NCBI GenBank assembly: GCA_964534365.1
Contig: CAZHOI010000002.1
Span: 8,138-72,137, forward strand
Source: an uncultured Candidatus Saccharibacteria bacterium
GTDB taxonomy: Bacteria > Patescibacteriota > Minisyncoccia > Phycocordibacterales > SW-6-46-9
Direction of reading: 5' to 3'
Length of the DNA: 64,000 bases
Part shown: piece by piece, positions 1 through 64,000 of the stretch
Layout: every line of letters starts with the position of its first letter
Numbering within the stretch: position 1 is the first letter of the stretch
Notes under the pieces: generated by a model
The model's database searches: none
Seen by the model: the letters and a program-made list of their open reading frames with translations, nothing else
Told to the model about the DNA's origin: nothing
Position numbers and translations under genes: made by a program

Positions 1-43
1 AAATTAATTTTTGAAGATTATCACACACGAATCCTATATATCT

Positions 44-296
44 GTGTGCTAATAGAAATATGAAATTTCTATGCCATCAAAATGGTTATAGACGATTAAA
101 CGAAACAAAAAATTAACAATGTCTACTTTACGTTCATAATCCCGCTAGTCGGGATTACCTCACTATTGCATAGAAATTAAAATTTCTATTAGCGCACATT
201 TATAAAATTTTGTTTCTTGGCACAGATTATTTAATTTAAAATCCATTAGCATAACGCTAATAGATTTCTAATAGAAATCTATGCCGTTCAAAAGGT
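44..296. repeat. Three copies (44-86, 166-200 inverted, 254-296) of an ~40-bp element GCTAATAGAAAT(n)ATTTCTATGCC-TCAAAAnGGTT, each carrying an internal inverted repeat
   Basis: Direct reading: copies A and C are direct, copy B is the reverse complement; all contain TAGAAAT...ATTTCTA. Confidence 0.6.
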
Positions 297-302
297 TTCA
301 CT

Positions 303-335
303 ACCCCTCACTCACTAAAAATTGAGTGAGGGGAG
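303..335. other. Stable hairpin, 11-bp stem CCCCTCACTCA/TGAGTGAGGGG with an 8-nt loop; no adjacent T-run
   Basis: Perfect inverted repeat seen in the sequence; the same CCCCTCACT arm motif recurs at 50875. Confidence 0.55.
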
Positions 336-567
336 GTGGTTCACTTACAGACCGTAAGTGACTAAATTGTCAAAGGTCAACGATCTAGAATATTACTTGA
401 AACGTTTAACAAAAGCAACTGTTCCCAAGTCTATATTCAGTTGTGTTGTATGGAGTAATTTACCTTGTTAACAAATCGTCATGCGAAATTGTGTATGTGT
501 GGCAGGTATTAATGTCTATTGTAATTTAAAAAAACTAAAATGTAAAGATCTAGTTTAATTCTCAAAA

Positions 568-1473
568 CTAAATTACATAGTTTTGTTTAAATACCCGCTC
601 GAATTGGGCCATGGTTTTCATAAAAATCTCTCGGGTGAGTTCAAACGAACTACCCTCGTGTGCTACTCGATTACGAATCTTGTGAGCTTCCCAAGCATCT
701 CCCAGCCAGCCAGCATTGGCAGTACTAATTTGCTGTAGTTTCTCGGCCACGGTTCGCCCTTCGTAATTAAGACTTTGCAGAAGTTCATCTAACATAATAT
801 CAGCTTCCAGTATTGCGTGTCGCCAATCATTTTGATCATTGCTATCGATCAAATCCTCAATTTGCTTCCAACGGTTATTCCTCGATTGATATTCATTATT
901 TAGATCAGATTCTTTTTGATTTTCTTTAAGTTCTTCGTCGCGATAATTTGCCTGCAACGGTTCGCTAATTTTAATATTTTCTACTGTGGCTGCATCAGCT
1001 GATTTCTCTACCAATTTACCAACGTCTCCCATTACCGACCTGGTTGATACATCAGCATCGCTTTCATCATCAATTTTATAATAACCAATCTCTTCGTCCC
1101 AGGCTCGCATGATCCAGTAATAACGTAGATTGCTATAAATTATTATCAATAAACAGATAAAACTAATCACTGCCGCAAACCACACATACCACGGGGCTAG
1201 CTCGAATATAGAAAAACTGGCTAACCAATTCTGTACCGAGGTGGTAACATCCTCTATCCAGGTACTGGTTGAACTAACCATTGAAGGGTCGACCTCTGTC
1301 TGATTTATATTAACACCTTCAGTCAGTTGTGTTTGATCTGGCACATCTTCGCCTCCCGCAAAATTCCATGAATCGCTAGCCAAATTTCCCAGCAAGGCAA
1401 TGGCAAGCACTCCGCCAAATACCCACAGATACCATTCGAATCCAGCATCTGATCCTTTTTCATCCTCGGCCAT
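568..1473 (-). CDS. Membrane protein with two predicted TM helices, an acidic linker and a C-terminal HEPN-like domain (Rx4H motif RNRVAH)
   Basis: 301-aa ORF; hydrophobic stretches at about aa 15-30 and 95-115; C-terminus ...WEAHKIRNRVAHEG... fits the HEPN Rx4-6H signature. Confidence 0.5.
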   Translation of the reverse strand: MAEDEKGSDAGFEWYLWVFGGVLAIALLGNLASDSWNFAGGEDVPDQTQLTEGVNINQTEVDPSMVSSTSTWIEDVTTSVQNWLASFSIFELAPWYVWFAAVISFICLLIIIYSNLRYYWIMRAWDEEIGYYKIDDESDADVSTRSVMGDVGKLVEKSADAATVENIKISEPLQANYRDEELKENQKESDLNNEYQSRNNRWKQIEDLIDSNDQNDWRHAILEADIMLDELLQSLNYEGRTVAEKLQQISTANAGWLGDAWEAHKIRNRVAHEGSSFELTREIFMKTMAQFERVFKQNYVI

Positions 1474-1551
1474 ATTTACAAATTATACCACTTCAATTTC
1501 GTTCAATTCAGACCCTAAACCAAGGCCGCGGCCCGCGCAGTTCCACAAATG

Positions 1552-2943
1552 CTAAATACTATAAGATTTTTCAACTAGTTCACCTAATCTAAAACACCAG
1601 TTGTCGCGCAAGTGCGGGCACATCAACTGAAAGCCAGTTGGTAGATGACTACCATCAGATAATACCGAACCATTAGGAATCGATATCGCCGGAATTTGGG
1701 CGATATTGGCAGGGATGGTAAAAATATCTTCCAGATACATTTGTACAGGATCGGTAGTCTTTTCTCCTATTTTAAAAGCGGGGCCCGGAGTGGTAGGTGT
1801 TGCAATTCCATGAATTCCAGATTCAAAAATTTTTATAAACTCCCGAGTAATTGCCTCGCGGACTTGTAGGGCCTGACCGTAATATGAATCATAATAGCCG
1901 GCCGACAAGACATACGTGCCCAGCAAAATCCGACGCTGAACTTCATCACCAAAACCGGCTTCGCGTGATTCAAAATAATCATCAATCATATCTCGACCAT
2001 TTACATGCAGACCAAATTTAATTCCATCATAACGACCCAGGTTTGACGATACTTCGGCTGGCATAATGATGTAATAGGCTGGTAGTGAATATTTCATTGT
2101 GGGCAATTCAATATCACGTATCTCGACCCCCTGCGATTTCAAGTTTTCAAGTGTTTGGTTAAAATTTTGTAAAACACCATCATCAATTCCTTCTCTTTCT
2201 ATCTCGGACCACGGAACTCCAATGACCCATTTATTAGGCGCCGAAACCTTATCGGCTTCATGCCATTGCTGATTAGTAATAGTAGTCAGATCATATTGAT
2301 CCTCGCCACGCATAATATTAAAAATAGTTTTACAGTCTTGAACTGTATTTGCCATCGGACCAATTTGATCCAGTGATGACCCCATCGCAATCGCGCCGTA
2401 TCGCGACACCGATCCATACGTTCCCTTCATACCAACTATTCCACACATGGCCGCAGGTTGACGAATAGATCCCGCCGTATCAGTGCCCAGGGCAACTGGA
2501 ACCAGGCCGGCAGCAACCGCTGCAGCGGAACCCCCAGATGATCCTCCCGGAACACGAGTATGATCTAGCGGATTTAAGGTGGGTCCAAAAGCCGAGGTCT
2601 CGGTCGATGACCCCATTGCAAATTCATCCATATTAGCCCTACCGATAAAATAGGCTCCGGCATCTTGCAACCGCTTTAGTGCGGTTGCGGTATATGACGC
2701 TTGATAGATTTCGAGCATTTTAGACGATGCTGATGCTATATGATCTTCCAGTAAGAGATTGTCTTTAATAACAATAGGCACGCCACCCAATGGTCCTGCA
2801 TCATGACTAGTCGGCTCATCATCAAATACATCCACCACTGCATTCAAATCACTTTGATTGATTTTGTCTACCAGTTCATCCCTTAGACTTTGAGAGTCTT
2901 TTTCTCTTGTCTCTTTAATTGTTAGATTGGTGTCGTAAGTCAT
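1552..2943 (-). CDS. gatA: Glutamyl-tRNA(Gln) amidotransferase subunit A
   Basis: Amidase signature GGSSGGSAAAVAAG plus the catalytic Ser/Lys context; gatC lies immediately upstream. Confidence 0.9.
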   Translation of the reverse strand: MTYDTNLTIKETREKDSQSLRDELVDKINQSDLNAVVDVFDDEPTSHDAGPLGGVPIVIKDNLLLEDHIASASSKMLEIYQASYTATALKRLQDAGAYFIGRANMDEFAMGSSTETSAFGPTLNPLDHTRVPGGSSGGSAAAVAAGLVPVALGTDTAGSIRQPAAMCGIVGMKGTYGSVSRYGAIAMGSSLDQIGPMANTVQDCKTIFNIMRGEDQYDLTTITNQQWHEADKVSAPNKWVIGVPWSEIEREGIDDGVLQNFNQTLENLKSQGVEIRDIELPTMKYSLPAYYIIMPAEVSSNLGRYDGIKFGLHVNGRDMIDDYFESREAGFGDEVQRRILLGTYVLSAGYYDSYYGQALQVREAITREFIKIFESGIHGIATPTTPGPAFKIGEKTTDPVQMYLEDIFTIPANIAQIPAISIPNGSVLSDGSHLPTGFQLMCPHLRDNWCFRLGELVEKSYSI

Positions 2944-2955
2944 CAGTTATGGTTA

Positions 2956-3297
2956 TCAGTTATCCGTTTTAGTAATTATCTTCTTAACCTTAAGATAACC
3001 ATCTTTTGAATCAGGGGCTACTCGCATAATTTCATCAGTGTAAGTTCCCGGCTCGATCGGATCCTCATCAGCTCGCAGTCGATTTTTAGTTAATCTGAAA
3101 AAATCTTTTGGTTCGACATCAGGTACGTCAGCCTCGCGAATCTGATCGACAAAGCTTAATACTTTGGTAATGCTTTCATGCAATTCCCTCTCTTGTTCAG
3201 CATCAACTTTAATCCGTGCCAGTTTTGCAATAGATTGAATATCAAAATATGATTTCTTGGTATTTTTATTCATTTCAATAACTATATCAGCAACCAT
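2956..3297 (-). CDS. gatC: Asp/Glu-tRNA amidotransferase subunit C
   Basis: About 100-aa acidic protein directly upstream of gatA with GatC-like motifs (ITKVLSFVDQI...VDVEP). Confidence 0.75.
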   Translation of the reverse strand: MVADIVIEMNKNTKKSYFDIQSIAKLARIKVDAEQERELHESITKVLSFVDQIREADVPDVEPKDFFRLTKNRLRADEDPIEPGTYTDEIMRVAPDSKDGYLKVKKIITKTDN

Positions 3298-3311
3298 ATC
3301 TAGCCTCTAGA

Positions 3312-3327
3312 GTATTATATATAATAC
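3312..3327. promoter_or_regulatory. Perfect 16-bp AT palindrome GTATTATATATAATAC, a candidate operator and/or -10 element upstream of gatCA. Related copies lie at 3893-3908 and 3958-3970
   Basis: Palindrome read directly; near-identical copies sit on both sides of the TrpR-like regulator gene. Confidence 0.4.
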
Positions 3328-3474
3328 TGACTTTATTTTTTAGAAAATAATAATAAACTATCCTAAGACTAAAAAGATAATTTATCCTCCGATTTAAGGA
3401 TCTGAGGTCCACTTTGTGATGTATCTAATATTTATGAACTAAAACTCCCATATTGATATGATACATAATCCCCA

Positions 3475-3894
3475 CTAATTTGATTTTAATAGTCTTTTTG
3501 GCAAATTTTTGTAGCGATCTTTACCTACATAACTCGGCAACCCCATCCGACTAAAAGTCTCGATTAGTTTCCACATTTCATCTCGGGCTTTTTTCTTGTC
3601 CCATAACTTCACTAAATCGTCAAACCTCCCTGATTCCAGGTCAACTTGTAGTCGTTGAACTGTTTGTATTGTTACGCTACACATTTTCGAAATTTTATAA
3701 CTTGACAACCCATCGCCAATCAAAAAAATAATCGACAAACGCTTGGCCAACATAATGCGCTCGGTATCTGTTAACAAACTTCTTACCGCTATTGAAGTAT
3801 TTGATTTTGATAGAGTGTCCAACCAATTGCTAAAATTTTTATCTAAAGTAAATTGCTGTTTATCAGAAAGCTTTTTCTTTGATACGTGAGGCAT
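3475..3894 (-). CDS. TrpR-like (YerC/YecD family) helix-turn-helix regulatory protein
   Basis: 139 aa; ...LTDTERIMLAKRLSIIFLI..GLSSYKISKMCSVTIQTVQR... resembles the Trp-repressor-related fold. Confidence 0.55.
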   Translation of the reverse strand: MPHVSKKKLSDKQQFTLDKNFSNWLDTLSKSNTSIAVRSLLTDTERIMLAKRLSIIFLIGDGLSSYKISKMCSVTIQTVQRLQVDLESGRFDDLVKLWDKKKARDEMWKLIETFSRMGLPSYVGKDRYKNLPKRLLKSN

Positions 3895-3908
3895 ATTATA
3901 TATAATAC
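3893..3908. promoter_or_regulatory. AT palindrome ATATTATATATAATAC overlapping the start codon of the TrpR-like gene; a shorter copy is CTATATATAATAC at 3958-3970
   Basis: Seen in the sequence; same motif as 3312-3327. Confidence 0.35.
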
Positions 3909-4021
3909 CATTGTACCAAATGTTTATTTGAAATGAATTTCATAAACTTATGTAGTGCTATATATAATACTAAAATTCTAATCATAATTTAGTCTTATAT
4001 ACATTAGCTTTCTTTAAAAAT

Positions 4022-5449
4022 CTAGCCCAAAGATTTATAATGCTTTATAGCCACTTCTCTTTCTTCTTTATGACTTACTATTGGTTTTGGGTAATTTGTC
4101 CCCTCGAGGGCAATATCAAGTTCTTCATCTGACATTTCTCCTAGTTTATGAAGTACTTTACATTCAACATCTTTTAACTCGGGGATATATTTTTTAATAT
4201 ACAAACAATTTTTATCAAATTTTTCTTGCTGGGTCCAGGGATTAAATATTCTAAAATATGGTGCCGAGTCCGCGCCTGTCGAGGCCGCCCACTGCCACCC
4301 GCCATTATTATTAGCAGGATCATAATCAACCAAATGATTAGCAAACCAGCGCTCGCCATCGCGCCAATCCAAATGTAAATCCTTAGTTAGAAATGATGCC
4401 ACTATCATGCGCACGCGATTGTGCATCCAACCATCTCGCAATAATTGACGCATTCCAGCATCAATGATAGGAAATCCAGTCATACCCTGTTGCCACCTCT
4501 CTAGTAATTCATCTTTTGAGACATTCGATGTTTCGACTCCTGCCCAGTCCATACCCTGATATTTCTCTTGAAACTCATCACCCAAAACATAGGGAAAAGC
4601 ATAGAGTAAATGTAAATAAAAGTCCCGCCAATACAGCTCGGTAATATATTTGGAAGTCGGACTTCCAAATACTTCAATTGCATGCCAATAAACCTCGCGA
4701 ATCGATAAGGTGCCGAATGTTAAGTGCCCGGATATTTCGCTAGTTGAAATCTCTCCAGGATAATGGCGGTTGGCACGATAATCTGTCAAATCTTTGAGCT
4801 GGGCTAATTTGTTCAGCCCATGTGATCGCCCTCCTATCTGACGTGATGAATTACCCCCTGGATCCAGATCGCTCAAGATTGTTTTATTTGCTAGTAGGCC
4901 GCTTTGCGTTGTAATCAGATTTGCAGCACTAAACTTTGCCGGTTTGGCAACAGTTTGATTTATCGCTTTGCGTTTAAATGGGGTAAAAACTTTATAAGGC
5001 TGACCATCGTTTGTCGCCACCGATCCGGGTGCGGTTAATAAAACGTCAGCGAAAGTCACCAAATCAATCTCTTTACTGTCTATAACCGTTTTAATATTAG
5101 CATCACGTTGCAAGGCATATGGGGTATAGTCATTATTAAAATACACAGCCGCACATTTTTGCTCGACCGCTAAACGAGGAATCTCTTCCCAGGGCAATCC
5201 TTGTAAAAAATGTAACTTTGAACCTTTCTTTTGTAACTCCTCATATAGCTCTCGCAGTGACTCAATTAAAAATCGAAAGCTATTTTCGCCAAAGTAATCA
5301 TTTTGCTGTTTATCATATTGCGCTGGATCAAAACAAAATACTGGGATCACCTCTTGTGAATCTTCGCATGCTTTTATCAAAGCCGTATTGTCCTCTAGGC
5401 GATAATCGCGACGAAAAACAAATAGTGATTTTATATATTTTTTACTCAC
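4022..5449 (-). CDS. phrB: Deoxyribodipyrimidine photolyase (cryptochrome/photolyase family)
   Basis: N-terminal photolyase domain (FVFRRDYRLEDNTAL); C-terminal FAD-binding motifs WQQGMTGFPIIDAGMRQL...GWMHNRVRMIVASFL...NNGGWQWAASTGADSAPYFRIFNP. Confidence 0.9.
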   Translation of the reverse strand: MSKKYIKSLFVFRRDYRLEDNTALIKACEDSQEVIPVFCFDPAQYDKQQNDYFGENSFRFLIESLRELYEELQKKGSKLHFLQGLPWEEIPRLAVEQKCAAVYFNNDYTPYALQRDANIKTVIDSKEIDLVTFADVLLTAPGSVATNDGQPYKVFTPFKRKAINQTVAKPAKFSAANLITTQSGLLANKTILSDLDPGGNSSRQIGGRSHGLNKLAQLKDLTDYRANRHYPGEISTSEISGHLTFGTLSIREVYWHAIEVFGSPTSKYITELYWRDFYLHLLYAFPYVLGDEFQEKYQGMDWAGVETSNVSKDELLERWQQGMTGFPIIDAGMRQLLRDGWMHNRVRMIVASFLTKDLHLDWRDGERWFANHLVDYDPANNNGGWQWAASTGADSAPYFRIFNPWTQQEKFDKNCLYIKKYIPELKDVECKVLHKLGEMSDEELDIALEGTNYPKPIVSHKEEREVAIKHYKSLG

Positions 5450-5481
5450 ATAATTAGTTTATATTTTATTGCCACGGCTTT

Positions 5482-7230
5482 CTACCCGGTTTGTTGTCGC
5501 CACATCGCTCGATACAGTGAATCTCGGGATATCAGCTCCTCATGATTGCCCTGTTCAATTATTTTTCCAGCCCGTAGAACTAGAATTTTATCAGAATCCA
5601 TGATTGTTGATAGTCGGTGAGCAATTTGCACAATCATTAAATTAGGATTAGATTTTCGGATTAATTTTATAGTTTGAACAATTTGTCTTTCGGTAAGTGA
5701 ATCCAGAGCTGAAGTTGCTTCGTCAAATATTAGCAAGCCTGGATCCCTCAACAATGATCGGGCAATAGCCAGACGTTGACGTTCGCCACCGGATAATTTA
5801 ATGCCGGTTTCTCCAATCGTCGCATCCAGTCCAATACCAGTTTCTTTGTCACCACGTGACAATAACCCTTCGGCTTGTGACTGGCGCAGAACTTGCACTA
5901 TCTCCTGATCGGTCGCTTCTGGTTTTACAAAGCGCAAATTTTCTCGGATTGTGCCCGAGAATAATTGAGTGTCTTGTGACACATAACCAATCTGGTGGCG
6001 ATAGGTAGAAAAATTTATTAAATCAGCAGAAATATCATTGATTTGTAGCTGGCCCGCGGTAGGTTGGTACAAACCGACCAGCAATTTTATCAAAGTCGAT
6101 TTACCTGATCCTGACGGACCAACAAATGCAACCGTTTTGCCTGGCTTAATTTCCAAACTTATCTGTGAGACTGCGGTTTGATCAGAGCTGGGATACTTAT
6201 AACTAACCTCGTCTAGCACGATTTTTTGCAACAAATTAACCTGTTGCTCTCCAGTTTCATAATCAGATTTGGGCAATGATAGAATTTTTTCCAGCTCCTC
6301 ATTGGACGCCTTGGCCTGTTGATAAGTAGCTAATACAGTAGAAAGATTATAAAGTGGTCCGAACACGTAAAAGGTGTAAAAAATAAAAATGGTAAATTCA
6401 CCAAGCGTAATATCGCCGGTAAAAATTAGATACAAAGTAACGAACAGTACCAAAACTCGTACCAAATTAACTAAAGTGCCCTGGATAAACGTCAAAGTTC
6501 GCAACAGCACGACTTTTTTTAATTCCAATGACAGTACTTTTTCATTTAGGCCCAGCAATCTGGCTACTTCCTGGGCTACTAATCCCAATGCTTTAACCAA
6601 ACTAATGTTGCGAATTGTTTCGGTGGCCGAACCTGCCAAATCAGCCGATTGCGCCACAATTACTTGTTGAGCGGCACGAATTTTCTTAGATAGGAAGAAA
6701 GTAGTTAATCCAACGACTGGAATCAGTAGTACAAAAGTACTAAAAATATGAGGATGTACTAAATAGGCGTAAACCAACACAAACACCATCGCAATCAAAG
6801 ATAGAAATACATCATTAATTAACGACGTTAAGAATTTCTTCGAGTCATCGCGCGCTTTTTCAATATTTAATAAGATCGACCCTGATCGCTGATCCTCAAG
6901 TGACGAAAACGGCAGGTCAAACACATGCTTGATCGCATCTGCATACAATTCAGTTCCAACTGATTCGGTTAGAACATTTACGTAATAATCTTGAAACGCT
7001 TTGGCGGTGCGTGAAATCAAGGCAGTTGCTACCAACGCCATTAACCAAACCCCTACCCCTTGTAAATATCCTGATTGATTGAATTCACCAAAATTAGTCG
7101 CATAATCATCAATCAAAATCCTCATAATTTGAGGGTCTAGTAAGGAAAATATTTGATTAATAACTGCTAGCAAGATTGCTAGTCCCAAGAGTTTTTTTGA
7201 ACTTAAAGTGTATTTACGTAATAGCTCCAC
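5482..7230 (-). CDS. ABC transporter, fused permease/ATP-binding exporter (MsbA/Type I exporter-like)
   Basis: Six N-terminal TM segments; Walker A GPSGSGKST; ABC signature LSGGERQRLAIAR; Walker B LIFDEATSALD. Confidence 0.85.
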   Translation of the reverse strand: MELLRKYTLSSKKLLGLAILLAVINQIFSLLDPQIMRILIDDYATNFGEFNQSGYLQGVGVWLMALVATALISRTAKAFQDYYVNVLTESVGTELYADAIKHVFDLPFSSLEDQRSGSILLNIEKARDDSKKFLTSLINDVFLSLIAMVFVLVYAYLVHPHIFSTFVLLIPVVGLTTFFLSKKIRAAQQVIVAQSADLAGSATETIRNISLVKALGLVAQEVARLLGLNEKVLSLELKKVVLLRTLTFIQGTLVNLVRVLVLFVTLYLIFTGDITLGEFTIFIFYTFYVFGPLYNLSTVLATYQQAKASNEELEKILSLPKSDYETGEQQVNLLQKIVLDEVSYKYPSSDQTAVSQISLEIKPGKTVAFVGPSGSGKSTLIKLLVGLYQPTAGQLQINDISADLINFSTYRHQIGYVSQDTQLFSGTIRENLRFVKPEATDQEIVQVLRQSQAEGLLSRGDKETGIGLDATIGETGIKLSGGERQRLAIARSLLRDPGLLIFDEATSALDSLTERQIVQTIKLIRKSNPNLMIVQIAHRLSTIMDSDKILVLRAGKIIEQGNHEELISRDSLYRAMWRQQTG

Positions 7231-7241
7231 AAGTTAGGAAA

Positions 7242-9023
7242 TTATTCAATGGTTTGCATCATCCAGACATTGGGACAGTCGTAGCCAAAACCATTCCAGC
7301 GACACACAAAGTTAAGAATATAACCGGGTGTAGTCAATTGAGTTTGTGGTATCTGAGCAAATCCTCCTTCACGCAACCAAGCCGAATTAATCCTACTGCC
7401 ATTGCCGCTAGGTTCCAAAGTAAATGATTGCCACGAATCACCATTCCAGTAATAACCCAAATCGTATATTATGTCACGACCATCATCGACCCCGACCACT
7501 AAATCAACTTGGCTACCGTCGCAATCAGCATTTACCAAATTATTACCATCATTGTCTAATGGATCTGCATATCCCGGTGGCACCTGTGATCCATCCGAGA
7601 TACCATCACAATCACCAATTGCAGTGTTTGAACCAGGTCCGGTATCAAAATCAAGCGAAGTCATAAACAAAGACTCATCAGGCGACCTAGTTGCCAGATA
7701 TATATTATTATCTAATACCGCCAAAGCACTAAATTCCCCTGCTGTAGAATATAGCTCCAAAATTTCTTCAACTGTTTCGCCGTTAGTTCTGTAAACTTTT
7801 TGGGTGCCATTGTGTGGGTGGGATAAAAACATGACCGTATTTTCGTCTGTTTTATAAATATCCAGAACATCTGATACGTAACTTTCGTTGTTCTCAATTT
7901 CAAATATAACTTCTGTAGTACTTGATGTTAAATCAGTCGAGGCATACAATTTACCAGCTCTAGCTATCAAAACCTCTTCTCCGGTTGAATCGATAATGAC
8001 CTCAGCCTCTTCTAGTGCCCAGCTGTAATTACTCAAGCTTTCAGGAAAAACATCGCTACGAAGCCTGGCCTCGGACCTGAATCCCGCCGAGTATTCTGGA
8101 TCGTATTTCATCAAAAAAGTCGCCTGAGGTTCTCCGTCGCGAACACCAAAACTGGTTGGTGGCAAATTTGAGTTAACTGCGTATACGTTACCTTTAAATT
8201 CGAAAATTTCCGTTATACTACCCCCAACTTCATCGTCATTATTATCTGATAATGGTTGTAAATACTGGGTAAAACTTTCTCCATTATCGATACTTACCGC
8301 AATTCCAGGATAACGATGGCGTAATCTACCGCTAGGATATCTACCATCAGTTGTTTTGTCCATGTCAATAAACACTTCGGTATTTTCAGTACTACTATTT
8401 ACCCTTGCGAATGTAGCTCGAGAATGTTCGCCGTTACTAGCCTGTTCAAAATCCCAACTTCCATCTTCGTTACGTCTAAACATTTGAATCCCCCCGCCAA
8501 TGGCATCTAGGCTATTGTAATATAAATTATTATCAATTTCTTGAATGCTTGAAGTTCCTTCTTGAGGCAATCTTCTAATTCTGGTCTCATTATTATTAAC
8601 ATAAACGTCGTGCCCCCATTGTGTTGCCATTACATCATAATAGATTGGAACTACATTTGGCCCATTGGGAAACCCAGTTGCATAAGTAGCTATAAAAACT
8701 TTTTTTTGAGTACTGGTATTAACTGTTGCCAAATCTTGAATGTTGTCTCGATAATCGTCTGGGTTGTTGTAATAAGTTGCATATGGTGATCCCAAGGGTT
8801 CTAATTCAGGGTTCGCTGTTGCAATAGGTCCAGTATTTTCCCCCAATACTAATCCCGGCATTATAATTGGTTTTAACACATTAGCTATCGCAGGACTAGC
8901 AGCAAAACTTATCATTAGCAATGCAGAAATTAATCCAAAACCAGAAAAAATATTCGCAATTTTGATCACTAATAAACATTGTATCACTTTTATTTTAATT
9001 GCTGCTGTAATATACCTTGCCAT
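7242..9023 (-). CDS. Secreted protein with beta-propeller-like body and C-terminal thrombospondin type-3-like Ca-binding repeats (DxDxDGxxD)
   Basis: N-terminal signal/TM; C-terminal DCDGISDGSQV...DPLDNDGNNLVNADCDGSQVD repeats. Confidence 0.5.
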   Translation of the reverse strand: MARYITAAIKIKVIQCLLVIKIANIFSGFGLISALLMISFAASPAIANVLKPIIMPGLVLGENTGPIATANPELEPLGSPYATYYNNPDDYRDNIQDLATVNTSTQKKVFIATYATGFPNGPNVVPIYYDVMATQWGHDVYVNNNETRIRRLPQEGTSSIQEIDNNLYYNSLDAIGGGIQMFRRNEDGSWDFEQASNGEHSRATFARVNSSTENTEVFIDMDKTTDGRYPSGRLRHRYPGIAVSIDNGESFTQYLQPLSDNNDDEVGGSITEIFEFKGNVYAVNSNLPPTSFGVRDGEPQATFLMKYDPEYSAGFRSEARLRSDVFPESLSNYSWALEEAEVIIDSTGEEVLIARAGKLYASTDLTSSTTEVIFEIENNESYVSDVLDIYKTDENTVMFLSHPHNGTQKVYRTNGETVEEILELYSTAGEFSALAVLDNNIYLATRSPDESLFMTSLDFDTGPGSNTAIGDCDGISDGSQVPPGYADPLDNDGNNLVNADCDGSQVDLVVGVDDGRDIIYDLGYYWNGDSWQSFTLEPSGNGSRINSAWLREGGFAQIPQTQLTTPGYILNFVCRWNGFGYDCPNVWMMQTIE

Positions 9024-9053
9024 ATCACCTATTAGTCGTTTTTATAATCGAAT

Positions 9054-11036
<1,983 letters not shown>

Positions 11037-11065
11037 TTATTAATAGTATACGGTTGTTAGTCAGG

Positions 11066-11112
11066 TTTTTTCAAAAAAAAGAACCGCACTCCATGCCCCA
11101 TTGGAGTGCGGT
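11066..11112 (-). terminator. Rho-independent terminator (hairpin ACCGCACTCCA-n7-TGGAGTGCGGT followed by a T-run on the minus strand)
   Basis: Inverted repeat 11083-11112; the A8 run at 11073-11080 is a U-run on the minus transcript; sits at the left edge of the GC-rich island. Confidence 0.6.
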
Positions 11113-11121
11113 GCGGGTACT

Positions 11122-11307
11122 TCATCGGGCAAGCGGCCCGACAGACGTTACTGCTACCAGGTACAGAAACAGTGCCAGGAGCGCGATAGCGCGACCAGCA
11201 TTAGTTCGAAGTACCCAATCTAACAGTTTGCCGGTTTTGGATATTATCCAGTCTTTGCAGTCTGCGCAAAGTGCAGTCCAAAGGACTTGCATTTCTGGAT
11301 TACGCAT
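11122..11307 (-). CDS. Small hypothetical protein with a hydrophobic C-terminus, inside the GC-rich island
   Basis: 61-aa ORF only; composition matches the island. Confidence 0.25.
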   Translation of the reverse strand: MRNPEMQVLWTALCADCKDWIISKTGKLLDWVLRTNAGRAIALLALFLYLVAVTSVGPLAR

Positions 11308-11526
11308 GATTCTAGGGGAAAGGACAAACCACGAGACGGGGCCGCGTATGGCCGGGCTTCATAATCAACTCGAAGCTGGTGAAACCCTGACTAATTGCGG
11401 TCGGATCAGCAGGCTAGCTGGCCAGGTGGCTTGATCTTAATATAGCAAATTAAGCGTTGTAACAAAATACCCCTAAACCAAATCCAAATGGTCAAGGGGT
11501 CGGATCAAAAGAACAGAAGGAACATG

Positions 11527-11964
11527 CTATTCCAACACCTCGTGCTGGGGTGGGACTAATCTCAACTGAACGCAAACCGGGTGGTCGTATTGCGGTGCAA
11601 TGCCCACCGGCTGACCGTCCAAATAAATTATCGCTTTCGGATCAATAATTTGGAAACGATCCCCTAACCACAGTCCGGACGCATCCGGCAGATTTAGCAA
11701 CACCCAATCATATCCAGGGGCAGAAACTTGAACTTCTGGCTGGCTGCGCCAGGCCAGCTGCACCAGCGTTCGATCATAGCAACGCACGCCCGCGATAATG
11801 TAGCGATGACGCAATTCAGATGGAGTCACTTCCTCCAGCCTGGCTTCGGAACTACTATCGTCCCATTGATAGATCAGCTTTGCAGCCGAGGGCTGTTGAT
11901 CGTTAGCGCTATTGGTAGCACACCCGCATAGCAGTAAGGTGGTTAAACAGATGATCGTTTTCAT
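11527..11964 (-). CDS. Putative lipoprotein (signal peptide plus Cys) within the GC-rich island
   Basis: N-terminus MKTIICLTTLLLCGCATNS; about 55% GC versus about 38% background. Confidence 0.5.
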   Translation of the reverse strand: MKTIICLTTLLLCGCATNSANDQQPSAAKLIYQWDDSSSEARLEEVTPSELRHRYIIAGVRCYDRTLVQLAWRSQPEVQVSAPGYDWVLLNLPDASGLWLGDRFQIIDPKAIIYLDGQPVGIAPQYDHPVCVQLRLVPPQHEVLE

Positions 11965-11965
11965 G

Positions 11966-12175
11966 TTAACGGCCAGAAGGGGTTGTGGTTGTATCGGCGG
12001 AGAGCTTTTCTATATAAGCTCTTTTCTCTTTATTAACATTAACTAGGTTTGTTCGCTCGGTAGCGATAGCATATTTAGCACAAAACGGAAAAAACCATAA
12101 AATAAATGCAAGTCCTAATGCATACACTGGAATAGTGCAATACAGCAACTTTGCTGCCTCGGCTAACTTATCCAT
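11966..12175 (-). CDS. Small membrane protein (hypothetical)
   Basis: 69-aa ORF with one hydrophobic helix; start abuts the stop of the lipoprotein gene. Confidence 0.3.
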   Translation of the reverse strand: MDKLAEAAKLLYCTIPVYALGLAFILWFFPFCAKYAIATERTNLVNVNKEKRAYIEKLSADTTTTPSGR

Positions 12176-12302
12176 GGTGATTCGAGCTGGTTTGTGAAAA
12201 CGTCCAATAATAGCTTAACTTAAAAAGCATTTATAAAGCAACAAATAGGGTGAGGGTGATAGGGTGCCAGCCACTCTGACAGATGGCTAATATGTTGTGT
12301 AA

Positions 12303-12905
12303 TTAAATATCGAAATTATACGAATACTCGAGCGCGCGTTCAACCGGCCGGACACTACTGCCGGATTTACCCCTCGCGCGAATTTTCACATATTGCCTTC
12401 CCCCATTTTCATAAGTGTAGAAGGTAACATTAGCACTACTATCATTAGATAATTTCAAACCAAGTGCTCTGTAGCATTTATGAACAGAAGCTGACGAACT
12501 TTCGTTAAAGCCATCACAATTTGTCGCATTAGCTTTTCCGTCATCGTTAGGATTAGTTCCATTAGGATAATCGGGACTAAAGTACTCTAGTTCAAAATCA
12601 CCACCAATATTTGCGCACTTTATTGCTAGTTCACCTGTTTCAGTATCGTCAATATCCCCAAAAAATAAATTGTTTACCAAATCGTGATAGGTAAAACACT
12701 CCAGCGCGGTGTCGGCGGCAAACAATGCAATTGCCGAGTTTTTACCAGTTTGTGAGAGTACATTTTCGCGAAACACAAATCCCGATACTGCCGCCACTAT
12801 GGCAGTAAAGGCGGCCGTTAAAATTACCGCGATCAGCAAGGTTACTCCGCGTTGTGACGGGCGCGATCCGGCAAAGCGCATGAACTTTATCAAACTACAT
12901 TTCAT
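12303..12905 (-). CDS. Secreted protein with pilin-like N-terminal hydrophobic segment (hypothetical)
   Basis: N-terminus ...QRGVTLLIAVILTAAFTAIVAAV resembles a class III signal but lacks Glu5; Cys-rich C-terminal half. Confidence 0.4.
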   Translation of the reverse strand: MKCSLIKFMRFAGSRPSQRGVTLLIAVILTAAFTAIVAAVSGFVFRENVLSQTGKNSAIALFAADTALECFTYHDLVNNLFFGDIDDTETGELAIKCANIGGDFELEYFSPDYPNGTNPNDDGKANATNCDGFNESSSASVHKCYRALGLKLSNDSSANVTFYTYENGGRQYVKIRARGKSGSSVRPVERALEYSYNFDI

Positions 12906-12977
12906 ATCTTCTACCCTTATTCTACCACCATTTAATCACCAAAATATCCCCAGATATTACACCACATATTTAACAAA

Positions 12978-12996
12978 CCCTGGGTGACTGTCACCC
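12978..12996. repeat. REP-like palindrome CCCTGGGTGACTGTCACCC (same family as the RAYT-flanking repeats)
   Basis: Identical core to 27401-27418. Confidence 0.6.
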
Positions 12997-13159
12997 CCTT
13001 CTCACCCCCTTCTTTAGTAATAAGATAAGGATAATAAAAAATCCCATTGCTATACGTAGTAACAACAGGCTTCTACACTTTCTATATCTTTTTCATATTA
13101 CCCAGCACCACTCTTTTAGCAAGAGTGGTGCTGGGTCGTTCGTCTTTGACCTTGGCCTA

Positions 13160-15223
13160 CTAGCGCACTATCGTCAGTCGCTGATTGATCGGCGGCTGAC
13201 CGTCCACGATCAAGCGGACAAAGTAGACCCCCGGTGCGACGTCCGTGAGGTTCAGTGGGTGCTCGGAAGCGCCCACTGGTACCAGACCGCGAACCTTAGC
13301 CACCTGACGGCCGAGGCCATCAAATACCTGGAGGTCCATCAGGGTCGAGGTCAGCACCTCAATGACAGCCGTCACCGGACCCTGGGTAGGGTTGGGCTGA
13401 AGCCGTAGCGCAAGCGCCATTGCTTCGGGCCCATCTTCATCAGGGGTAGCATATACCACCTGCTGGAAAGCAGATGGTGCCGTGACTAACTCGTCCTTCC
13501 AGTCGCGGAAAAGCGGCTGGATAGTGACGTTGCACGCCTGGCCATCGCGGACAGTAGGACCTTCTAGCGGCAATGCATAAACTACCACATCAGGATCGCG
13601 CCTGGCAGTCGAGTGGTCCTGATCAGTGACCGCAAGCGGTCCGATCAAGAACGTGTCACCACAGGTAATCGTGGCATCGAATCGCTCGACCAGCGTGTTG
13701 CTGGAGGTGAACGATAGAGACCCTACTCCATCAGCAGTGAAATCGAGCGAGACCGAAGCCTCGTCAATTTGTGCCCCGGGCGGGGTTGCCGGCAGCAGGT
13801 TAACTGGTGCCGTAATCCGCGTGCCTTCCAGAACCTGACGGTCCTCATAAGTGCCACGACCCCGGGCCACACACGATAGGCTGGCCTGCTGTGCGCCCAG
13901 TCCCAGTCGCGAGAACTGGAAGGTCAGTGTAGTGTCGTCATCCGTCACCCAGCGATCCTGCAGTTCGCGTCCGACGATCAGGCTGATCTGACCCTGGTCA
14001 TTTTCAAACGTGCACTCCAGGTCGTTGACCTGGCGCTGACGATTGATTGTGACCTTGGCCTCGACGATTGCTTCCCCAAAGGGATCAATCGCCTCGAGCC
14101 CAGATAGCTCGGCACCGGGCGCGATGATCTCCACGAACAAGTCCGACAATCTAGACGTACCGCTGACGCGGTGACGACCGATTGTACAAACCGATCCATC
14201 CGACTGCACTTCATAGCCATTGCTGGATTGAAACGCAGCGCCGACCCAAACGTGCACTGAATCGGTTGTCACCTCTGACAGGTTAAAGACGTCGCCGTAG
14301 GGGGCAACGTCGCCATCAAGGCGCGGGATCAGCTGGCGGAACGGATCATTATGCTTAGACTGAACACCAGGGGTGTTCGGGTACAGCACTTGACCATTAG
14401 GATCAACTACCACCAGATGACAGGCCAGGGTCGAGCAATGAAGGTTTAGCCAGATCTGGGATCGCTGATCAGCTGTGTAGCCACTTAGATCCACAGTGAA
14501 CACCTGTCGCTCGACATCTCCTTCGACTCGCTCGAAATTCGGGTCATCAAACCGCGCCAGTACCCCACCGACCAGATTAGGACGGACAGTTGGCCCGTCG
14601 CTCGAGCAGCTCATGTCCCTAATGGGGAGCTCGATCACTCTGGGCGCTACCCGCGAGTCAACCCACATGGTGTGGGTGTCATCAGGAGTAGGGCCAAAGC
14701 CGGGGCCGGTTAGGACCTGGGTAGTTTGTGGGTCGTAGTCAACCCCTTCAATTCCCGTTGCTACCACCAGATCCTCGCAAGCGGGGACGTACTGGTGAAT
14801 TAACGGGAAGTTCATATTTGAAAGGTTGCGGGTCCAGGTACCGCTGGGTAGACTCTGGCCTGTTACCGTATCCGTCCCATTGACCGACCATAACCAAGAT
14901 GTATAAGATCCGCCGGGCTGAGATCCCAATCCCCCAGCTTCCATCGCCAGACGATACAATCGTCCGGTTGAACAGTCGCCCATCATCCGGACGATATCAA
15001 CATCCTGGCGCAGGCCATCCGCATTGGTTTCAACGTCAAAGACAACCGTGCCAATCTGGGTCGCTGATCCAATGGTCGGCGCCTGATTGACGAACGGGGC
15101 AATGTCGCCTGATTCCTCCCAGATCTGCGTGTGCAGATCCGAGTTGTTCCCCTGCGAGAGGGCGAGGTTGTTGGTAAGCATGGCGAACATTCCTGCCGCC
15201 AGTGCGATCATGAAACGTGCCAT
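13160..15223 (-). CDS. Secreted protein with a T9SS (Por-secretion) type-A C-terminal sorting domain; about 60% GC
   Basis: Signal peptide MARFMIALAAGMFAML; C-terminus ...PNPTQGPVTAV..LQVFDGLGRQVAKV..LNLTDVAPGVYFVRLIVDGQ..RLTIVR matches the Por_Secre_tail consensus. Confidence 0.75.
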   Translation of the reverse strand: MARFMIALAAGMFAMLTNNLALSQGNNSDLHTQIWEESGDIAPFVNQAPTIGSATQIGTVVFDVETNADGLRQDVDIVRMMGDCSTGRLYRLAMEAGGLGSQPGGSYTSWLWSVNGTDTVTGQSLPSGTWTRNLSNMNFPLIHQYVPACEDLVVATGIEGVDYDPQTTQVLTGPGFGPTPDDTHTMWVDSRVAPRVIELPIRDMSCSSDGPTVRPNLVGGVLARFDDPNFERVEGDVERQVFTVDLSGYTADQRSQIWLNLHCSTLACHLVVVDPNGQVLYPNTPGVQSKHNDPFRQLIPRLDGDVAPYGDVFNLSEVTTDSVHVWVGAAFQSSNGYEVQSDGSVCTIGRHRVSGTSRLSDLFVEIIAPGAELSGLEAIDPFGEAIVEAKVTINRQRQVNDLECTFENDQGQISLIVGRELQDRWVTDDDTTLTFQFSRLGLGAQQASLSCVARGRGTYEDRQVLEGTRITAPVNLLPATPPGAQIDEASVSLDFTADGVGSLSFTSSNTLVERFDATITCGDTFLIGPLAVTDQDHSTARRDPDVVVYALPLEGPTVRDGQACNVTIQPLFRDWKDELVTAPSAFQQVVYATPDEDGPEAMALALRLQPNPTQGPVTAVIEVLTSTLMDLQVFDGLGRQVAKVRGLVPVGASEHPLNLTDVAPGVYFVRLIVDGQPPINQRLTIVR

Positions 15224-15433
15224 GAGGGTATGGTTAGCAATCTACAGACTCCGTTCGGGCTGTAGAAAAAAGTATAGAAAGTGTCAAAGGACCAGACCAG
15301 AACACATCAGTGCCCAGATCCAATGACCTTGACACTAACATGGTTTGGTTACATAACTATTAAACCATAGTTTTATTAACCATGTAGCAAAAACAGCCTT
15401 GACAGACTGTTCAATAGTTGTATAGATAATGAT

Positions 15434-17779
15434 TTAGAACTCCACTATACCTCCCCCAGCATCATTTAGAATATTGATTGTAACATCTGCGCTGTGTGTA
15501 TTGTTATTATCATCACCGATGGCTGTAAGAATTTTCTTACCACGAGGCATTCTGTTTTGAAGTATGAATTCAACGTTTTGTGCACCACCACAATTGCCGG
15601 CACTACAATTAAATTCTAGATTAGAAGGATTGGTTGTAAAACTGCCAGTACCCAAATCCGAGGAACTAAATGTAACGTCAATTTGTCCGTTGTAACCGGA
15701 TCCTACATCAGGTATGACACGAAATTCTGGTATTGCATCACCGGTTACCCCAGGAACAGTAATTGTTGGTGGGGTTGGGCTAATAATTAATAGTCCATTA
15801 AACCCATCCACTGGGGGGAGGTCTTCGCTACAGTCAATTGCAAAGGTATACGGTTGACCAGATTGAACGTCTTTAAGATTGTCTGGACCAATATTAACAA
15901 CATATCCTGGAACAGGCTCGACAACTAGACGAAACCTTTGTGAATCACCAACTGGAATCGGTTCAGAATGTGAATCAGATTCACCTTGGTCCAGTGATCC
16001 AGTTAAAACAATATTATTACCATTACCCCTGATCAGTTCGAAATCAACCTCTTGACTACAACTGGACTGAACATTTACAGCTGTATTTGGTCCGGCCCCG
16101 GCATTGTAATTACCCTGAACTAATAACTGTCCAGACGCCAGTACTTCCGGAGTGATTAATACGCTAAATATTTTCTGGGTAGTTGTTAATTCATCAACAA
16201 AATCGTCAGGTACTAGCTCATAGGCGATTCTCCCTGGATTTACAGAGTCGCGCCTAGTAGTTTCATTATTTAAATACAGACCCTGATAATCAAGCCCGTC
16301 GGGTACGGCGGTAGGTTCTTCTAGGATAAATTCGATGGTATCTCCAGCTGATACTCCGATTAAAGTGTCAGATACGCCGTTATCGTCATTAAAAGCAACC
16401 TCTTTCTCTTGTGGAACAATTGAAGGAGGCACAGCCCGGAAAGTTTTAGTTTCGGTAGTTAGATCTTCATCAGCTCCAACCGCATTTAATTTATATACCA
16501 CCTCAATATCTCCAGTTATCGGCGTACCCACCCTAGCTGTGGCCGCAAACAGAACATCAATGGCAGACATATGCGATCGGGTTGAAAATCCACTGGTAGG
16601 ATATTCGCAGTCAATTATTAGCCGCTGACTACCTCTTACCAGCACCTTTGTGTCCAAGACAACCTTATTGGCTGCAGAATCATATGTAACATCTGGATCA
16701 GTTATATCAATAGGTCGCATTGCTTTTGGCCAACCGGTATTACATGATTTATAACCTGGGGTTAATTGAACTTGCAAATTAATTTTATCGCCATCTTCTA
16801 GATCAGCGGTACTTACTTGAATTGATGGTATTGCTCCGTCTGATTGATTTGAACTAGTTGACAATGCATTGTTTGTAGTTAATGTAATTACTGGGTTATC
16901 GTTACTATCCGAATACGCAAAGGCCGAGGCGGTACCAGTACCGGCATCATTAGTACACGAAACTTTGTACTCCATCGAGTTTAAAGCGCTGAATTGTCTG
17001 CTACCTGAATTGGCCAGACCAGAGACAGTATTTATAGCGTCAGAATGTCCATAAATATGTTCGGAAATTTGACAAGAATCTGCGTCTTCGCTGGTCCAAG
17101 TAACTTCAATATTGTTAGGAGTTCTGCTTGAAAATAATCCTGATGCTGGTTGGGTTACTTGGGCACTGACAACAGGGACTGATCTTCTAACATCAACAGT
17201 CAATTCATTAACTAAATCCGGAGAACCACTGGACTCTTGCCAGCTGCCGTCATTATCAACCACACATTCCCATTTATACTCTTCACAGAAACCATCGACT
17301 TCGTTTTCACACAGACCCCGGACCTTTTCATAAGGGCGCTCGATTTGTGTTGAAATTAATTCAAAGTCATAACCATCTGATGCTGAAGGGGCTTTTAAAT
17401 TATATGTTCTAGTTGCATTTGACAAGTTGGCTGGCGGACTGTAACCATTAGTTGGAATTGGCCATTCATAACTCATTCTACCCCAGCTACTGTCATGATC
17501 ACCAACACGTTCCAATCTGAATCCCGACGCTACTTCACGACCACATGTTTGCCATTGACTTACCGATCCTTCATTGCCTTCAGTGCGGTAATACCCTTTG
17601 GCAATAACATCAAATGATTGCGTTTTATCAACTGAAATAGACGCTCGTGATCCAACTGAATTTGTATCTATGGTAACGCTAGGAGTTTGAGCATACAAAT
17701 AAGCACTACAACCTAAAATCGCAACTACTGCTAATAGAATTTTGAATACCCTGTTTCGTTTAAAATTTAAGAGTTCCAT
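15434..17779 (-). CDS. Large secreted Ig/beta-sandwich-rich surface protein, possibly pilus-associated adhesin (hypothetical)
   Basis: 781 aa; N-terminal signal peptide; Ser/Thr/Asn-rich; last gene of the pilus operon. Confidence 0.55.
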   Translation of the reverse strand: MELLNFKRNRVFKILLAVVAILGCSAYLYAQTPSVTIDTNSVGSRASISVDKTQSFDVIAKGYYRTEGNEGSVSQWQTCGREVASGFRLERVGDHDSSWGRMSYEWPIPTNGYSPPANLSNATRTYNLKAPSASDGYDFELISTQIERPYEKVRGLCENEVDGFCEEYKWECVVDNDGSWQESSGSPDLVNELTVDVRRSVPVVSAQVTQPASGLFSSRTPNNIEVTWTSEDADSCQISEHIYGHSDAINTVSGLANSGSRQFSALNSMEYKVSCTNDAGTGTASAFAYSDSNDNPVITLTTNNALSTSSNQSDGAIPSIQVSTADLEDGDKINLQVQLTPGYKSCNTGWPKAMRPIDITDPDVTYDSAANKVVLDTKVLVRGSQRLIIDCEYPTSGFSTRSHMSAIDVLFAATARVGTPITGDIEVVYKLNAVGADEDLTTETKTFRAVPPSIVPQEKEVAFNDDNGVSDTLIGVSAGDTIEFILEEPTAVPDGLDYQGLYLNNETTRRDSVNPGRIAYELVPDDFVDELTTTQKIFSVLITPEVLASGQLLVQGNYNAGAGPNTAVNVQSSCSQEVDFELIRGNGNNIVLTGSLDQGESDSHSEPIPVGDSQRFRLVVEPVPGYVVNIGPDNLKDVQSGQPYTFAIDCSEDLPPVDGFNGLLIISPTPPTITVPGVTGDAIPEFRVIPDVGSGYNGQIDVTFSSSDLGTGSFTTNPSNLEFNCSAGNCGGAQNVEFILQNRMPRGKKILTAIGDDNNNTHSADVTINILNDAGGGIVEF

Positions 17780-19800
17780 ATTTCGTTTTGGTTACATTCA
17801 ATTTCAATGACTTTATTATCAGGTACGGTTACTGGTATTGGCTCTGTAGAAGACATAGTGACTAGCCCATCCGTCCAGCTACCACGACACTGATCGGCAT
17901 TAGTAGATGACCATTCTACCCAGATAGTTTCGCCTGGTTGTAATTCAGTATCAGGATCTATTGCTGGACCGCCATTGCTTCGAGAAACGATCAAATCAAC
18001 CTCGGGCAGATCACGCCAGGTATGGATCCTAAAGATCATCTCTTCGATATCACCGTTTGAATTCTTTACCGCCGTTAACTGACTGGCAATAGTGTTAATC
18101 ATACCTTCATTACCGTCGCCTAAATTATCTGAAAAGGCTTGGTATTTATTGGATTCCCTACTACTAGTTATCATCATACCCACTTGTCGTCCGTTTTCAT
18201 AAATAAAGGGGTTTTGTTGAGTTGGAATCAGCCTAAACGGAGATTGACCACAATTTGCCGTTGCATTATCTAAACCATCAACACTAAATACCCTAAATTC
18301 AAGCTCTGGGTCTAGGGCCGAACAATGAACCGTAACGGGAATAGTCTCGCCAGCGGTTGGATCTACTATCAAAGTGACTCGTTCAGTACCAGACCGATTT
18401 CTAAAACTAGGGTTAAATTCTGGATTATTTGTATCTGGCTCCAGGCTTAGCTGTCGAATAATGTTCCTATAACTGTATTCGGATTCAAATCCATAATCAA
18501 CTTCCTTAGAGCTGTGATCGGTTACAAAGTTTTGAGTTTCTACATCTATGAAATAAGTTCCTGCAATAGTAGGTGCGGTGCCTTTGATAACTGCATTTGA
18601 ATGAAAATCTGATTTTGGTAGGCCTGAATAATTATTATAAACATAATTACCAAGTTCTTCGGTGACATAAGGACCACTTTCAGGTAAATTCAATACTTCC
18701 ACACAACCTCCCCCAGAACATCGTTGATGACGACCTTCGGGTAGACCAGCGCCAGGGCGATGCGAAGTTATGTTTGCTCGTTGGCCGTTACTGGCAGTAA
18801 TTGCGCCAGCCGAAAAGGCTTGTCTTTCAAGGACATATTCACTATAGATGCTATTTTCGCCATAAAATGCGGAGTCAGGATTGGCAGTAGCGACATATTC
18901 AAAATTAGCACCAGGGGCCACTGTCAAGGTATCGGGCGCAACATCAAATTCAAATTGTTCTTGTGGTTCGCAAGCATAAGTGGGTATTCTTAAATCAGCA
19001 TATAAAGCTGACATTAATTCCTCAGCCCCATTTGCATTGTCTAATGAAGATTGCTCTGTTAACACACGTGAAACTAGGTTGACTCTGTTACTGTCAATTG
19101 GTATTTCTAAATTAAATTGGGTTTCAAATACAGTGTCATACGGGGCACGACCATCAACTTCGAAATAGACATCATAAAGAGCTTGCGCAAGATCCCACCA
19201 TTCTGGACTCATTTTATTTAGATGTTCAACATCTTCATAGCTGTTACTATTCATGGCCTCAATTGTTCTTGTTATATGCATCCAAAACTCTCTATATTCA
19301 TTATCAACCAAACCATTTATTTCTTCTCCTGGCCAAGTATTACTCAAACTTCTGTCTAAAAAGTAAATTCTACTAGCTCGATTGTATGGAGGTGACGCAT
19401 GATCGCCTTGGTCATGTATATTATAGAGATAGTTCATTACATCACTATCTATACCAGAGATATCAAAATTAACATTCATTGTTGACGCATTGACAGAACA
19501 AGACAATGTTACTTCTGCACCAGAAAAAGTGTTTCCATCAGAAACATCAATGATCCCAAAACTTCTCAATCTATCAACGAGTTGATCATTAAGTTTACAA
19601 GTCAAATTTGAATCAGAACAGTCGTAAGTTTCCGAAAAAGCTTGGGCTTCAACTGGCTGACTTTGCTCAAAGTAAAAAAATCCGACGATCATGGCGGCGA
19701 TTGTAAACACCGATACTGCTGAATGTAATTTATTGTTCGGCTTCATATGGTTTATTCCAGGATACACTAACTTCACTGCCAGTTTCGATCGGAACTGCAA
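17767..19800 (-). CDS. Large secreted/membrane-anchored protein (hypothetical; PilY1-like role is speculative)
   Basis: 677 aa; N-terminal TM after a probable internal start (MKPNNKLHSAVSVFTIAAMIVGFFYF); overlaps the neighbouring genes by a few codons, indicating an operon. Confidence 0.55.
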   Translation of the reverse strand: MQFRSKLAVKLVYPGINHMKPNNKLHSAVSVFTIAAMIVGFFYFEQSQPVEAQAFSETYDCSDSNLTCKLNDQLVDRLRSFGIIDVSDGNTFSGAEVTLSCSVNASTMNVNFDISGIDSDVMNYLYNIHDQGDHASPPYNRASRIYFLDRSLSNTWPGEEINGLVDNEYREFWMHITRTIEAMNSNSYEDVEHLNKMSPEWWDLAQALYDVYFEVDGRAPYDTVFETQFNLEIPIDSNRVNLVSRVLTEQSSLDNANGAEELMSALYADLRIPTYACEPQEQFEFDVAPDTLTVAPGANFEYVATANPDSAFYGENSIYSEYVLERQAFSAGAITASNGQRANITSHRPGAGLPEGRHQRCSGGGCVEVLNLPESGPYVTEELGNYVYNNYSGLPKSDFHSNAVIKGTAPTIAGTYFIDVETQNFVTDHSSKEVDYGFESEYSYRNIIRQLSLEPDTNNPEFNPSFRNRSGTERVTLIVDPTAGETIPVTVHCSALDPELEFRVFSVDGLDNATANCGQSPFRLIPTQQNPFIYENGRQVGMMITSSRESNKYQAFSDNLGDGNEGMINTIASQLTAVKNSNGDIEEMIFRIHTWRDLPEVDLIVSRSNGGPAIDPDTELQPGETIWVEWSSTNADQCRGSWTDGLVTMSSTEPIPVTVPDNKVIEIECNQNEIWNS

Positions 19801-20272
19801 TTACACTAACTGATTGATTGCCATTCTGCGCGCTGTAATAATAGGTTTGCCCATCATCTGGGGTAGTGTAATCGGTATCAGTCACAGCTAACAAATCCTC
19901 GGTTTTTGAAACTAGCTGATCCAGGGCCTGTTCTGGCGTCAGGGTGCTGCGATAATTTATACTAGTGGTAGTGGTTTGACTGCCAAAATCAGAACGGTTA
20001 ACACCAATTACTTCGGCATTATTTGGGACTAAATCTGAGATACCGAAACTGTCCAGATCATCAGAAGTTACTTGCCCAGGATCGCTAAACCGCAGGTTTT
20101 GATTGGTGCGTTCGCCATAGGTTGAAGTCTCGATCGTGGCTGGTTCCAAGTCTGCATTTTCCCCACCGCGCAACACTAACCACAATATCAAACCTACAAT
20201 TAACAACACGACCAATGCCAAAACCGCAAAACTGTATTTGGTTAACTTTCGGGATAACACCATTTGGTTCAT
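19730..20272 (-). CDS. Single-pass membrane protein (hypothetical, pilus-operon member)
   Basis: 180 aa; N-terminal TM FAVLALVVLLIVGLILWLVL. Confidence 0.45.
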   Translation of the reverse strand: MNQMVLSRKLTKYSFAVLALVVLLIVGLILWLVLRGGENADLEPATIETSTYGERTNQNLRFSDPGQVTSDDLDSFGISDLVPNNAEVIGVNRSDFGSQTTTTSINYRSTLTPEQALDQLVSKTEDLLAVTDTDYTTPDDGQTYYYSAQNGNQSVSVIAVPIETGSEVSVSWNKPYEAEQ

Positions 20273-20338
20273 AGTATAGCGATAATGTTAGTAAATGCTG
20301 TTTGGAGTGTTGATAACTAGGAATCTATGGGTTACTGA

Positions 20339-20962
20339 CTATGTAGTAGAGCTGAAATCAGGCAATGGATACAACACCTCTTGCAATACCACCTGACCAT
20401 TTTGGCCGCTTTGTAATTTAAATTGAACAGTAGAGGTGATTTCGTAAATTGTAGTTTCAACAAGGTCTGTGCTTCCATCAGAATCATGATCAAAATCAAT
20501 TTCTACTTTATTAAATTCGATTAAACGCGAGTATAGCGTTATATTTCCGTCATTGATTGTATAATTTCCCCCGGATTGCAAAGTTAATTTAGCATCATCA
20601 TCATCAATGTCATTAACTGAAACGAATGCAGCGCCGCCTGGAATATCGCCGGTAGCATCCACATTACATTTATTAGTTGATTTACAATTATCAGGAAATA
20701 AATTGTCGGAATTAGCAATATTACTTCCCAATAATTCTAGTCGGGCTGAATCACGGTATGCCCTTATTGCCTCGATACCCTCGACCGCTAGATACGAAGC
20801 GGTTGTTTGTTCGGCAGCATAGCGTTGCGCCCGCATCGAATCAAACATAACCGACGTAGCAGCAACAGACACAGTCAAAAATACCGCTATGGCCACTAGG
20901 GTTTCGACCAAGGTAATACCTGAATCAAGGCCTGTTCTACGGTTGTATTGACGGTATTTCAT
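20339..20962 (-). CDS. Type IV pilin-like protein (minor pilin/pseudopilin) with prepilin cleavage motif
   Basis: ...DSG|ITLVETLVAIAVFLTV (G-x-T-L-x-E motif). Confidence 0.75.
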   Translation of the reverse strand: MKYRQYNRRTGLDSGITLVETLVAIAVFLTVSVAATSVMFDSMRAQRYAAEQTTASYLAVEGIEAIRAYRDSARLELLGSNIANSDNLFPDNCKSTNKCNVDATGDIPGGAAFVSVNDIDDDDAKLTLQSGGNYTINDGNITLYSRLIEFNKVEIDFDHDSDGSTDLVETTIYEITSTVQFKLQSGQNGQVVLQEVLYPLPDFSSTT

Positions 20963-20974
20963 ATAAATTATTTA

Positions 20975-21535
20975 TTAGTAGTTATCATACCGTCTTTGGG
21001 TTACTAGGGTTTGATAGGTTACCTCGCGAGCGTCAGGAAAATCACCTTTGGCCGTAATAGATATTAAGGCATGAGGCTGTTCAATGTCAGAACCCGAGTC
21101 ATAACGATCATCCCCCGATACTGCTACATCAAAATTGGTAATAATAATGTTTGATGGAGACAGCGGAATTTCTGGACTGCTACCCCCTAAGTCTCTGGTT
21201 AGTTTAAGTTGGTTGTTGTCTGCTCTTAAACTATATGCTTCGCCTGGGGTAATTATGTCAGTTTTGAAACTAAATGCTCCAGAATTCCAATTATAGTCGT
21301 ATCCAACCCGTGCGTTTCGGGCAACATCCTCTAATACTAAATCCATAGCTTGTGACACTTGCTGTTGTTGACGAATTTCACGATTTGACCGCAAAACCGA
21401 CACGGTCGCTGATGACGAGACCATAACCACAATTAAAAATAATGCCATAGAGACAATCAATTCCACTAAAGAATAGCCATCATTGATATTTTTGCCTTGC
21501 AAACGATTAATTGTGTTTTGAAGCTTTAGGATCAT
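20975..21535 (-). CDS. Type IV pilin-like protein (minor pilin/pseudopilin)
   Basis: ...NDG|YSLVELIVSMALFLIVV. Confidence 0.75.
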   Translation of the reverse strand: MILKLQNTINRLQGKNINDGYSLVELIVSMALFLIVVMVSSSATVSVLRSNREIRQQQQVSQAMDLVLEDVARNARVGYDYNWNSGAFSFKTDIITPGEAYSLRADNNQLKLTRDLGGSSPEIPLSPSNIIITNFDVAVSGDDRYDSGSDIEQPHALISITAKGDFPDAREVTYQTLVTQRRYDNY

Positions 21536-21538
21536 AAT

Positions 21539-22390
21539 TTATTTAACGTAAATTCCCCCACTGGCGTCAATTACTACAAACTGATGATTGCCACTGGGAC
21601 GATCGGCGGTGTCAATTATGATCTCTACCCTTTCAACCTCGAAAATGTCTTCTCGATTGTTTATTAGGATCAAATCATCAGTACTTGAATTAAAATTATT
21701 GATATACTCTGGATCATTACTATAACCGCAGTTTTTAGCAGCAGATATTCTAGGCTGTAATAAAGGTCTAGAGTAAATTATAGACGGATTAAAGCTCGGT
21801 GTATCAGGCTCGATACAAAAGTCGGAATCCCCAATGTAGATTGGCGGCGTTGCACCGTGATAATCGTCTGAACAAAAGGTTGGATTAGATCCTTCACCAA
21901 AAAAACATACTTGCTTAACGACAAGAGGGCTATTCAATTTAATTGGGAAGATTCCATCTTGTTCGGACGAATCCGTATAATAACCATCTTCAATACTGTC
22001 GACAAATTGCACAAATTTAGCGTCGTGTTTGTTGGTTAAATCTAAGTATATACCACGATCATAATCACTATCTGCAGTTGTGACTAGCACATCAGTAGCT
22101 TGTGATTGCTGTTCGCGGAATAAAATAGCCAGTTCATGCGCGGCATTTTTCAGCCTGACACTCTTGTTGAAATCCTGCTGTGACACCACAATCACCCCGC
22201 CCAGCATGGCCATAATTGCGATTGACACCATTAACTCAACTACTGTGAATCCAGCCGATTCCGATTGGATATTTATCTCATTAGTTGAATGAAGGTATTT
22301 GGCTAGCCATTTAATCATATTATTTAATTTATTCATTGAACGCGGCGACACCAAGTTTATTAATCTCTTCGAATGGGACCCGGTATTCAA
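21539..22390 (-). CDS. Type IV pilin-like protein (minor pilin); true start probably an internal Met
   Basis: ...SAG|FTVVELMVSIAIMAMLGG; the ORF's 5' end overlaps the pilB 3' end. Confidence 0.7.
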   Translation of the reverse strand: MNTGSHSKRLINLVSPRSMNKLNNMIKWLAKYLHSTNEINIQSESAGFTVVELMVSIAIMAMLGGVIVVSQQDFNKSVRLKNAAHELAILFREQQSQATDVLVTTADSDYDRGIYLDLTNKHDAKFVQFVDSIEDGYYTDSSEQDGIFPIKLNSPLVVKQVCFFGEGSNPTFCSDDYHGATPPIYIGDSDFCIEPDTPSFNPSIIYSRPLLQPRISAAKNCGYSNDPEYINNFNSSTDDLILINNREDIFEVERVEIIIDTADRPSGNHQFVVIDASGGIYVK

Positions 22391-24068
22391 ACGCTTTTAA
22401 AATAGCGTCTTCGCGCATGGTTAACATCCCGTCGCGTCGGGCCGCATCATAGATCTCGCCCTCGTTCGGGTCTTTTAATAAGATCTCATCAATTTCGCGC
22501 GTCATACGCATTACTTCAAATACCGCTTGACGACCAGATGTGCCTTTGGGACAACGGGCGGTTGGTTCTATCCCAAGCACAAATTCAGGGTAGGTAATAT
22601 GACTACGATATTCTGGCGCCAGATCTTCGAATTCGCTATCAATAATTTTTTTGACTGATCCCTCAATCGGAATTTTACGCCCGGTACCTTTACAAATTTT
22701 TTGAATCAACCGCTGACCGATTGCCAATTTCAAAGTTGGTGCGATTAAATATGGGTCGACCCCCATGTCTACCAGTCGAGGGATTACGCCGGTTGCGGAA
22801 TTGGTGTGAATAGTAGACAGCACTAGGTGGCCAGTTAGAGCCGCCTGGACCGCTAGTTGCGCAGTTTCCTTGTCGCGAATCTCACCCACCATAATAATGT
22901 CGGGGTCTTGACGTAAAACGGTACGTAATCCCGAGGCAAAGGTATAGCCAATATCGCCATTAACGGCTGACTGCGAAACGCCAGGAATTTGATATTCGAC
23001 TGGGTCTTCTAGCGACAGGACGTTCTTGGTCTTGCGATCAACTTGTTCCAGCATGGTGTATAACGTAGTTGATTTACCTGATCCAGTCGGTCCCGAAATC
23101 AGAATTAATCCATAAGGTTCATCAATTGCATTTTTAATCAACTCCAGATTGCGCTGTGACAATCCCAGAGAAGTTAAATCGCTGACATTACGACTAGATT
23201 CTAATAATCGCATTACAATTTTTTCACCAAATGATGTGGGGAATGTCGAGACCCGAAAATCAATTTTATGACCATCAATATGGGCACTGAAACGACCATC
23301 TTGTGGTTTACGTTTTTCGTCAATTCGCAGATTTGCCAGAATCTTTACCCGGGCAACAACAGCGGCATGAGTAGCTGCCGGCAGAGCCAAACTTTGTTTA
23401 AGAGCACCATCAACTCGAAAACGAACCTTGGTTTCGGTTTCGTAGGGCTCGATATGAATATCAGAAGCATGATCTTCTTTGGCATGACGAATAATGGTAG
23501 CTACAATTTTAGTAACGGGGGCAGCATTAGCATCCGGTTCACTGTCAACTGCATTTTCAACTGGTTTATCAGGTTCAAGGATTAACTCGCCCTCTAATTC
23601 AGACAAGGCTGATCCAACTTCGTTAATTAATTGATCAACTGATCCGGTTGCCTGATCAAAATCCAATTTGGTAACTACTAGTATTTTGAACGATAGCCCT
23701 AGGGACGAGGTGATAAAGTCCATGACCTCGCGAGCCCCTTCGCTATGAGGATTAACAAATCCAACTACTAGTTCATGATCTTTTTTATCCAGGGGAATAA
23801 TGCTGTACAGTTCAACTGTTTTGGCTGGAACCATCTTCAAGACTTCTTCTGAGATACTGTTGCCTGTAATCCGCTTACCAGGGAAATTATAGAATTGAGA
23901 TTTTATTTCCAAAACTTGATCCTGGGTAATATTAATTTCATCAAAGGCAATCTCGTAGTAATCGCCCTTTTCTACTTCCGAGCGAACTGTACGGTATTGC
24001 TCGGGGGTCAAAAAACCTTTTTCATTGGCAAAATCTAGGATTGATAGTTGTGTTTCCAGTTCTACCAT
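22329..24068 (-). CDS. pilB: Type IV pilus assembly ATPase PilB (GspE family)
   Basis: N-terminal GSPII_E_N-like domain; Walker A GPTGSGKSTT; Asp/His boxes; C-terminal tetracysteine-like CxxC. Confidence 0.9.
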   Translation of the reverse strand: MVELETQLSILDFANEKGFLTPEQYRTVRSEVEKGDYYEIAFDEINITQDQVLEIKSQFYNFPGKRITGNSISEEVLKMVPAKTVELYSIIPLDKKDHELVVGFVNPHSEGAREVMDFITSSLGLSFKILVVTKLDFDQATGSVDQLINEVGSALSELEGELILEPDKPVENAVDSEPDANAAPVTKIVATIIRHAKEDHASDIHIEPYETETKVRFRVDGALKQSLALPAATHAAVVARVKILANLRIDEKRKPQDGRFSAHIDGHKIDFRVSTFPTSFGEKIVMRLLESSRNVSDLTSLGLSQRNLELIKNAIDEPYGLILISGPTGSGKSTTLYTMLEQVDRKTKNVLSLEDPVEYQIPGVSQSAVNGDIGYTFASGLRTVLRQDPDIIMVGEIRDKETAQLAVQAALTGHLVLSTIHTNSATGVIPRLVDMGVDPYLIAPTLKLAIGQRLIQKICKGTGRKIPIEGSVKKIIDSEFEDLAPEYRSHITYPEFVLGIEPTARCPKGTSGRQAVFEVMRMTREIDEILLKDPNEGEIYDAARRDGMLTMREDAILKAFEYRVPFEEINKLGVAAFNE

Positions 24069-24094
24069 AAATTACTAATTTTTAGTGTCACAAA

Positions 24095-24601
24095 TTAAAA
24101 CGAAGGTACATTCCCATTAAATGCCGGGACCTGATTATTTGAATTTGTTGCGGGTGCAGTTGAGTTTGGCGAATTAGTCGATGCTTGATTGGTTGAAGTC
24201 TGATTAGTCGCTTGTGTTGGGCTAGATTGTGGTACAAATGTGTTATTAGTTGGAATCGTGGTGTTTCGCTGCTCGATAATAACACGAGCATCAATTGGTG
24301 AAAAAGGATTAGAACGACCAGCTTCAATTTCACTTAATTCGACAGTGTTATCTTGCAATTGTTGAAATTCTGGATTATCTAGAACCTGAGCTTGTGATAA
24401 ATCTATTTGTTGCAATTGCTGGATTTGGTTTATAAATAATGTTTCCGACTGGGCCAGGTTTTGATCTATTGGCAAACCAGAGTCAACTACCAATTCGGAA
24501 TCTGTACGCGAAAAGGTATCGCCTATTGATGGCATTAGTACAATTAAGATGACAATAACAATTGCAACTGCACCGATTATAATTAAGTGTTTCTTTTTCA
24601 T
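24095..24601 (-). CDS. Bitopic pilus-assembly accessory protein (PilP-like?), Gln/Asn/Thr-rich tail
   Basis: N-terminal TM; GRSNPF motif; position between pilO and pilB. Confidence 0.4.
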   Translation of the reverse strand: MKKKHLIIIGAVAIVIVILIVLMPSIGDTFSRTDSELVVDSGLPIDQNLAQSETLFINQIQQLQQIDLSQAQVLDNPEFQQLQDNTVELSEIEAGRSNPFSPIDARVIIEQRNTTIPTNNTFVPQSSPTQATNQTSTNQASTNSPNSTAPATNSNNQVPAFNGNVPSF

Positions 24602-24614
24602 AACGTTTTATAGC

Positions 24615-25241
24615 TTAAGTTCCTAGCCAATAAGTTCGTAATACTACTTGGTAGTTGTTCAAATTGGTACCAGATTCGCTGTTTGCGTTTTCTGAATTGT
24701 CTACAGTCACAGATTGAATGTCAGTTAAGCGTAAATTATTTTCGAGACGGGTTAGAAAATTTTTAAATTCGTCATAGTTCCCGGTAGCTGACAAGGTCAT
24801 ATCTACTGAGGAATAATCAGCTCCTGACTGGATTGAAGAGGTGTCGTCGCCTGTGTCTTCGGAATTCTCACTATCAGAACTTTCGTTACTGGTGGTTGTG
24901 TCAGCAAAAGAGAATTCTTCGATTTCTATCCCGGTTGTATCAGCAATTGAAGACACTTCGATCGTTAGTCGAACTGTATCAATATTTCGCGGTAGAAACT
25001 TCTCGAGCCGATCTCTTTTTTGTGCATCAATTGATTCTAGCTGCTCTTGCAAATCATTTCTAAGTTCGGCTAATTCATCAGCTTGCTGGAGGGCGGTTTC
25101 ATAAGACTCGGCTTCGGCCTTTAGAGTTTGATAAACCTGGTACTCTGAGCGAGTATAAGACAGAGTCAAACCAATGGCTACAATTATTAAAACAATTGAA
25201 AGTATAAATTTATTCATAGATATTAATATTAACAGCTGCAA
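24615..25241 (-). CDS. pilO: PilO-like pilus assembly protein (TM plus coiled coil)
   Basis: N-terminal TM; coiled-coil region; synteny pilN-pilO. Confidence 0.55.
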   Translation of the reverse strand: MQLLILISMNKFILSIVLIIVAIGLTLSYTRSEYQVYQTLKAEAESYETALQQADELAELRNDLQEQLESIDAQKRDRLEKFLPRNIDTVRLTIEVSSIADTTGIEIEEFSFADTTTSNESSDSENSEDTGDDTSSIQSGADYSSVDMTLSATGNYDEFKNFLTRLENNLRLTDIQSVTVDNSENANSESGTNLNNYQVVLRTYWLGT

Positions 25242-25851
25242 CCGATTCGGGATTGTCCAATTGATTTTCTGATTGATCTAATAGGGCTAAATCAATTAGA
25301 AATGAATACTCAAAAGATATAAAATCTTCTTCGTTTCGATTAAATTCAGTAAAAATTGGATTGGAAATAAATGAGCTTTTAGTAAATTCGTCTGATTGCA
25401 AAGCTAAAGCCTCAAAATTATACGCTTCACCCTCGCCTGACACTTTAATAGTATTATTGTTGTCGTATCCTACCTGGGCGGTTTTTAACTGTACCGTAGT
25501 TAGAACATATGATTCGATTTCTTCAAATACCGGACTTATTTCCTGGTGTTGATTTAATAGCTGATTCACCGCCGCCAACCTTTTATCAAATCGATTTAGT
25601 TCAGCAATTTCTTCAGGAGCGTAAGTTTGTTTAGCATCACTTAACCTCGCTTGACGTTCGGCCAATTCGTCGGTGGCCAGATTTTTAAACAGAAATGAAA
25701 ACAAGGCTCCAGCAACCGCTAGTACAAAGATTACTGATGCAACAAATAAAGCGGCATTCAAATAAGCGCGAATTCGGTCAATATTACGCCGAGCGCTTTT
25801 TTTCTCATCTTGCTTTGGGATAAAGCTAGGAGTTTTTGGTTCAGAGCTCAT
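25210..25851 (-). CDS. pilN: PilN-like pilus assembly protein
   Basis: Short cytoplasmic N-terminus, single TM, periplasmic coiled coil; synteny. Confidence 0.55.
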   Translation of the reverse strand: MSSEPKTPSFIPKQDEKKSARRNIDRIRAYLNAALFVASVIFVLAVAGALFSFLFKNLATDELAERQARLSDAKQTYAPEEIAELNRFDKRLAAVNQLLNQHQEISPVFEEIESYVLTTVQLKTAQVGYDNNNTIKVSGEGEAYNFEALALQSDEFTKSSFISNPIFTEFNRNEEDFISFEYSFLIDLALLDQSENQLDNPESVAAVNINIYE

Positions 25852-25926
25852 GAGTCTAGCAATATCATACCACGCACATGTAAAACTAAATTACGGTTGT
25901 TAACAAGTTAAATATTTTGATACTGC

Positions 25927-26727
25927 CTATAGCAAGAAAAGGTTAAAATTATCCAACAAATCTAGTTTGGGAATACTGACAATTATATACCCGGTAATTA
26001 AGTATGGCCCAAATGGCACCGCTGACTTCATTCCCAACTGTTTGCCAGAAGACTGATTCGGCATAAGTTTCTGCCCCGCTAGAATAATTAGCGACACTGC
26101 AGCCCCAATCCAAAAAGCTAGTAATACCGCCGTCGCACCAGCCGATAGACCCAATAACCAGCCGATTGATAGTGATAGTGTCCCATCAGCAAATCCCATT
26201 CCTCGACCTTTGGTAATTGCCCATAATAACCAGAAAAATCCGGCTAAAATTGGTCCGGCTAGTAATTCCAAAACGGTTGGATAGGTTGGCAATAAATGGA
26301 TAGGATCAAAAAACAATAATAGAAAAGAAATAAGGATTAAAGGAAGAGATAGTTCGTGCGGAATAATAAATTGATCCAAATCAATTAATGCAATCATGAT
26401 CATTATCAACGCTATTATTGAACTTACGACAAATCCAGACCAGCTGGCAGCACTTAGCCAGATAGCAACTAATATTGCCGCTGTAGCGACCTCAACCAAG
26501 GGATAACGCGGTGATAATCGACTGTGACACGCCGAACATTTCCCCTGCTGCCATAACCACGACAATACAGGGATTAAATTTTTTGCCCGCAGGGTTTGTC
26601 CGCAGGTAAAACATTTAGATCGTCTGGCATTCTGCCGACTAGTCCCCCACCGCCCTGCGGTAGCATTTAAATACGACCCTACGATTAATCCAAATATTCC
26701 TATAAAAATAATTACCAGTAAGTCCAT
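25927..26727 (-). CDS. pilD: Prepilin peptidase/N-methyltransferase (A24 family)
   Basis: N-terminal TM; Zn-binding CFTCGQ...CSACHS motif; polytopic C-terminal domain. Confidence 0.85.
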   Translation of the reverse strand: MDLLVIIFIGIFGLIVGSYLNATAGRWGTSRQNARRSKCFTCGQTLRAKNLIPVLSWLWQQGKCSACHSRLSPRYPLVEVATAAILVAIWLSAASWSGFVVSSIIALIMIMIALIDLDQFIIPHELSLPLILISFLLLFFDPIHLLPTYPTVLELLAGPILAGFFWLLWAITKGRGMGFADGTLSLSIGWLLGLSAGATAVLLAFWIGAAVSLIILAGQKLMPNQSSGKQLGMKSAVPFGPYLITGYIIVSIPKLDLLDNFNLFLL

Positions 26728-26756
26728 TAATCCAACTTAACAGAAATACGGCAGCC

Positions 26757-26780
26757 CTAGGGGTGACAGTCACCCAGCGA
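26757..26780. repeat. REP-like palindrome GGGTGACAGTCACCC flanking the 3' end of the RAYT gene
   Basis: Perfect inverted repeat seen in the sequence. Confidence 0.7.
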
Positions 26781-26782
26781 GT

Positions 26783-27358
26783 TTATTTTTTTGAGGTATA
26801 ATTTTTTATATTTTCCTTCTCTGTTGTAGTCAGATTTCTGTTCAAATCTTCCAAATATGTAGTCGGTAGATCAATCGGTAAGTCATTGTCAACAATTTTG
26901 TATCTGGCAAATCTGCGATTATGCGCACTCCCCCATTTCCAATCTTCTGCCTTATCTACTAAATTTGCCCTTTTTGCATTTCGTTCAATATAGCGAAGTA
27001 GATTGTAAAAATACTTATCGTCTCTAATATGAAAAGATTTATAACGACCTTGGTATAAATGACCAAATCCCACTTGACTATACTTAGATTTAAACCTTTT
27101 AACGTGAGTATTGGTTAGTCGGCGCATAAAATTACCTAATTCACCATTAATTTGTGGTGACACTAAAAGGTGCCAATGATTAGGCATTACGCAAAAACCC
27201 AAGACTTTGACATTGAACAAATCTTTGGTTTCATCAATTAATAATAGAAATTCTTGATAATCATTATTATCTTTAAAAATTTTAATCTTGTTATTTGATC
27301 GATTTAATACATGATAATACTCGCCTGCAATATCTGTTCTAGGTAAGCGGCCCATCAA
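26783..27358 (-). mobile_element. IS200/IS605-type HUH Y1 transposase, REP-associated tyrosine transposase (RAYT)-like
   Basis: HUH motif VMPNHWHLLV; conserved N-terminal YHVLNRSNN; C-terminal catalytic Tyr region; flanked on both sides by REP palindromes. Confidence 0.8.
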
Positions 27359-27380
27359 TCTAATTATACAACATATTTTT

Positions 27381-27426
27381 AATACTGCTGGGTGACTACT
27401 GGGTGACTGTCACCCAGCAGTATTAG
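27381..27426. repeat. Compound REP: AATACTGCTGGGTGAC-TACTGGGTGACT-GTCACCCAGCAGTATT (16-bp perfect arms) at the 5' flank of the RAYT
   Basis: Seen in the sequence. Confidence 0.75.
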
Positions 27427-27779
27427 CAAGTTTCAAAGGTTGAGTTGGGATTGGTGCTAGTGACGCAAATTTGTTGATTACCTGATAACTGGGCGCTTAC
27501 CTGATAATGTTGGTTGGTGCTAGAGCAACTATAGTAATCAAAATTAATCGAAGACACGTAAGCCTCTTGAGCAATTTTTTCACAGACTCGATCATAATTG
27601 CCATTATTAACCTGATGTAACATAGCAATGGCTGGCACAGAGGATATAAAACTAATTAGGCGACTGTCTTCAGCATCCGCAATTGTTTGGACTGAGAAGA
27701 TGCTAAAAATAGCGACTATGCCCAGAATAAACAGCAGGGTCAGTAATTGCAGACTGGAACGAACGCTTTTACGAGTCAT
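27423..27779 (-). CDS. Small secreted Cys-containing protein (possibly a degenerate pilin-like protein)
   Basis: 118 aa; N-terminal hydrophobic helix LQLLTLLFILGIVAIFSIF; four Cys in the C-terminal half. Confidence 0.4.
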   Translation of the reverse strand: MTRKSVRSSLQLLTLLFILGIVAIFSIFSVQTIADAEDSRLISFISSVPAIAMLHQVNNGNYDRVCEKIAQEAYVSSINFDYYSCSSTNQHYQVSAQLSGNQQICVTSTNPNSTFETC

Positions 27780-27886
27780 TTATAGCCAAGTATAACCGAA
27801 GACTTTGACCATCCTTTAACCAGCCGTGGATAAAGTTGTGTGTTCGAAAATTATTATACAATGAACTTAGCAATCCGCTGGGTGAC

Positions 27887-27960
27887 AGTCAATTATTGTG
27901 TCACTTATTGCACTATCACCTATTGCAAAATTGTGGGTGGCTGTCACCCATTGCACCTTT
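27887..27960. repeat. Two degenerate REP copies (GCTGGGTGACAGTC at 27887-27900; GTGGGTGGCTGTCACCCA at 27943-27960) just downstream of pilin gene 2
   Basis: Seen in the sequence. Confidence 0.5.
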
Positions 27961-27964
27961 TGCA

Positions 27965-28459
27965 CTACAAACATTCTGCGACGACCCCAGTACCACCACC
28001 AGTCGCCTCGCCGGTTCCCCGATACCCTGATGAATCCGCACACCAATTTTGAGATATCCCATTTTCATCTAAATATTCTACAGATACTGCATACGAGCCT
28101 CCGTCCTCCCCTACTGCACATGTGGCCTCAATCCCTTCTGATTCTGCACCTAAAACAATTTCAGATACATTATATTCATTAGCTGTATCTGAGTTGAAGA
28201 TACTTATAGTATCACCAGTAGAATGGTCGCAAACCAATGGATCAGCAGCAACAGCTGTTCCAAACCCGCTGTTTTGACCGCGGTAAAATTCACTCTGACC
28301 AGTTAAGTTAGCTAATGATGCCTTAACTGCGGCTTCTGAACCACTACTCCTGGCATCGCCGAGTGACCCCAATACAATGCTACCAATAATTCCGATGATG
28401 GCAATTACTACCAATAATTCTAGCAAAGTAAACCCTTTTTTGTATATATCAACCTTCAT
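27965..28459 (-). CDS. pilA: Type IV major pilin (PilA-like), second tandem copy
   Basis: MKVDIYKKG|FTLLELLVVIAIIGIIGSIV: canonical prepilin leader, Glu5 and hydrophobic helix. Confidence 0.85.
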   Translation of the reverse strand: MKVDIYKKGFTLLELLVVIAIIGIIGSIVLGSLGDARSSGSEAAVKASLANLTGQSEFYRGQNSGFGTAVAADPLVCDHSTGDTISIFNSDTANEYNVSEIVLGAESEGIEATCAVGEDGGSYAVSVEYLDENGISQNWCADSSGYRGTGEATGGGTGVVAECL

Positions 28460-28477
28460 TATTTATTAAGTATACAA

Positions 28478-28501
28478 CAAAAAAACCACTGAAAGTGGTT
28501 T
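28478..28501 (-). terminator. Intrinsic terminator between the two tandem pilin genes (AACCACTTTCAGTGGTT plus U-run on the minus strand)
   Basis: 7-bp stem with T-run immediately after the first pilin stop. Confidence 0.6.
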
Positions 28502-28519
28502 AAATGTAATTACTATGAA

Positions 28520-28972
28520 TTAGATTGTACAGTCTGCGTCACCAGATCCAATTCCAACAGCAGCTTGTTCGCCTCCGTAACCTGATGAGTCAATACAGTA
28601 GAAATCACCGCCCAATAATGGAGAAGATATGGCATACCCAGTACCTGTTGAAACACATGTAGCGGTTCCACCACCGTTTTGTGAATTAACTTGAGTTATC
28701 GCATTATTAAAAGCGTCAGTAGCAAACATGTCGGTATTACAACCAACACCCGCAGCTCCGTAAGTATTATCACCCACACCACTATAGTATAGCTCTGCCT
28801 GAGCTCGCATGTTGTTTAGAGATGATTGAACAGATGCATCTGAACCAGAGGTTCGAGCTGAGTTCAATGAAGCCAGAACAACAGAGGCCAAGATTCCGAT
28901 GATGGCAATTACTACCAACAGCTCGATCAAGGTGAATCCCTTGTCCTTAGCTTTAAAGTTAAGAGTTTTCAT
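28520..28972 (-). CDS. pilA: Type IV major pilin (PilA-like), first and promoter-proximal copy, with C-terminal disulfide loop
   Basis: MKTLNFKAKDKG|FTLIELLVVIAIIGILASVV; C-terminal Cys pairs. Confidence 0.88.
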   Translation of the reverse strand: MKTLNFKAKDKGFTLIELLVVIAIIGILASVVLASLNSARTSGSDASVQSSLNNMRAQAELYYSGVGDNTYGAAGVGCNTDMFATDAFNNAITQVNSQNGGGTATCVSTGTGYAISSPLLGGDFYCIDSSGYGGEQAAVGIGSGDADCTI

Positions 28973-28994
28973 TTAATTAATTAATTATATTTTT

Positions 28995-29035
28995 AATATT
29001 GAAGTGCATTTAACACTATCAATTCGAATTGATCA
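28995..29035 (-). promoter_or_regulatory. Candidate sigma70-type pilin promoter (TTGATA-18 nt-TATTAA; -10 about 20 nt from the ATG) overlapped by a perfect 14-bp palindrome TCAATTCGAATTGA (29019-29032)
   Basis: Read on the minus strand upstream of pilA at 28972. Confidence 0.4.
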
Positions 29036-29106
29036 TGTTTAATGATCTGATATTAAGTATACGGGGTTTATAAACATGTCCAGAACTCGACTGTGTATAA
29101 CATTGC

Positions 29107-29148
29107 GTAGCACGTAGCACGTAGCACGTAGCACGTAGCACGTAGCAC
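29107..29148. repeat. Heptanucleotide tandem repeat (GTAGCAC)x6, about 135-175 bp upstream of the major pilin start
   Basis: Six perfect copies seen in the sequence. Confidence 0.9.
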
Positions 29149-29479
29149 TATAAACAATAGTTCAAACCGATAAATTAACGACAAATAGTTGGTAGCATTT
29201 AATTCCAGATTGATGAAGTGATAAATTTTGGCAAGAGGCTGCTGAAATATGAGGCATCTAGAAATTTGTGCCGGAGCCTTGTATTAATAAGGTGAACAAA
29301 CAAATTACTGATAAAAATGACAATATTTATACCAGATTGATGAAGTTCTTGATAGCGAGCTAATGTAAGGATAGGAGATTTGGATAAAATGCGCGGCGCT
29401 AGGTTTTTTGGACTAGAGCGGTATTCATTTATACCGCGATATAACAAAAAACTGCAGTAACAAAGCAGTTTGCCAAATC

Positions 29480-30682
29480 TTAAATGCCGGTGGAGATGTT
29501 GTAAATTGGGAACAATACCGCCGCCAACAACGTCCCTACCCCGATTCCTAAAAATACTATCATCGCTGGTTCGATCAAATCAACCAACGAATCCACCGCC
29601 CGGGTTACCTCGTCTTTGTAGTATTTCGACAAAGTACCCAGAATAGTGCCGATTTTACCACTTTCTTCGCCAACACGGATCATTTGAACCAATACCCCTG
29701 GGATATAATCCGGGTAATTTGACAATGCATCTGAGAGCGACTTCCCAGACCTGACTTCTTCGATTGAATCAGAAATTATACCAGCATAAACTTTATTGCC
29801 GATGACTTCTCGGGAAGTTTCCAAGGCATGAAGCATCGAGATACCAGATGAGAGCATGGTATGCATATTATCAGCAAACCGCGCCAGATAAATTTTACGA
29901 TATAGATTGCCGACAAAAGGAGTATGTAGGGCAAATACCGTTAGACGCTCGCGGTTAGTCGGTTGACGCAAAAAGTAAATTAATCCAGCGACAGCAAGTA
30001 TTAGCAGCGTCAGCAGAATAAAACCATAATTGACTAGAAAGGCACTGGTTCCTAATACAATTTTAGTATAAACCGGCAAATCCTGACCTGATTCAGTCAA
30101 AATTACCCCAATTTTAGGAATAATGTAGGTCAGCATCAAAATCATTACGATAAAGAAGGTAAAGACCACAAATACCGGGTAAGTTAAAGCGCTTCGAGCC
30201 TTGCTGGCCAGTTCATAATTGCGCTCGAGGTATTCGGCCAGGTATTGAAAGGTTTGTGGCAGACGACCAGTCTCTTCGCCCGAGGCGATCATATTGACAT
30301 AAAATTTGGAAAATACTTTAGGGTGTTTAGCCAGACTGACCGAGAGTTGCTGGCCGGCTTCCAGATCAGCGACAATTTCTTCAAGGATTTCTTTGAGGCG
30401 AGGATTGTCAACTTCTTCGGACAATAACGAGAAAATTCGCAGGGTTGAAATATTGGCGTTAAACAGTGTGGCCAGCTGTCGCGATAATAGTACGACGTCT
30501 TTGGTTTGAACGCGGTTTATTATATTAAATTCCAGCTCGCCCAGGGATTTTTTTTCTGTGATTTTAGAGACTACTAAACCAGATCCACGCAGAGCACGCA
30601 ATGCTGCCTCGCGGTCATCAGCTTCGTAGACCCCTTTTGTAGGAGCGCCGTCAGCAGTAGTAGCAATGTATTCAAATTTCAT
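29480..30682 (-). CDS. pilC: Type IV pilus assembly platform protein PilC (GspF family)
   Basis: Two GspF repeats, three TM segments; typical length and synteny. Confidence 0.9.
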   Translation of the reverse strand: MKFEYIATTADGAPTKGVYEADDREAALRALRGSGLVVSKITEKKSLGELEFNIINRVQTKDVVLLSRQLATLFNANISTLRIFSLLSEEVDNPRLKEILEEIVADLEAGQQLSVSLAKHPKVFSKFYVNMIASGEETGRLPQTFQYLAEYLERNYELASKARSALTYPVFVVFTFFIVMILMLTYIIPKIGVILTESGQDLPVYTKIVLGTSAFLVNYGFILLTLLILAVAGLIYFLRQPTNRERLTVFALHTPFVGNLYRKIYLARFADNMHTMLSSGISMLHALETSREVIGNKVYAGIISDSIEEVRSGKSLSDALSNYPDYIPGVLVQMIRVGEESGKIGTILGTLSKYYKDEVTRAVDSLVDLIEPAMIVFLGIGVGTLLAAVLFPIYNISTGI

Positions 30683-30685
30683 AAA

Positions 30686-31750
30686 TTATTTTAGGTAGCG
30701 CTGAAAAATAGCGGGATTATGGGCATAACGCATGGCAGCGGATTCTTCGACCTGGTTATTTTTTACCAGCTGGGCCAAGGATCGATCCATGTCAATCATA
30801 CCCTGATCCATGCCAGTTTCGATTACCGACCGCAATTCATGGGTGCGTTCATCACGAATCAAGTTGGCTACGGCAGCATTGTTAATTAGCAACTCATAGG
30901 CTGGCACTACACCTGATTCGTTGCTGGGGATTAACCGTTGGGACAAGATACCCGACAGCGCGGCTGACAACTGTGATCGAATTTGGCGTTGTTGACCGGT
31001 CGGAAATACGTCAATAATTCGATCAATAGTTTGCGGGGCGTCGTTTGTATGCAAGGTCGCAAATACCAAGTGACCAGTTTCGGCTGCAGTAATGGCCGAT
31101 GAAATCGTATCCAGATTACGCAGCTCACCCAACATGATTACGTTGGCATCCTGTCGGAATGCCGAATGCAGCGCCTGGTCAAAACCATCAGTATCAAGAC
31201 CAACTTCACGCTGATCAATAATTGATTCTTTTTGCACGTGAATATATTCGATTGGGTCCTCGATAGTCAGAATGTGTTCTTGTCTGGTGGTATTGATTAG
31301 ATCAATCATCGCCGCCAAGGTAGTTGTTTTACCCTGACCGACTGGTCCTACTACTAGAAAGAATCCTTGTTTTTGAAGGGCAAAATCTTTAAGGATCTCG
31401 GGCAAGCCAAGTTCTGATAAAGAAGGAATTTTGCGTGGGATATAGCGCAAAGCGATGCCTACCCCACCACGTTGAATAAAGGCATTACCCCGAAATCTGG
31501 TAATATCATCGGCTGAATACGAATAATCAAGCTCTTTATCTTCTAGGAAGCGGTCTTTTTGTTCTTTGGATAGCATTAGGGTTAAAAACTCCAAAGTATC
31601 ACTGCCGCTAAGCACCGGAAGATTTTGTAATGGGATCAGGGTTCCGGCGACTCGAATAGTAGGATGTCTGCCGATCGAAAAATGAACGTCAGAAGCCGCT
31701 TGCGAACGGACAATCTCGATTATTTGATCTAGTGTCTGTTTGTAGTTCAT
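30686..31750 (-). CDS. pilT: Twitching-motility retraction ATPase PilT
   Basis: Walker A GPVGQGKTTT; PilT-specific GMIDMDRSLAQL region; about 350 aa. Confidence 0.9.
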   Translation of the reverse strand: MNYKQTLDQIIEIVRSQAASDVHFSIGRHPTIRVAGTLIPLQNLPVLSGSDTLEFLTLMLSKEQKDRFLEDKELDYSYSADDITRFRGNAFIQRGGVGIALRYIPRKIPSLSELGLPEILKDFALQKQGFFLVVGPVGQGKTTTLAAMIDLINTTRQEHILTIEDPIEYIHVQKESIIDQREVGLDTDGFDQALHSAFRQDANVIMLGELRNLDTISSAITAAETGHLVFATLHTNDAPQTIDRIIDVFPTGQQRQIRSQLSAALSGILSQRLIPSNESGVVPAYELLINNAAVANLIRDERTHELRSVIETGMDQGMIDMDRSLAQLVKNNQVEESAAMRYAHNPAIFQRYLK

Positions 31751-32863
31751 TTAAATGTTGTGAATGTATTTAAGTGCGAGTCCCGCTGCAACGGCATATT
31801 CAGGACCAGTCTCTACCAGTAGTTTATCAAGAAATTCCGGCGCTTCGGCATTTATGAATGGTTGACAAATAGTTATTTTGGAATCCAATGTTTTTGCAAC
31901 ATATTCTGGCAACCCATATAACAGTGAACCACCCCCGCATAAATAAATAGGCAGTGATTTTTCATCACTAAATTCAGCCCGAACCCGACGAATGTCAGCT
32001 ACAATTTTATCAATTTGTGCTTTTAAAGCATCGCCCACTGGCAATCCATCTAGATCAGCTAATTTTAAATTTCGTTTAAGTTTCTCGGCCTTGGCAAAAT
32101 CAATGCCCAGACTAGTCTGTAACACTTTGCTAAATTCAACCCCACCATTGAGTTTTTTATGAGCCGAAATGATTTTATCACCCTCAATGGCATAAATTTT
32201 AGTATAGCGGGCGCCAATATCAACAATTATAGCCTGATCGACATTGTGACCAATCGCGGAACGCATCACGGAATAGGCTTCCAGTTCGAAATAAGTAACT
32301 GGTAATTCTAGATTATTAAGCACTGTTTTATACGTATCAATTATTTCTTTATTTATCACAAAGGCCAACACATTCCGAGTGACATTGTTTTGAGAAATCG
32401 GTTTAGCATCAGGTTTTTGATCTTGCGGTTTATCAATTACTTGCCAATCAATATAAACCTGTGAAATCGGAACAGGAATTTCGGATTTAAGCCTGGCATG
32501 AACTAGTCTATCGAGCTCGGCATCATTATTGCCAGCTTTTATCTGCAGGGGTACTACCAAAGTGGCAGACAGCGGTATTGCCACCGCGACCGCCTCGGGA
32601 TTATTAATCGGCGTATTGGCTAGCAAAGCGGTTAGAGCCTGTTGTAGTTTGGGGGCATCAAGGTTGGCCACAAATCCAGCGGGTTTTTCAACAAGGGGTC
32701 CCAAGTCTAATTCCCCATAATTACCTAGCTGCACTTTGCCTTTGTCTTCGATGAATTGAACTAGCTTGATCGATGATGACCCTAGTTCGATACCAACCGA
32801 AGTAATCCGATGACCTTGACTGGCTTGTTTAATTGCCTTGAAAAATGATTGCAATTTGGGCAT
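31751..32863 (-). CDS. pilM: Type IV pilus assembly protein PilM (actin-like ATPase fold)
   Basis: N-terminal VGIELGSSSIKLV; ...DIGARYTKIYA...; C-terminal GGGS; head of the pil operon. Confidence 0.85.
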   Translation of the reverse strand: MPKLQSFFKAIKQASQGHRITSVGIELGSSSIKLVQFIEDKGKVQLGNYGELDLGPLVEKPAGFVANLDAPKLQQALTALLANTPINNPEAVAVAIPLSATLVVPLQIKAGNNDAELDRLVHARLKSEIPVPISQVYIDWQVIDKPQDQKPDAKPISQNNVTRNVLAFVINKEIIDTYKTVLNNLELPVTYFELEAYSVMRSAIGHNVDQAIIVDIGARYTKIYAIEGDKIISAHKKLNGGVEFSKVLQTSLGIDFAKAEKLKRNLKLADLDGLPVGDALKAQIDKIVADIRRVRAEFSDEKSLPIYLCGGGSLLYGLPEYVAKTLDSKITICQPFINAEAPEFLDKLLVETGPEYAVAAGLALKYIHNI

Positions 32864-33439
32864 ATGAAAGTGCTAGAATTAATAATAATGATACCACGGA
32901 CTTGGCAAGAGGTGTCGGGTAGTTTGTGTACAAGCCTGGTTCGACCAAATCATTTCTACCTAGTTGATTATCAATACCACCAGAAACTGGTAATTAAAAC
33001 TAAATATAGTTTGAATTTAACTGCGGTAAATCAAATCACCAACCTAATTGCTGACGACCTTAATGTTCAGATTCAGGAACTATATCCGCTGGAGCAAAAT
33101 TGGACGATTACGCCAGTGCCACTATATTGGTTATCACGTTTAAAACGACAATTTTGTTTAAATTCAATTATTTGCAAAAAAGTAGCTCATAGATGTGGTC
33201 TAAATTTTGCCAAACTACTGAGCAATACCTCGCCACAAACCCAAGGTCAGTGCCGTGATCGCGCCTCGCGGATTAAAAACGCCCAGCATAAATTCAAGCT
33301 ACGTCGTCAGATTAAGGTACCACGAAATATTATTATATTTGATGATGTCGTTGCCACTGGATCGACCATGAAGACTTGCGAGAAATTGCTGAGGCAAAAA
33401 GGTGCGAAAAATATTATTTGGTTATCGCTGGCCCATTAG
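32849..33439 (+). CDS. comFC: ComF-family phosphoribosyltransferase-domain protein (ComFC-like competence protein); start likely at an internal Met
   Basis: C-terminal PRTase motif IIIFDDVVATGSTMKTC; divergent from pilM. Confidence 0.65.
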   Translation: MQFGHMKVLELIIMIPRTWQEVSGSLCTSLVRPNHFYLVDYQYHQKLVIKTKYSLNLTAVNQITNLIADDLNVQIQELYPLEQNWTITPVPLYWLSRLKRQFCLNSIICKKVAHRCGLNFAKLLSNTSPQTQGQCRDRASRIKNAQHKFKLRRQIKVPRNIIIFDDVVATGSTMKTCEKLLRQKGAKNIIWLSLAH

Positions 33440-33590
33440 ATACCTTTATATTTGAATAGTTTTAGATATTTTCATCTTGTAAACCTTGTCACACCAGTTT
33501 AGGGTTCGCTATTGCCTCCAGGCGGACTGTGTCCGCCGTAGGGAGCTATGGCGACCGAAGCCAGTGAGTGAGGCCTGCCTTCCGCAGGCA

Positions 33591-33646
33591 GGGATTGGAA
33601 CCCTCGGTACCAATAAAGGTACGCTTCCTTAGCAGGGAAGCCCATT
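33591..33646 (-). pseudogene. Truncated tRNA-Ser-like fragment (anticodon arm, variable arm and T-arm only). It is a 56-nt paralogue of the adjacent tRNA-Ser 3' portion with compensatory changes in the variable-arm stem
   Basis: Identical 23-mer CTTCCTTAGCAGGGAAGCCCATT; variable stem GGTACC/GGTAC versus AGGCC/GGCCT; lacks the acceptor 5' strand and D-arm. Confidence 0.55.
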
Positions 33647-33665
33647 TTTACCCGACACACCAATG

Positions 33666-33752
33666 CGGAGGAAGAGGGATTCGAACCCTCGAGGCCCGTA
33701 AAGGCCTACTTCCTTAGCAGGGAAGCCCATTCGACCGCTCTGGCATTCCTCC
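33666..33752 (-). tRNA. tRNA-Ser (anticodon GCT), class II with long variable arm
   Basis: Minus-strand reading GGAGGAATGCCAGAGCGGTCGAATGGGCTTCCCTGCTAAGGAAG-(long var arm)-CGAGGGTTCGAATCCCTCTTCCTCCG; anticodon loop CT-GCT-AA. Confidence 0.75.
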
Positions 33753-33821
33753 GCATTGGTGTCTGGGCGAGCCACTATACGCAACTCTCCAATGTTGACT
33801 AATATATCGCAACTAAAAACA

Positions 33822-35138
33822 TCAAGCCACTTTAACCTCGAACATTTGCTCTAGCCGACGTATATCAGCTAATAATTTTGAACGATCTGAGTTGTGTAGT
33901 AAAACCTTGGCAATACTACGACCACCATGTTTGGCAAATTTGGCCTTGTCACCTGATCGCGCGGGCTTGGACAGAAATTTAACAAAAGATTCAAGAGTTT
34001 TCATTTTTTGAATCCCCTTGACCGAGGTGATTTTCCCTTCTGATTTTGCATATAGTTTCATTGCAGCGGTATAACCTTTAACCTTGCGCTGAATTATTGG
34101 TTTGCGACCCATTCTAATTCGTAAATCATTTAGACCATAGTCAAAGCCATATGACAATTTATACAAATCATCACGGAACCCCCCAACCCTAGGAGCGACT
34201 TCGATAATCTTCCAGCCAAGTTCAGTCCTTATTAATTCGGCATGCACGGTGGTTGATCGCAAACCCAAAGCATGAACTGCCTTGGCAGCAACCGCTTCCA
34301 TTTTCTCCACGGTGGTTTTTTTTAATTTAGTCGGGGTCATTTGCCGATAACCAAAGTAATCATCGAAACCAATCTGTTTGCCAGTTTTTATATGAACAGG
34401 GGGACAAAAATATGATTTTCCTTTGGAATTAACAAAACAGTCTATGGAATACTGCGATCCTTCCATCAATTCCTCTACCAACAATCCTTCTGGTCCCACC
34501 TTGTCATTTTCACGATGTATTTGCGATAACTTTTTAAAAGACCGCTCTAGGGTTTTTTTAAGCTCTTCGCGATGATACACATTAGTAACCAATAGCGACT
34601 GAGCGAGACCATAGGGTTTAACCACCATTGGATAAGGTACTGTCTTTTCAATCTTGTCCAGCTCATCTTCGCTGACATTTTTTACTTCACGAAATTTGGG
34701 AGTAATTTTTGAATTATGTCTTCGAAAACGTCGACGCATCTGTAATTTATTAACCGACCACAGCAATGATTCTTTGGTTGGTAATTTAACGTATGGAATC
34801 TGAGCCACCAATTCTGCTAGTTTTGGAATATAGCTTTCAGAACGACATATCACCCCAAGAATTTTTCGATCATATGGCAGTAATACCTGTTGTAATTCTC
34901 CTGGGTTAAAAAAGTTTACCCGATGCACATAGTCAAAGTAATGTAGTTTGGCTTGATTGGCGGCTGAAATATTAGAACGATCATGCAATAGAACTAGTTT
35001 AGTTAAATAATTATTAACCTTATTCTCGTTTTTAACAAATTCAGCATAATTTTCAAGCGCTAATTCGGGAACAAATTCAACTATTAGAATATATTTTGAA
35101 GACTTTTCTGACATAGAGACTATATACGCTAACAGCAT
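33822..35138 (-). CDS. ATP-grasp domain enzyme (ligase of unknown substrate)
   Basis: ATP-grasp motifs ...PMVVKPYGLAQSLLV..., LLVEELMEGSQYSIDCF, KIIEVAPRVGGF. Confidence 0.6.
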   Translation of the reverse strand: MLLAYIVSMSEKSSKYILIVEFVPELALENYAEFVKNENKVNNYLTKLVLLHDRSNISAANQAKLHYFDYVHRVNFFNPGELQQVLLPYDRKILGVICRSESYIPKLAELVAQIPYVKLPTKESLLWSVNKLQMRRRFRRHNSKITPKFREVKNVSEDELDKIEKTVPYPMVVKPYGLAQSLLVTNVYHREELKKTLERSFKKLSQIHRENDKVGPEGLLVEELMEGSQYSIDCFVNSKGKSYFCPPVHIKTGKQIGFDDYFGYRQMTPTKLKKTTVEKMEAVAAKAVHALGLRSTTVHAELIRTELGWKIIEVAPRVGGFRDDLYKLSYGFDYGLNDLRIRMGRKPIIQRKVKGYTAAMKLYAKSEGKITSVKGIQKMKTLESFVKFLSKPARSGDKAKFAKHGGRSIAKVLLHNSDRSKLLADIRRLEQMFEVKVA

Positions 35139-35222
35139 TTAGGCTCGTAGTAAAGGGTTGGGCGCAAAAAAATTTACTCGTAAAGTCGTAAAAAGTGGTG
35201 TAGATCGATAAACTACAATTAA

Positions 35223-37409
35223 ATGAATCAGATCACTTCTAAAACTTTGGTTCAGGATTATTTCAAACGTGCTAAACCAGCGACTTTAAAGGGGTTAAAG
35301 CGTTTCGGTATCAACACCCTATCAGATTTGCTATATCATTTTCCTACCCGACACGTCACTATTTCAGGAACCAAGCCGATAAAACAGGCTGAAGTCGGTG
35401 AGGTATTAGTATTGTTTGGCAGTGTCCATAATCTTAAAGCTACCAAGGCCTATCGAAAAAAAACCACAATGGCGACTGCTAGACTGGAAGACGCCACCGG
35501 ATACATTGATCTGGTTTGGTTTAACCAACCATATATAGCCAAAGTGCTAAATGAAGGCTCCACAGTAAAGGTCGAGGGCAAGGTTGCCGAGCGCCGTGGC
35601 AAACCATATTTATCAAACCCTCAATTCGAGGTCATCAAAGAATTGCCTACAATTGCAGGTAATAATTTATTTGCTGAAACTACCCCCAAACCGGCCCGTC
35701 AGAAAATAGATGATAAATTTATTACTACTACCTATTCTGAATCACGAGGTGTTAGTTCCAATTGGATTAGTTTTGCCGTTGAAAAATTGTTTGCAGAAGG
35801 ATTACATCATAAATTGCCAGACCCGATTCCCCTGGCGATCCAGGAAAAACTGCAGTTGCCTGGCCTGGCTAATGCTATGGTATGGCTGCATCATCCCCGC
35901 CAGACCAGTGATGCCCAAGTCGCTCGCAAGCGTTTCGCCTTTCAAGAAATTTTTGCACTACAGGTAATAAATGCCCAAGAACAATATCAACTACAAAGAC
36001 AGCAGGGTTTTGCAGTGGATGATATAGATTTGACACCGGTGCGTGAATCCCTGGGATTTAATCTAACTAACGCGCAACAACGATCGCTTGACGAAATCTT
36101 GCACGACCTTCACCAGCCTCGGCCAATGAACCGACTATTGGAGGGTGATGTCGGATCTGGTAAAACGGCTGTGGCAGCGCAGACTCTGTTTGCCACCACT
36201 CAGTCAACGGCCGGCAAAGACTTTGAAGTCCTACAAGCGGCCATGATGGCTCCAACCGAAATACTAGCAACACAACATTTTGAAAGTTTAATTAATTTAC
36301 TGGCTAAAAGCGGCACGTCAATTGGATTGTTAGTTGGTTCTGGAGCCCGCCTATACCCATCGAAATTAAAACCCAATGATTGGACCAAAATCTCCAAGGC
36401 TCAATTGAAACGTTATGTCGAGCGCGGCGATATTGACATTCTGGTTGGTACTCATGCCCTGATATACAAAACGGTACAATTCAAACGCTTGGCCTTGGTG
36501 ATAATTGACGAACAGCACCGATTTGGAGTCCGGCAACGTCAGGCGCTGGCCCGTAGCAAAGAAGGCCGCTTACCCCATCTGCTGTCAATGACTGCCACCC
36601 CAATTCCTCGTACGCTAGCATTAACAATTTACGGTGATCTGGATTTATCAATCATCGACGAAATGCCCCCAGGACGTAAACCAGTTAAAACACAGCTAAT
36701 TACCGGATCTGATCGTGAGGCAGTTTATCTAAAAATTAGGGCAGAATTAGAAGCTGGCCGACAAGCGTATGTAATTTGTGCCCGTAAAACTGCCAGCGAC
36801 CCTGATTCTGCATCTGCTCTTGATTTAGCATCAGTTGAAGAGACTGCCGAGCGTCTCCAGAATGAGATATTTCCGAATTATTCAATTGGCCAATTACACG
36901 GTTCAATGACACCGAATAAAAAGGAGGCTATTATGCAGCAATTTTTGGATCATGAAATTGATATCTTGGTATCTACTACCGTAGTCGAAGTCGGGGTAAA
37001 TGTTGCCAACGCATCCATTATCCTGATCGAAGATGCCGAGCGTTATGGCCTGTCGCAATTACATCAGCTGCGCGGTCGAGTTCAGCGGTCTAATCATCAA
37101 TCCTTTTGCTATGTCGCCACAAAATCTACATCAGAAAAATCAATTGATCGACTACGCTTGTTCGCTAGTTCGCACAATGGATTTGATTTGGCTGAAGCTG
37201 ATTTGAAACGACGCGGACCGGGAGCATTGATCGGCAAACGACAATCAGGTTTATCAGATACTGCAATGTTGGCCCTGCAAAATAAAAAATTGATTCAAGT
37301 AGCCAGGAAATCAGCCAGCGAATTAATAGCCCAAGATCCTGAACTTAAAAACTACCCGGACCTGGCAAATTATGTCGCTGATATTCGCGCGCAACTGCAT
37401 TTGGAATAG
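35223..37409 (+). CDS. recG: ATP-dependent DNA helicase RecG
   Basis: N-terminal wedge/OB domain; helicase motifs GDVGSGKT, DEQHRFG, SATPIPRTL, QLHGSM, HQLRGRVQR. Confidence 0.9.
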   Translation: MNQITSKTLVQDYFKRAKPATLKGLKRFGINTLSDLLYHFPTRHVTISGTKPIKQAEVGEVLVLFGSVHNLKATKAYRKKTTMATARLEDATGYIDLVWFNQPYIAKVLNEGSTVKVEGKVAERRGKPYLSNPQFEVIKELPTIAGNNLFAETTPKPARQKIDDKFITTTYSESRGVSSNWISFAVEKLFAEGLHHKLPDPIPLAIQEKLQLPGLANAMVWLHHPRQTSDAQVARKRFAFQEIFALQVINAQEQYQLQRQQGFAVDDIDLTPVRESLGFNLTNAQQRSLDEILHDLHQPRPMNRLLEGDVGSGKTAVAAQTLFATTQSTAGKDFEVLQAAMMAPTEILATQHFESLINLLAKSGTSIGLLVGSGARLYPSKLKPNDWTKISKAQLKRYVERGDIDILVGTHALIYKTVQFKRLALVIIDEQHRFGVRQRQALARSKEGRLPHLLSMTATPIPRTLALTIYGDLDLSIIDEMPPGRKPVKTQLITGSDREAVYLKIRAELEAGRQAYVICARKTASDPDSASALDLASVEETAERLQNEIFPNYSIGQLHGSMTPNKKEAIMQQFLDHEIDILVSTTVVEVGVNVANASIILIEDAERYGLSQLHQLRGRVQRSNHQSFCYVATKSTSEKSIDRLRLFASSHNGFDLAEADLKRRGPGALIGKRQSGLSDTAMLALQNKKLIQVARKSASELIAQDPELKNYPDLANYVADIRAQLHLE

Positions 37410-37504
37410 ACTTCATTAATAAAGCTTGTCAACTGTCCCTGGCACCCTTTTCATGGCAGAGGTTACTTTAAAGCTAATTCTTCTCTTTCATAAAAGTCAC
37501 TACG

Positions 37505-37577
37505 TGCGCCCACCAGGACTTGAACCTGGGACCACAGAGGTATAAGCTCTGCGCTCTACCAACTGAGCTATAGGCGC
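37505..37577 (-). tRNA. tRNA with anticodon TAT (predicted tRNA-Ile reading AUA)
   Basis: Minus-strand GCGCCTA-TA-GCTCAGTTGGTAGAGC-G-CAGAG-CTTATAC-CTCTG-TGGTC-CCAGGTTCAAGTCCTGG-TGGGCGC-A; cloverleaf with one G-U in the acceptor stem. Confidence 0.7.
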
Positions 37578-37712
37578 GCGTAACTACTTTTATCTTGATT
37601 AAATTGTCAAGGTCGGTACTTGGACCCTATCCGCAGTTAGGCGGAAGCTAAAGCTATAAACGCTTTAATAAATGAAATAGTACCAAGAAAATTACCGCTT
37701 CGCTCGTCAAGT

Positions 37713-37741
37713 TAAAAACCACCTGTAAAGGTGGTTTTTAA
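37713..37741. terminator. Bidirectional intrinsic terminator AAAAACCACC-TGTAAA-GGTGGTTTTT
   Basis: Perfect 8-bp stem flanked by A-run and T-run. Confidence 0.65.
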
Positions 37742-37756
37742 TTACAAATGCACTTC

Positions 37757-39670
37757 TTAGCGATTCTTTAACTTGTTAAGAATGTCCAGCACATCTTTCA
37801 GCGGTGCGGCCTGCGCATCGTTAGCAGATGTGGCCCCTTGAACCTGACCTTTAGAAGGAGAGGTGCCGACCTGGCCTGGGGTGGCCATAACACAAGTATA
37901 TTTAGTAACTTCATTAACAACATTACCCTTTTGGTTTTTAACACTTATTACCCTACCAGAACTGTCTAGGGCCTGAATCCTAAACTCGAACTCGTAACAG
38001 TAGCCACGTGATTCACCGGCGTTTGGTTTAGTGCCGGTCGAGAGGATGCTTTGATAGACTCGATTGGTGGTAGTCGCCGAGCCATAATAATCTCGACGAT
38101 TGGTGGTAACCAGATATGACGACGCCCCAGCAACATCATTCCAATCCAGGGTCACACCTACACTAGTTCCATCTTGACCATAGGGTTGGGTAGTGGCGGT
38201 TAATTTAGGTTCTGATGGAAGCAAATTTATATCATTAACACTGATAAACCTACTTTTAAGATCTTTGCCAATGGAAGTTACAGATTTACTTTGTCCAGGT
38301 TGTAAATAGTAATCAACATGTTCACCTAGTACAAATCTATATGAACCATTCTGATTAGGTTTAAGTTCCCCATTTAGCCTAAAAGATTCTGTTTGACCTT
38401 CTTTGATAACATAATACAAGCCATCTTTTGAGGCAGTGGTTGATACAAGTCTGTATTTGTCATCTCCCAAATTCTTTGAAGCTCCGTTCTTATTTTCAAA
38501 ATATAAATCAAAAGGATTTGTATCATTTAGCAAATAGACATCTTCCTCAAAGGCACTTAACTCAACTTCAATATCGGCTAATACTACATCATTATTTGCG
38601 CCATCATGATCACTTAGCCAAGATATAGAATCCCAATCAACTAAAGTTAAGCCGGCTATTGCCAGGTTATGTGTTTCGGATTCTGCATAGCCTTTAACCG
38701 GCACCTTAACTGAGATATTTTCTGGCATTATTTCAGCGTATATCTCTTGACCAGATTCATAATTACCTAATTGAGATTCAAACTCTACCAACAATGAAAT
38801 ATCTACATCATCATTCGCGCCAATACGATAATCTACCCCAAAATCGTAAATTGCTACCTCATCATTAATTTGACGATCATGACTACCCTCAAAGTCTCGA
38901 CCGTTTATTTCAAGCCAGGTTTCTGCAATTACATCTCTTGGATCACTATCATCAGTATTAATAACAACTTGCATATAACCTAAATCTACAATGTTACCCG
39001 TATCATTTTCTAAATTAAAAGTAAAAATACCATAGGTATCAGAAGTATTATTTTCTTCTACCAAAATAGTAGAGCTATTAGGATTATTTGAAGATTCAGA
39101 GATTTGCAGTGTGCCATTCGTTGGAACTGGTGGCGGATTTGTTGATCCGCCGGCGCTGTCGATAAAATCATCCATCAGTTCAACTGCCTGATCTAATCTG
39201 CTGGCTAGCAACCTCTTAATCAGAAGATCTAGATCATTACTGAATCCCAGAAACATAAGCATTTGATTAGAATCCTGCACTTTTCCCAAAGCTGCTTCGT
39301 ACAAATCCATATCAGCCTTCTCGTCTTTGGTATAATCAATTACTTCATTTAGAAAATTATTATCAGCCATTCGATCATACATATTGGAAACAGATGATTT
39401 AATTCTGGCGTTTGAACTAGATAATACTTCTTGCGACAAATCATCCAGGTCGTCTGCCAAGTCTTCTAAACGATCTTCGAGTGATCCATCGTCATAGCAG
39501 CCAAGGTCCAAATTACCGCCCAATAGTGAAGCAAATAATTGAGCTTCGACTTTAGTTAAACCAGTAGCTTTTAGCTCTTCACAGCTTAAACCTCCCTGTG
39601 CGGAAGCGCTGGGAACTAATACCATGGCAAATCCAGCCGCGATAAATAGAGTTGATAAAAGATATTTCAT
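37757..39670 (-). CDS. Secreted protein (hypothetical), signal peptide, beta-rich
   Basis: 637 aa; N-terminal signal MKYLLSTLFIAAGFAMVLVPSASA. Confidence 0.5.
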   Translation of the reverse strand: MKYLLSTLFIAAGFAMVLVPSASAQGGLSCEELKATGLTKVEAQLFASLLGGNLDLGCYDDGSLEDRLEDLADDLDDLSQEVLSSSNARIKSSVSNMYDRMADNNFLNEVIDYTKDEKADMDLYEAALGKVQDSNQMLMFLGFSNDLDLLIKRLLASRLDQAVELMDDFIDSAGGSTNPPPVPTNGTLQISESSNNPNSSTILVEENNTSDTYGIFTFNLENDTGNIVDLGYMQVVINTDDSDPRDVIAETWLEINGRDFEGSHDRQINDEVAIYDFGVDYRIGANDDVDISLLVEFESQLGNYESGQEIYAEIMPENISVKVPVKGYAESETHNLAIAGLTLVDWDSISWLSDHDGANNDVVLADIEVELSAFEEDVYLLNDTNPFDLYFENKNGASKNLGDDKYRLVSTTASKDGLYYVIKEGQTESFRLNGELKPNQNGSYRFVLGEHVDYYLQPGQSKSVTSIGKDLKSRFISVNDINLLPSEPKLTATTQPYGQDGTSVGVTLDWNDVAGASSYLVTTNRRDYYGSATTTNRVYQSILSTGTKPNAGESRGYCYEFEFRIQALDSSGRVISVKNQKGNVVNEVTKYTCVMATPGQVGTSPSKGQVQGATSANDAQAAPLKDVLDILNKLKNR

Positions 39671-39779
39671 AATTGATTGAATAGTTAAATAATTTTGTTT
39701 GTAACTGTCAATAAGTATAGACGACCAAAACCGCCCTTTATTACTTGATCAATAACTAAAGTGGATAACTTTTTCCCGA

Positions 39780-41903
39780 TTATTCGGCAATTACAATAGC
39801 CGGCTGGGCTGGGGTTTCTTTTTTCGGCTTCAAACCGTGTTTAGTTATCAGTTTATTGAATTCTTCACGCTCGATCGTTTCTTGGTCAATTAATCGATGG
39901 GCAATTTCATCCAGTAGATCGCGATGCTTTTTTATTGCTGATGCCGCACGATCTTTGGCTTCATTAATTAGACGTGACACTTCAAAGTCAATCGCCTTGG
40001 CGACTTCCTCGGAATATTCAGACTGGTTTTTCATGCCATATAGTGGTGATCCCGTTTCCGTCTCCAGTGCAATTGGACCAATGTCATCAGACATCCCATA
40101 TCTGGCGACCATTGACCTGGCATTAGAGGTTACTTTTTCCAAATCATTTGATGGACCAGTTGACAGGTCGTCAAAAACTAGTTTTTCGGTAACGTAACCT
40201 CCTAATGACATTGCCATAATGTCGCGGAATTGTTTGCGAGTGCGTAGTTTTTTGTCTTCAAGCGGTAATGATAATACATAACCCAACGCTCGACCGCGCG
40301 ATACTATTGTGACCTTGTGTACGGGATCAGTATGTTCCAGGGCGGCTGAAACGACCGCGTGCCCCGCCTCGTGATAAGCTGTAACCCGCTTTTCTTGATC
40401 AGATAAAAGATGAGAACGCCGTTCAGGACCTAGCAGCACCTTTTCAATGGCCGCAGTAAAGTCCGATTGATCGATGGTTTTTTTATCATGGCGGGCCGCC
40501 AAAATTGCTGCTTCATTTACCAATGAATAAATGTCAGCGCCCGAGAATCCTGGTGTCCGTTCGGCGATCGTTTTGAAATTAACGTCCTCGGAAAGTGGTT
40601 TATTTTTAGCCTGAATTTCCAGGATCTTTTCGCGCCCCTTTCGATCGGGTGAATCCACCGTTACGCGACGATCGAATCGGCCGGGACGCAGTAGTGCGGG
40701 ATCCAGAACATCAGGGCGATTAGTGGCAGCCATAATAATTACTGTTTGATTTGGTTCAAACCCATCCATTTCCACTAAAATCTGGTTTAGGGTTTGTTCC
40801 CGTTCGTCGTTCCCACCGCCAGTTCCAATACCGCGCGAACGGCCCACCGCATCAATTTCATCAATAAATACAATTGCTGGGGCAACTTTTTTGGCCATTT
40901 TAAATAGATCACGCACCCTAGATGCTCCAACACCAACAAACATCTCGACAAATTCTGATCCTGAAATCGAGAAAAATGGCACTCCAGCCTCGCCAGCTAC
41001 GGCGCGCGCTAGCAATGTCTTTCCCGTTCCTGGCGCCCCCATCAGCAACACCCCTTTGGGAATTTGGGCTCCAATTTCGAGGAATTTTTTTGGGGTTTTC
41101 AGAAATTGAACAATCTCGACTAGCTCTTCTTTGGCTTCGTTAACGCCGGCAACGTCATCAAAAGTAACCTTTTTGCGGGGATCTTTGGGATCAATCATCC
41201 TGGCCTTGGACTGCCCAAAATTAAATGGCTGCATCCCCCCGCCACCCTTGACCTGGCGTGAAAGGTACCAAAATATGGCAATAATAATTAATAACGGCAG
41301 CAAAATTGGCAATAAATATCCTAGCCAGCTAGCGAGGGCTGAAGGGGCATGTTCGGTTATATCAATCGATCGCAATTGCTCGGAGCTCACCCCAAAATTT
41401 ATCAGCGAATCGGTAATTGCCGCATCGCTTTCTTTGCGGGTTTCGTAGCGGATTTCTTCTGTTTGGGTCAAGGCAACAACTTCATTGCCATCAACCTCCA
41501 ATTCAGTCACTTCACCAGCTTGAATTAAATTGGCCAGTTCTGACAATGAGATTTCTTCGGGATTAGTTTCGCTGGGATTGAGAACATTAAAAAATGAATA
41601 GGCCAGTAGCAGGATAATAAAAGTATTGATAAAGGCATTCATTTTGGGAGACCCCATAAAATACATCATATTTTTTGATGGTTTTTTGCTAGTTTTTGAT
41701 TTTTTGTTGCTACCACTAGACTTTGGACGTTTCAGTTTCAGTTTGTCAGACGGTCGACTACCTTTATTATTTTTTGATTTAATTTTATCTTTACTTCCTT
41801 TTTCCTTGGCTGATTTATCCTTTTTCTGGTCAGCTGGATCGGAACGATTGGCGTCTGGGGACATATAAAAGGTATTATGGACCAACAATAGCCAAAGTGC
41901 CAA
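39780..41903 (-). CDS. ftsH: ATP-dependent zinc metalloprotease FtsH, with unusually long Lys/Ser-rich N-terminal extension (real start may be Met14 at 41864 or later)
   Basis: AAA Walker [24 protein letters not shown]; SRH; HExxH (HEAGHA); two TM segments. Confidence 0.9.
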
Positions 41904-42382
41904 AAAACTATCTTTTGACCATGAAAAAAACTTCTAATCAATTTGCCAGCAATCAGCCCGCTAGCCAAAAGTATCGTCGCCTAGAATGTTACGAGGCGGG
42001 TATTAAATTGCTAGGTAGCGAGGTCAAGGCAGTCAAGGCAGGGCTTGCCGCAATAACCGGAGCATATGTGGTCGTGCGCGGCGGCGAAGCGTACGCAATT
42101 AATGTCACTATTCCCCAGTGGCAATCAAATAATCCTAGTTCGGCTCATGAACCAGAACGCCCTAAAAAACTACTGTTATCTAAAAAACAACTGCGCAAGT
42201 TGGAAGATTATGACCAGAAGAAAGGTTTTGCCTTGGTGGTTTATTCGTTGTATAATAAAAACGGTTTAATCAAGGTTGATTTGTGCGTGTCTGTTAATAA
42301 GACCACCCGCGACAAACGTCAAGAAATAAAACGACGTGATCAGGCGCGTGATATTAGACGGCAAACCAAATACAACCTTTAG
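41897..42382 (+). CDS. smpB: SsrA-binding protein SmpB
   Basis: GIKLLGSEVKAVK, PERPKKLLLSKKQL, C-terminal basic tail; tmRNA gene 460 bp downstream. Confidence 0.85.
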   Translation: MPKNYLLTMKKTSNQFASNQPASQKYRRLECYEAGIKLLGSEVKAVKAGLAAITGAYVVVRGGEAYAINVTIPQWQSNNPSSAHEPERPKKLLLSKKQLRKLEDYDQKKGFALVVYSLYNKNGLIKVDLCVSVNKTTRDKRQEIKRRDQARDIRRQTKYNL

Positions 42383-42429
42383 AGTACTTTCGCACTTTGA
42401 AATTTCAAATACAGTCATTCGCTTAAAGT

Positions 42430-42699
42430 ATGAATTACTATGTCTATATTCTATATAGTGAAAAAGACGGCAACTTATATGTTGGGTGTACATCTAATCT
42501 CAATAAAAGGATTAGATATCACTGCTTGGGTCATGTAAAAACAACCAAGCATCGTCGTCCTTTAAAGCTAATCCACAAAGAATTATTTGTAGAAAAGGGG
42601 CAAGCCTATAATCGAGAAAGGTTTTTAAAAAGTCTATGGGGATCTAGGGAAAAACAAAAAATTAAGAGGGAGTTTCTTGATAAGAAAAACCGAATTTAA
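42430..42699 (+). CDS. GIY-YIG domain nuclease-family protein (stand-alone, about 89 aa)
   Basis: YVYILYS...GNLYVGCTSNLNKRIRYH... matches GIY-YIG. Confidence 0.7.
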   Translation: MNYYVYILYSEKDGNLYVGCTSNLNKRIRYHCLGHVKTTKHRRPLKLIHKELFVEKGQAYNRERFLKSLWGSREKQKIKREFLDKKNRI

Positions 42700-42842
42700 A
42701 TTACCTACTCACAATAAAGATAGTTAAGACTAATTTCTTAATACTGAAGTCTCGAACAGTTTACGCGATAAGCAATGTTTTAGTGGCTAATCCCGCATTG
42801 CGGGACGCCAGAACATAAATTACTGGGTAATTTATGTTTTAG

Positions 42843-43239
42843 GGGGATGACTGGTATCGCCTCGAATAATTGTCAATCCAATGGCCAAACGGAAAACGCT
42901 GCCTACTTCCTTAAACTGGCAGTAACCAATACATGCAGACGAAAACTCTGTAGCGAGCCCATACTTTAATGGTGTTCGCGCATTTGCCTAAGTCGAGTTC
43001 GCTCCTTAGCAATGCCGGATAAAGCCTCTGGCTGACATTACTATGTTTTGTCCGTATCACCTTAATGTCTCGAGTTGGTGATCGTTAATCGCTGACTTTA
43101 AAAACTTAACTCGGATTTAGGATGTATTTGGATATTTGACCTCAACCTAGATCTTAAATTCCCTAACAAATATCCTTGGTTTGGGACACCATAAATTGGC
43201 ATTATTCGAACACGGGGGTTCAATCTCCCCATCTCCACA
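42843..43239 (+). ncRNA. ssrA: tmRNA (ssrA); predicted tag ADENSVASPYFNGVRAFA (resume codon GCA near 42945, stop TAA)
   Basis: 5' GGGGATGA...; 3' tRNA-like end GGGGGTTCAATCTCCCCATCTCCACA pairing with the 5' GGGGATG; internal ORF ending ...AFA-TAA; adjacent smpB. Confidence 0.75.
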
Positions 43240-43252
43240 TTGTAAATCCACG

Positions 43253-43273
43253 ACTGCCGTTTGGCAGTTTTTG
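43253..43273 (+). terminator. Intrinsic terminator after the tmRNA (CTGCCGTTTGGCAG plus TTTTT)
   Basis: Seen in the sequence. Confidence 0.6.
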
Positions 43274-43394
43274 ATTTGCAAATTGAGGAATGAGAGATTG
43301 AAAGACGGAATGACGCTGCCAGCGGCAGATTAAGTCATGAGTCCGGGTAGGAGCCACTTATGAGCAAAGCGAAATAGTGAGCTGACACCGATCC

Positions 43395-43406
43395 CCCCAT
43401 CTCCAC
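43395..43406 (+). repeat. Direct repeat of the tmRNA 3' terminus (CCCCATCTCCAC), about 168 bp downstream of the first copy, followed by a second terminator hairpin (43421-43447)
   Basis: 12-nt exact match to 43227-43238. Confidence 0.55.
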
Positions 43407-43756
43407 TCGACTTCATAATAAAACCAGACTTTTGTCTGGTTTTATTATTGCGCTCGTGGCAAACCACCTCGATCATACTGCACAAACATCCTTAACCTCA
43501 TACATTGTTTTAAAAGTAGTTACAAGAAGTCGAAGTGCCCTTAGTGAACATAGTGATAAGTAGTATCAAACCGGTCTCGAAACGAAGACCTGAAACTTAC
43601 CCAGTATCCAGATGGAAGACATGCTCATAGTAAGTAAAGATTAATCAAATAAAAGTTACCTAAGTAGAATGATTTTTTATTTAGGGGTCGGACCGCTAAA
43701 TTTTGGGGTAACCAGAAGTTGGTAGGGTTGCCATCATAAGCTACAATGATTGATAC

Positions 43757-45088
43757 ATGCGTCAGCGCTGGATGATGAAAAAAATCGTGGCAATTGTCGG
43801 ATTTGTAGCTATTTTTTCATTTCTTTCAATAGAAATGTGGCTATATGATTTAAATAATAATCCCCCACTAGCACAAGCATTGTCGGCCGTTGATAATTTT
43901 GATACTAATAAGCAAATTTTAAATAGCAAAATTTATCCTCAGACAATTGATCAGCCAGATTCTCTAACCACAATCGATATAATCAAGCCGCTGGATGCCT
44001 ACATTGACCAAATTCCAGACGATGGTGGATTCATCGTAATTGACTTGGGAACCGAAGACCTGATGTTGTACCAGGACGGTGAATTGGATTTTCGTACCAA
44101 ATTCAAATCACAAGGAGAGTTTGGATCATTTTGGCAAACTCCTACCGGATATTATGAAATCTCGTACGCTAATCGCAACCATCGGTCGTCAATTGGAAAT
44201 GTTGATATGCCATATTCGTTGCAATTTTCTGGCAATTTCTTCATCCATGGTTGGCCAACTAACCCCGATGGCACACCCGTTCCCGAGGGGTTTTCTGGGG
44301 GTTGCGTAAGACTCTCCACCAGTGACGCCAAGACAGTATTTGAATCTAGCCCGGTTGGTACCAAAGTGCTAGTGGTAAATTCTAATACAGTTCAAACAGA
44401 TCAGATTAATCACCCTAATTTAGAAAATTGGCAGACCACTGCCCCGTCCTATTTGGTCGCCAATCTAAAAACTGGCCAGGTTTATCAAGGACAAAATTAC
44501 CGCAATCAACCGTTTCCTTTGGGATCAATAAGTAATTTTATACTTGCAATCAAAACAAATGAATGGATTAGTTACAACTCGCAAATACCACTGTATGCCA
44601 CAAGTAATAACAAATTTTATCAAACTACTCAAACGCAAACTCCCAAGGAAATATATCCAAATTTATTAAACTTGGACCAGCAAGCAGACGCATTGAATTT
44701 ATCAGTCAGCAACTATCATGGTCGTGGGTTTGGTATATCTAAAACTACTACCAAACACCAATCAATAGGAATGGATGAAACTAAATTAATCAGCTCCGTA
44801 AATGAATTAGAACCGCTACGCTTCAGCGGACCATTAGATGAGTGGTTTCATTTGATTAGATATCTACATTTTCAGAAACCATTCCTGCTAGAGACGGCCA
44901 CCGGAATTGATCAATTGACTAAAGGATTGAAAGTGTTTACTACGTCTACTGCCGAGGATACATTATCTGGATTTGCCATCGCGATTGATGACAGCAACGA
45001 TCCAGTGGTTTATCTAGCCTTTGATGACCCTAATTTTGTTAATAATGCCAGTCAGTTAAAAGCATTACTAGATCAATTGCCTAATTAA
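43757..45088 (+). CDS. L,D-transpeptidase (YkuD domain) with N-terminal TM anchor
   Basis: Catalytic motif HGWPTNPDGTPVPEGFSGGCVRL (His/Cys). Confidence 0.7.
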   Translation: MRQRWMMKKIVAIVGFVAIFSFLSIEMWLYDLNNNPPLAQALSAVDNFDTNKQILNSKIYPQTIDQPDSLTTIDIIKPLDAYIDQIPDDGGFIVIDLGTEDLMLYQDGELDFRTKFKSQGEFGSFWQTPTGYYEISYANRNHRSSIGNVDMPYSLQFSGNFFIHGWPTNPDGTPVPEGFSGGCVRLSTSDAKTVFESSPVGTKVLVVNSNTVQTDQINHPNLENWQTTAPSYLVANLKTGQVYQGQNYRNQPFPLGSISNFILAIKTNEWISYNSQIPLYATSNNKFYQTTQTQTPKEIYPNLLNLDQQADALNLSVSNYHGRGFGISKTTTKHQSIGMDETKLISSVNELEPLRFSGPLDEWFHLIRYLHFQKPFLLETATGIDQLTKGLKVFTTSTAEDTLSGFAIAIDDSNDPVVYLAFDDPNFVNNASQLKALLDQLPN

Positions 45089-45986
45089 TTCCGCCTGCTA
45101 CTACCTCGGTATCAAGTAAAAACATGGTTGCAGCAAATAAAATTATTAGAATGGCAACCGCCAAAGCGCTTTGCAATAGTATTTGTCGTTGGTTGGTTCG
45201 GGTTTGGCATCGCAGATAAGAACGGAAACTCAAGGCTAGTACTACGATCATCAATAGCAAAAACAGCGTTCCGTAAATTCGATCTGGTTGCACCATTAAT
45301 TTATCAACCACGCCAACTTGACCAACTGCTGCTATCAAATTTTCGGCATCGGCAATGGCTTGGCTTTTTTCAGCGGCTGTAACCGGACGGCCGAGCAAGC
45401 TTTCTAGTTCTGAATAATCCCGTTGTGGTCCATAAGGAGTACCAAAATGTTGCGCCACATAAGTTGATCGTTGATTTTTATACTGCCCTGTCGCCGTAGC
45501 AATGCCAATTTGGCTATAATTATTATTAATAATATTATCGCGATGAGTCGGCGAATTCATCCAGGCGCGAGTAACAGATCCCGAATCTCGAAAATTCACT
45601 GCCAAATTCTCGCCGGCGTAACTAAATCGATATCCAGCCTGTTCGAACCAATGCCAAGGTGATAAACCACTGGGCGAAACGTGGGCAAAATACGATTGAT
45701 CAGCCATGTCATTAGCCTTTAGTTGAGCTGATACGGTTAACAATATATTTGGTTCCAAAGGGGGCAGGTCGTCAGTAGCGCGTTCGTCATTAGTTTGATC
45801 GACTAGGACAGCCGCAATCACAGCCGCATAATCAGAACCAGCATATCGCTGCAAAACCTCGCCATGTATTCCGGCTAAAATAAATAATCCAAATGCAGCA
45901 ATAACAATAATTCCGACTTCGCCCAATCGAATCAGGTTTCTAAATTTAGTGCTAGTTGCGCGATTCACTTTATTGAATTTATCCAT
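45081..45986 (-). CDS. CAP/SCP/PR-1 domain protein with N-terminal TM anchor
   Basis: YFAHVSPSG...ENL...SPTHRDNIIN.NYSQIGIA CAP motifs. Confidence 0.6.
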   Translation of the reverse strand: MDKFNKVNRATSTKFRNLIRLGEVGIIVIAAFGLFILAGIHGEVLQRYAGSDYAAVIAAVLVDQTNDERATDDLPPLEPNILLTVSAQLKANDMADQSYFAHVSPSGLSPWHWFEQAGYRFSYAGENLAVNFRDSGSVTRAWMNSPTHRDNIINNNYSQIGIATATGQYKNQRSTYVAQHFGTPYGPQRDYSELESLLGRPVTAAEKSQAIADAENLIAAVGQVGVVDKLMVQPDRIYGTLFLLLMIVVLALSFRSYLRCQTRTNQRQILLQSALAVAILIILFAATMFLLDTEVVAGGIN

Positions 45987-46060
45987 GTGTGCATAATACT
46001 ATGTTTTAAAGCCGATACAAAAACCCCATTTGGGGTTAAAGATTAAAATAAGAGTTGAGT

Positions 46061-49000
46061 TTATTCTTCTTCTAATTTCGCAAAAGTTTGATTAGTCAGT
46101 GTAGTTACCGCTGATTGATTCGGGGCCGTACCGCCATGACCGGTGGCAACACCGCCTACTGGCATAACCGCCACCTGATCCCCTAATACTTCACCATCAT
46201 CGTGACGCTGGCGCAATAAATCAGCTAGCCGCTCGAGCATATCGATACGATCGGGGGAAGCAGTCCCTGGAGCAATAGTAGAGGCTCCTAATACCCCACC
46301 CTCATTATTATCATCGTCGTCGTCATCGTCTGAGCCACCAGAGCTACCAGATGAGCTGGTAAAGCTAGTTGCTACTGGGCCACCAGAAGCTGATTCTGTT
46401 TGGTTTGATCCGTCACCAGGAGTATCACCATCATCTGGATTAATTTCACATTCGGCTTCTAGACCAGATACTACCACTATGTCATCACCGCCAGTTACGA
46501 ACAGATCAAATACAATTCCGTCTCCAGCAGTATTTAGTTCAAACGTGTCTGGGGAGTTGAATGTCGAACCTAGCTCCAAGCCCTCAACTGAATCAGGGGT
46601 AATCGTTGGAGTTGATAACAGAGCTCCGCCAGAGAATAGAATCTCGCCGGAAACATTACGTAATTGATCACTGCCGCCAATAAGGGTAATTACCAATTCA
46701 TTATCTGCGTTTAGCACTACCGAGAACTCGCCCTCTTCATCAGCCGTTTCACCCAGTGGCGCAATGTTGACATTGGTGTCGGTCAATACATCGACATTTG
46801 ATTCCACATCGACATCTAATTCAATTTCGGCAAAACATTGATTGTCATTTGGTTCGCCGCCACATTCAACTGCCCCTACTCCGGCAACATCAAATCCGTC
46901 TCGGGTTCCTGGACCAGCGTTTGGACTGGTTATGTCTACTATTTTAATAAAGCTGGCTTCAGGTAGTACTCCTAAATCAAATGTATAATTTGCATTAGGA
47001 TCATTAGTATTGTCAACCGTAGCCACTCCAAGCAGTTCATAGTTTATCCCATCAACTGACGCATAGACTTCGGCTTTTTCTGGGTGATTATTAACGGTTG
47101 GATTACCGTAACTAGTTTCAAACACTCGGATGTCATCACCGGCTACATTCTGCAGCGGTTGTTCAAATTCAATTGTAATATCACCACCTATTCCTAGTGA
47201 ATAGAAGTCGATCGCTTCATCAGGTTGTGAATCTGGACCAGTGGCCTTTGATTCAACTGATCGGTCGGCCGGAACATCGGTTCCATCAGCTCGTTGACCT
47301 TGATTAGCTGATACTACTTCGCCGGCAAAACATTGCAGAACTAGATCAGGATCAGAATTATTACCTTCTTCTTCACACAGATTCTCCTCTAGCAATTGTT
47401 CGTGGGCACCGCCAAGTTTACGATCGCCATAGCGTTGACCGTTAAAGTCTTCGATTAAATCACCATAGAATACATCAATCTGGTAGGCACAAGATGGCAC
47501 ATCAATATTAAAGGTAACGGGTTCACTTGGATCTAGCGTTTCCAGTTCACTATCAAATAATTCCTGAGTATCGATGTCTAGATTATTGTCATTATTAGTT
47601 TTATTTGTATCTTTGTATTCGAACGCTTTATAAGACGCAATTCCGACATCATATACACAGGTATCCGAAGTATTTTCAATTGTTACCATTCCGGTAACCG
47701 GGTCAAAGCCAGTCACAACTAGATTTGATTCGTGATTGGCTTCGCACTGTTCAGTTTGATCTGAATTATTAATTGTGAAATTTTGAGTAAGTCGTATATT
47801 ACTATCATCTTCGTCTTCTACTGGGTTGAAAGCAAAACAGTAATCACCATTATCAAATTGAGTTGAATCGAATTCAGCAGTAAAGATCGTGCCATCAAAT
47901 TGAAAATCATCATCTTGATCGTTTACATTTCCGAACACAGTCGGATTTGAGGCATCACAACTACCCTGCCGCACCGCAAACTTTACTTCATCATCATTAT
48001 CACCGTTTTCGTCCACATAAGTAGCCTCTAGAGTAATAGTTCCCGACACCTCCTCGCCCTCGGATGGATTAGTAATTTCTGATTCAGCTGGCGCATCGTC
48101 ATCACAACTGCCATCTACTGAAGTTTCTGATGATTCTGCTTCTTCACACAACCATGGATTGTAATCAACTTGCTCACCTACTAGGGCGCCATCTGAATCA
48201 GTTTCGCCAAATGGACCAGCAGGACCTTCGGAATCATTCCAATAATTTTCCTCGGCCGACAAAATGTCAGTTTCGCCAGTCGTACCAACATCATAATTAA
48301 CCCCAGCTACTCCTTCAGATTCATCAAAGAAGAAGTTGTTCTGCTCGATCGTCATGGTTGAGACATCAGCATCATTCCCGGTTCTTTTATTAACGCTTAT
48401 TGCTACCGGAGGAAGATTAATCGCCGAGAAATTTTCAAAATCATTTAATCGCACTACAACATTTGGTGTATCCGCATCCAGTCCAATACCAACAGTATAT
48501 GATGCATCCCCTAAATTAGTTATTTCATTATTTTCAACCACCAAATCATTAGTGTCTTCATTTACAGTAATTCCGAATGCACCTTTGGTGTCACCTCCCT
48601 CTATATTTGAAATTTTGTTGTTTAAAATACTTATATTATCGAGCGATTCATCACTAGCTCCTATTAAAATACCCTGAGCGGTATTAGTTAATGAAGTTAA
48701 ATTAGTTATTTCATTGTTTGATACTTCGACATTGCTTCCAGCCTCTAACCAAATTCCAGCAATAGTATCATTTTCTTCATAGCCATCAACAATATTATTC
48801 GTAATTACTACATCGGAATACAGTCCTCCATTATCAGTCAATACAATACCTAGCGCTGGCGAAGGATCGGTTGAACTTTGGGTTACAGTGAAACCATCTA
48901 TCGTCGTATTTGAGGCTTCAATCAACAACCTTCCTTCAATAATTGTAGAGGTAGCACTATTTTCCGATTGAATCGTTAGTTCTTTGTCGACAGTAATAAT

Positions 49001-49627
49001 CTCTGGATATGTCCCATCGTCGACTTCGATCACGTCGCCATCATCAGTACCACAGTCATCAATTGCTTCTTGTATAGTCGTAAAATCCTCACCGGTGTCA
49101 GTGTTTTCTACCGGTAGTGTATCGTTATCAGAGCCAAAATCATCACCTGAACAATCGTCTCCTGGTTCGGTTGTAACAGGAGTTACTGATTCGGCTTGAA
49201 AATTAACCACGATAGGACTTTCAGCCGCTGCATCGCTGTAATCTTGACTAGCAACTTCAGATCCATTTTCAGTAATAAATAGGGTATCTCCGCCATCATT
49301 CCAAGTACCGGAACCACTTAGAGTCGGATCGTCACAAGTCTCGCTTGTCTCACAAAACGTGTATGAGCTACCAGAAGTCAAAACAACGCCAGCTAGACTA
49401 TAAGCATTGTTGTTATTTTCATCGCCAAAGCCGTAATCGCTGAGGTCAACGGTTTCTGAACCATTATTGGTAAATGTAATAGACTCAGGATTAGTGGCAG
49501 TTAAACTAGCCTCAATGTCTTGAGGAGCGGCCATAGCAGTTGGTACCGCAAATCCAGCGGGGGCAAAGGTAGTCGCCAGAAAGGTAAAGGCGGTTAATAA
49601 TGAGAGTAATTTTTTGAATTTGTTCAT
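46061..49627 (-). CDS. Giant (1188 aa) secreted, highly acidic surface protein with right-handed parallel beta-helix (PbH1-like NNxITN) repeats
   Basis: Signal peptide; repeated ...VENNEITNL.. / ..ILNNKISNI.. units; poly-Asp tract; C-terminal Gly-rich tail. Confidence 0.6.
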   Translation of the reverse strand: MNKFKKLLSLLTAFTFLATTFAPAGFAVPTAMAAPQDIEASLTATNPESITFTNNGSETVDLSDYGFGDENNNNAYSLAGVVLTSGSSYTFCETSETCDDPTLSGSGTWNDGGDTLFITENGSEVASQDYSDAAAESPIVVNFQAESVTPVTTEPGDDCSGDDFGSDNDTLPVENTDTGEDFTTIQEAIDDCGTDDGDVIEVDDGTYPEIITVDKELTIQSENSATSTIIEGRLLIEASNTTIDGFTVTQSSTDPSPALGIVLTDNGGLYSDVVITNNIVDGYEENDTIAGIWLEAGSNVEVSNNEITNLTSLTNTAQGILIGASDESLDNISILNNKISNIEGGDTKGAFGITVNEDTNDLVVENNEITNLGDASYTVGIGLDADTPNVVVRLNDFENFSAINLPPVAISVNKRTGNDADVSTMTIEQNNFFFDESEGVAGVNYDVGTTGETDILSAEENYWNDSEGPAGPFGETDSDGALVGEQVDYNPWLCEEAESSETSVDGSCDDDAPAESEITNPSEGEEVSGTITLEATYVDENGDNDDEVKFAVRQGSCDASNPTVFGNVNDQDDDFQFDGTIFTAEFDSTQFDNGDYCFAFNPVEDEDDSNIRLTQNFTINNSDQTEQCEANHESNLVVTGFDPVTGMVTIENTSDTCVYDVGIASYKAFEYKDTNKTNNDNNLDIDTQELFDSELETLDPSEPVTFNIDVPSCAYQIDVFYGDLIEDFNGQRYGDRKLGGAHEQLLEENLCEEEGNNSDPDLVLQCFAGEVVSANQGQRADGTDVPADRSVESKATGPDSQPDEAIDFYSLGIGGDITIEFEQPLQNVAGDDIRVFETSYGNPTVNNHPEKAEVYASVDGINYELLGVATVDNTNDPNANYTFDLGVLPEASFIKIVDITSPNAGPGTRDGFDVAGVGAVECGGEPNDNQCFAEIELDVDVESNVDVLTDTNVNIAPLGETADEEGEFSVVLNADNELVITLIGGSDQLRNVSGEILFSGGALLSTPTITPDSVEGLELGSTFNSPDTFELNTAGDGIVFDLFVTGGDDIVVVSGLEAECEINPDDGDTPGDGSNQTESASGGPVATSFTSSSGSSGGSDDDDDDDNNEGGVLGASTIAPGTASPDRIDMLERLADLLRQRHDDGEVLGDQVAVMPVGGVATGHGGTAPNQSAVTTLTNQTFAKLEEE

Positions 49628-49876
49628 ATTTTTTAAATTTTTTAATAATTTATGACTATTTAATAACTCTTTGCCGTCAAATCAAGATCCAGAAGCAATA
49701 ATTTAATGACCTTAATTTAACTACAATATAGTTATCTCTTATCATTATGGGGGGTAGGTACTAAAAGTGCAAACTGTACAAATGGGCATAAAGTGGTTTA
49801 TAACCAGTTGATAAGTGTGTATAGCTAATCATTGATACTCCTAAACTTAAAACCCAAGCAAAATAGGACAACATCT

Positions 49877-49885
49877 GCTATAATA
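49877..49885 (+). promoter_or_regulatory. Extended -10 element TGCTATAAT about 30 nt upstream of the infC start
   Basis: Seen in the sequence. Confidence 0.35.
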
Positions 49886-49914
49886 ATCAACATTAAACTT
49901 AACCTAGCAAGAAT

Positions 49915-50475
49915 TTGAGTAGAAATAATAACCGACGCAACTATAGTCCAAAAACTTTAATTAATGATCAGATCCGCGCCCGAGAATTGCGGGTAATTGA
50001 TGAAAATGGCGACAACGTAGGGGTAATCAATACTGACGAGGCGATTAAACGCGCCAGAACCGCTGGACTAGATTTAATCGAAATATCCCCCAAGGCTAAA
50101 CCGCCAGTTGCCAAAATTACCGATTATGGTAAATGGAAGTACGAACAAGCTAAAAAAGCCAAAGCCATTAAAGCTAAGTCAAATCGCACGGAAACAAAAG
50201 AAGTGCAAATAAAGGTTGGTACTTCAGACCATGACGTGGAATTAAAAGCCAAACGAGCCAGCGAATGGTTAAAAGATGGCGATCGAGTCAAAGTCGAGCT
50301 ATTTTTGCGCGGTCGCACTAAATACGTGATGGGCGAGGATTTTTTCCAGGAAAAACTAAATCGAGTGTTAAAACTGCTAACAATAAATTATCGAATAGCC
50401 GAGAATATGCGCAAAGGCCCCAAAGGTTATTACATGATTATCGAAAAGGGATCGAGTAAAAAAACTGACCACTGA
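49915..50475 (+). CDS. infC: Translation initiation factor IF-3; apparent non-AUG (TTG) start
   Basis: LINDQIRARELRVIDENG...KEVQIK...DHDVELK IF3 N-terminal and C-terminal domains; first in-frame codon is TTG. Confidence 0.9.
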   Translation: MSRNNNRRNYSPKTLINDQIRARELRVIDENGDNVGVINTDEAIKRARTAGLDLIEISPKAKPPVAKITDYGKWKYEQAKKAKAIKAKSNRTETKEVQIKVGTSDHDVELKAKRASEWLKDGDRVKVELFLRGRTKYVMGEDFFQEKLNRVLKLLTINYRIAENMRKGPKGYYMIIEKGSSKKTDH

Positions 50476-50644
50476 TCACAAAGTATAATATTTACCATGT
50501 TGGAAAAACCTCATATTGTAATTTCGCTAACTCTGGCTGATGGCGACACGCTAAGTAGTTAAGTAAGAATTACTTCAAAATTACTTGAAAATTACTTTAA
50601 GGGGTTTGATATTTGCAATTTGCTATAGTACCCTACTGCCTATC

Positions 50645-50845
50645 ATGGCTCAGAAAACTAATAAATCATACAGCAAAAGGGTCAAGGTGACTGGTTCTGG
50701 TAAATTGGTTACGCGAACCCCTGGCAAGAACCATTATAATGCCAAGACCACTCGTGGTGATTTACAATCCAAAAAAGGCACTTCCGAAGCAAACCTGCCC
50801 AATAAAGTAATTATTAACAATCTGCCACACGCCAAAACAAAATAA
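50645..50845 (+). CDS. rpmI: 50S ribosomal protein L35 (start at internal Met of the listed ORF)
   Basis: MAQKTNKSYSKRVKVTGSGKLVTR..GKNHYNAKTT basic L35 pattern; infC-rpmI-rplT synteny. Confidence 0.7.
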   Translation: MAQKTNKSYSKRVKVTGSGKLVTRTPGKNHYNAKTTRGDLQSKKGTSEANLPNKVIINNLPHAKTK

Positions 50846-50874
50846 AAAGCTTTTAGCGACTATATTTCGTTTGA

Positions 50875-50974
50875 CCCCTCACTTGAGGATCGAGTTTACT
50901 TGAATAAAATTAGCAAATAAAGTATTGTTTTTCTATCTTAATTTAGTATTAATAACAAATTTTCAAGTGAGGGG
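50875..50974 (+). promoter_or_regulatory. Long-range 12-bp perfect inverted repeat CCCCTCACTTGA...(76 nt)...TCAAGTGAGGGG in the rpmI-rplT intergenic region
   Basis: Seen in the sequence; the arm motif resembles the hairpin at 303-335. Confidence 0.45.
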
Positions 50975-51021
50975 TAATGATTTTCTAAATTCATTGTCAT
51001 TCATTAATAAAAATCAATTAT

Positions 51022-51372
51022 ATGCCACGAGTTAAACGAGGAACCCTAAAAAACAAAAAACGTCGCGCTACCCTGCAACAAACCAAGGGGTATCGATTTG
51101 GACGTAAAGCTAAAAAGCGCGAAGCCTACGAGGCTATTAATCATGCTGGTAATCATGCCTTTGCCCACCGTAGACGTCGCAAGGGAGTAATTCGGCGCGA
51201 TTGGCAAGTAGCCATTTCGGCAGGGTTAGGCAGAATCGAATCTGGCTTGTCTTACAGCAAATTCATCAACGCCCTTAACCAAAAAAACATTGAATTGGAT
51301 CGAAAGATATTAGCAGATTTAGCTAAAAATGACGAGTCGTCTTTCAAAGCTGTGGTTGAGACCGCTCGGTAA
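51022..51372 (+). CDS. rplT: 50S ribosomal protein L20
   Basis: MPRVKRG...[11 protein letters not shown]... conserved L20 sequence. Confidence 0.92.
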
Positions 51373-51416
51373 TAGTTTAGTCTGGGTATGTCGCCGCTTA
51401 ACTAGCGGTTTTTTTA

Positions 51417-52790
51417 TTATAATTCAAGCACTTGTTTCAATTCAGGCGTCAGAACCTGGGCTTTGATTTCATCACTATTAATCAACAGGTTTGAAAATTC
51501 CAGGGCGGTTTTAGGCTCGGACAAAACTACGGCAATAAATTTGGTTCCGTAATCAGCGGCAGTTTTGGCAAATTCATATAAATTTTGTTGGTCTTTGTGT
51601 GAAGAATAGGACAACAAACTCTCGACCGCGGCTCGGACCTTGATTCGGCGCCCTTTGATACGAACCTGTTTATTACCTTCCAACATTTGTCGCCCTACCG
51701 TTCCTGGCGCTTGGTAGCCGATGAATAAAATAGTGGTATCAGTCTGATCCAAATATTCCAATTCATGAAATAGCACGCGCCCAGCGTGGGACATACCCGA
51801 GCCGGCGATTATTATTTTTGGACCCCCCACCCCTTTGATTGCCTGTGACTCTTGTTTGGTTTTAGTAATTTCCAGACCGGGAAAATCAAAAATGTTATCA
51901 CCACTGTTAATGTCAGACTGAACGGAATCTTTGAAATATTTGCTAGAACGGCGATAAATTTCTAACACTTTGATTGCCAGTGGTGAATCCAAAAATACTG
52001 GGATCGAGGGTAATTGTCCGGATTCAACCAATTCGTTTAATTCATACAGCAGCATCTGGGTACGTTCCAGCGAGAACGCGGGAATAATAATTGCACCTCC
52101 ACGATCGATGGCGCGCTGTAGGATTTCATTTAATTTTTGCTGCCGAACAGCAGTATCATCATGATTGCGATTGCCATACACGGCTTCCATAATTAAATAT
52201 TCTGAATCAGTGATTGATTCGGTATTACGCAATAGAACTGATGGTGAATTACCTAGATCCCCGGTAAAAGTCACCACATTATCGGGGGTGGTTATTTTGG
52301 CCATAGCCGAGCCCAGAATATGACCGGCATCAAAGTATTCAACCGTAGTTAGCTGATCGGATAATTTAAACGGACTATGATATTCAAAAGTTTTCCATTT
52401 GCTAAAGGCCGATTGTAAATGCGAATCATCCCACAATGGCTCGACCTCCATGCGTTTGGCATCGTGGCGCATAATCTGCAAACCATCAGCCAACATCACT
52501 TGGGCTAAATCTTTGGTTGCCTGGGTGGAATAAATCTGGCCTTTGAACCCTTCGGCAATTAATTTACCGATTAAACCAATATGATCCATATGCGCATGGG
52601 TCACAATTAAATCACCAACGGCACTAGGGTCATAGGCAAAAGGTTGCCAATTACGGCGTTCTAATTCGTCAGAACCCTGTGTCAACCCACAATCAATTAG
52701 CATTTGGTGACCAGCGGCGGTTTGCAGCATAAAATTCGACCCAGTAACTGCATCCGCACCTCCGTAAAATTTAATTTGATCAGTGGTCAT
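51417..52790 (-). CDS. MBL-fold beta-CASP family hydrolase (RNA-metabolising metallo-beta-lactamase, RNase J/CPSF-like)
   Basis: HxHxDH motif VTHAHMDHIG; beta-CASP-like middle domain; about 457 aa. Confidence 0.65.
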   Translation of the reverse strand: MTTDQIKFYGGADAVTGSNFMLQTAAGHQMLIDCGLTQGSDELERRNWQPFAYDPSAVGDLIVTHAHMDHIGLIGKLIAEGFKGQIYSTQATKDLAQVMLADGLQIMRHDAKRMEVEPLWDDSHLQSAFSKWKTFEYHSPFKLSDQLTTVEYFDAGHILGSAMAKITTPDNVVTFTGDLGNSPSVLLRNTESITDSEYLIMEAVYGNRNHDDTAVRQQKLNEILQRAIDRGGAIIIPAFSLERTQMLLYELNELVESGQLPSIPVFLDSPLAIKVLEIYRRSSKYFKDSVQSDINSGDNIFDFPGLEITKTKQESQAIKGVGGPKIIIAGSGMSHAGRVLFHELEYLDQTDTTILFIGYQAPGTVGRQMLEGNKQVRIKGRRIKVRAAVESLLSYSSHKDQQNLYEFAKTAADYGTKFIAVVLSEPKTALEFSNLLINSDEIKAQVLTPELKQVLEL

Positions 52791-52850
52791 TCAATAGTCA
52801 TTCTATCATCGATTCATCCGTTATTAATTTATCTATTATTGATTTATTTA

Positions 52851-53267
52851 TCACTGATTTACTGATGGCTTCTTGGTTCGAAAATTTATTACCCCCACCA
52901 TGATCGCCCCAATGACAGCACCAATGAAATCTGCCAGCAGATCAGTAATAGTATCTAGTTGCAGGGACGGATTTGGCTCGTGCAGTTTAAGGTAAAATTC
53001 CAGATACTCCCAACCAACACCAATAAATAATGACCACCAGATAATGTAGTAATAAAATATAAATGAATCAGTATTATTTGTTCTGAAATAGAGGATTAGC
53101 GAAATTAATAGCGCCGAGATGAATCCCCCAATTAAATGCAGTGGTGTGTCCAACCAGTCATGAAAATAAAACAAATCATTTTGCAAAATATAAAAATAGC
53201 CTAACCATAGTCCATAGGTTAAAAGTATTAGCAAACTCCCGACAATAGCCTTTCGCATTAAGTTCAC
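52851..53267 (-). CDS. Polytopic membrane protein (hypothetical)
   Basis: 138 aa; four hydrophobic helices. Confidence 0.45.
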   Translation of the reverse strand: MNLMRKAIVGSLLILLTYGLWLGYFYILQNDLFYFHDWLDTPLHLIGGFISALLISLILYFRTNNTDSFIFYYYIIWWSLFIGVGWEYLEFYLKLHEPNPSLQLDTITDLLADFIGAVIGAIMVGVINFRTKKPSVNQ

Positions 53268-53474
53268 GTTGTGTCAAGTATATCTTATCAAGCTAGCAAT
53301 ACAAATTAAAAAGCCCACTTTGACAGTGAGCGTCTTGATGCTGCCGGCTCAAATCCTGATATATTCAGGTGGGTGCTCGCAGTTTGATATGCCCGAACAA
53401 ATCAAGCACATACCAAACGATGATAAAGCTCCCTAGAGAAAGATTGTTGGAAATGAATCTCCCGGCAGCTAATT

Positions 53475-53509
53475 AACTATAACTGATAACTATAACTATA
53501 ACTATAACA
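53475..53509. repeat. Hexanucleotide tandem repeat (ATAACT)n, about 5-6 units
   Basis: Seen in the sequence, between the ndk 3' end and the upstream region of the membrane-protein gene. Confidence 0.8.
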
Positions 53510-53698
53510 ATTGACAAATGACTTATGAAGGTTAAGTTAAATAGTGAAGAGACATAAAAGTTTGCTCTGAAATTCATGCCTTATTTTAAAATAGTTTTAC
53601 GATAAAGTTCGAGAAGGCAAAATCCTTATGCATGAGGCGTATACGTTATACGATGAGTGGATAAGAATTGCAGATGACAAAGAAATTTGAAGTAAAAA

Positions 53699-54307
53699 CT
53701 ATTCTAAAATGCCGTCGAGGTTTACGTCGTATAAAATCCTTTCTTGTACTAGGCGATAATCCAAGACCTTGTCTTCCGATAGCCACAAATCAATTTCGCG
53801 CTCGGCCTCGTCTGGAGCATCCGAACAATGAATCAAATTACGAACCGCGCGATCATCAATGGCAGCAATATTGTATGAATCCAACGTCAAGTCACCTCGG
53901 ATAGTACCAACATCTGATGTCGCTGGTTCGGTTCCCCCTACTAATTTCTTGACCACAGCAACAGCTTGATTACCCTCCAGCACCATTACTATAACTGGAC
54001 CTGCCGTCATAAACTGTACTAGAGCGCGAATAATGTCTTTACCAAATTCAGCGTCAGCTCGAGATTCATCGTATTCCTTACCCGCATTCTTTAAATCTTC
54101 CTTGATCCCCGCTCCTTTGCGTTCAAACCATTCATTGTCTTTGTCATAATGTTTCCACAATTTGTCACTGTCAAGCATCGCCATATTTAAATAGGCAATT
54201 TTTAGCCCAGCCCGTTCAAACCGGCCAATAATCTCTCCTATTAATGACCGCTGAACTCCATCTGGTTTTACAATTACAAAACTGCGTTCCTTTTTTACGT
54301 GTTGCAT
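53699..54307 (-). CDS. ndk: Nucleoside diphosphate kinase with an about 50-aa internal insertion
   Basis: FVIVKPDGV..., ...NLIHCSDAPDEA (NxxH[G/C]SD active-site His); 202 aa versus the typical about 140. Confidence 0.8.
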   Translation of the reverse strand: MQHVKKERSFVIVKPDGVQRSLIGEIIGRFERAGLKIAYLNMAMLDSDKLWKHYDKDNEWFERKGAGIKEDLKNAGKEYDESRADAEFGKDIIRALVQFMTAGPVIVMVLEGNQAVAVVKKLVGGTEPATSDVGTIRGDLTLDSYNIAAIDDRAVRNLIHCSDAPDEAEREIDLWLSEDKVLDYRLVQERILYDVNLDGILE

Positions 54308-54357
54308 ATGACTGTGCAGTATAACAACGTTGCTGTATTAAATCTAATTTGCCTGTT

Positions 54358-55767
54358 CTATCGTTTAACTGCACTGGTAGCCAAACCATTGAAATTTGTC
54401 GAGTTTCGACTAATTGCGCGGGCCCGTCCATATGAATTTTGCTGTTTCATCATCGACCACGGGGAAGCAGTCCTGATTTTTGATTCCCCTTTTAGAACCG
54501 CTTGTTGATACTGTTTCATGGCAATAACATCCTTGAGAGCGGTTTGATTTTCGCTATCGCCAGCAGAATTAGCCATCAATGATTCTTCCAGCCGCAAGAG
54601 CAAGGCGGCATAATCTTTATTTGGTTGCATTAACTTATCATTTCGCTCCAGAACTTCATTGACAGTATAGTAAACCAATTGGGGGTCATAATTGCCGGAT
54701 GATAATTCATGGCTAAGAGTATCAATTTCAGACCTCGAAGCTGATTGCGACATAAACAGTTTCGCCAAATCAGCCGCCTGACGCACGGTCATTTTTTCGA
54801 ACTCAGATACTGGGCGCTCGTTGGTACTAGCAGAAACAGGATCTACAGTGGCCTCGTGATTGTTTGCAGACTTGTTTTCTTTATATGAAGTAGATTTGTC
54901 ATCGGCGGAAACTTCTGTTTCTGAACTCGAGCCACCTTCTTCTGCCACATCCCCTTCAACTACTAAATTAGGTTTTTCCTTATTGTAATCAGTTACTAAA
55001 TCATCAATCAATTCAACATCGGGCTTGTTTGTCTCTGGCTCAACTTCTTGTCTTGAGGTTTCCTCCATCAACTTGCCCTCATTCGAGTTTTTTTCCGATT
55101 GGGGATTGCGCAATCCTTTACTATCTTGATAACTTTGTTGATATCTAGCGCGGCGTTTGTCTTCGGCTGTTTTGCCATCTAGTTTATCCATCAATAATTG
55201 AGTCAAATTAGTCAACTTGTCCAACCCTTCCTTTACTGTTTCTAACCCATCCTCTAGTGATTTCAGTTTTTCAATTGCCATCGCTGTCATCTCTTCATCG
55301 GATTCATCAGAAACCGCTAAATCCTCGGCTAAACTAGCCTCGGCTTCGCCAAGGTCAGTTTTTTGTTCTGAATTGGACCATCGATCTCTAATCCCCTTTA
55401 AAAACCGAGCCTTTTTACTACGTTGCTCAATCGCCTTTTGTTTCAGTGCCTGCGCCTCAACATCCTCAGAATCATCGGGCAATAATCCCGCTTCTCTTAA
55501 AAGCTCTACATCCTTATCATCAAGCTTGCTTTGATATTCTAAAAACAGTTTACCATCAGGCATTGATAGATTGTTTAAAATAGCATCAGCATTATTCTGT
55601 GCTGCCTGAGTTTCCTGAGTTGCCTGAGTCGCCTCGGCTGCCTCGACTGATAAACCTGCGGAGAGGTTAGAATTTTCAATTGCTGAGGTTGCTAAATCAG
55701 AATCCACGATACTATCGCGATTAGTTTGGTCGTCCCCAGAAGTTAAATTATGTTCAAATGATGACAT
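54358..55767 (-). CDS. Acidic, coiled-coil-rich cytoplasmic protein (hypothetical), operon member
   Basis: 469 aa; no TM; Glu/Asp/Ser-rich; 2-bp gap to the next gene. Confidence 0.5.
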   Translation of the reverse strand: MSSFEHNLTSGDDQTNRDSIVDSDLATSAIENSNLSAGLSVEAAEATQATQETQAAQNNADAILNNLSMPDGKLFLEYQSKLDDKDVELLREAGLLPDDSEDVEAQALKQKAIEQRSKKARFLKGIRDRWSNSEQKTDLGEAEASLAEDLAVSDESDEEMTAMAIEKLKSLEDGLETVKEGLDKLTNLTQLLMDKLDGKTAEDKRRARYQQSYQDSKGLRNPQSEKNSNEGKLMEETSRQEVEPETNKPDVELIDDLVTDYNKEKPNLVVEGDVAEEGGSSSETEVSADDKSTSYKENKSANNHEATVDPVSASTNERPVSEFEKMTVRQAADLAKLFMSQSASRSEIDTLSHELSSGNYDPQLVYYTVNEVLERNDKLMQPNKDYAALLLRLEESLMANSAGDSENQTALKDVIAMKQYQQAVLKGESKIRTASPWSMMKQQNSYGRARAISRNSTNFNGLATSAVKR

Positions 55768-55768
55768 A

Positions 55769-56062
55769 TTAAATATTTAGCTTTTTACGCAACTCGGCCA
55801 AACGCTCTTCATCAGACATCGGTAAGTTGGAGGCATCACTGGATTTAGCTGATGGAGTGGGTGAAGTAGCTGGGGCAGCATCCAAATTATTAGACGGAAT
55901 CGAATCGGGCTTTTCGGAATTTTGTCGGTAGGCGGCAATTTTGGCGATCAATTCATCGTATTCAGCCATTAATTTTTGATACTGTTGCTTGTCCTCATCG
56001 GTAAGTGAACTCATGTAAAAAGTATAACAGACAAGTCGCTGGAAGTAGGTGTGGATTATCAA
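55769..56062 (-). CDS. Small coiled-coil protein (hypothetical), operon member
   Basis: 97 aa; tight spacing. Confidence 0.4.
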   Translation of the reverse strand: MIIHTYFQRLVCYTFYMSSLTDEDKQQYQKLMAEYDELIAKIAAYRQNSEKPDSIPSNNLDAAPATSPTPSAKSSDASNLPMSDEERLAELRKKLNI

Positions 56063-56068
56063 AATTTT

Positions 56069-58948
56069 TTAGAAAAATGGCGAGGCGGCGAATGGGTCTG
56101 GGCCGGCGGCTTTCTTTTCGTAGCGTTTCTTTATCTCGGCCTCGACTTCTGATCGAGGTCGACCGAATTTAAGATATGACAATTCTTTTAATGCATCCAA
56201 ATGTTCAGTAGAACCTTCTGGGGGTGGCAGGGTTGCCATCGAAAACGGCTTGACCGGGGTTCCCACTGCCAACATCTTCATATAAGCGTTCCAGTTGGGA
56301 ATGTTGGCAATGTCTCGTTGCGAGAATATTGGACCCAACATCTTTTCAAACACTTCGGCATCTTCGGTAGAGACACGAAATACGGCCATTGATCCGACGT
56401 TACCGAATACCGCATTACGAATTGATTCCTCTAGCTGTTTAATGTATTGGTGCGCTGCAATTAGTCCCAGATTATATTTTCTAGCTTCGGAGAGTATGAC
56501 TGCAATCGAATCAGTAGTAACGTTCTGAAATTCGTCAATATATAAATAAAACGGTGGCAAGTCCTGACCAAATGAATCTACCCGCGACATCGCTGCCATG
56601 GTGATCTTGCCCACAATTATTAGTCCTAATAAATTCGAGTTGATATCCCCTAACCGCCCTTTAGCCAAATTTACCAGCAAAATCTTGCGATCATCCATGA
56701 TCTCGCGGAATTTTAGGCTGGACTGTTCTTGGGCAATGATTGGACGCATATAATCATTGGACAGAAAGCCATCAAATTTCGAGGTAATATACGGCACAAT
56801 ATTTTCAAGTGATGCCTCACCACCAGCTTTTCCTGCAATTTCGTTCCAAAATTGATTGACGATAAAATTATTAGATTTGGCTAATTTGTCCTTGCGAAAT
56901 TGTTCATCGGCTAATACTCGCGATATATCTAGCAAAGTATTACCTGATGCCGGGTCTTCCATTACCAAACCGGTCGCATTACGAAAATACTGTTCAAACA
57001 TCGGCCCGCCAGCAGTTTTCATGTCGAATAATTTGTTGAAAATCCCTAGCAGCTCGTTAATAACAAATGTTTTCTGTTCCGGAAAGAGCTCGTCATATTC
57101 CAGCATATTCAACGCCATCGGCCGGGCCAAATGCGATGGATCAAAATAAATGACATCTTCGTATCTGTGGGGTGGGATATTAGATAAAATATATTGCACA
57201 TCTGATCCATGTGGGTCGATAAAACAACAACCCTCACCTGCCTGGATATCTTGCAAAATCATGTTGGTTAACATCACCGATTTACCGGTACCAGTTTGTC
57301 CAATCACATACATATGCCTAACTCGATCCTTTGGGGTCATGTGGATGTCCAACTCCGTGCCGCGATGTTTGTTGACGCCCAATAGAATTCCATCTTTTGG
57401 CATATCAATGGGTGCCGGTGCGGTAACTGATCGTTGTTCTTTGATCTCGCGCGCCCCTTCTAATGATCTAACCGGAAAATGATATAGGGTTGATAGTTCA
57501 GTTAAATTCAGTGGCATCGCCTGTTTATCATTAAATAACCGAAATGAATACTGATGCAGAAATTCATCCAACCGGCGATCATTAACGTCCCGAAACGCGA
57601 TTTCATTACCCAGCGGATTTTCGAATTGACGAAAGGCTGATTTTAGAATGGTTAATAGCTCACCCGCGCGGTGTCTGGTGGGGGCTGATACCACAATTCG
57701 AATATTGACATGACTCAATGGCGAGGCAATTTTTTTCTGCAGAGCCTCGATTGAAGCTTGTCGGCGCGCCTGGGCTTCGGTAGTTTCGTCTTTACTATCA
57801 TCTTTGTCAGGATCGGAAATTACGTCTTTGATGACGTCTTTGCCCACCTTCCAGAATTCGCGCACCAGTGACGTATTGATCGCATCTTTAATGTCCTCAC
57901 CGCGCTCGATCTGTTTCATCGCATGTTCATAAGACTTACGTTGACTCTCTGGCGCCTCGCGGAATATCACCTGAATAGCACAGCCTTCACCTACTTCGGC
58001 CAGTTTTGAAAACGCATTTAAAATAACCGACAGTGGATCGTGGTCAAATTCATCATAGGTTTTTAGAGGGAAAGCAGCCTCGTCATCAACCTGGGCGGTT
58101 GACCCCACTGTTACACCCTCGTCGTTGAAGACATTGTAGTCATTTTTGACCACTTCGATTCTGGCATTGGTAAAAATCGACTGGACCTGGCGTTCAAATA
58201 ATCCCCGCCGGGCATCCGGTACTGCACAGTAAAATGATATCTCTTCGCCGACGTGTGATACGGCAATTTCAAATGAAAAGTATTCTCGAATTCGACCTTT
58301 GTCTGAACCGTGTGGCAGTAGTCCCGCAAATACTTGCTCCATTGACGACACCAAATTTTTAAGCTCTTTCTTATCAGACTCATCATTGGCTGGTGGCAAT
58401 ACTACCTCATATAATGTCATGTGCAGGGCGCGATACAATGGCATCGAATCTTTTAGTCCCTGAATTTGATAACCGCCTTTTAAATATTGCACCAAAAATC
58501 GATGGAAGTCGTCCTCGACATGAGGGTTGTCTAATTGATCAACCACCGACAGAGCGTTTTTGATTCCCCGCTGTTGCATCACCTTAACCAGCTCGGCCAT
58601 TTGCCAATCGTGTTCTTCGGGTTCCAACTCGAGCCCTAATTGCCTAATCTCTTGCTCGCTAGTTTGATAGTCATTATGCAATACATTTTCAGCCGGCGAT
58701 GCCTGATACTCGCGTGTTACCGCTGCGGCGGCCTCATTACCCCTTTCATGTGCTGCCGTAGGGCCAGATCGTTCGTAATTACCCTGTTGCAACTGAGCCT
58801 CGCGTTCGGCAATTTGTTGGCGCAAATACGCCACCTCTTCCTCGGGAGTCGAGAATTTCGGTTGTTCGCTGGCACTTGATTGCGCGGTTTTTTCGATACC
58901 CAAATCGGACCTAATCGAATCCAATGAACTACTTTGATGCAATGCCAT
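56069..58948 (-). CDS. Large P-loop ATPase of the VirB4/VirD4(TraG)/HerA-FtsK superfamily (AAA_10/DUF87-like) with about 530-aa N-terminal non-ATPase region
   Basis: Walker A VIGQTGTGKSVML followed by FIDPHGSD; Walker B PFYLYIDEFQNV; ARKYNLGLIAAHQ (RK..G...Q motif). Confidence 0.7.
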   Translation of the reverse strand: MALHQSSSLDSIRSDLGIEKTAQSSASEQPKFSTPEEEVAYLRQQIAEREAQLQQGNYERSGPTAAHERGNEAAAAVTREYQASPAENVLHNDYQTSEQEIRQLGLELEPEEHDWQMAELVKVMQQRGIKNALSVVDQLDNPHVEDDFHRFLVQYLKGGYQIQGLKDSMPLYRALHMTLYEVVLPPANDESDKKELKNLVSSMEQVFAGLLPHGSDKGRIREYFSFEIAVSHVGEEISFYCAVPDARRGLFERQVQSIFTNARIEVVKNDYNVFNDEGVTVGSTAQVDDEAAFPLKTYDEFDHDPLSVILNAFSKLAEVGEGCAIQVIFREAPESQRKSYEHAMKQIERGEDIKDAINTSLVREFWKVGKDVIKDVISDPDKDDSKDETTEAQARRQASIEALQKKIASPLSHVNIRIVVSAPTRHRAGELLTILKSAFRQFENPLGNEIAFRDVNDRRLDEFLHQYSFRLFNDKQAMPLNLTELSTLYHFPVRSLEGAREIKEQRSVTAPAPIDMPKDGILLGVNKHRGTELDIHMTPKDRVRHMYVIGQTGTGKSVMLTNMILQDIQAGEGCCFIDPHGSDVQYILSNIPPHRYEDVIYFDPSHLARPMALNMLEYDELFPEQKTFVINELLGIFNKLFDMKTAGGPMFEQYFRNATGLVMEDPASGNTLLDISRVLADEQFRKDKLAKSNNFIVNQFWNEIAGKAGGEASLENIVPYITSKFDGFLSNDYMRPIIAQEQSSLKFREIMDDRKILLVNLAKGRLGDINSNLLGLIIVGKITMAAMSRVDSFGQDLPPFYLYIDEFQNVTTDSIAVILSEARKYNLGLIAAHQYIKQLEESIRNAVFGNVGSMAVFRVSTEDAEVFEKMLGPIFSQRDIANIPNWNAYMKMLAVGTPVKPFSMATLPPPEGSTEHLDALKELSYLKFGRPRSEVEAEIKKRYEKKAAGPDPFAASPFF

Positions 58949-58971
58949 TAGGTACTAGTGTAGCAGACCTC

Positions 58972-59946
58972 CTAATTCAGAGAAGAGGTATTAATTAAAT
59001 CAATTATCTGCCTACGGTAATTAACAGCATTAACAGGATCAAAATCTGATCCAGATTCGTCTATAAGCCATTTTTGAACCAGTCCATATTCTAGCTGGTG
59101 ATCTCTGCGTAATGCTTCAGGATTATTTAAATAGTCCTTAACTATATCCGCATACCATTCAGTCAAAGCCATCAGTTTATCTAGACTTTTGTCATCACTA
59201 AATTCTTCTCTTACTCTTTCACTATATTCGCTCCTGTAACGATTAGGTTGCTGGTAAACTATTAACGCTTCATTAAGAAAAGCGACTCGTTGCTCATAAG
59301 TTAGATATCGCGCACCGTTCCAATCAGTTTTATGGCCTAATTCGTGTGCAATAGTTTGAAATATCGTTTCAGCCTTTGTAACACCTTTTGTATTATAGTC
59401 ATTTATTAATTCATTCATAGGAACAGAAATTACGATCGAATCTGCTGATAAAGTAACCCTACCATATTCGAACTGATAGCTATCGGGGCCAGTTATCTCA
59501 ATACTAGATTCGATATAAGCTATAACATCAATATTGCCATTCACGACTGATTCAGGTAAAGAGGAAGAGCCGATTAAGTTTTGTACTAACTTTTTATTAA
59601 TGCCAATTCTTTCAAACCCTTGTATTTCTGGTTCTTCTGGAAATTTTTCCTTTGTGTCCTCAACTCTTTCAACCTCCGAACTAATGTAGCCAAGAGTTAA
59701 AATTGATCCCAAACGTCCTAAGCGTTCATTCATATTCTTACTATAAAACTGAGTCTGTTCTTCCGTTAATTGAGCCCCTGCATGATCTTCATCGAAGCCC
59801 TCCATTGCTGCTTTGGTTGTTCCCTCACAGCCAGTTGCACCAATTGTCAACAACCCAAGTGCAAGTATACGCATACGATAAGAGACCGATTTGAAAAATT
59901 TTGGTATTTTACCTTCTTTAGTATTAGACTGATTGAAAACTTCCAT
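58972..59946 (-). CDS. Secreted lipoprotein with zincin HExxH metallopeptidase motif
   Basis: Signal/lipobox ...LLTIGATGCEG; TIAHELGHKTDWNG. Confidence 0.55.
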   Translation of the reverse strand: MEVFNQSNTKEGKIPKFFKSVSYRMRILALGLLTIGATGCEGTTKAAMEGFDEDHAGAQLTEEQTQFYSKNMNERLGRLGSILTLGYISSEVERVEDTKEKFPEEPEIQGFERIGINKKLVQNLIGSSSLPESVVNGNIDVIAYIESSIEITGPDSYQFEYGRVTLSADSIVISVPMNELINDYNTKGVTKAETIFQTIAHELGHKTDWNGARYLTYEQRVAFLNEALIVYQQPNRYRSEYSERVREEFSDDKSLDKLMALTEWYADIVKDYLNNPEALRRDHQLEYGLVQKWLIDESGSDFDPVNAVNYRRQIIDLINTSSLN

Positions 59947-59962
59947 AAAGTTAATTATTTGC

Positions 59963-62797
59963 CTAACTCACGTAAGCATTAATATCAATACTATTTTCTT
60001 CTGCTACTGCATTAATTCGATCCAACAAATTTTCATAGTTTTCAGTCATACTTTCTGCATTTAAATTAGCACTACTAGGATTTTGCATTTCAGTAACAGT
60101 TTCTGGATCAAAGCCAAAGAGACCAAATATTGAAACCCTATTACCTTCAAACATAACTTGTGGAGCAGATTGAGTTATATCTGGATTATTTAACCATTCA
60201 GTAATATCAGGCATAACATTATAAATTACATTTCGAATAGTCTCGGGATTCATACGATTAGCAAATCGATTAGACCAAAATTCAAGAATTTCATCGTAGT
60301 GGTCAATCCGATCAGTCGTAGCAGCATTTAAAATTTCTTCTAATTTTTCATATTCAGTGTTTTCTAGAAATAAGTTTAGTTCAGGGTTAGATAGTTGATC
60401 TAGTTCCGGTACGTCATCTGGGATATTAAATACACCGTCATCTAACCCAACAATATTACCTTCAGTATCTACTGAAATTCCGTTAGAGGCTTTATCGGGA
60501 ATCATAATATCGCCATCGGTATCTACATAACTACTGCCCAGTTCCTGACCAACCTTGTAATCAGCTTCAGGTGCATCTTGCCATACCTCGTCACTAAGCT
60601 CTTCTGGGGTAAAATCGCTTCCACTGGCTTGCTGCCATAAAGTATCTACCTCGCCGTCAGCATGAACTAGCCTAATTTCGTCATCAATTAATTCAAGTTT
60701 GTCGCCAGGATGGATCACCACGCTCTCGTGTTCAAATTCAGGACGATAGCCGCCCAGTTTTTGCGCCAAGGCTTCACGATCCATGTCCAGCAGTTCTTGA
60801 TATTGCAATCTTTGCGCTGGTTCTAGTTGTCTGATTTGATCTTGCAGGTCACCTGACGCTTCGATAAAGGTGCTAGCTGAACCACTGCCGTCAATCCCAT
60901 CATAGTCAGTCCACTGATCTACATTAACTACCAATGGCATGTGCGAATCTGGCACATTTGGCGCATTGTTTGGACCATCTGCCCGATCAACCAAGTCATC
61001 TATAATATCATCTTCAGTTATTGGTGAACCTGTGGGATCGGGCAAATCTTCTGAACTTACTAAATTACCTACCCCATGAGTAACAAATGGCAAAGCTGCG
61101 GCCAATCCTCCTACGCCAGCTGCGGCCAACCTTCTTTTAATTCTATTTGAGCGTTCAATGGAAACTGAATCAGCCTCGTCTTCGACCAGCGAGTCAAGCT
61201 CGCGGTCAAAATCTTCCATAATAACTGCAAATTTCTCTTGCTCGTCCGCTGTTTTAACCTTTTCTCGCAAAATTTCTTGGCGTTTTTTCAATATTGCCGC
61301 AACTACCGCTTGATCTAATTTACTATTTTCTAGGCTAGACTCAACAAAAGCTGTTTTGCGTTCAATTTGCAACGCTTGCAGTCTAGCGGCTTCTTTTAGG
61401 ACTTCTTCATCACCTAGTTTGCCGACATAATCATTGTATACAGACTCTTCAGAGATAGTTTGATTTGGTTTGAAACTTTTTCTGATCTCTTTGACAATTT
61501 CATCTGTTTTACCTCGGTGCGACCAGCGACCAAATTGTTCTAGGAGAGATTCGGTCGCTAAATATCCTCCAACCCCCCGTGATAAAGCGCTTACCGCGGC
61601 TCGTAACGCGGTTAGAGGCGCAAAAAAGAATCCGGCAACACCCAAGGTGCCACCTATTGCATAGCGCGTCTTTCTAGCCCCAGAACTAAACCATTTATTT
61701 CTAAACTTGGTCAGCAATGAATCATCGGCGTTTTCAGTAATAAACAAATCAACTTGACTTTGTTCTTCTTCCAAAAACTTTTGCACCAGATCTTGGGCGG
61801 CCTCCTGATTTAGCTTATCTCTAGCTGATTCAACTTTTTTGGTTTGTTGATTCAGTTGCTCGTTAATCTGAGTCAGATCAGTTTTTAATGAATTTAGCTT
61901 ATCTTCATCAATGTCTTCGCCATTTGTTTTGCTTAATTCCAATTTAGCAATCTCGTCTTCGAGTTTGATTTTATTTTTTTCCAACTCTACTAATTTGTAC
62001 CTCTCGGACTCAAAACTGTCCCTGTCATCAGCACCGCCGGCTTTTACCTCAGCAGCGATGGCCACACTCATCGCCTGGTAATACTCTTGTCCTAGCTGTT
62101 CATTCTTTTCTGCTTGCTCGGCCCTTTTATTACCCCACCATCCTAGTGGTAGCAGTCTTCTATGCTCTATCAGTGCTTGAAAATATCTTTTTCTTTTATT
62201 ATCTAAAACTTTTCTAAGCCCACCCATGTCAGCCAAAGATTCTGCCCTATTAGGATCAGATGCCCCATCAGCAGAGACTACTTCTAATTTGTCTTCGTCT
62301 GCTTTGTTCTTTTCATCTTCATCTTTATCCTCTGCAGTAGCTGCCGGCTCATCCTCAATCTCGCTACTTACTACTTCATCTGATTCTTTGTTAATTTCTT
62401 TGTCATTCCTGTTTGCTTTATCATCTTCATCCTCTAACTTGTTAGATTCTGTAAATTTTGCCTCTTGTTCAAATTTTTTTACTGAATCTGCCACGTCTTT
62501 TGTCAGCTTAGTTATTTCTCCGGTGTTGATACCACTAAAAAGCAAAGAGTCGCTGACGTCTCCCAAGATTAGTTGATTTGGTGAAAAAGTACCTTTCTTA
62601 AGCCTCTCAGTGACTGCGTCAAGCAGCCTCTCCTTTGCTTTATCCATTGATGAAGTTACCTCGGACAGGTTAGCTTTTAGATCTAAACTTTCCTCCCTAT
62701 CTGTTTTTTTTTCTTTAGAATTTTCTCTCTCTAAAACCCCTCCTCCTTGAGATTTAAATCTTTCAAGACCTGGTTTTTTAGGACCCTTTTCTGACAT
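59963..62797 (-). CDS. Very large (944 aa) acidic coiled-coil protein with two internal hydrophobic segments (hypothetical), operon member
   Basis: Hydrophobic stretches YAIGGTLGVAGFFFAPLTALRAAV and LAAAGVGGLAAALPFV; long heptad-like Glu/Lys regions. Confidence 0.5.
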   Translation of the reverse strand: MSEKGPKKPGLERFKSQGGGVLERENSKEKKTDREESLDLKANLSEVTSSMDKAKERLLDAVTERLKKGTFSPNQLILGDVSDSLLFSGINTGEITKLTKDVADSVKKFEQEAKFTESNKLEDEDDKANRNDKEINKESDEVVSSEIEDEPAATAEDKDEDEKNKADEDKLEVVSADGASDPNRAESLADMGGLRKVLDNKRKRYFQALIEHRRLLPLGWWGNKRAEQAEKNEQLGQEYYQAMSVAIAAEVKAGGADDRDSFESERYKLVELEKNKIKLEDEIAKLELSKTNGEDIDEDKLNSLKTDLTQINEQLNQQTKKVESARDKLNQEAAQDLVQKFLEEEQSQVDLFITENADDSLLTKFRNKWFSSGARKTRYAIGGTLGVAGFFFAPLTALRAAVSALSRGVGGYLATESLLEQFGRWSHRGKTDEIVKEIRKSFKPNQTISEESVYNDYVGKLGDEEVLKEAARLQALQIERKTAFVESSLENSKLDQAVVAAILKKRQEILREKVKTADEQEKFAVIMEDFDRELDSLVEDEADSVSIERSNRIKRRLAAAGVGGLAAALPFVTHGVGNLVSSEDLPDPTGSPITEDDIIDDLVDRADGPNNAPNVPDSHMPLVVNVDQWTDYDGIDGSGSASTFIEASGDLQDQIRQLEPAQRLQYQELLDMDREALAQKLGGYRPEFEHESVVIHPGDKLELIDDEIRLVHADGEVDTLWQQASGSDFTPEELSDEVWQDAPEADYKVGQELGSSYVDTDGDIMIPDKASNGISVDTEGNIVGLDDGVFNIPDDVPELDQLSNPELNLFLENTEYEKLEEILNAATTDRIDHYDEILEFWSNRFANRMNPETIRNVIYNVMPDITEWLNNPDITQSAPQVMFEGNRVSIFGLFGFDPETVTEMQNPSSANLNAESMTENYENLLDRINAVAEENSIDINAYVS

Positions 62798-62798
62798 A

Positions 62799-63110
62799 TT
62801 AAACCTTTACCGCCCCATAAGTTTCTAATAGCTGTTTTTTCAAGTTGGCTAATATGTTGGCTGCCATTGTTTCTATTTCGGGAAGCTGTTTTTTCAAAAA
62901 TAAATAGATCTCTCCATTACTAGAGTCATTATCAATCATTTTATCAAGTCGCTCTGCCTGATCGTCATTTAACCGGGAATAAACCTGTACCAACAATCTT
63001 TGCTCAGCTACCTGAGACATTTTGGTCGCTAATTGTTCCTGCTGATCTGTGGGTAGATCTTGCAATTCTAGTGCTTCTAAAAGATTTATATTGAGATAAT
63101 CAGTGATCAT
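62799..63110 (-). CDS. Small hypothetical protein, operon member
   Basis: 103 aa; 2-bp gap. Confidence 0.4.
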   Translation of the reverse strand: MITDYLNINLLEALELQDLPTDQQEQLATKMSQVAEQRLLVQVYSRLNDDQAERLDKMIDNDSSNGEIYLFLKKQLPEIETMAANILANLKKQLLETYGAVKV

Positions 63111-63124
63111 ATGAAACTATTATA

Positions 63125-63940
63125 TCAGAGCCAATTAGCAATTTTGACCAGCTCCTCGATAGCGTGCTGCTTGACACTGCTATCCTCTAAAGAGTCATAG
63201 ATACCCAATAGAATTAATATGTGATCGCGATTGATCTTTTTTTCGAAACTTGCTTGTTGGCCGCCACGCAGTTTTGCTCCGGTTACTTCATCTAATAATT
63301 GATTTGCTTCATTTTCTGATATCACCTCCTGCTGCACTGCCAATCTAGCCGCCTGACTAGCTAGCAACCTTAAAATAGCTCTGCGCTCTATTGTTTCTTC
63401 GAAACGTTTCTTTTTCTCGGGCGATAAAGGTTTTGGTACACTTTTGGACTCATTTATTGCTTCTAATATCTTCACTAAATTTTTTCTAGCTTCATGCCGG
63501 CTAATCTCATCAATTAACGGTAACTCTGCGTAATCTTTTATTACAACTAAAGGATCATCGGCAAATCTGTTTGCCAAATCAGGATAGAGTACTAATCTAG
63601 TTTTAAAATATTTAATAACTTCCCGTAAATCTTTAGTTTTATTTGTTGAAAGCACATTAATTAATTGATCGAGATTTAATTCTGATGCTTGTCGCCAAAT
63701 ATCACCATTAACTGGTGTAGGATAATTATTCTCAAAACCACTTTTGACTGAATCAGCTTTTTTTTGTGATTTAACTTTTTCATCCTCGGGCGGCAAGCCA
63801 CCTTTTATACGATTAATTAGCTCCTGCGGCCTTTCTATAAACTCAGCTAGGTCTAAAACCGACTCAATTCTACCTCTTCTAGCTTCAATGGTTTTTGTCT
63901 TTACCCAGGACCGAATCTGATCCTGATCGTTTTTACTCAA
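63125..63940 (-). CDS. Hypothetical protein, operon member
   Basis: 271 aa; 14-bp gap; the operon continues past the window end. Confidence 0.45.
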   Translation of the reverse strand: MSKNDQDQIRSWVKTKTIEARRGRIESVLDLAEFIERPQELINRIKGGLPPEDEKVKSQKKADSVKSGFENNYPTPVNGDIWRQASELNLDQLINVLSTNKTKDLREVIKYFKTRLVLYPDLANRFADDPLVVIKDYAELPLIDEISRHEARKNLVKILEAINESKSVPKPLSPEKKKRFEETIERRAILRLLASQAARLAVQQEVISENEANQLLDEVTGAKLRGGQQASFEKKINRDHILILLGIYDSLEDSSVKQHAIEELVKIANWL

Positions 63941-64000
63941 ATCATCAATTATTCTCTCAACTGGCTTTGGAAGCGTAAAGGGATTATGAACTTTTTGTAT

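Follow-up and report, generated by a model that had tools for sequence, protein, structure and literature searches.

How a gene for a cargo protein of the type IX secretion system (T9SS) came to stand in a Patescibacteria (CPR) genome, and how much foreign DNA came with it, is the question raised by this locus, which lies in a window of 64 kb (the whole stretch of DNA analysed, 64,000 nucleotides) assigned to an uncultured Candidatus Saccharibacteria bacterium. The initial annotation had described a 4.3-kb island of 55-60% GC (11050-15330), attributed either to horizontal gene transfer or to a chimeric assembly. The finding is real but smaller than first described, as it comes down to one gene of 2.2 kb, which a T9SS-bearing FCB donor is likely to have passed on recently, by horizontal transfer of this gene alone, to the pilus/adhesin locus of a CPR bacterium.

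Composition of the GC-rich interval

GC and tetranucleotide profiles were recomputed along the window and revealed a strong step at 13101-15262, and none that was uniform across 11050-15330, an interval that averaged about 51% GC and comprised three parts. The island was therefore not a coherent unit; what stood of it was one gene of ~2.2 kb and a separate, weak patch. The top-scoring GC segment of the whole window (13101-15262, 2.16 kb, 57.4% GC against about 41% for the window; log-likelihood ratio 123-126, the window maximum) contained the 687-aa ORF (13160-15223, minus strand) with short flanks, of about 40 nt on the upstream side and about 60 nt on the downstream side. The GC content of this ORF was 57.6% and its GC3 0.63, in contrast with the 41 ORFs outside 11.0-15.3 kb (mean GC 40.9%, GC3 0.35, sd 0.047). 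The tetranucleotide L1 distance between the segment and the rest of the window was 0.590 (z about 13), as compared with 0.217 for length-matched host segments (sd 0.029, max 0.339). RSCU values of the gene correlated at -0.22 with those of pooled host genes, which reached 0.85-0.87 themselves, and at 0.56-0.73 with those of genes from high-GC T9SS contigs. By GC3, tetranucleotides and RSCU, the 687-aa gene is compositionally foreign, and to this extent the earlier claim of foreign composition holds.

A second GC-elevated patch (11084-11927, 52% GC) was weaker, with a log-likelihood ratio of 21, close to that of the tRNA region at 33.5 kb, and a tetranucleotide z of about 2.5. With it goes a putative lipoprotein ORF of 145 aa (MKTIICLTTLLLCGC...; 11527-11964, minus strand, GC3 0.55), an orphan whose only database match was a fragment of itself (99% identical), and the patch is probably a separate acquisition, weaker or older. 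The middle part of the interval (11966-13100, 1.1 kb, 40.6% GC) was host-like and contained a 69-aa membrane ORF (11966-12175, minus strand), whose stop lies one base ahead of the 145-aa ORF start, and a PilX-like minor-pilin candidate of 200 aa (12303-12905, minus strand; GC3 0.38, RSCU correlation with host genes 0.50, weak PilX_N match with E 0.072). Both had been counted as island members; both are host-like in composition, and the pilin candidate lies outside the foreign DNA.

The same host-like spacer holds a REP palindrome, GGGTGACTGTCACCC (12982-12996), which had been placed inside the island and used to argue that the island was embedded in the genome; the palindrome is present, outside the GC-rich DNA, and because of this position the argument is weaker than was stated. 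Its kinship with the repeats around the resident RAYT was borne out, since the motif GGGTGACWGTCACCC occurs at four sites in the window (12982, 26761, 27401 and 27935; 0.06 expected), two of them flanking a Y1_Tnp/RAYT-like gene (26783-27358). The GC-rich terminator reported at 11066-11112 was likewise recovered, as an intrinsic-terminator-like hairpin with a T8 run at 11083-11112 (minus strand), upstream of ligA.

The encoded protein and its sorting domain

Four parts make up the 687-aa protein. A predicted Sec-type signal peptide is followed by an N-terminal body of ~350 aa, which is an orphan, and by beta-sandwich domains, and the protein ends in a canonical T9SS type-A C-terminal sorting domain (CTD). 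The signal peptide, as read from the sequence and the AF2 helix, would cover residues 1-23 (MARFMIALAAGMFAMLTNNLALS/QG; 15155-15223, minus strand), with a charged n-region (R3), a hydrophobic core and an A-L-S/Q site recognised by eye and with AF2, which modelled a helix at residues 2-22 (pLDDT ~84). The ORF and its signal-like N-terminus thus agree with the initial annotation, and the predicted peptide would provide the Sec signal expected of T9SS cargo. For the body only one homologue was found, ~59% identical and frameshifted, located on a 74% GC contig (2x coverage) that also encodes ExbB/ExbD.

The CTD lies at the extreme C-terminus (residues about 597-687 of 687, ~90 aa; 13163-13435, minus strand) and carries the PxP and G-x-Y motifs. 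NCBIfam TIGR04183 matched the tail with 25.9 bits, above its cut-off of 23, while Pfam PF18962 gave 23 bits, under its gathering score of 27; a custom HMM built from 53 relatives, with the query left out, scored 94 bits (E 1.5e-27). About 270 proteins aligned to residues ~590-687 alone, each time at their own C-terminus. TIGR04183 was matched by 53 of 54 aligned CTD sequences, across which P610, N611, P612, G638, G665 and Y667 were invariant or nearly so. A beta-sandwich fold was predicted for the domain, with solved T9SS CTDs as the best structural matches. Judged by these profiles and by the modelled fold, the tail is a genuine T9SS type-A sorting domain, as had been proposed.

Like the 687-aa protein, the T9SS type-A cargo of Bacteroidota/FCB (for example RgpB, RemA, NucA, mirolase; TIGR04183 / PF18962) combines a Sec signal at the N-terminus with a variable body, Ig-like domains and the same CTD beta-sandwich of ~90 aa with PNP and G-x-Y motifs. 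Unlike that cargo, the gene stands in a Patescibacteria genome, its body is an orphan with one known homologue, it misses the Pfam gathering score, and no T9SS machinery (PorK/L/M/N, SprA, PorV, PorU) was found among the ORFs of the 64-kb window, JGI Pfam calls included, in line with the earlier reading. The protein is T9SS cargo by descent and structure, and probably no functional T9SS substrate in the host cell. A recipient devoid of an outer membrane or T9SS would leave the tail inert as a sorting or cleavage signal, and the CTD may have been retained as an inert Ig-like domain. The statement that the tail has no function without T9SS holds for sorting and does not extend to the protein, since it has been proposed that Patescibacteria have no outer membrane (PMC12102498), in which case the signal peptide alone would suffice to bring the protein to the surface of the cell or into the medium.

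Junctions, flanking repeats and competing explanations

The 15.3-kb junction was spanned by assemblies JGI 3300040789 and Logan SRR7428105, and the 13.1-kb junction by JGI 3300040788, JGI 3300040798 and Logan SRR7428105; in all of these, as well as in Logan SRR7428122, the junctions were 100% identical, and JGI 3300040799 matched with one SNP (window 11732). The gene was also present on two further contigs of 50-200 kb. These assemblies derive from two pipelines (JGI and Logan), and come under four or more JGI sample IDs and two SRA runs, with possible overlap among them. Two assemblies broke at 15343 and 15370, and others ended inside the region (11226-11252, 12351, 13738 and 14166); because assemblies break in or beside the region, the segment may be heterogeneous in presence or absence within the population.

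A feature beyond the initial account is a 25-nt inverted repeat that brackets the GC-rich segment exactly, with its left arm at 13070-13094 and its right arm at 15265-15289 (21/25 complementary, 84%), each at most 6 nt from a compositional boundary. Within the 64 kb the motif occurs at these two sites only (0.04 expected), and in 5000 random host position pairs the complementarity always stayed below 19/25. The arms are AT-rich, as is host DNA. Among 95 fetched loci the motif was otherwise recovered only in duplicate copies of this locus and in one isolated match, and it was not found at the loci of the gene's relatives. Right behind the stop codon, where the left arm ends on its inner side, lies a perfect, GC-rich 16-bp hairpin (13100-13136, minus strand) that lacks a U-tract on the strand of the gene (regional folding z-score -6.4), and directly outside the same arm there is a host-type, terminator-like hairpin with a T-run (13043-13069, minus strand). 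No integrase, transposase, tRNA, direct repeat or target-site duplication was found next to the segment.

These observations allow several explanations to be weighed. The sharp compositional steps, and the assemblies that end in or beside the region (two of them just beyond the right repeat arm), would suit an assembly error that spliced a piece of a high-GC T9SS genome into a CPR contig; but since host DNA lies at either end, two false joins would be needed, the segment consists of exactly one intact gene and its own hairpin, and because JGI and Logan assemblies reproduce both joins at 100% identity the chimera is essentially excluded, leaving transfer as the surviving one of the two alternatives first offered. 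That the whole of 11.05-15.33 kb entered as one island in a single event, as first described, finds some favour in the two GC-elevated patches within 4.3 kb and in the orphan state of every ORF of the interval. This version is nevertheless improbable, given that the 1.1 kb in the middle matches the host by GC, by GC3, by tetranucleotides and by codon usage and holds a host REP, that GC is 50.5% for one patch (11050-11965) and 57.0% for the other (13101-15330), with only a weak correlation between their GC-normalised tetranucleotide profiles (r 0.35), that the inverted repeat encloses the 2.2-kb gene alone, and that adjoining host surface-protein genes are orphans as well, among them a 781-aa neighbour without homologue.

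The inverted repeat could instead belong to a non-autonomous mobile cassette, in which 25-nt terminal repeats would be mobilised in trans with the T9SS-cargo gene as a passenger. The unique repeat at both boundaries, the lack of any comparable pairing among the random controls and the fact that the gene's relatives, too, form compositional islands within the genomes that carry them are consistent with this possibility, and the arrangement resembles that of mobile insertion cassettes (MICs) and MITE-like elements with passenger genes in having an inverted repeat around a single gene, with no transposase inside. Unlike such elements, the segment has no target-site duplication and its flanks no direct repeat, neither a second copy nor a cognate transposase was found in the window, and the arms are host-like; because they are AT-rich like the host, an insertion into the centre of an earlier host palindrome may explain them. 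Terminal inverted repeats are not a substrate of the resident Y1/RAYT enzyme, the motif is missing at loci with the gene's relatives, and matches to viral contigs were at chance level and unrelated. A mobile cassette is, on balance, unlikely. A bolder and improbable possibility is that the repeats delimit a single-gene cassette of a kind not yet described, by which surface-protein genes would pass back and forth between FCB bacteria and CPR; this would fit with the relatives being compositional islands in every genome examined.

Host, donor pool and origin of the gene

The best matches of LigA had identities of up to 50% and were almost all labelled as Patescibacteria/CPR MAGs; the host phylum is Patescibacteria/CPR. 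No close relative that would show an empty site was found, as the closest LigA in species-representative genomes was only 50% identical, the flanking 781-aa gene had no homologue, and a boundary 33-mer had no match in metagenomes. The gene is set in a cluster of type IV pilus and surface-protein genes, in which a secretin is absent.

Every significant match, whether to the CTD or to the body, was a T9SS-type protein, and the relatives whose context was read lay on contigs of 67-80% GC, one CTD relative being labelled Rhodothermales. The nearest relatives are low-GC islands themselves (49-58%) within such contigs, so that a donor GC of ~57% is not inferable. The best reading of the candidate donor is a T9SS-bearing FCB-group (Rhodothermales-like) gene pool.

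Two further origins have to be considered against these data. A native CPR gene, its odd composition due to protein composition or local mutation bias, would agree with a body almost without homologues anywhere, as is found for native CPR surface proteins; yet the deviation is greatest at synonymous third positions, codon preference and that of the host are anti-correlated, the CTD and the one homologue of the body belong with T9SS-type organisms of high GC, and not one CTD was found in 925 kb from 80 other loci, retrieved by way of LigA and nearly all bearing a Patescibacteria label, which makes a native gene very improbable. There is also a slender chance that the CPR cell took the gene from its own Rhodothermales-like bacterial host, as a putative host-mimicking surface ligand, CTD included; such a ligand could possibly be displayed from the pilus/adhesin locus, for example for docking to host PorV/T9SS surface components. 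If this were true, the gene would name the host of the epibiont and reveal its attachment mechanism.

Under the preferred reading, that of a recent single-gene transfer, the CPR host would have gained about 2.2 kb with short flanks inside its pilus/surface-protein cluster, either between the arms of the 25-nt inverted repeat or jointly with them, and a competence-type pilus or a T4SS would be a plausible route of DNA entry. The gene may be a neutral, recent passenger, or it may now supply the pilus/adhesin locus with an additional surface protein. The event is neat, yet not unprecedented in kind, as horizontal transfers from Bacteroidota or Omnitrophota into Patescibacteria have been documented (PMC12455944). 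Unlike in those transfers, the cargo is here a secretion-system-specific surface protein whose sorting machinery is expected to be missing in the recipient, and the candidate donor is a group rather than a MAG; as in them, a single gene of foreign composition stands in a streamlined CPR genome and points to an FCB/Bacteroidota-like donor group.

Composition and junctions of the foreign segment

The GC content of the window ranged from 33% to 47% per 1 kb, with outliers at 11-12 kb (49.6%) and 13-15 kb (56-57%). In a 200-nt profile, values of about 48-54% from 11.0 to 12.0 kb were followed by 36-43% at 12.0 to 12.7 kb and 35-43% around 12.9-13.1 kb, and then by 52-63% from 13.1 to 15.3 kb. A maximum-scoring-segment analysis placed the strongest anomaly at 13101-15262 (57.4% GC, log-likelihood ratio 123-126), a segment that holds one gene, the 687-aa ORF 13160-15223 (minus strand); a second segment at 11084-11927 (52% GC) scored 21, near the 19 of the tRNA region at 33.5 kb. 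The GC3 of the 687-aa ORF was 0.63 and that of a 145-aa ORF (11527-11964, minus strand) was 0.55, while 41 ORFs outside the interval averaged 0.35 (sd 0.047, maximum 0.447); the 69-aa and 200-aa ORFs (0.33 and 0.38) were both within this host range. The tetranucleotide distance to the rest of the window was 0.590 for 13101-15330, vs 0.217 (sd 0.029) for length-matched host segments, whereas the corresponding values were 0.428 vs 0.332 (sd 0.038) for 11050-11965 and 0.338 vs 0.297 (sd 0.040) for the middle part. The three measures therefore split the region into one foreign gene, a weak patch and host-like DNA between them; thus, of the single 4.3-kb island at 55-60% GC proposed in the initial annotation, one strongly foreign gene stands, and the rest is a weakly deviant patch plus a host-like spacer.

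The moderately deviant patch of the 145-aa ORF, whose product has a lipobox-like N-terminus, may be an older or separate acquisition; a homologue search with this protein, for synteny or an empty site, returned self-matches only. A single base separates the stop of the 69-aa ORF from the ATG of the 145-aa ORF (TAACATG, 11964-11968), and a compositional step at such a translationally coupled gene boundary would be odd if the 145-aa gene were foreign. Two ORFs at 11.09-11.43 kb (61 aa, minus strand; 113 aa, plus strand) gave support in neither direction. The terminator at 11083-11112 (minus strand) proved real and precedes ligA. REP palindromes (GGGTGACWGTCACCC) flank a RAYT-like gene at 26761 and 27401, with more copies at 27935 and 12982; the last had been taken as a host repeat inside the island, and it was correctly observed but sits in the host-like spacer, not in GC-rich DNA. 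The RAYT-like Y1 transposase gene (26783-27358) lies within the type IV pilus cluster of this Patescibacteria genome, while the best-known REP/RAYT systems are from Proteobacteria. An Rfam search of 10950-13250 at a relaxed threshold gave a lone miRNA match at chance level.

Along the gene strand (minus), the stop of a host 781-aa gene (15434) is followed by a terminator-like hairpin, the right arm of an inverted repeat (15289-15265), 41 nt and the 687-aa ORF (ATG 15223, stop 13160). After this stop come a GC-rich hairpin, perfect over 16 bp but lacking a U-tract (13136-13100), the left arm (13094-13070), a second hairpin, of host type and with a T-run (13069-13043), and the REP (12996-12982), beyond which lies a PilX-like gene. 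The arms are complementary at 21/25 positions, and the 20-nt core of their motif (ACACTTTCTATAYYTTTTTC) occurred at these two sites only in 64 kb (0.04 expected); in 5000 randomly drawn pairs of host positions at equal spacing, complementarity never reached even 19/25. Inspection of the flanks revealed no target-site duplication, and no recombinase adjoins the segment. These data fit a passenger cassette with the arms as its terminal repeats, and they also fit foreign DNA that inserted midway into a 50-nt palindrome already present in the host. Matches of the motif in viral contigs (n = 21) were at about chance level, and the two from the same sample series had no likeness to the window beyond the 20-mer itself. 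A PHROGs search gave no phage signal, and a 33-mer of the boundary, used for empty-site alleles, had no match in a collection of metagenome contigs that apparently lacks these samples.

The initial annotation had left the choice between horizontal transfer and an assembly chimera, in which the junctions of the segment would be false. Contigs of several assemblies do end here, two just outside the right arm (15343 and 15370) and others in or near the region (14166, 13738, 12351 and 11226-11252, the last being a 27-nt overlap shared by two contigs of Logan SRR7428105); low coverage, or strains that differ in presence or absence of the segment, could account for these ends. The exact 687-aa protein, however, is encoded on four contigs, and 100% identity was found in a 45-kb contig of JGI 3300040789 spanning the whole locus, a 17.9-kb contig of Logan SRR7428105 (11226-25223), JGI 3300040788 (window start to 13738), JGI 3300040798 (12790-14166) and Logan SRR7428122 (window start to 12351); JGI 3300040799 covered 9459-11837 with one SNP. 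Each junction thus recurs in at least two assemblies, with JGI and SRA records possibly from the same physical samples, and a chimera is very unlikely, leaving horizontal transfer.

A T9SS C-terminal domain in a Patescibacteria host

The type IX secretion system (T9SS) tail assigned to the 687-aa protein was confirmed by NCBIfam TIGR04183 (25.9 bits, cut-off 23); the Pfam PF18962 match scored 23, under the gathering score of 27. An exhaustive HMMER search with this protein, covering 1.84 billion representatives, returned 270 proteins at E<=1e-3. Nearly all listed matches covered query residues ~590-687 only, at their own C-termini, in proteins of 80-1067 aa, as is characteristic of a sorting module at the C-terminus; the exceptions were a fragment of this same gene and one true cargo-body homologue. 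TIGR04183 was matched by 53/54 aligned sequences, and P610, N611, P612, G638, G665 and Y667 were conserved. An HMM built from 53 relatives without the query scored the ORF at 94 bits (E 1.5e-27); neither the window, translated in six frames, nor 925 kb of sequence from the 80 LigA-recovered loci gave another match.

Residues ~370-600 were predicted with moderate confidence to form beta-sandwich domains; the cargo body received no fold assignment, residues 24-370 having a pLDDT of about 27 (AF2, with an alignment deep over the C-terminal domain only). An internal duplication (residues 362-476 vs 477-596) was not significant. A word-indexed homology search with the protein gave zero matches, as did PDB sequence searches with it and with a two-sequence profile; relatives of the body were absent from a viral-contig scan and from a metagenome-contig scan with conserved peptides of the two-sequence alignment, and the proteins of the region have no paralogues within the window. 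By sequence, motifs and fold, the protein belongs to the T9SS type-A cargo class; what it lacks, at least within the window, is the context of a T9SS in the same genome, no machinery gene being found elsewhere in these 64 kb, as initially noted.

Among 185,579 species-representative genomes, nearly all of the best LigA matches carried Patescibacteria/CPR MAG labels (Paceibacterota, Kaiserbacteria and 'Saccharibacteria' among them), with identities <=50%, indicating that the host is a poorly sampled Patescibacteria lineage. The window carries type IV pilus genes (PilM, two T2SSE ATPases, PilC, PilO, a prepilin peptidase and at least six N-methyl pilins) and no secretin, as well as FtsH, RecG, IF3, GatA/C, an L,D-transpeptidase, a T4SS coupling-protein-like ORF and several very large secreted proteins without a family match.

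The outer membrane has been proposed to be absent in the phylum (PMC12102498). In such a cell Sec export would be enough for externalisation, and the protein, which keeps its predicted Sec signal peptide, would reach the exterior by this route. Its C-terminal domain would meet no translocon, PorV shuttle or PorU sortase, and would stay as a C-terminal Ig-like domain, with no cleavage and lipid-anchor replacement. A Shine-Dalgarno-like motif was found at 2/36 ORF starts in the window; since the host almost never uses it, its absence upstream of the 687-aa gene is no barrier to translation.

Relatives and origin of the gene

The RSCU correlation of the 687-aa gene with pooled host genes was -0.22, vs 0.85-0.87 for the host LigA and 781-aa genes, and reached 0.56-0.73 with T9SS-cargo and housekeeping genes on the high-GC contigs with the closest C-terminal domains. 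Two of the best domain matches lie on a 3.67-Mb contig of ENA assembly ERZ25070591 (70% GC in 7.6 kb around one of them), and a further one is annotated 'Rhodothermales bacterium'. The only cargo-body homologue (locus L007, ERZ25070591 ctg115470) is on a 73.8% GC contig with ExbB/ExbD and SPOR genes; its DNA identity is 67-70% over about 1.2 kb and its protein identity 59% (stitched in-frame pieces), and it lacks a counterpart of query residues ~477-594. Frame changes are numerous from 8119 to 9145, owing either to errors at 2x coverage or to pseudogenisation. They lie in a low-GC, heavily frameshifted body, next to an intact C-terminal domain of 74% GC, which may reflect domain-level recombination or a pseudogene. 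A search for inverted repeats around this homologue was dominated by GC-rich noise.

On contigs of 67-80% GC from ERZ25070591 and ERZ25039505, the relatives form low-GC islets: L007 (7841-9642, body 49-59% GC vs flanks of 70-80%), L094 (611-2308, gene 55.7% vs 70.5%) and L095 (7000-8483, gene 57.6% vs 67%). The 57% GC of the gene therefore does not reveal the genomic GC of the donor. T9SS-cargo genes of this class appear compositionally atypical wherever found and so are probably mobile; these islets, together with the exact bracketing by the inverted repeat, hint at unusual mobility. The complete absence of amelioration speaks for a recent arrival, and from the 100% identity between samples it follows that this population carries the gene as an established one.

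Gene transfer from Bacteroidota-like donors to Patescibacteria is already documented (PMC12455944), and the literature searched contained no report of a T9SS C-terminal domain protein in CPR; this is therefore a new example and not a new kind, and, apart from the repeat bracketing and the hint of mobility, an ordinary instance of horizontal transfer. Its most useful consequences are a clue to host association and a caution for automated annotation, as a match to this domain alone does not imply a T9SS in the genome. Patescibacteria are mostly uncultured epibionts whose hosts are usually not known. A recent, unameliorated gene with a lineage-specific sorting tag points to physical proximity to T9SS-bearing FCB bacteria, and is thus a usable clue for host prediction.

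Other features of the window

Large signal-peptide proteins without a family match (781, 677 and 593 aa) are encoded on both sides of the segment (15434-19800 and 7242-9023, minus strand), and are surface proteins specific to this lineage and associated with the pilus genes; the 781-aa neighbour had only self-matches among 5.8 billion clustered proteins. TATAAT-like boxes 5-15 nt upstream of many ATGs (e.g. 9054-11036, 19730-20272 and 53699-54307) suggest widespread leaderless or very short-leader mRNAs. A 959-aa ORF (56069-58948, minus strand) with weak matches to TrwB_AAD_bind, TraG-D_C and DUF87/HerA is probably a coupling or ATPase component of a monoderm-type T4SS, as described in Patescibacteria, and this system is a possible route of DNA exchange. 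A tRNA-Ile with anticodon UAU (37504-37577, minus strand; ARAGORN, Rfam tRNA 72.6 bits) hints that this CPR lineage decodes AUA in an unusual way, the usual bacterial decoder being a lysidine-modified CAU tRNA. ARAGORN also called two overlapping tRNA-Ser(GCU) genes (33580-33669 and 33665-33752, minus strand); Rfam backed the second alone, so that the first could be artefactual or a decayed duplicate.

Follow-up and report, generated by a model that had tools for sequence, protein, structure and literature searches.

The minus-strand gene series described here is, as judged from its gene content, a normal and complete monoderm-type type IVa pilus (T4P) and competence cluster of a Paceibacteria-like Patescibacterium, i.e. 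a locus of a known kind in a lineage-specific variant. Inserted between the genes for minor pilins 3 and 4 is a cassette of three genes, encoding proteins of 180, 659 and 781 aa, and we consider it plausible (with a probability of about 0.4) that these proteins serve the pilus as an accessory adhesive module, acting as tip or surface adhesins. The window, meaning the whole stretch of DNA that was analysed, is 64 kb long, and the features are listed in Table 1.

Table 1. Genes of the pilus locus and its insertions, in order along the minus strand.
Feature	Position	Strand	Evidence
comF (ComFC-type phosphoribosyltransferase-like competence protein)	32849-33439	+	TIGR00201 E 1.1e-20, under the curated cut-off
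pilM (actin-like cytoplasmic platform protein)	31751-32863	-	PilM_2 PF11104 E 2e-29; TIGR01175 E 3e-33
pilT (retraction ATPase)	30686-31750	-	TIGR01420 (PilT/PilU) 427 bits, cut-off 319; PF00437 E 4e-41
pilC (inner-membrane platform protein)	29480-30682	-	T2SSF PF00482 E 1e-63, two repeats; GspF/PilC NCBIfam models
pilA1 (major-pilin candidate)	28520-28972	-	N_methyl E 3e-10; leader ...KDKG|FTLIELLVV
pilA2 (second pilin paralogue)	27965-28459	-	N_methyl E 3e-8; leader ...YKKG|FTLLELLVV
cys118 (118 aa, 4 Cys, N-terminal hydrophobic segment)	27423-27779	-	weak phmmer match to L043 pilin, E 1e-7
RAYT-like Y1 transposase gene	26783-27358 (with flanking palindromes 26761..27415)	-	PF01797 E 2e-17, over its cut-off
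pilD (prepilin peptidase)	25927-26727	-	A24_N_bact PF06750 E 4e-24; Peptidase_A24 PF01478 E 3e-9
pilN-position gene (bitopic protein)	25210-25851	-	homologues sit between pilM and pilO of related loci; best E 1e-21
pilO	24615-25241	-	PF04350 E 2e-8
Small TM-anchored protein between pilO and pilB	24095-24601	-	phmmer matches to syntenic ORFs of relatives, E 1e-7 to 1e-4
pilB (extension ATPase)	22329-24068	-	T2SSE PF00437 E 2e-118 and MshEN; TIGR02538 E 6e-144
Minor pilin 1 (pp283; GspH/FimU-like N-terminus)	21539-22336	-	N_methyl; TIGR01708 E 8e-7; ...SAG|FTVVELMV; syntenic homologues
Minor pilin 2 (pp186; ComGE-like N-terminus, E 7e-7)	20975-21535	-	N_methyl; ...NDG|YSLVELIV; syntenic homologues
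Minor pilin 3 (pp207; PilV/GspI-like N-terminus)	20339-20962	-	N_methyl E 0.002; TIGR02523 E 8e-6; ...DSG|ITLVETLV; syntenic homologues
tm180 (180 aa, first cassette gene)	19730-20272	-	one N-terminal TM anchor, residues 8-40; acidic S/T-rich ectodomain; no Cys
659-aa exported orphan	17767-19746	-	signal-peptide-like N-terminus ending VEAQA|F; 10 Cys
781-aa exported orphan	15434-17779	-	signal peptide; 13 Cys; predicted almost wholly β
687-aa gene, compositionally foreign	13160-15223 (element 13070..15289)	-	GC 0.58, GC3 0.63; signal peptide
Minor pilin 4 (p200; PilX/GspK-like)	12303-12905	-	phmmer E 2e-11 to syntenic genes; full-length alignment; ...SQRG|VTLLIAVIL, without Glu5

The core pilus and competence genes

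The sequence-only reading had described a minus-strand T4P series with all core functions in a given order and a divergent comF at its head. This was borne out by profile searches with Pfam and NCBIfam, in which the core T4P genes proved all to be co-directional on the minus strand, with comF on the plus strand. Going by the family matches, PilM, the PilN-position protein, PilO and PilC make up the membrane platform, PilB and PilT drive extension and retraction, respectively, and PilD processes the two PilA pilins and the four minor pilins; no secretin gene was found in the locus. The start of pilT abuts the stop of pilM. With the TTG start of the ORF list, comF and pilM overlap by 15 nt at their starts, and because of this the true comF start probably lies further in; the divergent comF-pilM arrangement was present in 20 of the 25 related loci that have a comF match. 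The best matches of PilB were to Paceibacteria-type Patescibacteria MAGs, with ∼50% identity to the nearest sampled relative, in agreement with the proposed CPR origin. All other assemblies were the same clone.

Two of the earlier gene assignments had to be reworded. The pilN call stands as far as homology to the corresponding gene of relatives goes, and an N-terminal SFIPK peptide of the protein is also kept in them, but it has no match to Pfam or other family models. The gene between pilO and pilB had been called PilP-like; the Pfam and NCBIfam searches gave no family match and the PilP identity was not demonstrable, and we therefore describe its product as a small TM-anchored protein that is conserved in relatives at the same position.

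Class III leaders of the type G|[FYI][TS][LV][IVL]E (Gly-1, Glu5) were present in five proteins, the two PilA pilins and minor pilins 1-3. The two pilA genes are paralogous (E 4e-20). A hairpin with a T-run at 28501..28483, 3' of pilA1, resembles a terminator, and the 507-nt spacer between pilC and pilA1 contains a perfect heptanucleotide repeat (CGTAGCA, 6.1 copies at 29106..29148; TRF score 86, 100% matches) ∼135-175 nt upstream of the pilA1 ATG. The product of cys118, which had no family match in Pfam or NCBIfam, is possibly a degenerate pilin. The three pseudopilins noticed earlier are indeed present, but there is also a fourth, PilX-like one, p200, which sits 7.4 kb downstream of minor pilin 3, beyond the 15434-33439 segment. 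As p200 lies downstream of them, the two large genes are not terminal, as had been thought, but internal to the minor-pilin block. PilX_N was matched by half of the ten p200-family members (best E 3.5e-4, under the Pfam cut-off), and a search of PDB with a family profile gave no GspK or PilX match.

Many features of the locus are those of Patescibacteria/CPR T4P loci, such as T4P-1 and T4P-2 of Nanosynbacter lyticus TM7x (PMC11623550): PilM, N, O, B, T, C and D, a major pilin and four minor pilins, the absence of a secretin, the divergent comF, ligA downstream, and a last minor pilin that is PilX-like and has no Glu5. The gene order, in contrast, is rearranged. In the Paceibacteria-type block (loci L005-L017, L043, L091 and L103), comF is followed by pilMNO-pilB-REC-pilT-pilC-pilA-pilD, the four minor pilins and ligA, whereas here pilT-pilC-pilA-pilD are found between pilM and pilN. 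The receiver-domain gene that lies between pilB and pilT in relatives is absent here, and a RAYT gene with REP palindromes inside the locus is a further difference.

A three-gene cassette between minor pilins 3 and 4

The genes pilD-pp283-pp186-pp207-p200-ligA form a contiguous series in 15 or more related Patescibacteria loci, and in none of the relatives examined was there a gene between pp207 and the p200 homologue, which is then followed by ligA. Here, four extra genes (tm180, the 659-aa, the 781-aa and the 687-aa gene) are present between minor pilins 3 and 4, so that the minor-pilin genes are not four consecutive ones and p200 is set apart. The first three of them form the cassette, which starts 66 nt after pp207. 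Overlapping starts and stops had been reported and were confirmed: the tm180 stop overlaps the start of the 659-aa gene by 17 nt, and the stop of the latter overlaps the start of the 781-aa gene by 13 nt. The length of 677 aa originally given for the first large protein was measured from an upstream TTG; the start at ATG 19746, which is the same as in the JGI gene call, gives 659 aa. We found no convincing terminator from pp207 through the 781-aa gene, and thus no sign of an operon boundary before the large ORFs. A TATACT hexamer abuts the ATG of tm180, however, and could belong to a separate promoter of the cassette. Its composition is native (GC 0.40-0.44, GC3 0.28-0.41, with GC3 of 0.29 in the 659-aa gene and 0.28 in the 781-aa gene; genome GC 41%), unlike that of the neighbouring 687-aa gene, which argues for long residence and selection.

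The cassette proteins have N-terminal export or anchor segments, contain little Lys and are rich in S/T/N/G/D. In the 659-aa and 781-aa proteins the hydrophobic regions are short and of Sec type, and the signal region of the 781-aa protein possibly contains a lipobox (ILGC). The N-terminal third of the 659-aa protein is predicted to be helical and the remainder β-rich. No family match for tm180 was found in Pfam or NCBIfam, and no relatives; it is a singleton cluster. The two large proteins had been said to belong to no recognisable family, and this held: with an E threshold as lenient as 10, neither gave a sequence match in Pfam, NCBIfam or PDB, leaving two signal-bearing orphans of native composition. 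A word-seeded search of 5.8e9 clusters retrieved the 659-aa protein only as itself, and the 781-aa protein likewise found only itself in the word-seeded search and in an exhaustive HMMER search of 1.84e9 representatives. A vWA domain or a PilY1 β-propeller, which had been suggested as things to look for, was not detectable by sequence, nor was a pilin, a known adhesin family or any other domain. The AF2 models of both proteins were poor (pLDDT 36 each, too low to test the fold); their only moderately confident parts are β-sandwich-like modules, and Foldseek with the 781-aa model returned sub-threshold matches alone, all of the fn3/Ig/CARDB/PKD type. We also considered that the large proteins could be pilin-fused adhesins of the ComZ, PilX1/2 or S. 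sanguinis PilB/PilC type, and rejected this, as the G|FTLxE motif is absent from both and hhalign gave no pilin-like relation of the p200 family to either.

Possible roles of the cassette proteins

In Saccharibacteria, extended pili have been shown experimentally, and the large proteins PilX1 and PilX2 are regarded as tip-adhesin candidates, PilX2 being needed for efficient host binding (PMC11623550). Elsewhere, tip proteins are encoded by large non-pilin genes that lie in synteny with minor pilins (PilY1, PilC, MshQ), and in PilY1/PilC the extreme C-terminal β-strand complements a PilK/PilX-like minor pilin (PMC12918778). The proteins described here resemble PilY1/PilC/MshQ (PMC7541494; PMC12918778) in that they are large and have a Sec-type signal and no prepilin leader, in that their genes lie among the core minor pilins, next to a PilK/PilX-like gene, and in the pilus-tip adhesion that we propose for them. 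On the other hand, there is no sequence similarity, no C-terminal β-propeller (Neisseria_PilC/PilY1) or vWA is detectable, and where PilY1/PilC/MshQ is a single protein we find two large ones and a membrane-anchored one in a monoderm-like host. The PilX-like partner also differs, as it keeps its own C-terminal segment: the 'R.VERaL' segment of p200 is retained as in relatives without a large partner, so that a PilY1-style donated strand is not obviously needed.

Modular minor pilins offer a second comparison. Thermus ComZ is a GspK-like pilin with a β-solenoid insert (PMC6561018), and the pp207 or p200 homologues of relatives sometimes carry adhesin-type modules, i.e. two fn3 and a Laminin_G_3 in L087 (761 aa), Laminin_G_3 in L007 (431 aa) and CarboxypepD_reg/PEGA in L063 and L130; in other Patescibacteria the cluster ends with PilX-like proteins of 470-608 aa. 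ComZ, PilX1/PilX2 and the L087 and L007 homologues have an adhesive or ligand-binding module that goes with the last minor pilins, and the cassette, as a proposed module of this kind, occupies the corresponding place in the operon. Their module, however, is part of the pilin polypeptide, whereas in the present locus the two neighbouring pilins are small, at 207 and 200 aa, and the extra mass is in separate Sec-type genes.

If the cassette is an accessory adhesive module, it would be expressed together with the minor pilins or immediately after them, and its products would act outside the cell, doing in trans what relatives do by fusion of lectin/fn3/Ig-like modules to minor pilin 3 or minor pilin 4. 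It would then be a functional analogue of PilY1/PilC/MshQ, outside that family. What suggests this to us is the operon position at a junction that is uninterrupted in the relatives examined, the native composition, gene overlaps and lack of a convincing terminator, the export signals, many Cys and predicted β folds with their sub-threshold fn3/Ig-type matches and, by analogy, the lectin/fn3 modules on the two flanking pilins in relatives. Against it we counted the missing similarity to PilY1, vWA, propellers or adhesins together with the unusable AF2 models, the unrelated insertions elsewhere in the block, the generally tight spacing and the commonness of large family-less ORFs, as well as the retained p200 C-terminal segment and the possible promoter of the cassette itself. 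It is rather doubtful that the cassette proteins are a previously unseen non-pilin accessory complex of CPR T4P, analogous to PilY1/PilC/MshQ, that sets the epibiont's choice of host.

A serious competitor, which we regard as quite possible, is that the cassette is unrelated cargo in an insertion-tolerant spot of the comF-pil-ligA-gatCA block and encodes fast-evolving envelope or secreted proteins that work independently of the pilus. Such products, e.g. cell-surface, S-layer-associated or host-interaction proteins, would share only the strand, and perhaps a transcript, with the pilus genes. Unrelated or foreign genes do occur at three other junctions of the block in this lineage, namely cys118 and RAYT between pilA and pilD, the 687-aa gene, a lipoprotein gene and GC-rich non-coding DNA around p200, and p593, an ABC transporter, a photolyase and a 139-aa ORF between ligA and gatC, which makes the position of the cassette by itself weak evidence for a pilus role. 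The adjacent 687-aa gene is clearly foreign and lies within inverted repeats, REP-like palindromes and a RAYT gene are found in the locus, large family-less ORFs are frequent in the window (including p593 directly after ligA), and compact co-directional packing is seen everywhere, with tight gene spacing throughout the genome (e.g. 30 nt from ligA to p593); in addition, the cassette proteins have no detectable pilus-related domain and the p200 C-terminus looks self-sufficient. This has to be set against the native composition and intact overlapping ORFs, which suggest that the cassette is old and maintained, and against its location within the minor-pilin sub-operon and not at its edge. Relatives have adhesive modules at exactly the same operon position, and the large non-pilin genes in minor-pilin operons of well-studied systems encode tip proteins (PMC12918778). 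Relatives of the cassette proteins were found nowhere among the databases searched, the locus has REP/RAYT elements and a rearrangement, and cys118 looks like a degenerate pilin, as might be expected if the cassette were a decaying or non-functional remnant, e.g. of a once-modular minor pilin or an old mobile element. We judge this highly improbable, since uninterrupted ORFs of 180, 659 and 781 codons at 41% GC cannot persist by chance, the starts and stops overlap precisely, the export signals are intact, the codon composition is host-like, and no phage or defence families were matched in the cassette.

Substrate genes sometimes neighbour T2SS genes, as the pullulanase gene adjoins the pul T2SS genes. 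The large proteins could accordingly be substrates that Sec exports and a short pseudopilus next drives across the cell wall or S-layer, much as in a T2SS; the N-termini of the minor pilins resemble those of T2SS pseudopilins (GspH/I/J/K matches) and both large proteins carry Sec-type signals. Nevertheless, this seems very unlikely. With no outer membrane in Patescibacteria and no secretin encoded at the locus, a T2SS would have no barrier to cross. PilT scores over the cut-off of the PilT/PilU family, which indicates a retractile pilus, and Saccharibacteria have been shown by experiment to make real extended pili (PMC11623550). Enzyme homology of the large ORFs was also looked for, and no enzyme domains were found in either protein.

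Palindromes, the RAYT-like gene and the 687-aa gene

The RAYT identified in the sequence-only reading was supported by a match to NF047646 and by palindromes on both sides of the gene. As in REP/RAYT systems, a Y1 (HUH) transposase-like gene lies between copies of one short palindrome (GGGTGAC[AT]GTCACCC, at 27401-27415 and 26761-26775), with more copies nearby; unlike in these systems, its score of 66 bits is below the equivalog cut-off of 80 bits. Furthermore, REP palindromes are dispersed, whereas here all six copies in the 64-kb window, to which the search was confined, lie within the pilus locus (0.9 copies expected; six were reached in 0 of 100 shuffles). Copies are found beside p200 at 12982-12996 and, in degenerate form, at 12262-12276. 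Y1 genes related to this one are also found next to pilus genes in the Patescibacteria loci L010, L027 and L104. The locus may be a place, marked by REP/RAYT, at which foreign surface-protein genes are captured.

The arms of a 25-nt imperfect inverted repeat (15265-15289 and 13070-13094) enclose the 687-aa gene, which has a perfect 16-bp hairpin (13100-13136) on its 3' side. Genes of the T9SS machinery were not found in the 64-kb window. Residues 610-676 of the protein, near its C-terminus, resemble a type A T9SS sorting domain, with 25.9 bits to TIGR04183 (cut-off 23) and 23 bits to PF18962 (cut-off 27), and this GC-rich gene with its T9SS-type tail may come from an FCB-group host.

Gene order of the pilus locus

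Gene identities were assigned from the ORF listing and family scans, and the positions of all features are collected in the table. The co-directional minus-strand series of type IV pilus (T4P) genes proposed in the sequence-only reading was recovered in this way, as was the divergent comFC at its head (TIGR00201, E 1e-20), which is arranged in the same manner relative to pilM in 20 related loci. The label "PilP-like", however, is backed by nothing beyond the position of that gene. In the JGI calls pilD appears as a split gene; the DNA is identical, and the discrepancy lies in gene calling alone. A full T4P locus is to be expected in a CPR genome and has been well documented before.

Positions of the features discussed, in window coordinates
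Feature	Position	Strand	Assignment
pilM	31751-32863	-	PilM_2, E 2e-29
pilT	30686-31750	-	TIGR01420, 427 bits (cut-off 319)
pilC	29480-30682	-	T2SSF, two repeats
pilA1, pilA2	28520-28972, 27965-28459	-	G/FTL[IL]E leaders
cys118 (118-aa four-Cys protein)	27423-27779	-	no family
Y1 transposase / RAYT	26783-27358	-	PF01797; NF047646
pilD	25927-26727	-	A24_N_bact + Peptidase_A24
PilN-position gene	25210-25851	-	homology to syntenic genes only
pilO	24615-25241	-	PF04350
168-aa TM-anchored protein	24095-24601	-	no family
pilB	22329-24068	-	T2SSE, E 2e-118
minor pilins 1, 2, 3	21539-22336, 20975-21535, 20339-20962	-	Gly-1/Glu5 leaders
tm180	19730-20272	-	ORF listing
659-aa ORF	17767-19746	-	ORF listing
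781-aa ORF	15434-17779	-	ORF listing
687-aa gene	13160-15223
inverted repeat (21/25)	15265-15289, 13070-13094
PilX-like fourth minor pilin	12303-12905
69-aa ORF	11966-12175		no family
lipoprotein-like ORF, 145 aa	11527-11964		no family
GC-rich non-coding stretch	11083-11440	-	no Rfam match
hairpin + T8 terminator	11112..11083
ligA-gatC insert	1552-9023
REP-like palindrome copies	12262-12276, 12982-12996, 26761-26775, 27401-27415, 27880-27894, 27935-27949
heptanucleotide tandem repeat	29106-29148
two tRNA-Ser(GCT) calls	33580-33752
series of large ORFs	54358-62797	-

ORFs predicted in 160 fetched loci were compared with the proteins of the window. The Paceibacteria-type block begins with a divergent comF followed by pilM-pilN-pilO-small TM protein-pilB-(receiver domain)-pilT-pilC-pilA-pilD, and continues after pilD with minor pilins 1, 2 and 3, a PilX-like pilin, ligA, gatC and gatA. 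In at least 15 loci the genes from pilD through ligA run on without interruption, and in none of these does another gene separate minor pilin 3 from its PilX-like neighbour. The window locus belongs with the well-known CPR T4P loci, but it differs from them in gene order and in REP/RAYT content, it has no receiver-domain gene and its minor-pilin block is interrupted. In the window pilT-pilC-pilA-pilA-cys118-RAYT-pilD lies between pilM and pilN, which sets pilB and pilT apart (22329-31750), and the receiver-domain (response-regulator-like) gene that relatives carry between these two was found nowhere in the 64 kb.

The PilX-like pilin, a fourth minor pilin, lies 7.4 kb past minor pilin 3 (phmmer E 2e-11 and a full-length alignment). 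Its leader, SQRG/VTLLI, is without Glu5, and five of ten members of its family match PilX_N. The sequence-only reading ended the locus after three pseudopilins and two large terminal genes; the fourth pilin lies outside the stretch it delimited and was missed. Because this pilin lies beyond the large genes, they are embedded in the minor-pilin block and are not terminal. Between minor pilin 3 and this fourth pilin lie four genes, the first three of which (tm180, encoding a 180-aa protein with a single N-terminal TM anchor, and the 659-aa and 781-aa genes) we refer to as the cassette; the fourth is the 687-aa gene. More insertions are found on both sides of ligA, toward the PilX-like gene and toward gatC. 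Thus, the conserved block is broken at several junctions in this lineage. The insert between ligA and gatC comprises a 593-aa signal-bearing orphan, an ABC transporter, a photolyase and a 139-aa ORF; in relatives gatC-gatA follows ligA directly.

The CPR origin of the DNA is confirmed by the best matches of PilB in one-genome-per-species and metagenome collections, which are Patescibacteria MAGs (Taylorbacteria, Kaiserbacteria, Paceibacterota) at only ~50% identity. Genome and metagenome scans with PilB gave no closer relative for a comparison of variability above ~52-56% identity, and sampling of the lineage is poor. The window sequence recurs in several JGI and SRA assemblies (100% identical except one SNP), which rules out a one-off chimeric assembly; the source samples are JGI 3300040787-99, SRR7428105 and SRR7428122. 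Contigs from six other samples represent the same clone (100% identical except one SNP). Heterogeneity at the junction of the 781-aa and 687-aa genes, where contigs end at 15343 and 15370, was considered and dropped: breaks are scattered over 12351-15370 and the assemblies are of low coverage.

The cassette and its possible role at the pilus tip

The larger of the two big proteins is 781 aa long and the other 659 aa. The length of 677 aa first assigned to the latter was counted from an upstream TTG, whereas the ATG at 19746, which the JGI gene call also chose, gives a 659-aa protein whose frame overlaps tm180 by 17 nt. Overlapping or abutting stops and starts had been noted, and the cassette frames do overlap, by 17 and 13 nt; a 66-nt gap follows minor pilin 3, and no convincing terminator was found before the end of the 781-aa gene.

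Both large proteins matched only themselves in a word-seeded search of 5.8e9 clusters, as did the 781-aa protein in an exhaustive HMMER search of 1.84e9 representatives, and tm180 is a singleton cluster. The view that the large proteins belong to no recognisable family therefore holds, as Pfam, NCBIfam, PHROGs, PADLOC and PDB sequence searches returned nothing for the cassette even at permissive E-values, and no paralogues were found within the window. The suggested vWA or PilY1-propeller domain was likewise not detected by sequence. The 659-aa protein has a signal-peptide-like N-terminus ending VEAQA/F, and the 781-aa protein carries a signal peptide that may include a lipobox. At their extreme C-termini the two proteins read ...NEIWNS and ...GGGIVEF, respectively. 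They contain 10 and 13 Cys, respectively, are scarce in Lys and are rich in S/T/N/G/D. Single-sequence AlphaFold2 models (pLDDT 36 for both) consist of strands nearly throughout, with one beta-sandwich-like module per protein at pLDDT 60-68; with the 781-aa model at this pLDDT, Foldseek gave 0 matches at E <= 1e-3 and generic fn3/Ig/CARDB/PKD likeness only. The safe conclusion is that the large proteins are extracellular or envelope proteins, and they are probably multi-domain and beta-rich. A pilin-like nature was rejected (hhalign probabilities <= 0.12% against the PilX-like family), as was a domain common to both proteins: just a 14-residue motif, I.V.W.S..AD.C, aligns (Smith-Waterman z ~3; 7/500 shuffles scored equally), and jackhmmer located no such domain elsewhere in the fetched loci.

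Among the organelles of CPR/Patescibacteria, T4P have the best support for a role in host attachment and DNA uptake. We tentatively favour the reading that the cassette is a pilus-accessory adhesin (probability about 0.4). Its operon position, the overlaps, the lack of a convincing terminator and its native composition (GC 0.40-0.44, GC3 0.28-0.41) count for a role at the pilus tip. So does the observation that relatives sometimes enlarge exactly the two pilins flanking the cassette with adhesin-type modules: minor pilin 3 of locus L087 is 761 aa long with two fn3 domains and a ConA-like Laminin_G_3, the PilX-like pilin of L007 is 431 aa long with Laminin_G_3, and L063 and L130 carry CarboxypepD_reg/PEGA modules. 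In other Patescibacteria the cluster is closed by PilX-like proteins of 470-608 aa, and large PilX proteins of Saccharibacteria are proposed tip adhesins (PMC11623550). PilY1, PilC and MshQ are precedents for large Sec-exported proteins whose genes accompany those of core minor pilins (PMC12918778). The cassette falls outside the PilY1/PilC family, whose defining domain was not found by sequence, and it is no modular pilin; it could still work like either.

The same position could also reflect a permissive junction that holds surface proteins unrelated to the pilus, a serious competitor that we also place somewhat below even odds. Position is weak evidence because the same block has unrelated or foreign insertions at three other junctions, and both the tight gene packing throughout the genome and the abundance of large family-less ORFs in the window count against a tip role. 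The PilX-like pilin keeps the C-terminal 'R.VERaL' segment found in partner-less relatives, indicating that strand donation of the PilY1 type is not obviously required, and immediately before the tm180 start stands a TATACT hexamer, a hint that the cassette has its own promoter. The enlarged flanking pilins of relatives and the overlapping frames speak for the pilus-accessory adhesin instead. A role as T2SS-like substrate and a decaying remnant are unlikely and together take up the rest of the probability. If the cassette is pilus-associated, these bacteria could provide their tip adhesins in two ways, fused to minor pilins as modules or encoded by genes of their own, and in the cassette a poorly sampled lineage would offer a concrete host-recognition candidate. 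Otherwise, the locus still shows the remodelling of a deeply conserved pilus-ligA block by rearrangement, REP/RAYT elements and capture of a compositionally foreign gene, as well as the limits of guilt-by-association in compact genomes.

Compositionally foreign DNA and palindromes

The 687-aa gene has a GC content of 0.58 (GC3 0.63) in a genome of 0.41 GC. Its product has a signal peptide and, at the C-terminus, a T9SS-type sorting domain that scores above the NCBIfam cut-off and below that of Pfam; to our knowledge, CPR bacteria have neither an outer membrane nor a T9SS. An inverted repeat brackets the gene, and a perfect 16-bp hairpin follows it. The gene appears to have been acquired recently from a foreign source, possibly a donor of the FCB group, while the three-gene cassette looks old and maintained. 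A homologue search with the 687-aa protein was empty, a negative that is unreliable because its own existing cluster was missed too; tblastn against plasmids gave no match.

A REP-like palindrome, GGGTGAC[AT]GTCACCC, is present in 6 copies (0.9 expected by chance) and is confined to the pilus locus within the 64 kb. The RAYT gene is flanked by copies, in support of the original RAYT call, as is the PilX-like gene; another two are located between pilA2 and cys118. The palindrome also marks several junctions with extra DNA relative to relatives. Y1 transposase homologues also adjoin pilus genes in L010 (at the same pilA-pilD junction), L027 and L104.

Between the PilX-like gene and ligA are the 69-aa ORF and the lipoprotein-like ORF (MKTIICLTTLLLCGC...), the latter compositionally foreign (GC 0.52, GC3 0.55). 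A non-coding stretch of ~350 nt (GC 0.48-0.50) separates the lipoprotein gene from ligA, where relatives have a short spacer only. It folds significantly better than its shuffles (z = -3.7; 0/100 equal) and is closed by a strong hairpin and T8 terminator. This stretch may be a structured RNA of a new type or a remnant of foreign DNA.

Gene starts and other loci in the window

None of the 24 gene starts examined (window 11000-33000) has a Shine-Dalgarno sequence; as no gene in the locus has one, the feature says nothing on whether a given ORF is translated. Several ATGs (pilA2, cys118, RAYT, tm180, ligA) have TATACT/TATAAT-like hexamers 0-15 nt upstream, suggesting internal promoters and mRNAs with a very short leader or none. 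The AT-rich 507-nt spacer upstream of pilA1 contains a perfect tandem repeat, (CGTAGCA) x 6.1, that could be a slipped-strand phase-variation element for expression of the major pilin.

The two adjacent tRNA-Ser(GCT) calls overlap by 5 nt at their ends and share a 57-nt segment of 82% identity. Only one of them reached the Rfam tRNA threshold, and the other may be a degenerate duplicate. The series of large ORFs includes a 959-aa protein with weak matches to TrwB/HerA-type ATPases, along with family-less ORFs of 944, 469 and 324 aa, and may be a secretion or DNA-transfer-related cluster.

Follow-up and report, generated by a model that had tools for sequence, protein, structure and literature searches.

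A type IV pilus operon in an uncultured Candidatus Saccharibacteria bacterium carries, between its pilin genes and the prepilin peptidase gene pilD, a gene of the Y1 transposase kind with a palindrome on either side. Is this a mobile element that recently jumped into the operon, or is it a RAYT that resides in the chromosome together with its own REP hairpins? We examined this question in a window of 64,000 nt, by which we mean the whole stretch of DNA analysed. The original prediction had read the locus as a RAYT of the Y1 HUH type, accompanied by flanking palindromes and inserted into the pilus operon, an arrangement expected to be unusual in a reduced, CPR-like genome. The first three elements of this core reading stand, whereas the rarity does not. 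We consider it likely that the locus encodes a RAYT-type Y1 HUH nuclease, RAYT-1, which is chromosomal, confined to a single locus and inherited vertically, together with a cognate low-copy hairpin, REP1, and that this is probably one of two paralogous pairs. The gene and its immediate surroundings comprise the following features, in coordinates of the window.

25927 to 26727, minus strand: pilD, prepilin peptidase (Pfam A24_N_bact and Peptidase_A24).
26760 to 26777, minus strand: REP1 copy downstream of RAYT-1, CTGGGTGACTGTCACCCC on the minus strand (sequence, palindrome scan).
26783 to 27355, minus strand: RAYT-1, RAYT-type Y1 HUH gene, 190 aa (Pfam, invariant residues, AF2 model, Foldseek).
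27363 to 27368, minus strand: TATAAT, resembling a −10 element, 7 nt upstream of the RAYT-1 ATG (sequence, homologue alignment).
27380 to 27425, plus strand: compound REP1 hairpin upstream of RAYT-1, TAATACTGCTGGGTGAC / GTCACCCAGCAGTATTA (sequence, folding).
27423 to 27779, minus strand: orfX (orf118), pilin-like small protein of 118 aa (conserved before pilD in siblings).

A mechanical ORF call gives the gene as 191 aa with a TTG start (26783-27358, minus strand). The ATG at 27355 is the likelier start, since the JGI gene call and all homologues use it, and yields a protein of 190 aa that begins MGRLPR. Both motifs claimed for the 191-aa ORF, the HUH motif PNHWHLLV and the N-terminal YHVLNRS, are found in RAYT-1, and its expected similarity to the Y1_Tnp profile (PF01797) was confirmed at E=1.6e-17 and 64.2 bits against a cut-off of 23, with an alignment spanning profile positions 6-121 of 121. 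Three alignments, of 15, 65 and 64 sequences, show no variation at H60-W61-H62, Y122 and N126 (Y-x-x-x-N), and these residues align with the HMH and Y-I-Y-I-N of E. coli TnpA_REP (4ER8). These family alignments take in a distant acidobacterial relative, with the catalytic residues still invariant.

The AF2 model of RAYT-1 (pLDDT 88, pTM 0.86) places the protein among Y1 transposases, which account for 28/28 of its top PDB structural matches. The best Foldseek match is E. coli TnpA_REP (4ER8_A; E=8e-9, 166 columns) and covers the whole chain, including the C-terminal extension; the ISDra2, IS608 and IS200 transposases match at E ~1e-5 over a 106-column core, so that 4ER8 scores ~1000-fold better. 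A family profile run against PDB sequences also ranks 4ER8 first (1.3e-5), by a small margin over ISDra2 TnpA (2.9e-5), and a single-sequence search likewise returns E. coli TnpA_REP (4ER8) as the closest solved relative. In NCBIfam, the RAYT equivalog NF047646 is the sole match and aligns over its full length, at 66.4 bits below the cut-off of 80; RAYT-1 therefore does not count as an equivalog of the RAYTs in the curated set, which are mostly from proteobacteria. As judged from the model, RAYT-1 is RAYT-like in fold and motifs yet lies outside this curated set, and it is nearer to RAYT than to IS200/IS605 TnpA, clearly by predicted structure and slimly by sequence profile.

These comparisons bear on the possibility of a recent jump into the pilus operon by an autonomous IS200-type element, ~670 bp long and with hairpins at its ends. 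Such an element would encode a Y1_Tnp domain protein, as this one does, and the ISDra2 TnpA profile score almost equals that of 4ER8; the modelled structure, on the other hand, is nearer to monomeric TnpA_REP, C-terminal extension included. The palindromes provide a second line of evidence. RAYT-1 is bracketed, as the original prediction held, by GGGTGAC(n)GTCACCC palindromes, here inverted GGGTGAC-N-GTCACCC copies with the core CTGGGTGAC-T-GTCACCCAG (REP1; pattern CTGGGTGACNGTCACCC). The ends of the module are thus inverted copies of one palindrome, rather than the distinct left- and right-end hairpins on one strand that an IS200-type element would have. The further copies that had been claimed were also recovered, one an identical 18-mer at a distance of 14 kb and the other a degenerate doublet at 0.5 kb:

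12980 to 12997, plus strand: distal REP1 copy, intergenic, the same 18-mer as the copy downstream of RAYT-1 (scans).
27878 to 27950: decayed REP1 doublet, REPIN-like, between pilin164 and orfX (sequence, scan, folding).

The window has three exact occurrences of GGGTGACNGTCACCC, at 12982, 26761 and 27401, and a fourth at 27935 that has one mismatch; all four matches are intergenic, and one is distal. The 18-mer CTGGGTGACTGTCACCCC is identical at 12980-12997 (plus strand) and 26760-26777 (minus strand). The downstream copy lies 5 nt past the RAYT-1 stop and 32 nt ahead of the pilD start, and it is inverted with respect to the upstream copy, the two flanks forming a 17-nt inverted repeat, GGGTGACAGTCACCCAG. 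The stem of the upstream, promoter-proximal copy is extended to 17 bp and closed by a loop of 12 nt (folding energy −18.3 kcal/mol for DNA, with z=−8.4, and −29.4 kcal/mol for RNA). This copy holds the core CTGGGTGACTGTCACCCAG at 27399-27417, carries an 11-nt tandem duplicate of its 5' arm (27388-27398) in the loop, and overlaps the TAA stop of orfX (27423-27425). After the distal copy comes a tandem duplication of 11 nt (TCACCCCCTTC, twice). Within the doublet, a left copy that has lost its 3' arm (CTGGGTGACAGTCA) and a right copy with one mismatch (GGGTGGCTGTCACCC) are ~55 bp apart, have opposite central bases (A/T), and are separated by a spacer with three TCACyyATTGCA repeats; no second REPIN-like doublet was found in the accessible DNA. 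Every REP1 copy has a CT dinucleotide preceding the stem, and the conserved GTAG tag of E. coli REPs is absent from the REP1 copies. REP1 is a nearly perfect palindrome, and its orientation rests on the central base and one or two flanking bases only. A 9-mer half-site at 13944 (CTGGGTGAC / GTCACCCAG) was rejected as a REP copy and attributed to chance, as it falls within coding sequence and lacks a partner arm.

Could the palindrome simply be a chance occurrence beside an unrelated ORF? Its core is short, at only 15 nt. Against this, allowing up to two mismatches, 4 matches were found where 0.07 are expected and 0/100 shuffles gave 4, so the palindrome does exceed chance frequency as had been supposed; the 18-mers at two sites are identical, and eight other loci have the same architecture. 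We give coincidence practically no weight.

The setting of the gene was resolved by comparison with siblings. On the minus strand the order is pilin150, pilin164, orf118, RAYT, pilD, and the gap between orfX and pilD, which is 695 bp in the window, is filled by the RAYT/REP module at 26760-27425. The closest pilD relatives on long contigs are those of L157 (57% identical) and L160 (49%), where one or more pilin genes, with or without a small ORF, directly precede pilD at a spacing of 58 bp and 29 bp, respectively, and a Y1 gene is absent. The proposal that the RAYT splits pilD from the pilins agrees with these empty sites, and because the sibling pilin-(orfX)-pilD gaps measure only 29-58 bp and lack a Y1 gene, the Y1 gene of the window is an insertion in the operon. 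orfX was considered as a part of the insert and rejected, as its homologues precede pilD in L008 and L160 (blastp, L008_127 at 1e-9 and L160_129 at 3e-3). A disruption of pilD was likewise dismissed: JGI calls that split the gene into 40 aa and 190 aa are a gene-calling artefact, the DNA being identical to the window. The pilD relatives are named Parcubacteria or Paceibacterota.

A compact module that fills a gap and faces empty sibling sites also favors a recent jump of an IS200-type element. However, contig L008 carries a RAYT 57% identical to RAYT-1 in the same pilus operon, in a different slot, together with a pilD that is 53% identical, and this argues for a long residence in the operon. 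Two members of the RAYT family are thus located inside pilus operons.

The arrangement has consequences for transcription. The TATAAT box suggests that the RAYT-1 mRNA is leaderless or near-leaderless. The flanking hairpins were examined as intrinsic terminators and rejected: no T-tract follows either of them, and a scan of 26728-27425 yielded no terminator. Since no terminator follows the flanking hairpins and RAYT-1 has its own TATAAT box, co-transcription through RAYT into pilD is plausible.

How exceptional is such a system in a small genome? The original prediction regarded it as unusual in a reduced, CPR-like genome, and this is contradicted by the protein searches. RAYT-1 has 3159 homologues at E<=1e-3, and those with names among the best 120 of the 3159 are all Patescibacteria (Minisyncoccia, Paceibacterota, Uhrbacteria, Andersenbacteria, Parcubacteria). 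These best 120 are 43-58% identical to RAYT-1, barring one 99%-identical copy from the same population. An exhaustive search returned 24,745 clusters (50% identity) at E<=1e-3 and 9,052 at E<=1e-10. The RAYT-like gene family is common in small CPR genomes, and RAYT-1 is an ordinary new member of the known RAYT/REP kind. A full-text literature search found no description of RAYT/REP in CPR/Patescibacteria.

We compared the contexts of eight homologue loci with the window. Exact inverted repeats bracket the gene in L008 (21 nt), L009 (23 nt), L154 (13 nt) and L005 (12 nt), and these repeats are lineage-specific. An inverted downstream copy of the palindrome is present at six loci, including the window, and a clear downstream copy is absent in L155, L156 and L161. 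Next to the promoter, a related hairpin is kept in nine homologue loci. Its core GG[T/G]GnCAGnnAC, with a 5-7-bp stem and a CAG apex, is found in 8/8 aligned loci; it is located just 5' of a TAnAAT box near the start codon, itself conserved in 8/8 aligned loci. Many of the loci contain iterated half-sites (GGCACCC four times in L005, GACCCCATTTAC three times in L009 and AGGTGTCAGCCAC three times in L156), which the 11-nt duplications at two REP1 copies of the window resemble.

The window also contains a palindrome of a different type:

37434 to 37451: REP2 copy, TGTCCCTGGCACCCTTTT, intergenic between recG and tRNA-Ile (exact 18-mer match to the repeat flanking the gene on L005).

REP2 (pattern GGTGCCAGGGAC) flanks a paralogous gene, RAYT-2 (P0004), on contig L005, which was recovered from the same samples as the window. 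L005 and the window have equal GC, and their tetranucleotide correlation (r=0.977) is above that between one half of the window and the other (0.968). On the basis of the shared samples, the equal GC and the tetranucleotide correlation, L005 probably comes from the same genome as the window. In a sibling sample, SRR24908210, contig L154 carries a RAYT-2 orthologue and, near the contig end, a REP1-like TAGGTGACAGTCACCCT that matches the repeat flanking the pilus-operon RAYT of L008. The REP2 18-mer in the window, the match in composition with L005 and the REP1-like copy on L154 together make it probable that this organism has two paralogous pairs of RAYT and REP, and that a few dispersed copies belong to each. 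The RAYTs of the window and L008 were also considered as a tight orthologue pair, which their identity does not support, as they are 57% identical to one another against 52-58% to the RAYT-2 group; the pairing is supported only by the operon, the C-terminal truncation and the GTGACnGTCAC core that they have in common.

Both types of REP are sparse in the accessible sequence. The ~93 kb attributed to the organism contain one distal copy of each; for REP1 there is one distal copy in the ~72 kb of the source contig, and L167, an 8.2-kb extension beyond the window start, contains no REP copies. At about one distal copy for every 90 kb, a genome of ~1 Mb would hold a number of the order of ten, which suggests a low copy number. 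The original prediction had called the arrangement classic REP/RAYT; for a high copy number across the genome, as that label would imply, these counts give no support.

We also scanned genome and metagenome contig collections with the pattern CTGGGTGACTGTCACCC. Metagenome matches were single per stretch, and most genome matches were scattered singletons near the estimated chance number. The exceptions are a Sporosarcina (sp. JAI121, at least 9 copies) and an Acidobacteria MAG (RH-18aug17-384; CANIVU01; L038), and these represent genuine multi-copy REPs. In the acidobacterium, the identical 19-nt core CTGGGTGAC-T-GTCACCCAG flanks a RAYT-like gene on both sides, and the encoded protein has HUH and YVERN motifs. 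The differences are that the proteins are ~25-28% identical and that the acidobacterial REP is a 39-nt palindrome (consensus cAGACAAwTCCTGGGTGACTGTCACCCAGGAwTTGTCyG) with at least 32 copies. This RAYT/REP is an independent, unplanned positive control; the core common to the window and the acidobacterium may reflect either shared recognition or convergence.

The exact RAYT-1 protein is found on 6 contigs from several samples in a single context, and P0036 on 23 contigs in a single context. The DNA at 25800-28600 is identical in three of the 6 contigs, and the four assemblies compared over the locus differ by one substitution inside the RAYT gene; with this single base as the only difference, no recent REP movement is visible. 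P0004, P0003 and P0020 are 55-69% identical to one another, and each lies downstream of a homologous large protein; synteny around the RAYT is conserved among L005, L154 and L156. The RAYT-2 orthologues of L005 and L156 are 55% identical; RecA and FtsK, encoded on these two contigs, reach 65% and 47%, and the RAYT appears to have diverged at a housekeeping-like rate. The ~93 kb made up of the window, its 8.2-kb extension and L005 contain no second copy of RAYT-1. Relatives of the RAYT occur in 13/72,556 plasmids, at <=36% identity, and in 1/50,697 phage records, and none was found among 2.9 million viral contigs.

Across contexts, synteny and the plasmid and viral collections there is no visible sign of gene mobility. 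Bertels et al. use the same criteria to tell RAYTs apart from insertion sequences (PMC5581495). The single context on 6 contigs, the lack of a second copy in ~93 kb and the near absence of the family from plasmids and viral contigs, added to the single-palindrome ends and the long residence, make a recently arrived IS200-type element very unlikely.

We next place RAYT-1 among known systems. E. coli TnpA_REP (RayT/YafM; REP/BIME; PDB 4ER8; Messing et al. 2012, PMC3479197) is a monomer that binds the REP hairpin on single-stranded DNA, cleaves at CT and is autoinhibited by its C-terminal tail (PMC3479197). As the best structural match, it shares with RAYT-1 the Y1 HUH fold with a C-terminal extension, the HUH and Y-x-x-x-N motifs, and a gene bracketed by inverted copies of its own hairpin; CT, the E. 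coli cleavage site, stands ahead of every REP1 copy. In contrast, RAYT-1 is only ~20% identical and falls short of the NCBIfam equivalog cut-off, and REP1 has no GTAG tag. The perfectly palindromic REP1 stem lacks the bulge required by the E. coli enzyme, and the copy number of REP1 is apparently ~10 (extrapolated) rather than hundreds.

The IS200/IS605 TnpA proteins (IS608, ISDra2, IS200) share the catalytic core and have palindromes near the gene ends. They differ in being obligate dimers, in having a left-end hairpin distinct from the right-end one on a single strand, and in being multi-copy and frequently carried by mobile elements, features that RAYT-1 does not show. With the Group 2/3 RAYT/REPIN systems of enterobacteria and Pseudomonas, the locus has in common the inverted REP pairs that flank the gene, a REPIN-like doublet nearby and, as in Pseudomonas, probably more than one RAYT/REP pair per genome. 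Those genomes, however, hold hundreds of REPINs, compared with one distal copy per ~90 kb here. RAYT Groups 1, 4 and 5 of Bertels, Gallie & Rainey 2017 are single-copy, chromosomal and of broad phyletic spread (PMC5581495), as RAYT-1 appears to be. Their flanking 16-mers show only modest repetition, with 12-31 occurrences per replicon (PMC5581495), and the extrapolated REP count resembles the values for Groups 1 and 4 (12-14 occurrences) and not those for Groups 2 and 3 (57-140) (PMC5581495).

The likeness to Groups 1, 4 and 5 raises the most serious alternative, namely that RAYT-1 is a co-opted Y1 enzyme that, like the members of those groups, mobilizes nothing, while the palindromes serve mainly as operator or mRNA-stabilizing hairpins and the extra copies are IS200-like relics. 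The constancy of the upstream hairpin by the −10 box in 8/8 aligned loci, with the downstream copy unclear in L155, L156 and L161, is consistent with this, as are the very low REP copy number in accessible sequence, the sameness of REP copies across the four assemblies compared, and the description of Groups 1, 4 and 5 as single-copy without REPINs (PMC5581495; bioRxiv 10.1101/2021.07.10.451892). What it accounts for poorly is the dispersal of intact copies. The distal REP1 18-mer is identical to the gene-proximal one, and an exact REP2 18-mer lies in the window as a REP1-like copy lies on another contig of a sibling organism. Such dispersed identical copies are hard to maintain otherwise, which argues for recent copying, and the REPIN-like doublet at 27878-27950 points in the same direction. 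We regard a purely co-opted enzyme as unlikely, and prefer a RAYT with a cognate, low-copy REP.

By analogy with E. coli TnpA_REP (PMC3479197), RAYT-1 would bind the REP1 hairpin on single-stranded DNA and cleave near it, possibly at the CT preceding every copy. Y122 would form a 5'-phosphotyrosine link, with H60 and H62 holding the metal, and RAYT-1 would rejoin the strands after cleavage. REP copies may in this way be occasionally seeded in, or removed from, intergenic DNA, with the gene itself presumably no longer moving. The promoter-proximal hairpin could plausibly also be an autoregulatory operator; its retention at loci that lack other copies suggests autoregulation. On the operon mRNA, the −29 kcal/mol hairpin that follows orfX has no U-tract and would let transcription run on into RAYT and pilD, and the same hairpin might shield the upstream pilin message.

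A broader proposal is that Patescibacteria harbor an old, domesticated clade of RAYT-like nucleases with a CAG-apex promoter hairpin and a small, slow-turnover REP population, with two orthogonal pairs frequently present in one genome of ~1 Mb, and that the enzyme may have a host function. We offer this as a speculation that we think is more probably wrong than right by a wide margin. Candidate host functions may include the processing of single-stranded DNA taken up via type IV pili and the shaping of operon mRNA.

To our knowledge, nearly all work on RAYT/REP systems concerns proteobacteria. One or two RAYT/REP pairs appear to be retained at fixed loci in CPR genomes that measure ~1 Mb and have little intergenic DNA, and the hairpin is conserved across relatives that are only ~50% identical. 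Fixed loci and a conserved hairpin fit the view that RAYTs are retained for host benefit. What remains of modest interest is the likely presence of two pairs in a small genome, the family-wide hairpin core, and a CPR system for which the full-text search found no published description. For annotation, many 'transposase' calls of the RAYT type in CPR MAGs should not be taken to show active insertion sequences. CPR RAYT/REP pairs would offer a compact system for asking what RAYTs do.

The pilus operon that carries the RAYT gene (window 22329-31750) has a gene order that is rearranged relative to that of two sibling contigs, L157 and L160, which have pilD and lack a Y1 gene. The two orders are as follows.

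Window: pilM, pilT, pilC, pilins, orfX, RAYT, pilD, (three small genes), pilB
L157 and L160: pilM, (three small genes), pilB, pilT, pilC, pilins, pilD

In the window, the gap that separates pilC from the first pilin gene holds about six tandem copies of the 7-nt unit CGTAGCA (29106-29154; repeat family D10). pilD itself (25927-26727 in the window; 10742-11429 in locus L001) is annotated as two JGI genes of 40 aa and 190 aa. Its DNA in the JGI contig is identical to that of assemblies calling one 266-aa gene, and the split was thus rejected as an annotation artefact.

The distal copy of REP1, the palindrome associated with the RAYT gene, lies beside a high-GC region with three features.

11527-11964: 145-aa lipoprotein-like ORF, under a second higher-GC patch (11000-12000)
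13100-13136: perfect hairpin with a 16-bp stem, ACCCAGCACCACTCTT/AAGAGTGGTGCTGGGT, directly past the stop codon of the high-GC 687-aa ORF
13160-15223, minus strand: 687-aa ORF, 54-61% GC against a background of ~40%

Because of its GC content and a weak, sub-threshold match to a T9SS C-terminal sorting domain, the 687-aa ORF looks like a foreign gene in this CPR-like genome. The distal REP1 copy is located ~165 bp beyond its stop, and TGCTGGGT occurs both in the intervening hairpin and in the compound REP1, on its outer arm. At the border of the high-GC region, window position ~11473 coincides with the exact contig end (position 1) of L167 and L168, two independent assemblies from the same population. 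Since both stop at this point, the 11.5-15.3 kb segment may be strain-variable or an assembly junction.

RNA genes were also observed. In L167, a 16S rRNA gene (11468-13160) lies ~1 kb beyond window position 1 and spans 1693 nt against a model of 1533 positions, and therefore holds roughly 160 nt of extra sequence. Within the window, tRNA-Ser(GCT) was called twice at 33580-33752, with a 5-nt overlap between the calls; a 57-nt repeat, 82% identical, is common to both (repeat family D2), and Rfam reports only the second.

Multi-copy REPs of two unrelated phyla have the identical 19-nt REP1 core, CTGGGTGAC-T-GTCACCCAG, at their centre (loci L017-L089). These are carried by the Acidobacteria MAG CANIVU01 and by Sporosarcina sp. 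JAI121 (NZ_JACCCL01), each with an outer stem of its own. The common core may stem from shared recognition or from convergence. A RAYT gene was not found in the loci fetched from Sporosarcina sp. JAI121.

At the locus of the RAYT homologue P0036 (L161 6001-7081), a 124-aa Peptidase_M24 fragment directly follows the RAYT-like gene, and a 242-aa Peptidase_M24 gene (3809-4537) lies ~1.5 kb upstream of it. The RAYT-like element here may be linked with local duplication or disruption.

Within the palindromes, one REP arm is repeated in tandem at two sites in the window.

12991-13012: 11-nt tandem duplication, two copies of TCACCCCCTTC
27388-27409: 11-nt tandem duplication, CTGGGTGACTA followed by CTGGGTGACTG

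In three homologue loci, iterated half-site arrays adjoin the gene (L005 10640-10700, L009 10660-10740 and L156 9890-9970). Such arm duplications and half-site arrays could have been left behind by cleavage and rejoining, or could have arisen through slippage at hairpins.

Follow-up and report, generated by a model that had tools for sequence, protein, structure and literature searches.

What, if anything, does a perfect six-unit tandem repeat do in front of the pilin gene of a Patescibacteria bacterium? [quoted passage not shown] These bacteria have few classical regulators, such that stochastic switches built on simple sequence repeats (SSRs) would be an economical means of varying pili. In the literature that we searched, phase variation is described almost only in host-adapted pathogens, and a full-text literature search for a paper linking Patescibacteria to phase variation found none. 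Is the repeat, then, an SSR contingency locus in a lineage in which phase variation is undescribed? We consider this proposal plausible, and the evidence for and against it is drawn from the repeat itself, from the promoter beside it, and from the pilus loci of relatives.

The DNA analyzed here, referred to as the window, is a stretch of 64 kb from a Patescibacteria/Paceibacteria (CPR) bacterium. In collections that hold one genome per species, relatives of its PilC reach a maximum of ~50% identity, and the best ones are all from Patescibacteria metagenome-assembled genomes (MAGs; Paceibacteria, Parcubacteria, Nomurabacteria), whereas the nearest relatives in a large protein collection share 73%, 64% and 61% identity. 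A T4P cluster is read on the minus strand (Table 1), and the repeat falls in the 507-bp gap that separates pilC from the first pilin gene, probably that of the major pilin, at 135–176 nt before the pilin ATG. The DNA from pilC to the array showed no canonical terminator, so read-through from pilC across the array is possible, and no candidate regulator gene is adjacent to the array. As an aside on the cluster, the Y1 transposase homologue occupies the same site, between the major pilin gene and pilD, in four divergent Paceibacteria loci (the window, L014, L015 and L037), which suggests a domesticated or locus-associated gene, not a mobile insertion.

Table 1. Positions of pilus genes, candidate regulatory elements and repeats, in the window unless a locus (L number) is given
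Feature	Position	Strand	Remarks
pilM	31751-32863	-	
PilT-like ATPase	30686-31750	-	
pilC	29480-30682	-	T2SSF platform protein; gene upstream of the gap
15-mer ACTTCATCAATCTGG, distal copy	29332-29346	-	exact; 127 bp from proximal copy
15-mer ACTTCATCAATCTGG, proximal copy	29205-29219	-	exact
Heptamer array	29107-29148	+	GTAGCAC x6
Upstream promoter box TTATACACA	29092-29100 (read 29100 to 29092)	-	one mismatch to TTATCCACA
Inferred -10 hexamer TATACT	29056-29061 (read 29061 to 29056)	-	from bipartite pattern
38-bp palindrome	29007-29044		in inferred 5' UTR; core TCAATTCGAATTGA at 29019-29032
Palindrome counterparts	L073:~4304-4320, L073:~4910-4925, L078:~4845-4862		
Pilin 1	28520-28972	-	first type IV pilin gene; 150 aa; KGFTLIELLVVIAIIGIL; N_methyl motif
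Terminator-like hairpin and T run	28483-28501	-	directly after pilin 1
Pilin 2	27965-28459	-	small ORF next
Y1 (HUH) transposase homologue	26783-27358	-	IS200-like
Y1 homologues at the same site	L014:5930-6691, L015:5914-6669, L037:5972-6679		
Prepilin peptidase pilD	25927-26727	-	
PilO-like and minor pilin genes			between pilD and pilB in cluster order
pilB	22329-24068	-	
Other boxes of the bipartite pattern	27825-27833, 20308-20316	-	
Other box of the bipartite pattern	42569-42577	+	
TTATCCACA boxes in relatives	L008-L063:about 5204-5240		
Imperfect SSR (GTTATA)	53474-53508	-	~5.7 copies (TRF)
pilD heptamer arrays, x3-4	L014:7135-7162, L031:6201-6221, L031:6344-6371, L037:7194-7221, L041:4142-4169		
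Minor-pilin heptamer arrays	L063:7919-7944, L063:7981-8005, L063:8521-8549, L063:8589-8611		
Pilin-leader heptamer array	L046:7965-7996		
(AT)11 in promoter spacer	L026:3631-3652		
Tandem duplication in major pilin ORF	L200:3316-3347		32 nt
30-nt pilD tract	L200:4142-4171		

On the plus strand the array reads GTAGCAC six times without a mismatch, which is GTGCTAC six times on the pilin sense (minus) strand. TRF delimits it at 29106-29148 (period 7, 6.1 copies, 100% matches) with a score of 86, the top score in the window. A census of perfect SSRs with at least three copies and at least 14 nt returned this array and one (ATAACT)x3 from the 64 kb and nothing else, and a search with a 14-mer of two units, allowing up to two mismatches, gave no further match in the window (0.14 expected by chance). 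The array is the sole long perfect SSR in the window. A perfect periodic tract of 42 nt is beyond chance in 64 kb, which makes it a product of slippage or duplication; an ORF of 40 aa that runs across it was set aside as an artefact generated by the repeat. The first-pass annotation of this DNA had placed six perfect heptamers about 135-175 bp upstream of the pilin ATG (28972), and both our direct reading with TRF and the N_methyl motif of the pilin ORF agree with it. It had also proposed other long SSRs as the background against which the array should be judged, and this background is nearly empty of perfect repeats, although an imperfect one, (GTTATA), does occur in a non-pilus gap, namely the 431 bp from the NDK gene to an ORF of 138 aa, with no link to the pilus cluster.

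Could the array be an artefact of assembly or sequencing? Logan contigs (k=31) from two SRA runs do break at the array, ending 30 nt into it from either side. However, a k=31 graph is expected to loop on any 43-nt periodic tract, so the break is silent on heterogeneity, and the Logan flanks match the window base for base. Moreover, the JGI contigs of three samples (3300040789, 3300040798 and 3300040801), which are 100% identical to the window, cross the array with the identical six copies, and the same array sequence stands in L001, L004, L005 and L215. We regard an artefact as next to impossible.

Where does the array stand with respect to the promoter? Alignment by eye of the 170 nt upstream of the major pilin genes of ~40 related loci revealed, in Paceibacteria, a conserved TTATCCACA box followed after 28–30 nt by a -10-like TATAAT or TATACT. 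Exact TTATCCACA boxes number 27 in 327 kb of Paceibacteria pilus loci, versus 2.5 expected, and nearly all of them lie between pilC and the major pilin gene; a TATAAT, TATACT or TACAAT follows 28–30 nt downstream in 16 of the 27. A degenerate form of this bipartite pattern (box-N27-31-TATAAT/TATACT/TACAAT) matches the window four times, versus 0.55 times in shuffles, and all four matches lie between genes and run in the same direction as the gene that follows: the pilin gene, the ORFs that start at 27779 and 20272, and the tmRNA gene. At the pilin gene, the -10 begins 30 nt downstream of the TTATACACA box. On this model, whose elements are defined by comparison and not by experimental mapping, pilin transcription would start near 29049 with a 5' UTR of ~77 nt, and the array would occupy about -58 to -99, ending 6 nt upstream of the box. 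A generic sigma-70 scan chose TTGATA-16-AATATT, inside the palindrome, instead; we give the comparative model the greater weight. The array thus sits where an SSR contingency locus would be expected, at the promoter (as defined by comparison) of a gene for a surface structure, and the earlier placement of the array in the pilin promoter region, upstream of the core elements, is borne out by the box and the TATACT.

The comparison provides a usable pilin promoter model for the group, TTATCCACA-N28-30-TATAAT, and a full-text literature search for a description of this architecture in Parcubacteria found none. Two observations on these elements can be added. At the ORFs starting at 27779 and 20272 (minus strand), the predicted -10 TATACT lies 0–10 nt before the annotated start, which suggests leaderless mRNAs, unlike the ~77-nt 5' UTR predicted for the pilin. 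Additionally, TTATCCACA is identical to the DnaA-box consensus; an origin of replication with a cluster of DnaA boxes was considered for this reason and rejected, since GC skew is monotonic and the motif is a promoter element before several genes.

Other elements of the gap may matter as well. The palindrome in the inferred 5' UTR has counterparts (CCAATNCGNATTGG) that precede the pilin genes in the relatives with 61% and 64% PilC identity (L073 and L078), and it could be an operator or an RNA hairpin. Its form, (C/T)CAATNCGNATTG(G/A), is kept in the inferred pilin 5' UTR of the window and of these relatives. Upstream of the array, two exact copies of the 15-mer ACTTCATCAATCTGG are the one repeat within the gap that reaches significance, and a ~130-bp tandem duplication of the whole gap, which the repeat spacings had brought to mind, was dismissed as only this 15-mer pair is significant. 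We view ACTTCATCAATCTGG as a candidate distal regulator site. At six copies of the heptamer, the centre of the proximal 15-mer is 116 bp (~11.0 helical turns) from the centre of the box, and the two 15-mers are 127 bp (~12.1 turns) apart, which would put both 15-mers and the box on one face of the helix, a matter of sequence arithmetic and not evidence of binding.

These positions suggest how the array might work. Replication slippage would act on a recently expanded SSR directly upstream of the pilin core promoter, and the gain or loss of a 7-bp unit would change both the distance and the helical phase between the upstream sequences (AT-rich DNA and the two ACTTCATCAATCTGG sites) and the TTATACACA box and -10. 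Each unit would add a rotation of ~240 degrees, and three units (21 bp, two turns) would restore the register; pilin transcription would thereby be set at different levels in different cells. That slippage is frequent enough to be useful, that something binds the upstream elements, and that copy number affects expression are all suppositions of this scheme. In support of it, the six copies exceed the cut-off used in phase-variation surveys, at least five copies for units of at least 4 nt (PMC6321876), and thus place the array among long-unit SSRs of mutable length. We put the array's being a transcriptional contingency locus of the major pilin gene, made by recent slippage expansion, at somewhat less than an even chance.

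The closest described systems are nadA and hmw, whose repeats work from a comparable kind of position; the array fits a transcriptional contingency locus of the nadA or hmw type, and the distal-spacing form is the reading with the best support. In Neisseria meningitidis, a (TAAA)n tract between NadR operators sets the repression of the adhesin gene nadA (Metruccio et al. 2009, PMC2791445). As at nadA, the SSR here is upstream of a core promoter and flanked by candidate sites (two 15-mers upstream and the palindrome downstream), the proposed effect is through the spacing or phasing of distal elements, and expression would be graded, not all-or-none. The two differ in that the unit is 7 bp here and 4 bp there, that we identified no NadR-like repressor or IHF site, and that the flanking elements here are sequence repeats only, with no length variants seen.

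In Haemophilus influenzae, (ATCTTTC)n tracts lie ~100 bp upstream of the adhesin genes hmw1A and hmw2A (PMC2651432), where they are transcribed in the 5' UTR and form, with a G-rich arm, a hairpin that is processed by RNase III (PMC12721329). Heptanucleotide promoter SSRs are in this sense an established type of switch, as the first-pass annotation had stated. Shared with hmw are the heptanucleotide unit, a position ~100–180 bp upstream of the start codon of a gene for a surface adhesin or fibre, and a proposed control of volume instead of frame. However, hmw tracts have at least 11 copies (13–38 in genomes) and the array has six, and it lies upstream of the inferred promoter and not in the 5' UTR, save for possible read-through from pilC. 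Might the array nonetheless act as RNA, in a long pilin 5' UTR or a pilC read-through transcript, through its structure, RNase processing or an RNA-binding protein? The missing canonical terminator makes read-through plausible, the hmw hairpin is a precedent, and, by inspection, (GUGCUAC)n units can pair with one another via ACGU and G-U pairs. Yet on neither strand does the predicted fold of the array beat that of shuffled sequence (z = +0.82 and -0.43), unlike the long hairpin of hmw; no region complementary to the array and comparable to the G-rich arm was found; the gap has no Rfam match even at E = 1; and with the box and -10 downstream of the array, the main pilin transcript should exclude it. 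With the inferred promoter downstream of it and no special fold, the array is a poor match for the hmw RNA variant, and we judge an RNA element improbable.

A different proposal is that of a fixed cis-regulatory array, in which a DNA-binding or single-strand-binding protein would recognise the six units as reiterated sites, their number staying constant. In classical promoters, class I activators act in the upstream zone in which the array sits. The copy number is also invariant in the three samples, and a high-GC taxon, described below, carries (GTGCNAC)n in a stereotyped position 5–6 nt after stop codons, which suggests recognition of the motif. Against such sites, a 7-bp period would put successive ones on different faces of the duplex, and the perfect identity of six units points to recent expansion instead of conservation. 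Neither motif nor array recurs elsewhere in the window or upstream of the relatives' pilin genes, and a candidate regulator gene next to the array is, as noted, lacking. For these reasons we give a fixed array little credence, about as much as we give an RNA element.

How variable, and how old, is the array? All three consensus assemblies, from different samples, have six copies, a consensus being a form of data in which minority alleles are invisible, and the sampled population is clonal, with 0 differences in 21.9 kb. A metagenome scan with the array flanks and a variable gap, a pattern that recovers the window's own copy, gave 0 matches in a collection that is without this strain. Among relatives, no comparable array is present in the fully assembled pilC–pilin gaps of those with 61% and 64% PilC identity, nor in the stretch covered by two contigs of the relative with 73% identity, which end 246–272 nt after pilC and short of the pilin gene. 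The absence of the array from these nearer relatives indicates a recent origin, in keeping with the perfect match among its units. The earlier interpretation of the array as a phase switch therefore stands in part: it is favoured by the promoter position, the six copies, the established switch type and the SSRs of relatives, and disfavoured by the lack of copy-number change across the three consensus assemblies. We find phase variation plausible here, as a deduction from these features.

What do the pilus loci of relatives reveal? In 401 kb of related loci, 13 of 20 near-perfect arrays have period 7. Of ten perfect heptamer arrays, nine are associated with pilus genes, being within or next to them: pilD has five, and the other four are at the 5' ends of pilin genes, either inside the gene or a short way upstream. 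None was found in the ATPase genes, pilC or pilM of these loci. Perfect heptamers in four copies, all in frame, encode part of the same PilD loop in three species (L014, L031 and L037), with the different units TTTCAAG, ATTTGGA and AGTTACA; L031 has a second pilD array, and the perfect four-copy array of L041 is in another PilD loop. These pilD heptamers look like contingency loci of the frameshift type. Perfect repeats at one site, in loci whose PilCs are each ~50% identical to that of the window, imply continuing turnover or repeated origin. Heptamers also occur in the 5' coding ends (leaders) of pilin genes in L046 and L063, and L044 has (AGATGAC)x3 at 120 nt upstream of its pilin gene. The L063 locus, from Kaiserbacteria, has two tandem paralogues of a minor-pilin gene, each with an unusually long 5' region that encodes the leader and contains two heptamer arrays. 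Heptamer SSRs were not detectably more frequent in pilus DNA than in the remaining DNA (p = 0.41), and as the comparison loci are 81% pilus genes, an enrichment over genomic background is not demonstrable with them.

A dinucleotide SSR also merits mention. In the Parcubacteria locus L026, the pilin promoter has (AT)11 precisely in the spacer that separates the TTATCCACA box from the TACAAT -10, which brings this spacer to 36 nt versus the usual 28–30 nt. This geometry resembles that of the H. influenzae fimbrial genes hifA and hifB, which, as they are cited in PMC2651432, have a (TA)n repeat in the promoter spacer. The array of the window shares with that system an SSR at the promoter of a pilus or fimbria gene and differs in lying upstream of both elements. 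Being outside the spacer between the box and the -10, the array cannot act by altering the spacing of the two elements.

Are any of the relatives' repeats seen to vary? In the species of L041, two Logan contigs from different runs (L199 and L201) end exactly in the pilD tract, which is 30 nt in the deposited MAG (L200). Since a k=31 graph should pass through a tract of only 30 nt without looping, the breaks suggest a longer or polymorphic allele in those samples. Intact PilD is found on only one contig of this species, the neighbouring PilC being on seven or eight, and a search with the PilD of L041 for length variants has one full-length copy on record. In L200, a 32-nt tandem duplication splits the major pilin ORF (111 + 62 aa), which is intact (166 aa) in L199 and L201; the duplication could be an OFF allele that exists in nature or a mistake of the assembly. 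Separately, in a wastewater-type Paceibacterota species sampled ten times (L205-L214), two sites (~2528 and ~7531) are polymorphic between samples: a 10-nt tandem duplication, CTAAGTTTAT, upstream of the response-regulator gene of the pilus cluster, and an in-frame indel of 12 nt in the leader of a minor pilin. Other candidates for variation were discarded: an apparent pilD frameshift between L001 and L002 is a difference of gene calling on identical DNA, and apparent ON/OFF differences of pilD and pilB in the P0005 and P0130 species arise from runs of N and alternative start codons, not from SSRs.

The heptamer is not confined to pili. A metagenome scan found (GTGCTAC)x4 in at least 120 contigs, and among the matches listed most are soil or rhizosphere DNA of 64–72% GC with degenerate GTGCNAC arrays, several per contig and 3–14 copies each (L079-L198, e.g. 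L115, L171, L079 and L080). Among these listed matches, 75 arrays stand 60 nt or more away from the contig ends; a stop codon precedes 34 of them by no more than 60 nt, with a mode of 5–6 nt, and 26 of the 34 are sense-oriented. This intergenic soil family showed no match to any described repeat family. Cyanobacterial STRR repeats are likewise dispersed intergenic tandem heptamers with many copies per genome. The window's array resembles such dispersed families in being an intergenic tandem heptamer, and its GTGCTAC unit is identical to that of the soil contigs, but those families have many arrays per genome, clustered after stop codons in the soil contigs, whereas here there is one array in 64 kb, beside a promoter. 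A few low-GC, CPR-like contigs carry long GTGCTAC or GTGTTAC arrays beside housekeeping genes. Arrays in unrelated genomes with no link to pili mean that the unit is not private to pili; their occurrence in unrelated taxa suggests a mutational bias towards the unit, which may simply be prone to expansion, given its self-complementary ACGT. Beyond this tendency to expand, the scan has little bearing on the pilin locus. The first-pass annotation had held that similar repeats at non-regulatory sites would count against a switch, and it is in this respect that its reading is weakened, by the pilus-free arrays of unrelated genomes and by the second, imperfect SSR of the window.

The array might instead be a neutral by-product: a slippage-prone heptamer, recently expanded in an unusually long and weakly constrained spacer, that leaves pilin expression unchanged. 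Among the gaps of the window this one ranks in the top three by length, and it accounts for 7.5% of the 6.7 kb of intergenic DNA, such that a neutral array would fall in it 7.5% of the time, a chance large enough to weigh against the switch. In relatives the box comes right after pilC, which makes most of the 507-bp gap extra sequence. The identical copy number in three samples, the apparent mutational bias, the SSR in a non-pilus gap and the lack of a demonstrable pilus-specific enrichment all point the same way. On the other hand, the array is only 6 nt from a conserved element, and its 42 bp of GC-richer DNA displace the usual upstream sequence; long SSRs are very rare here, at one in 64 kb; and the pilus SSRs of relatives are at functionally consequential positions, such as the in-frame pilD arrays and the (AT)11 of a promoter spacer. 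We take neutrality to be a serious possibility, only slightly less likely than the switch.

What, then, would a contingency locus at the pilin promoter mean for these bacteria? Variation of the array, and of the SSRs in the pilD and pilin genes of relatives, would if real extend contingency loci to a large, deep-branching radiation, and metagenomes that already exist could then be scored at the level of reads with these SSRs as a simple marker. Looking across the lineage, heptanucleotide and occasionally dinucleotide SSRs could constitute a T4P contingency system throughout the Patescibacteria, an idea that we offer tentatively and think rather unlikely. Such a system may operate at three levels, namely pilin promoters (as in the window, L026 and L044), frameshift switches in pilD, and the 5' coding ends of minor-pilin genes. 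If this idea is true, no phase-variable locus would have been described before these in such obligate episymbionts, and clonal populations would hedge between piliated states, able to attach to a host and take up DNA, and non-piliated ones that are resistant to phage or detached.
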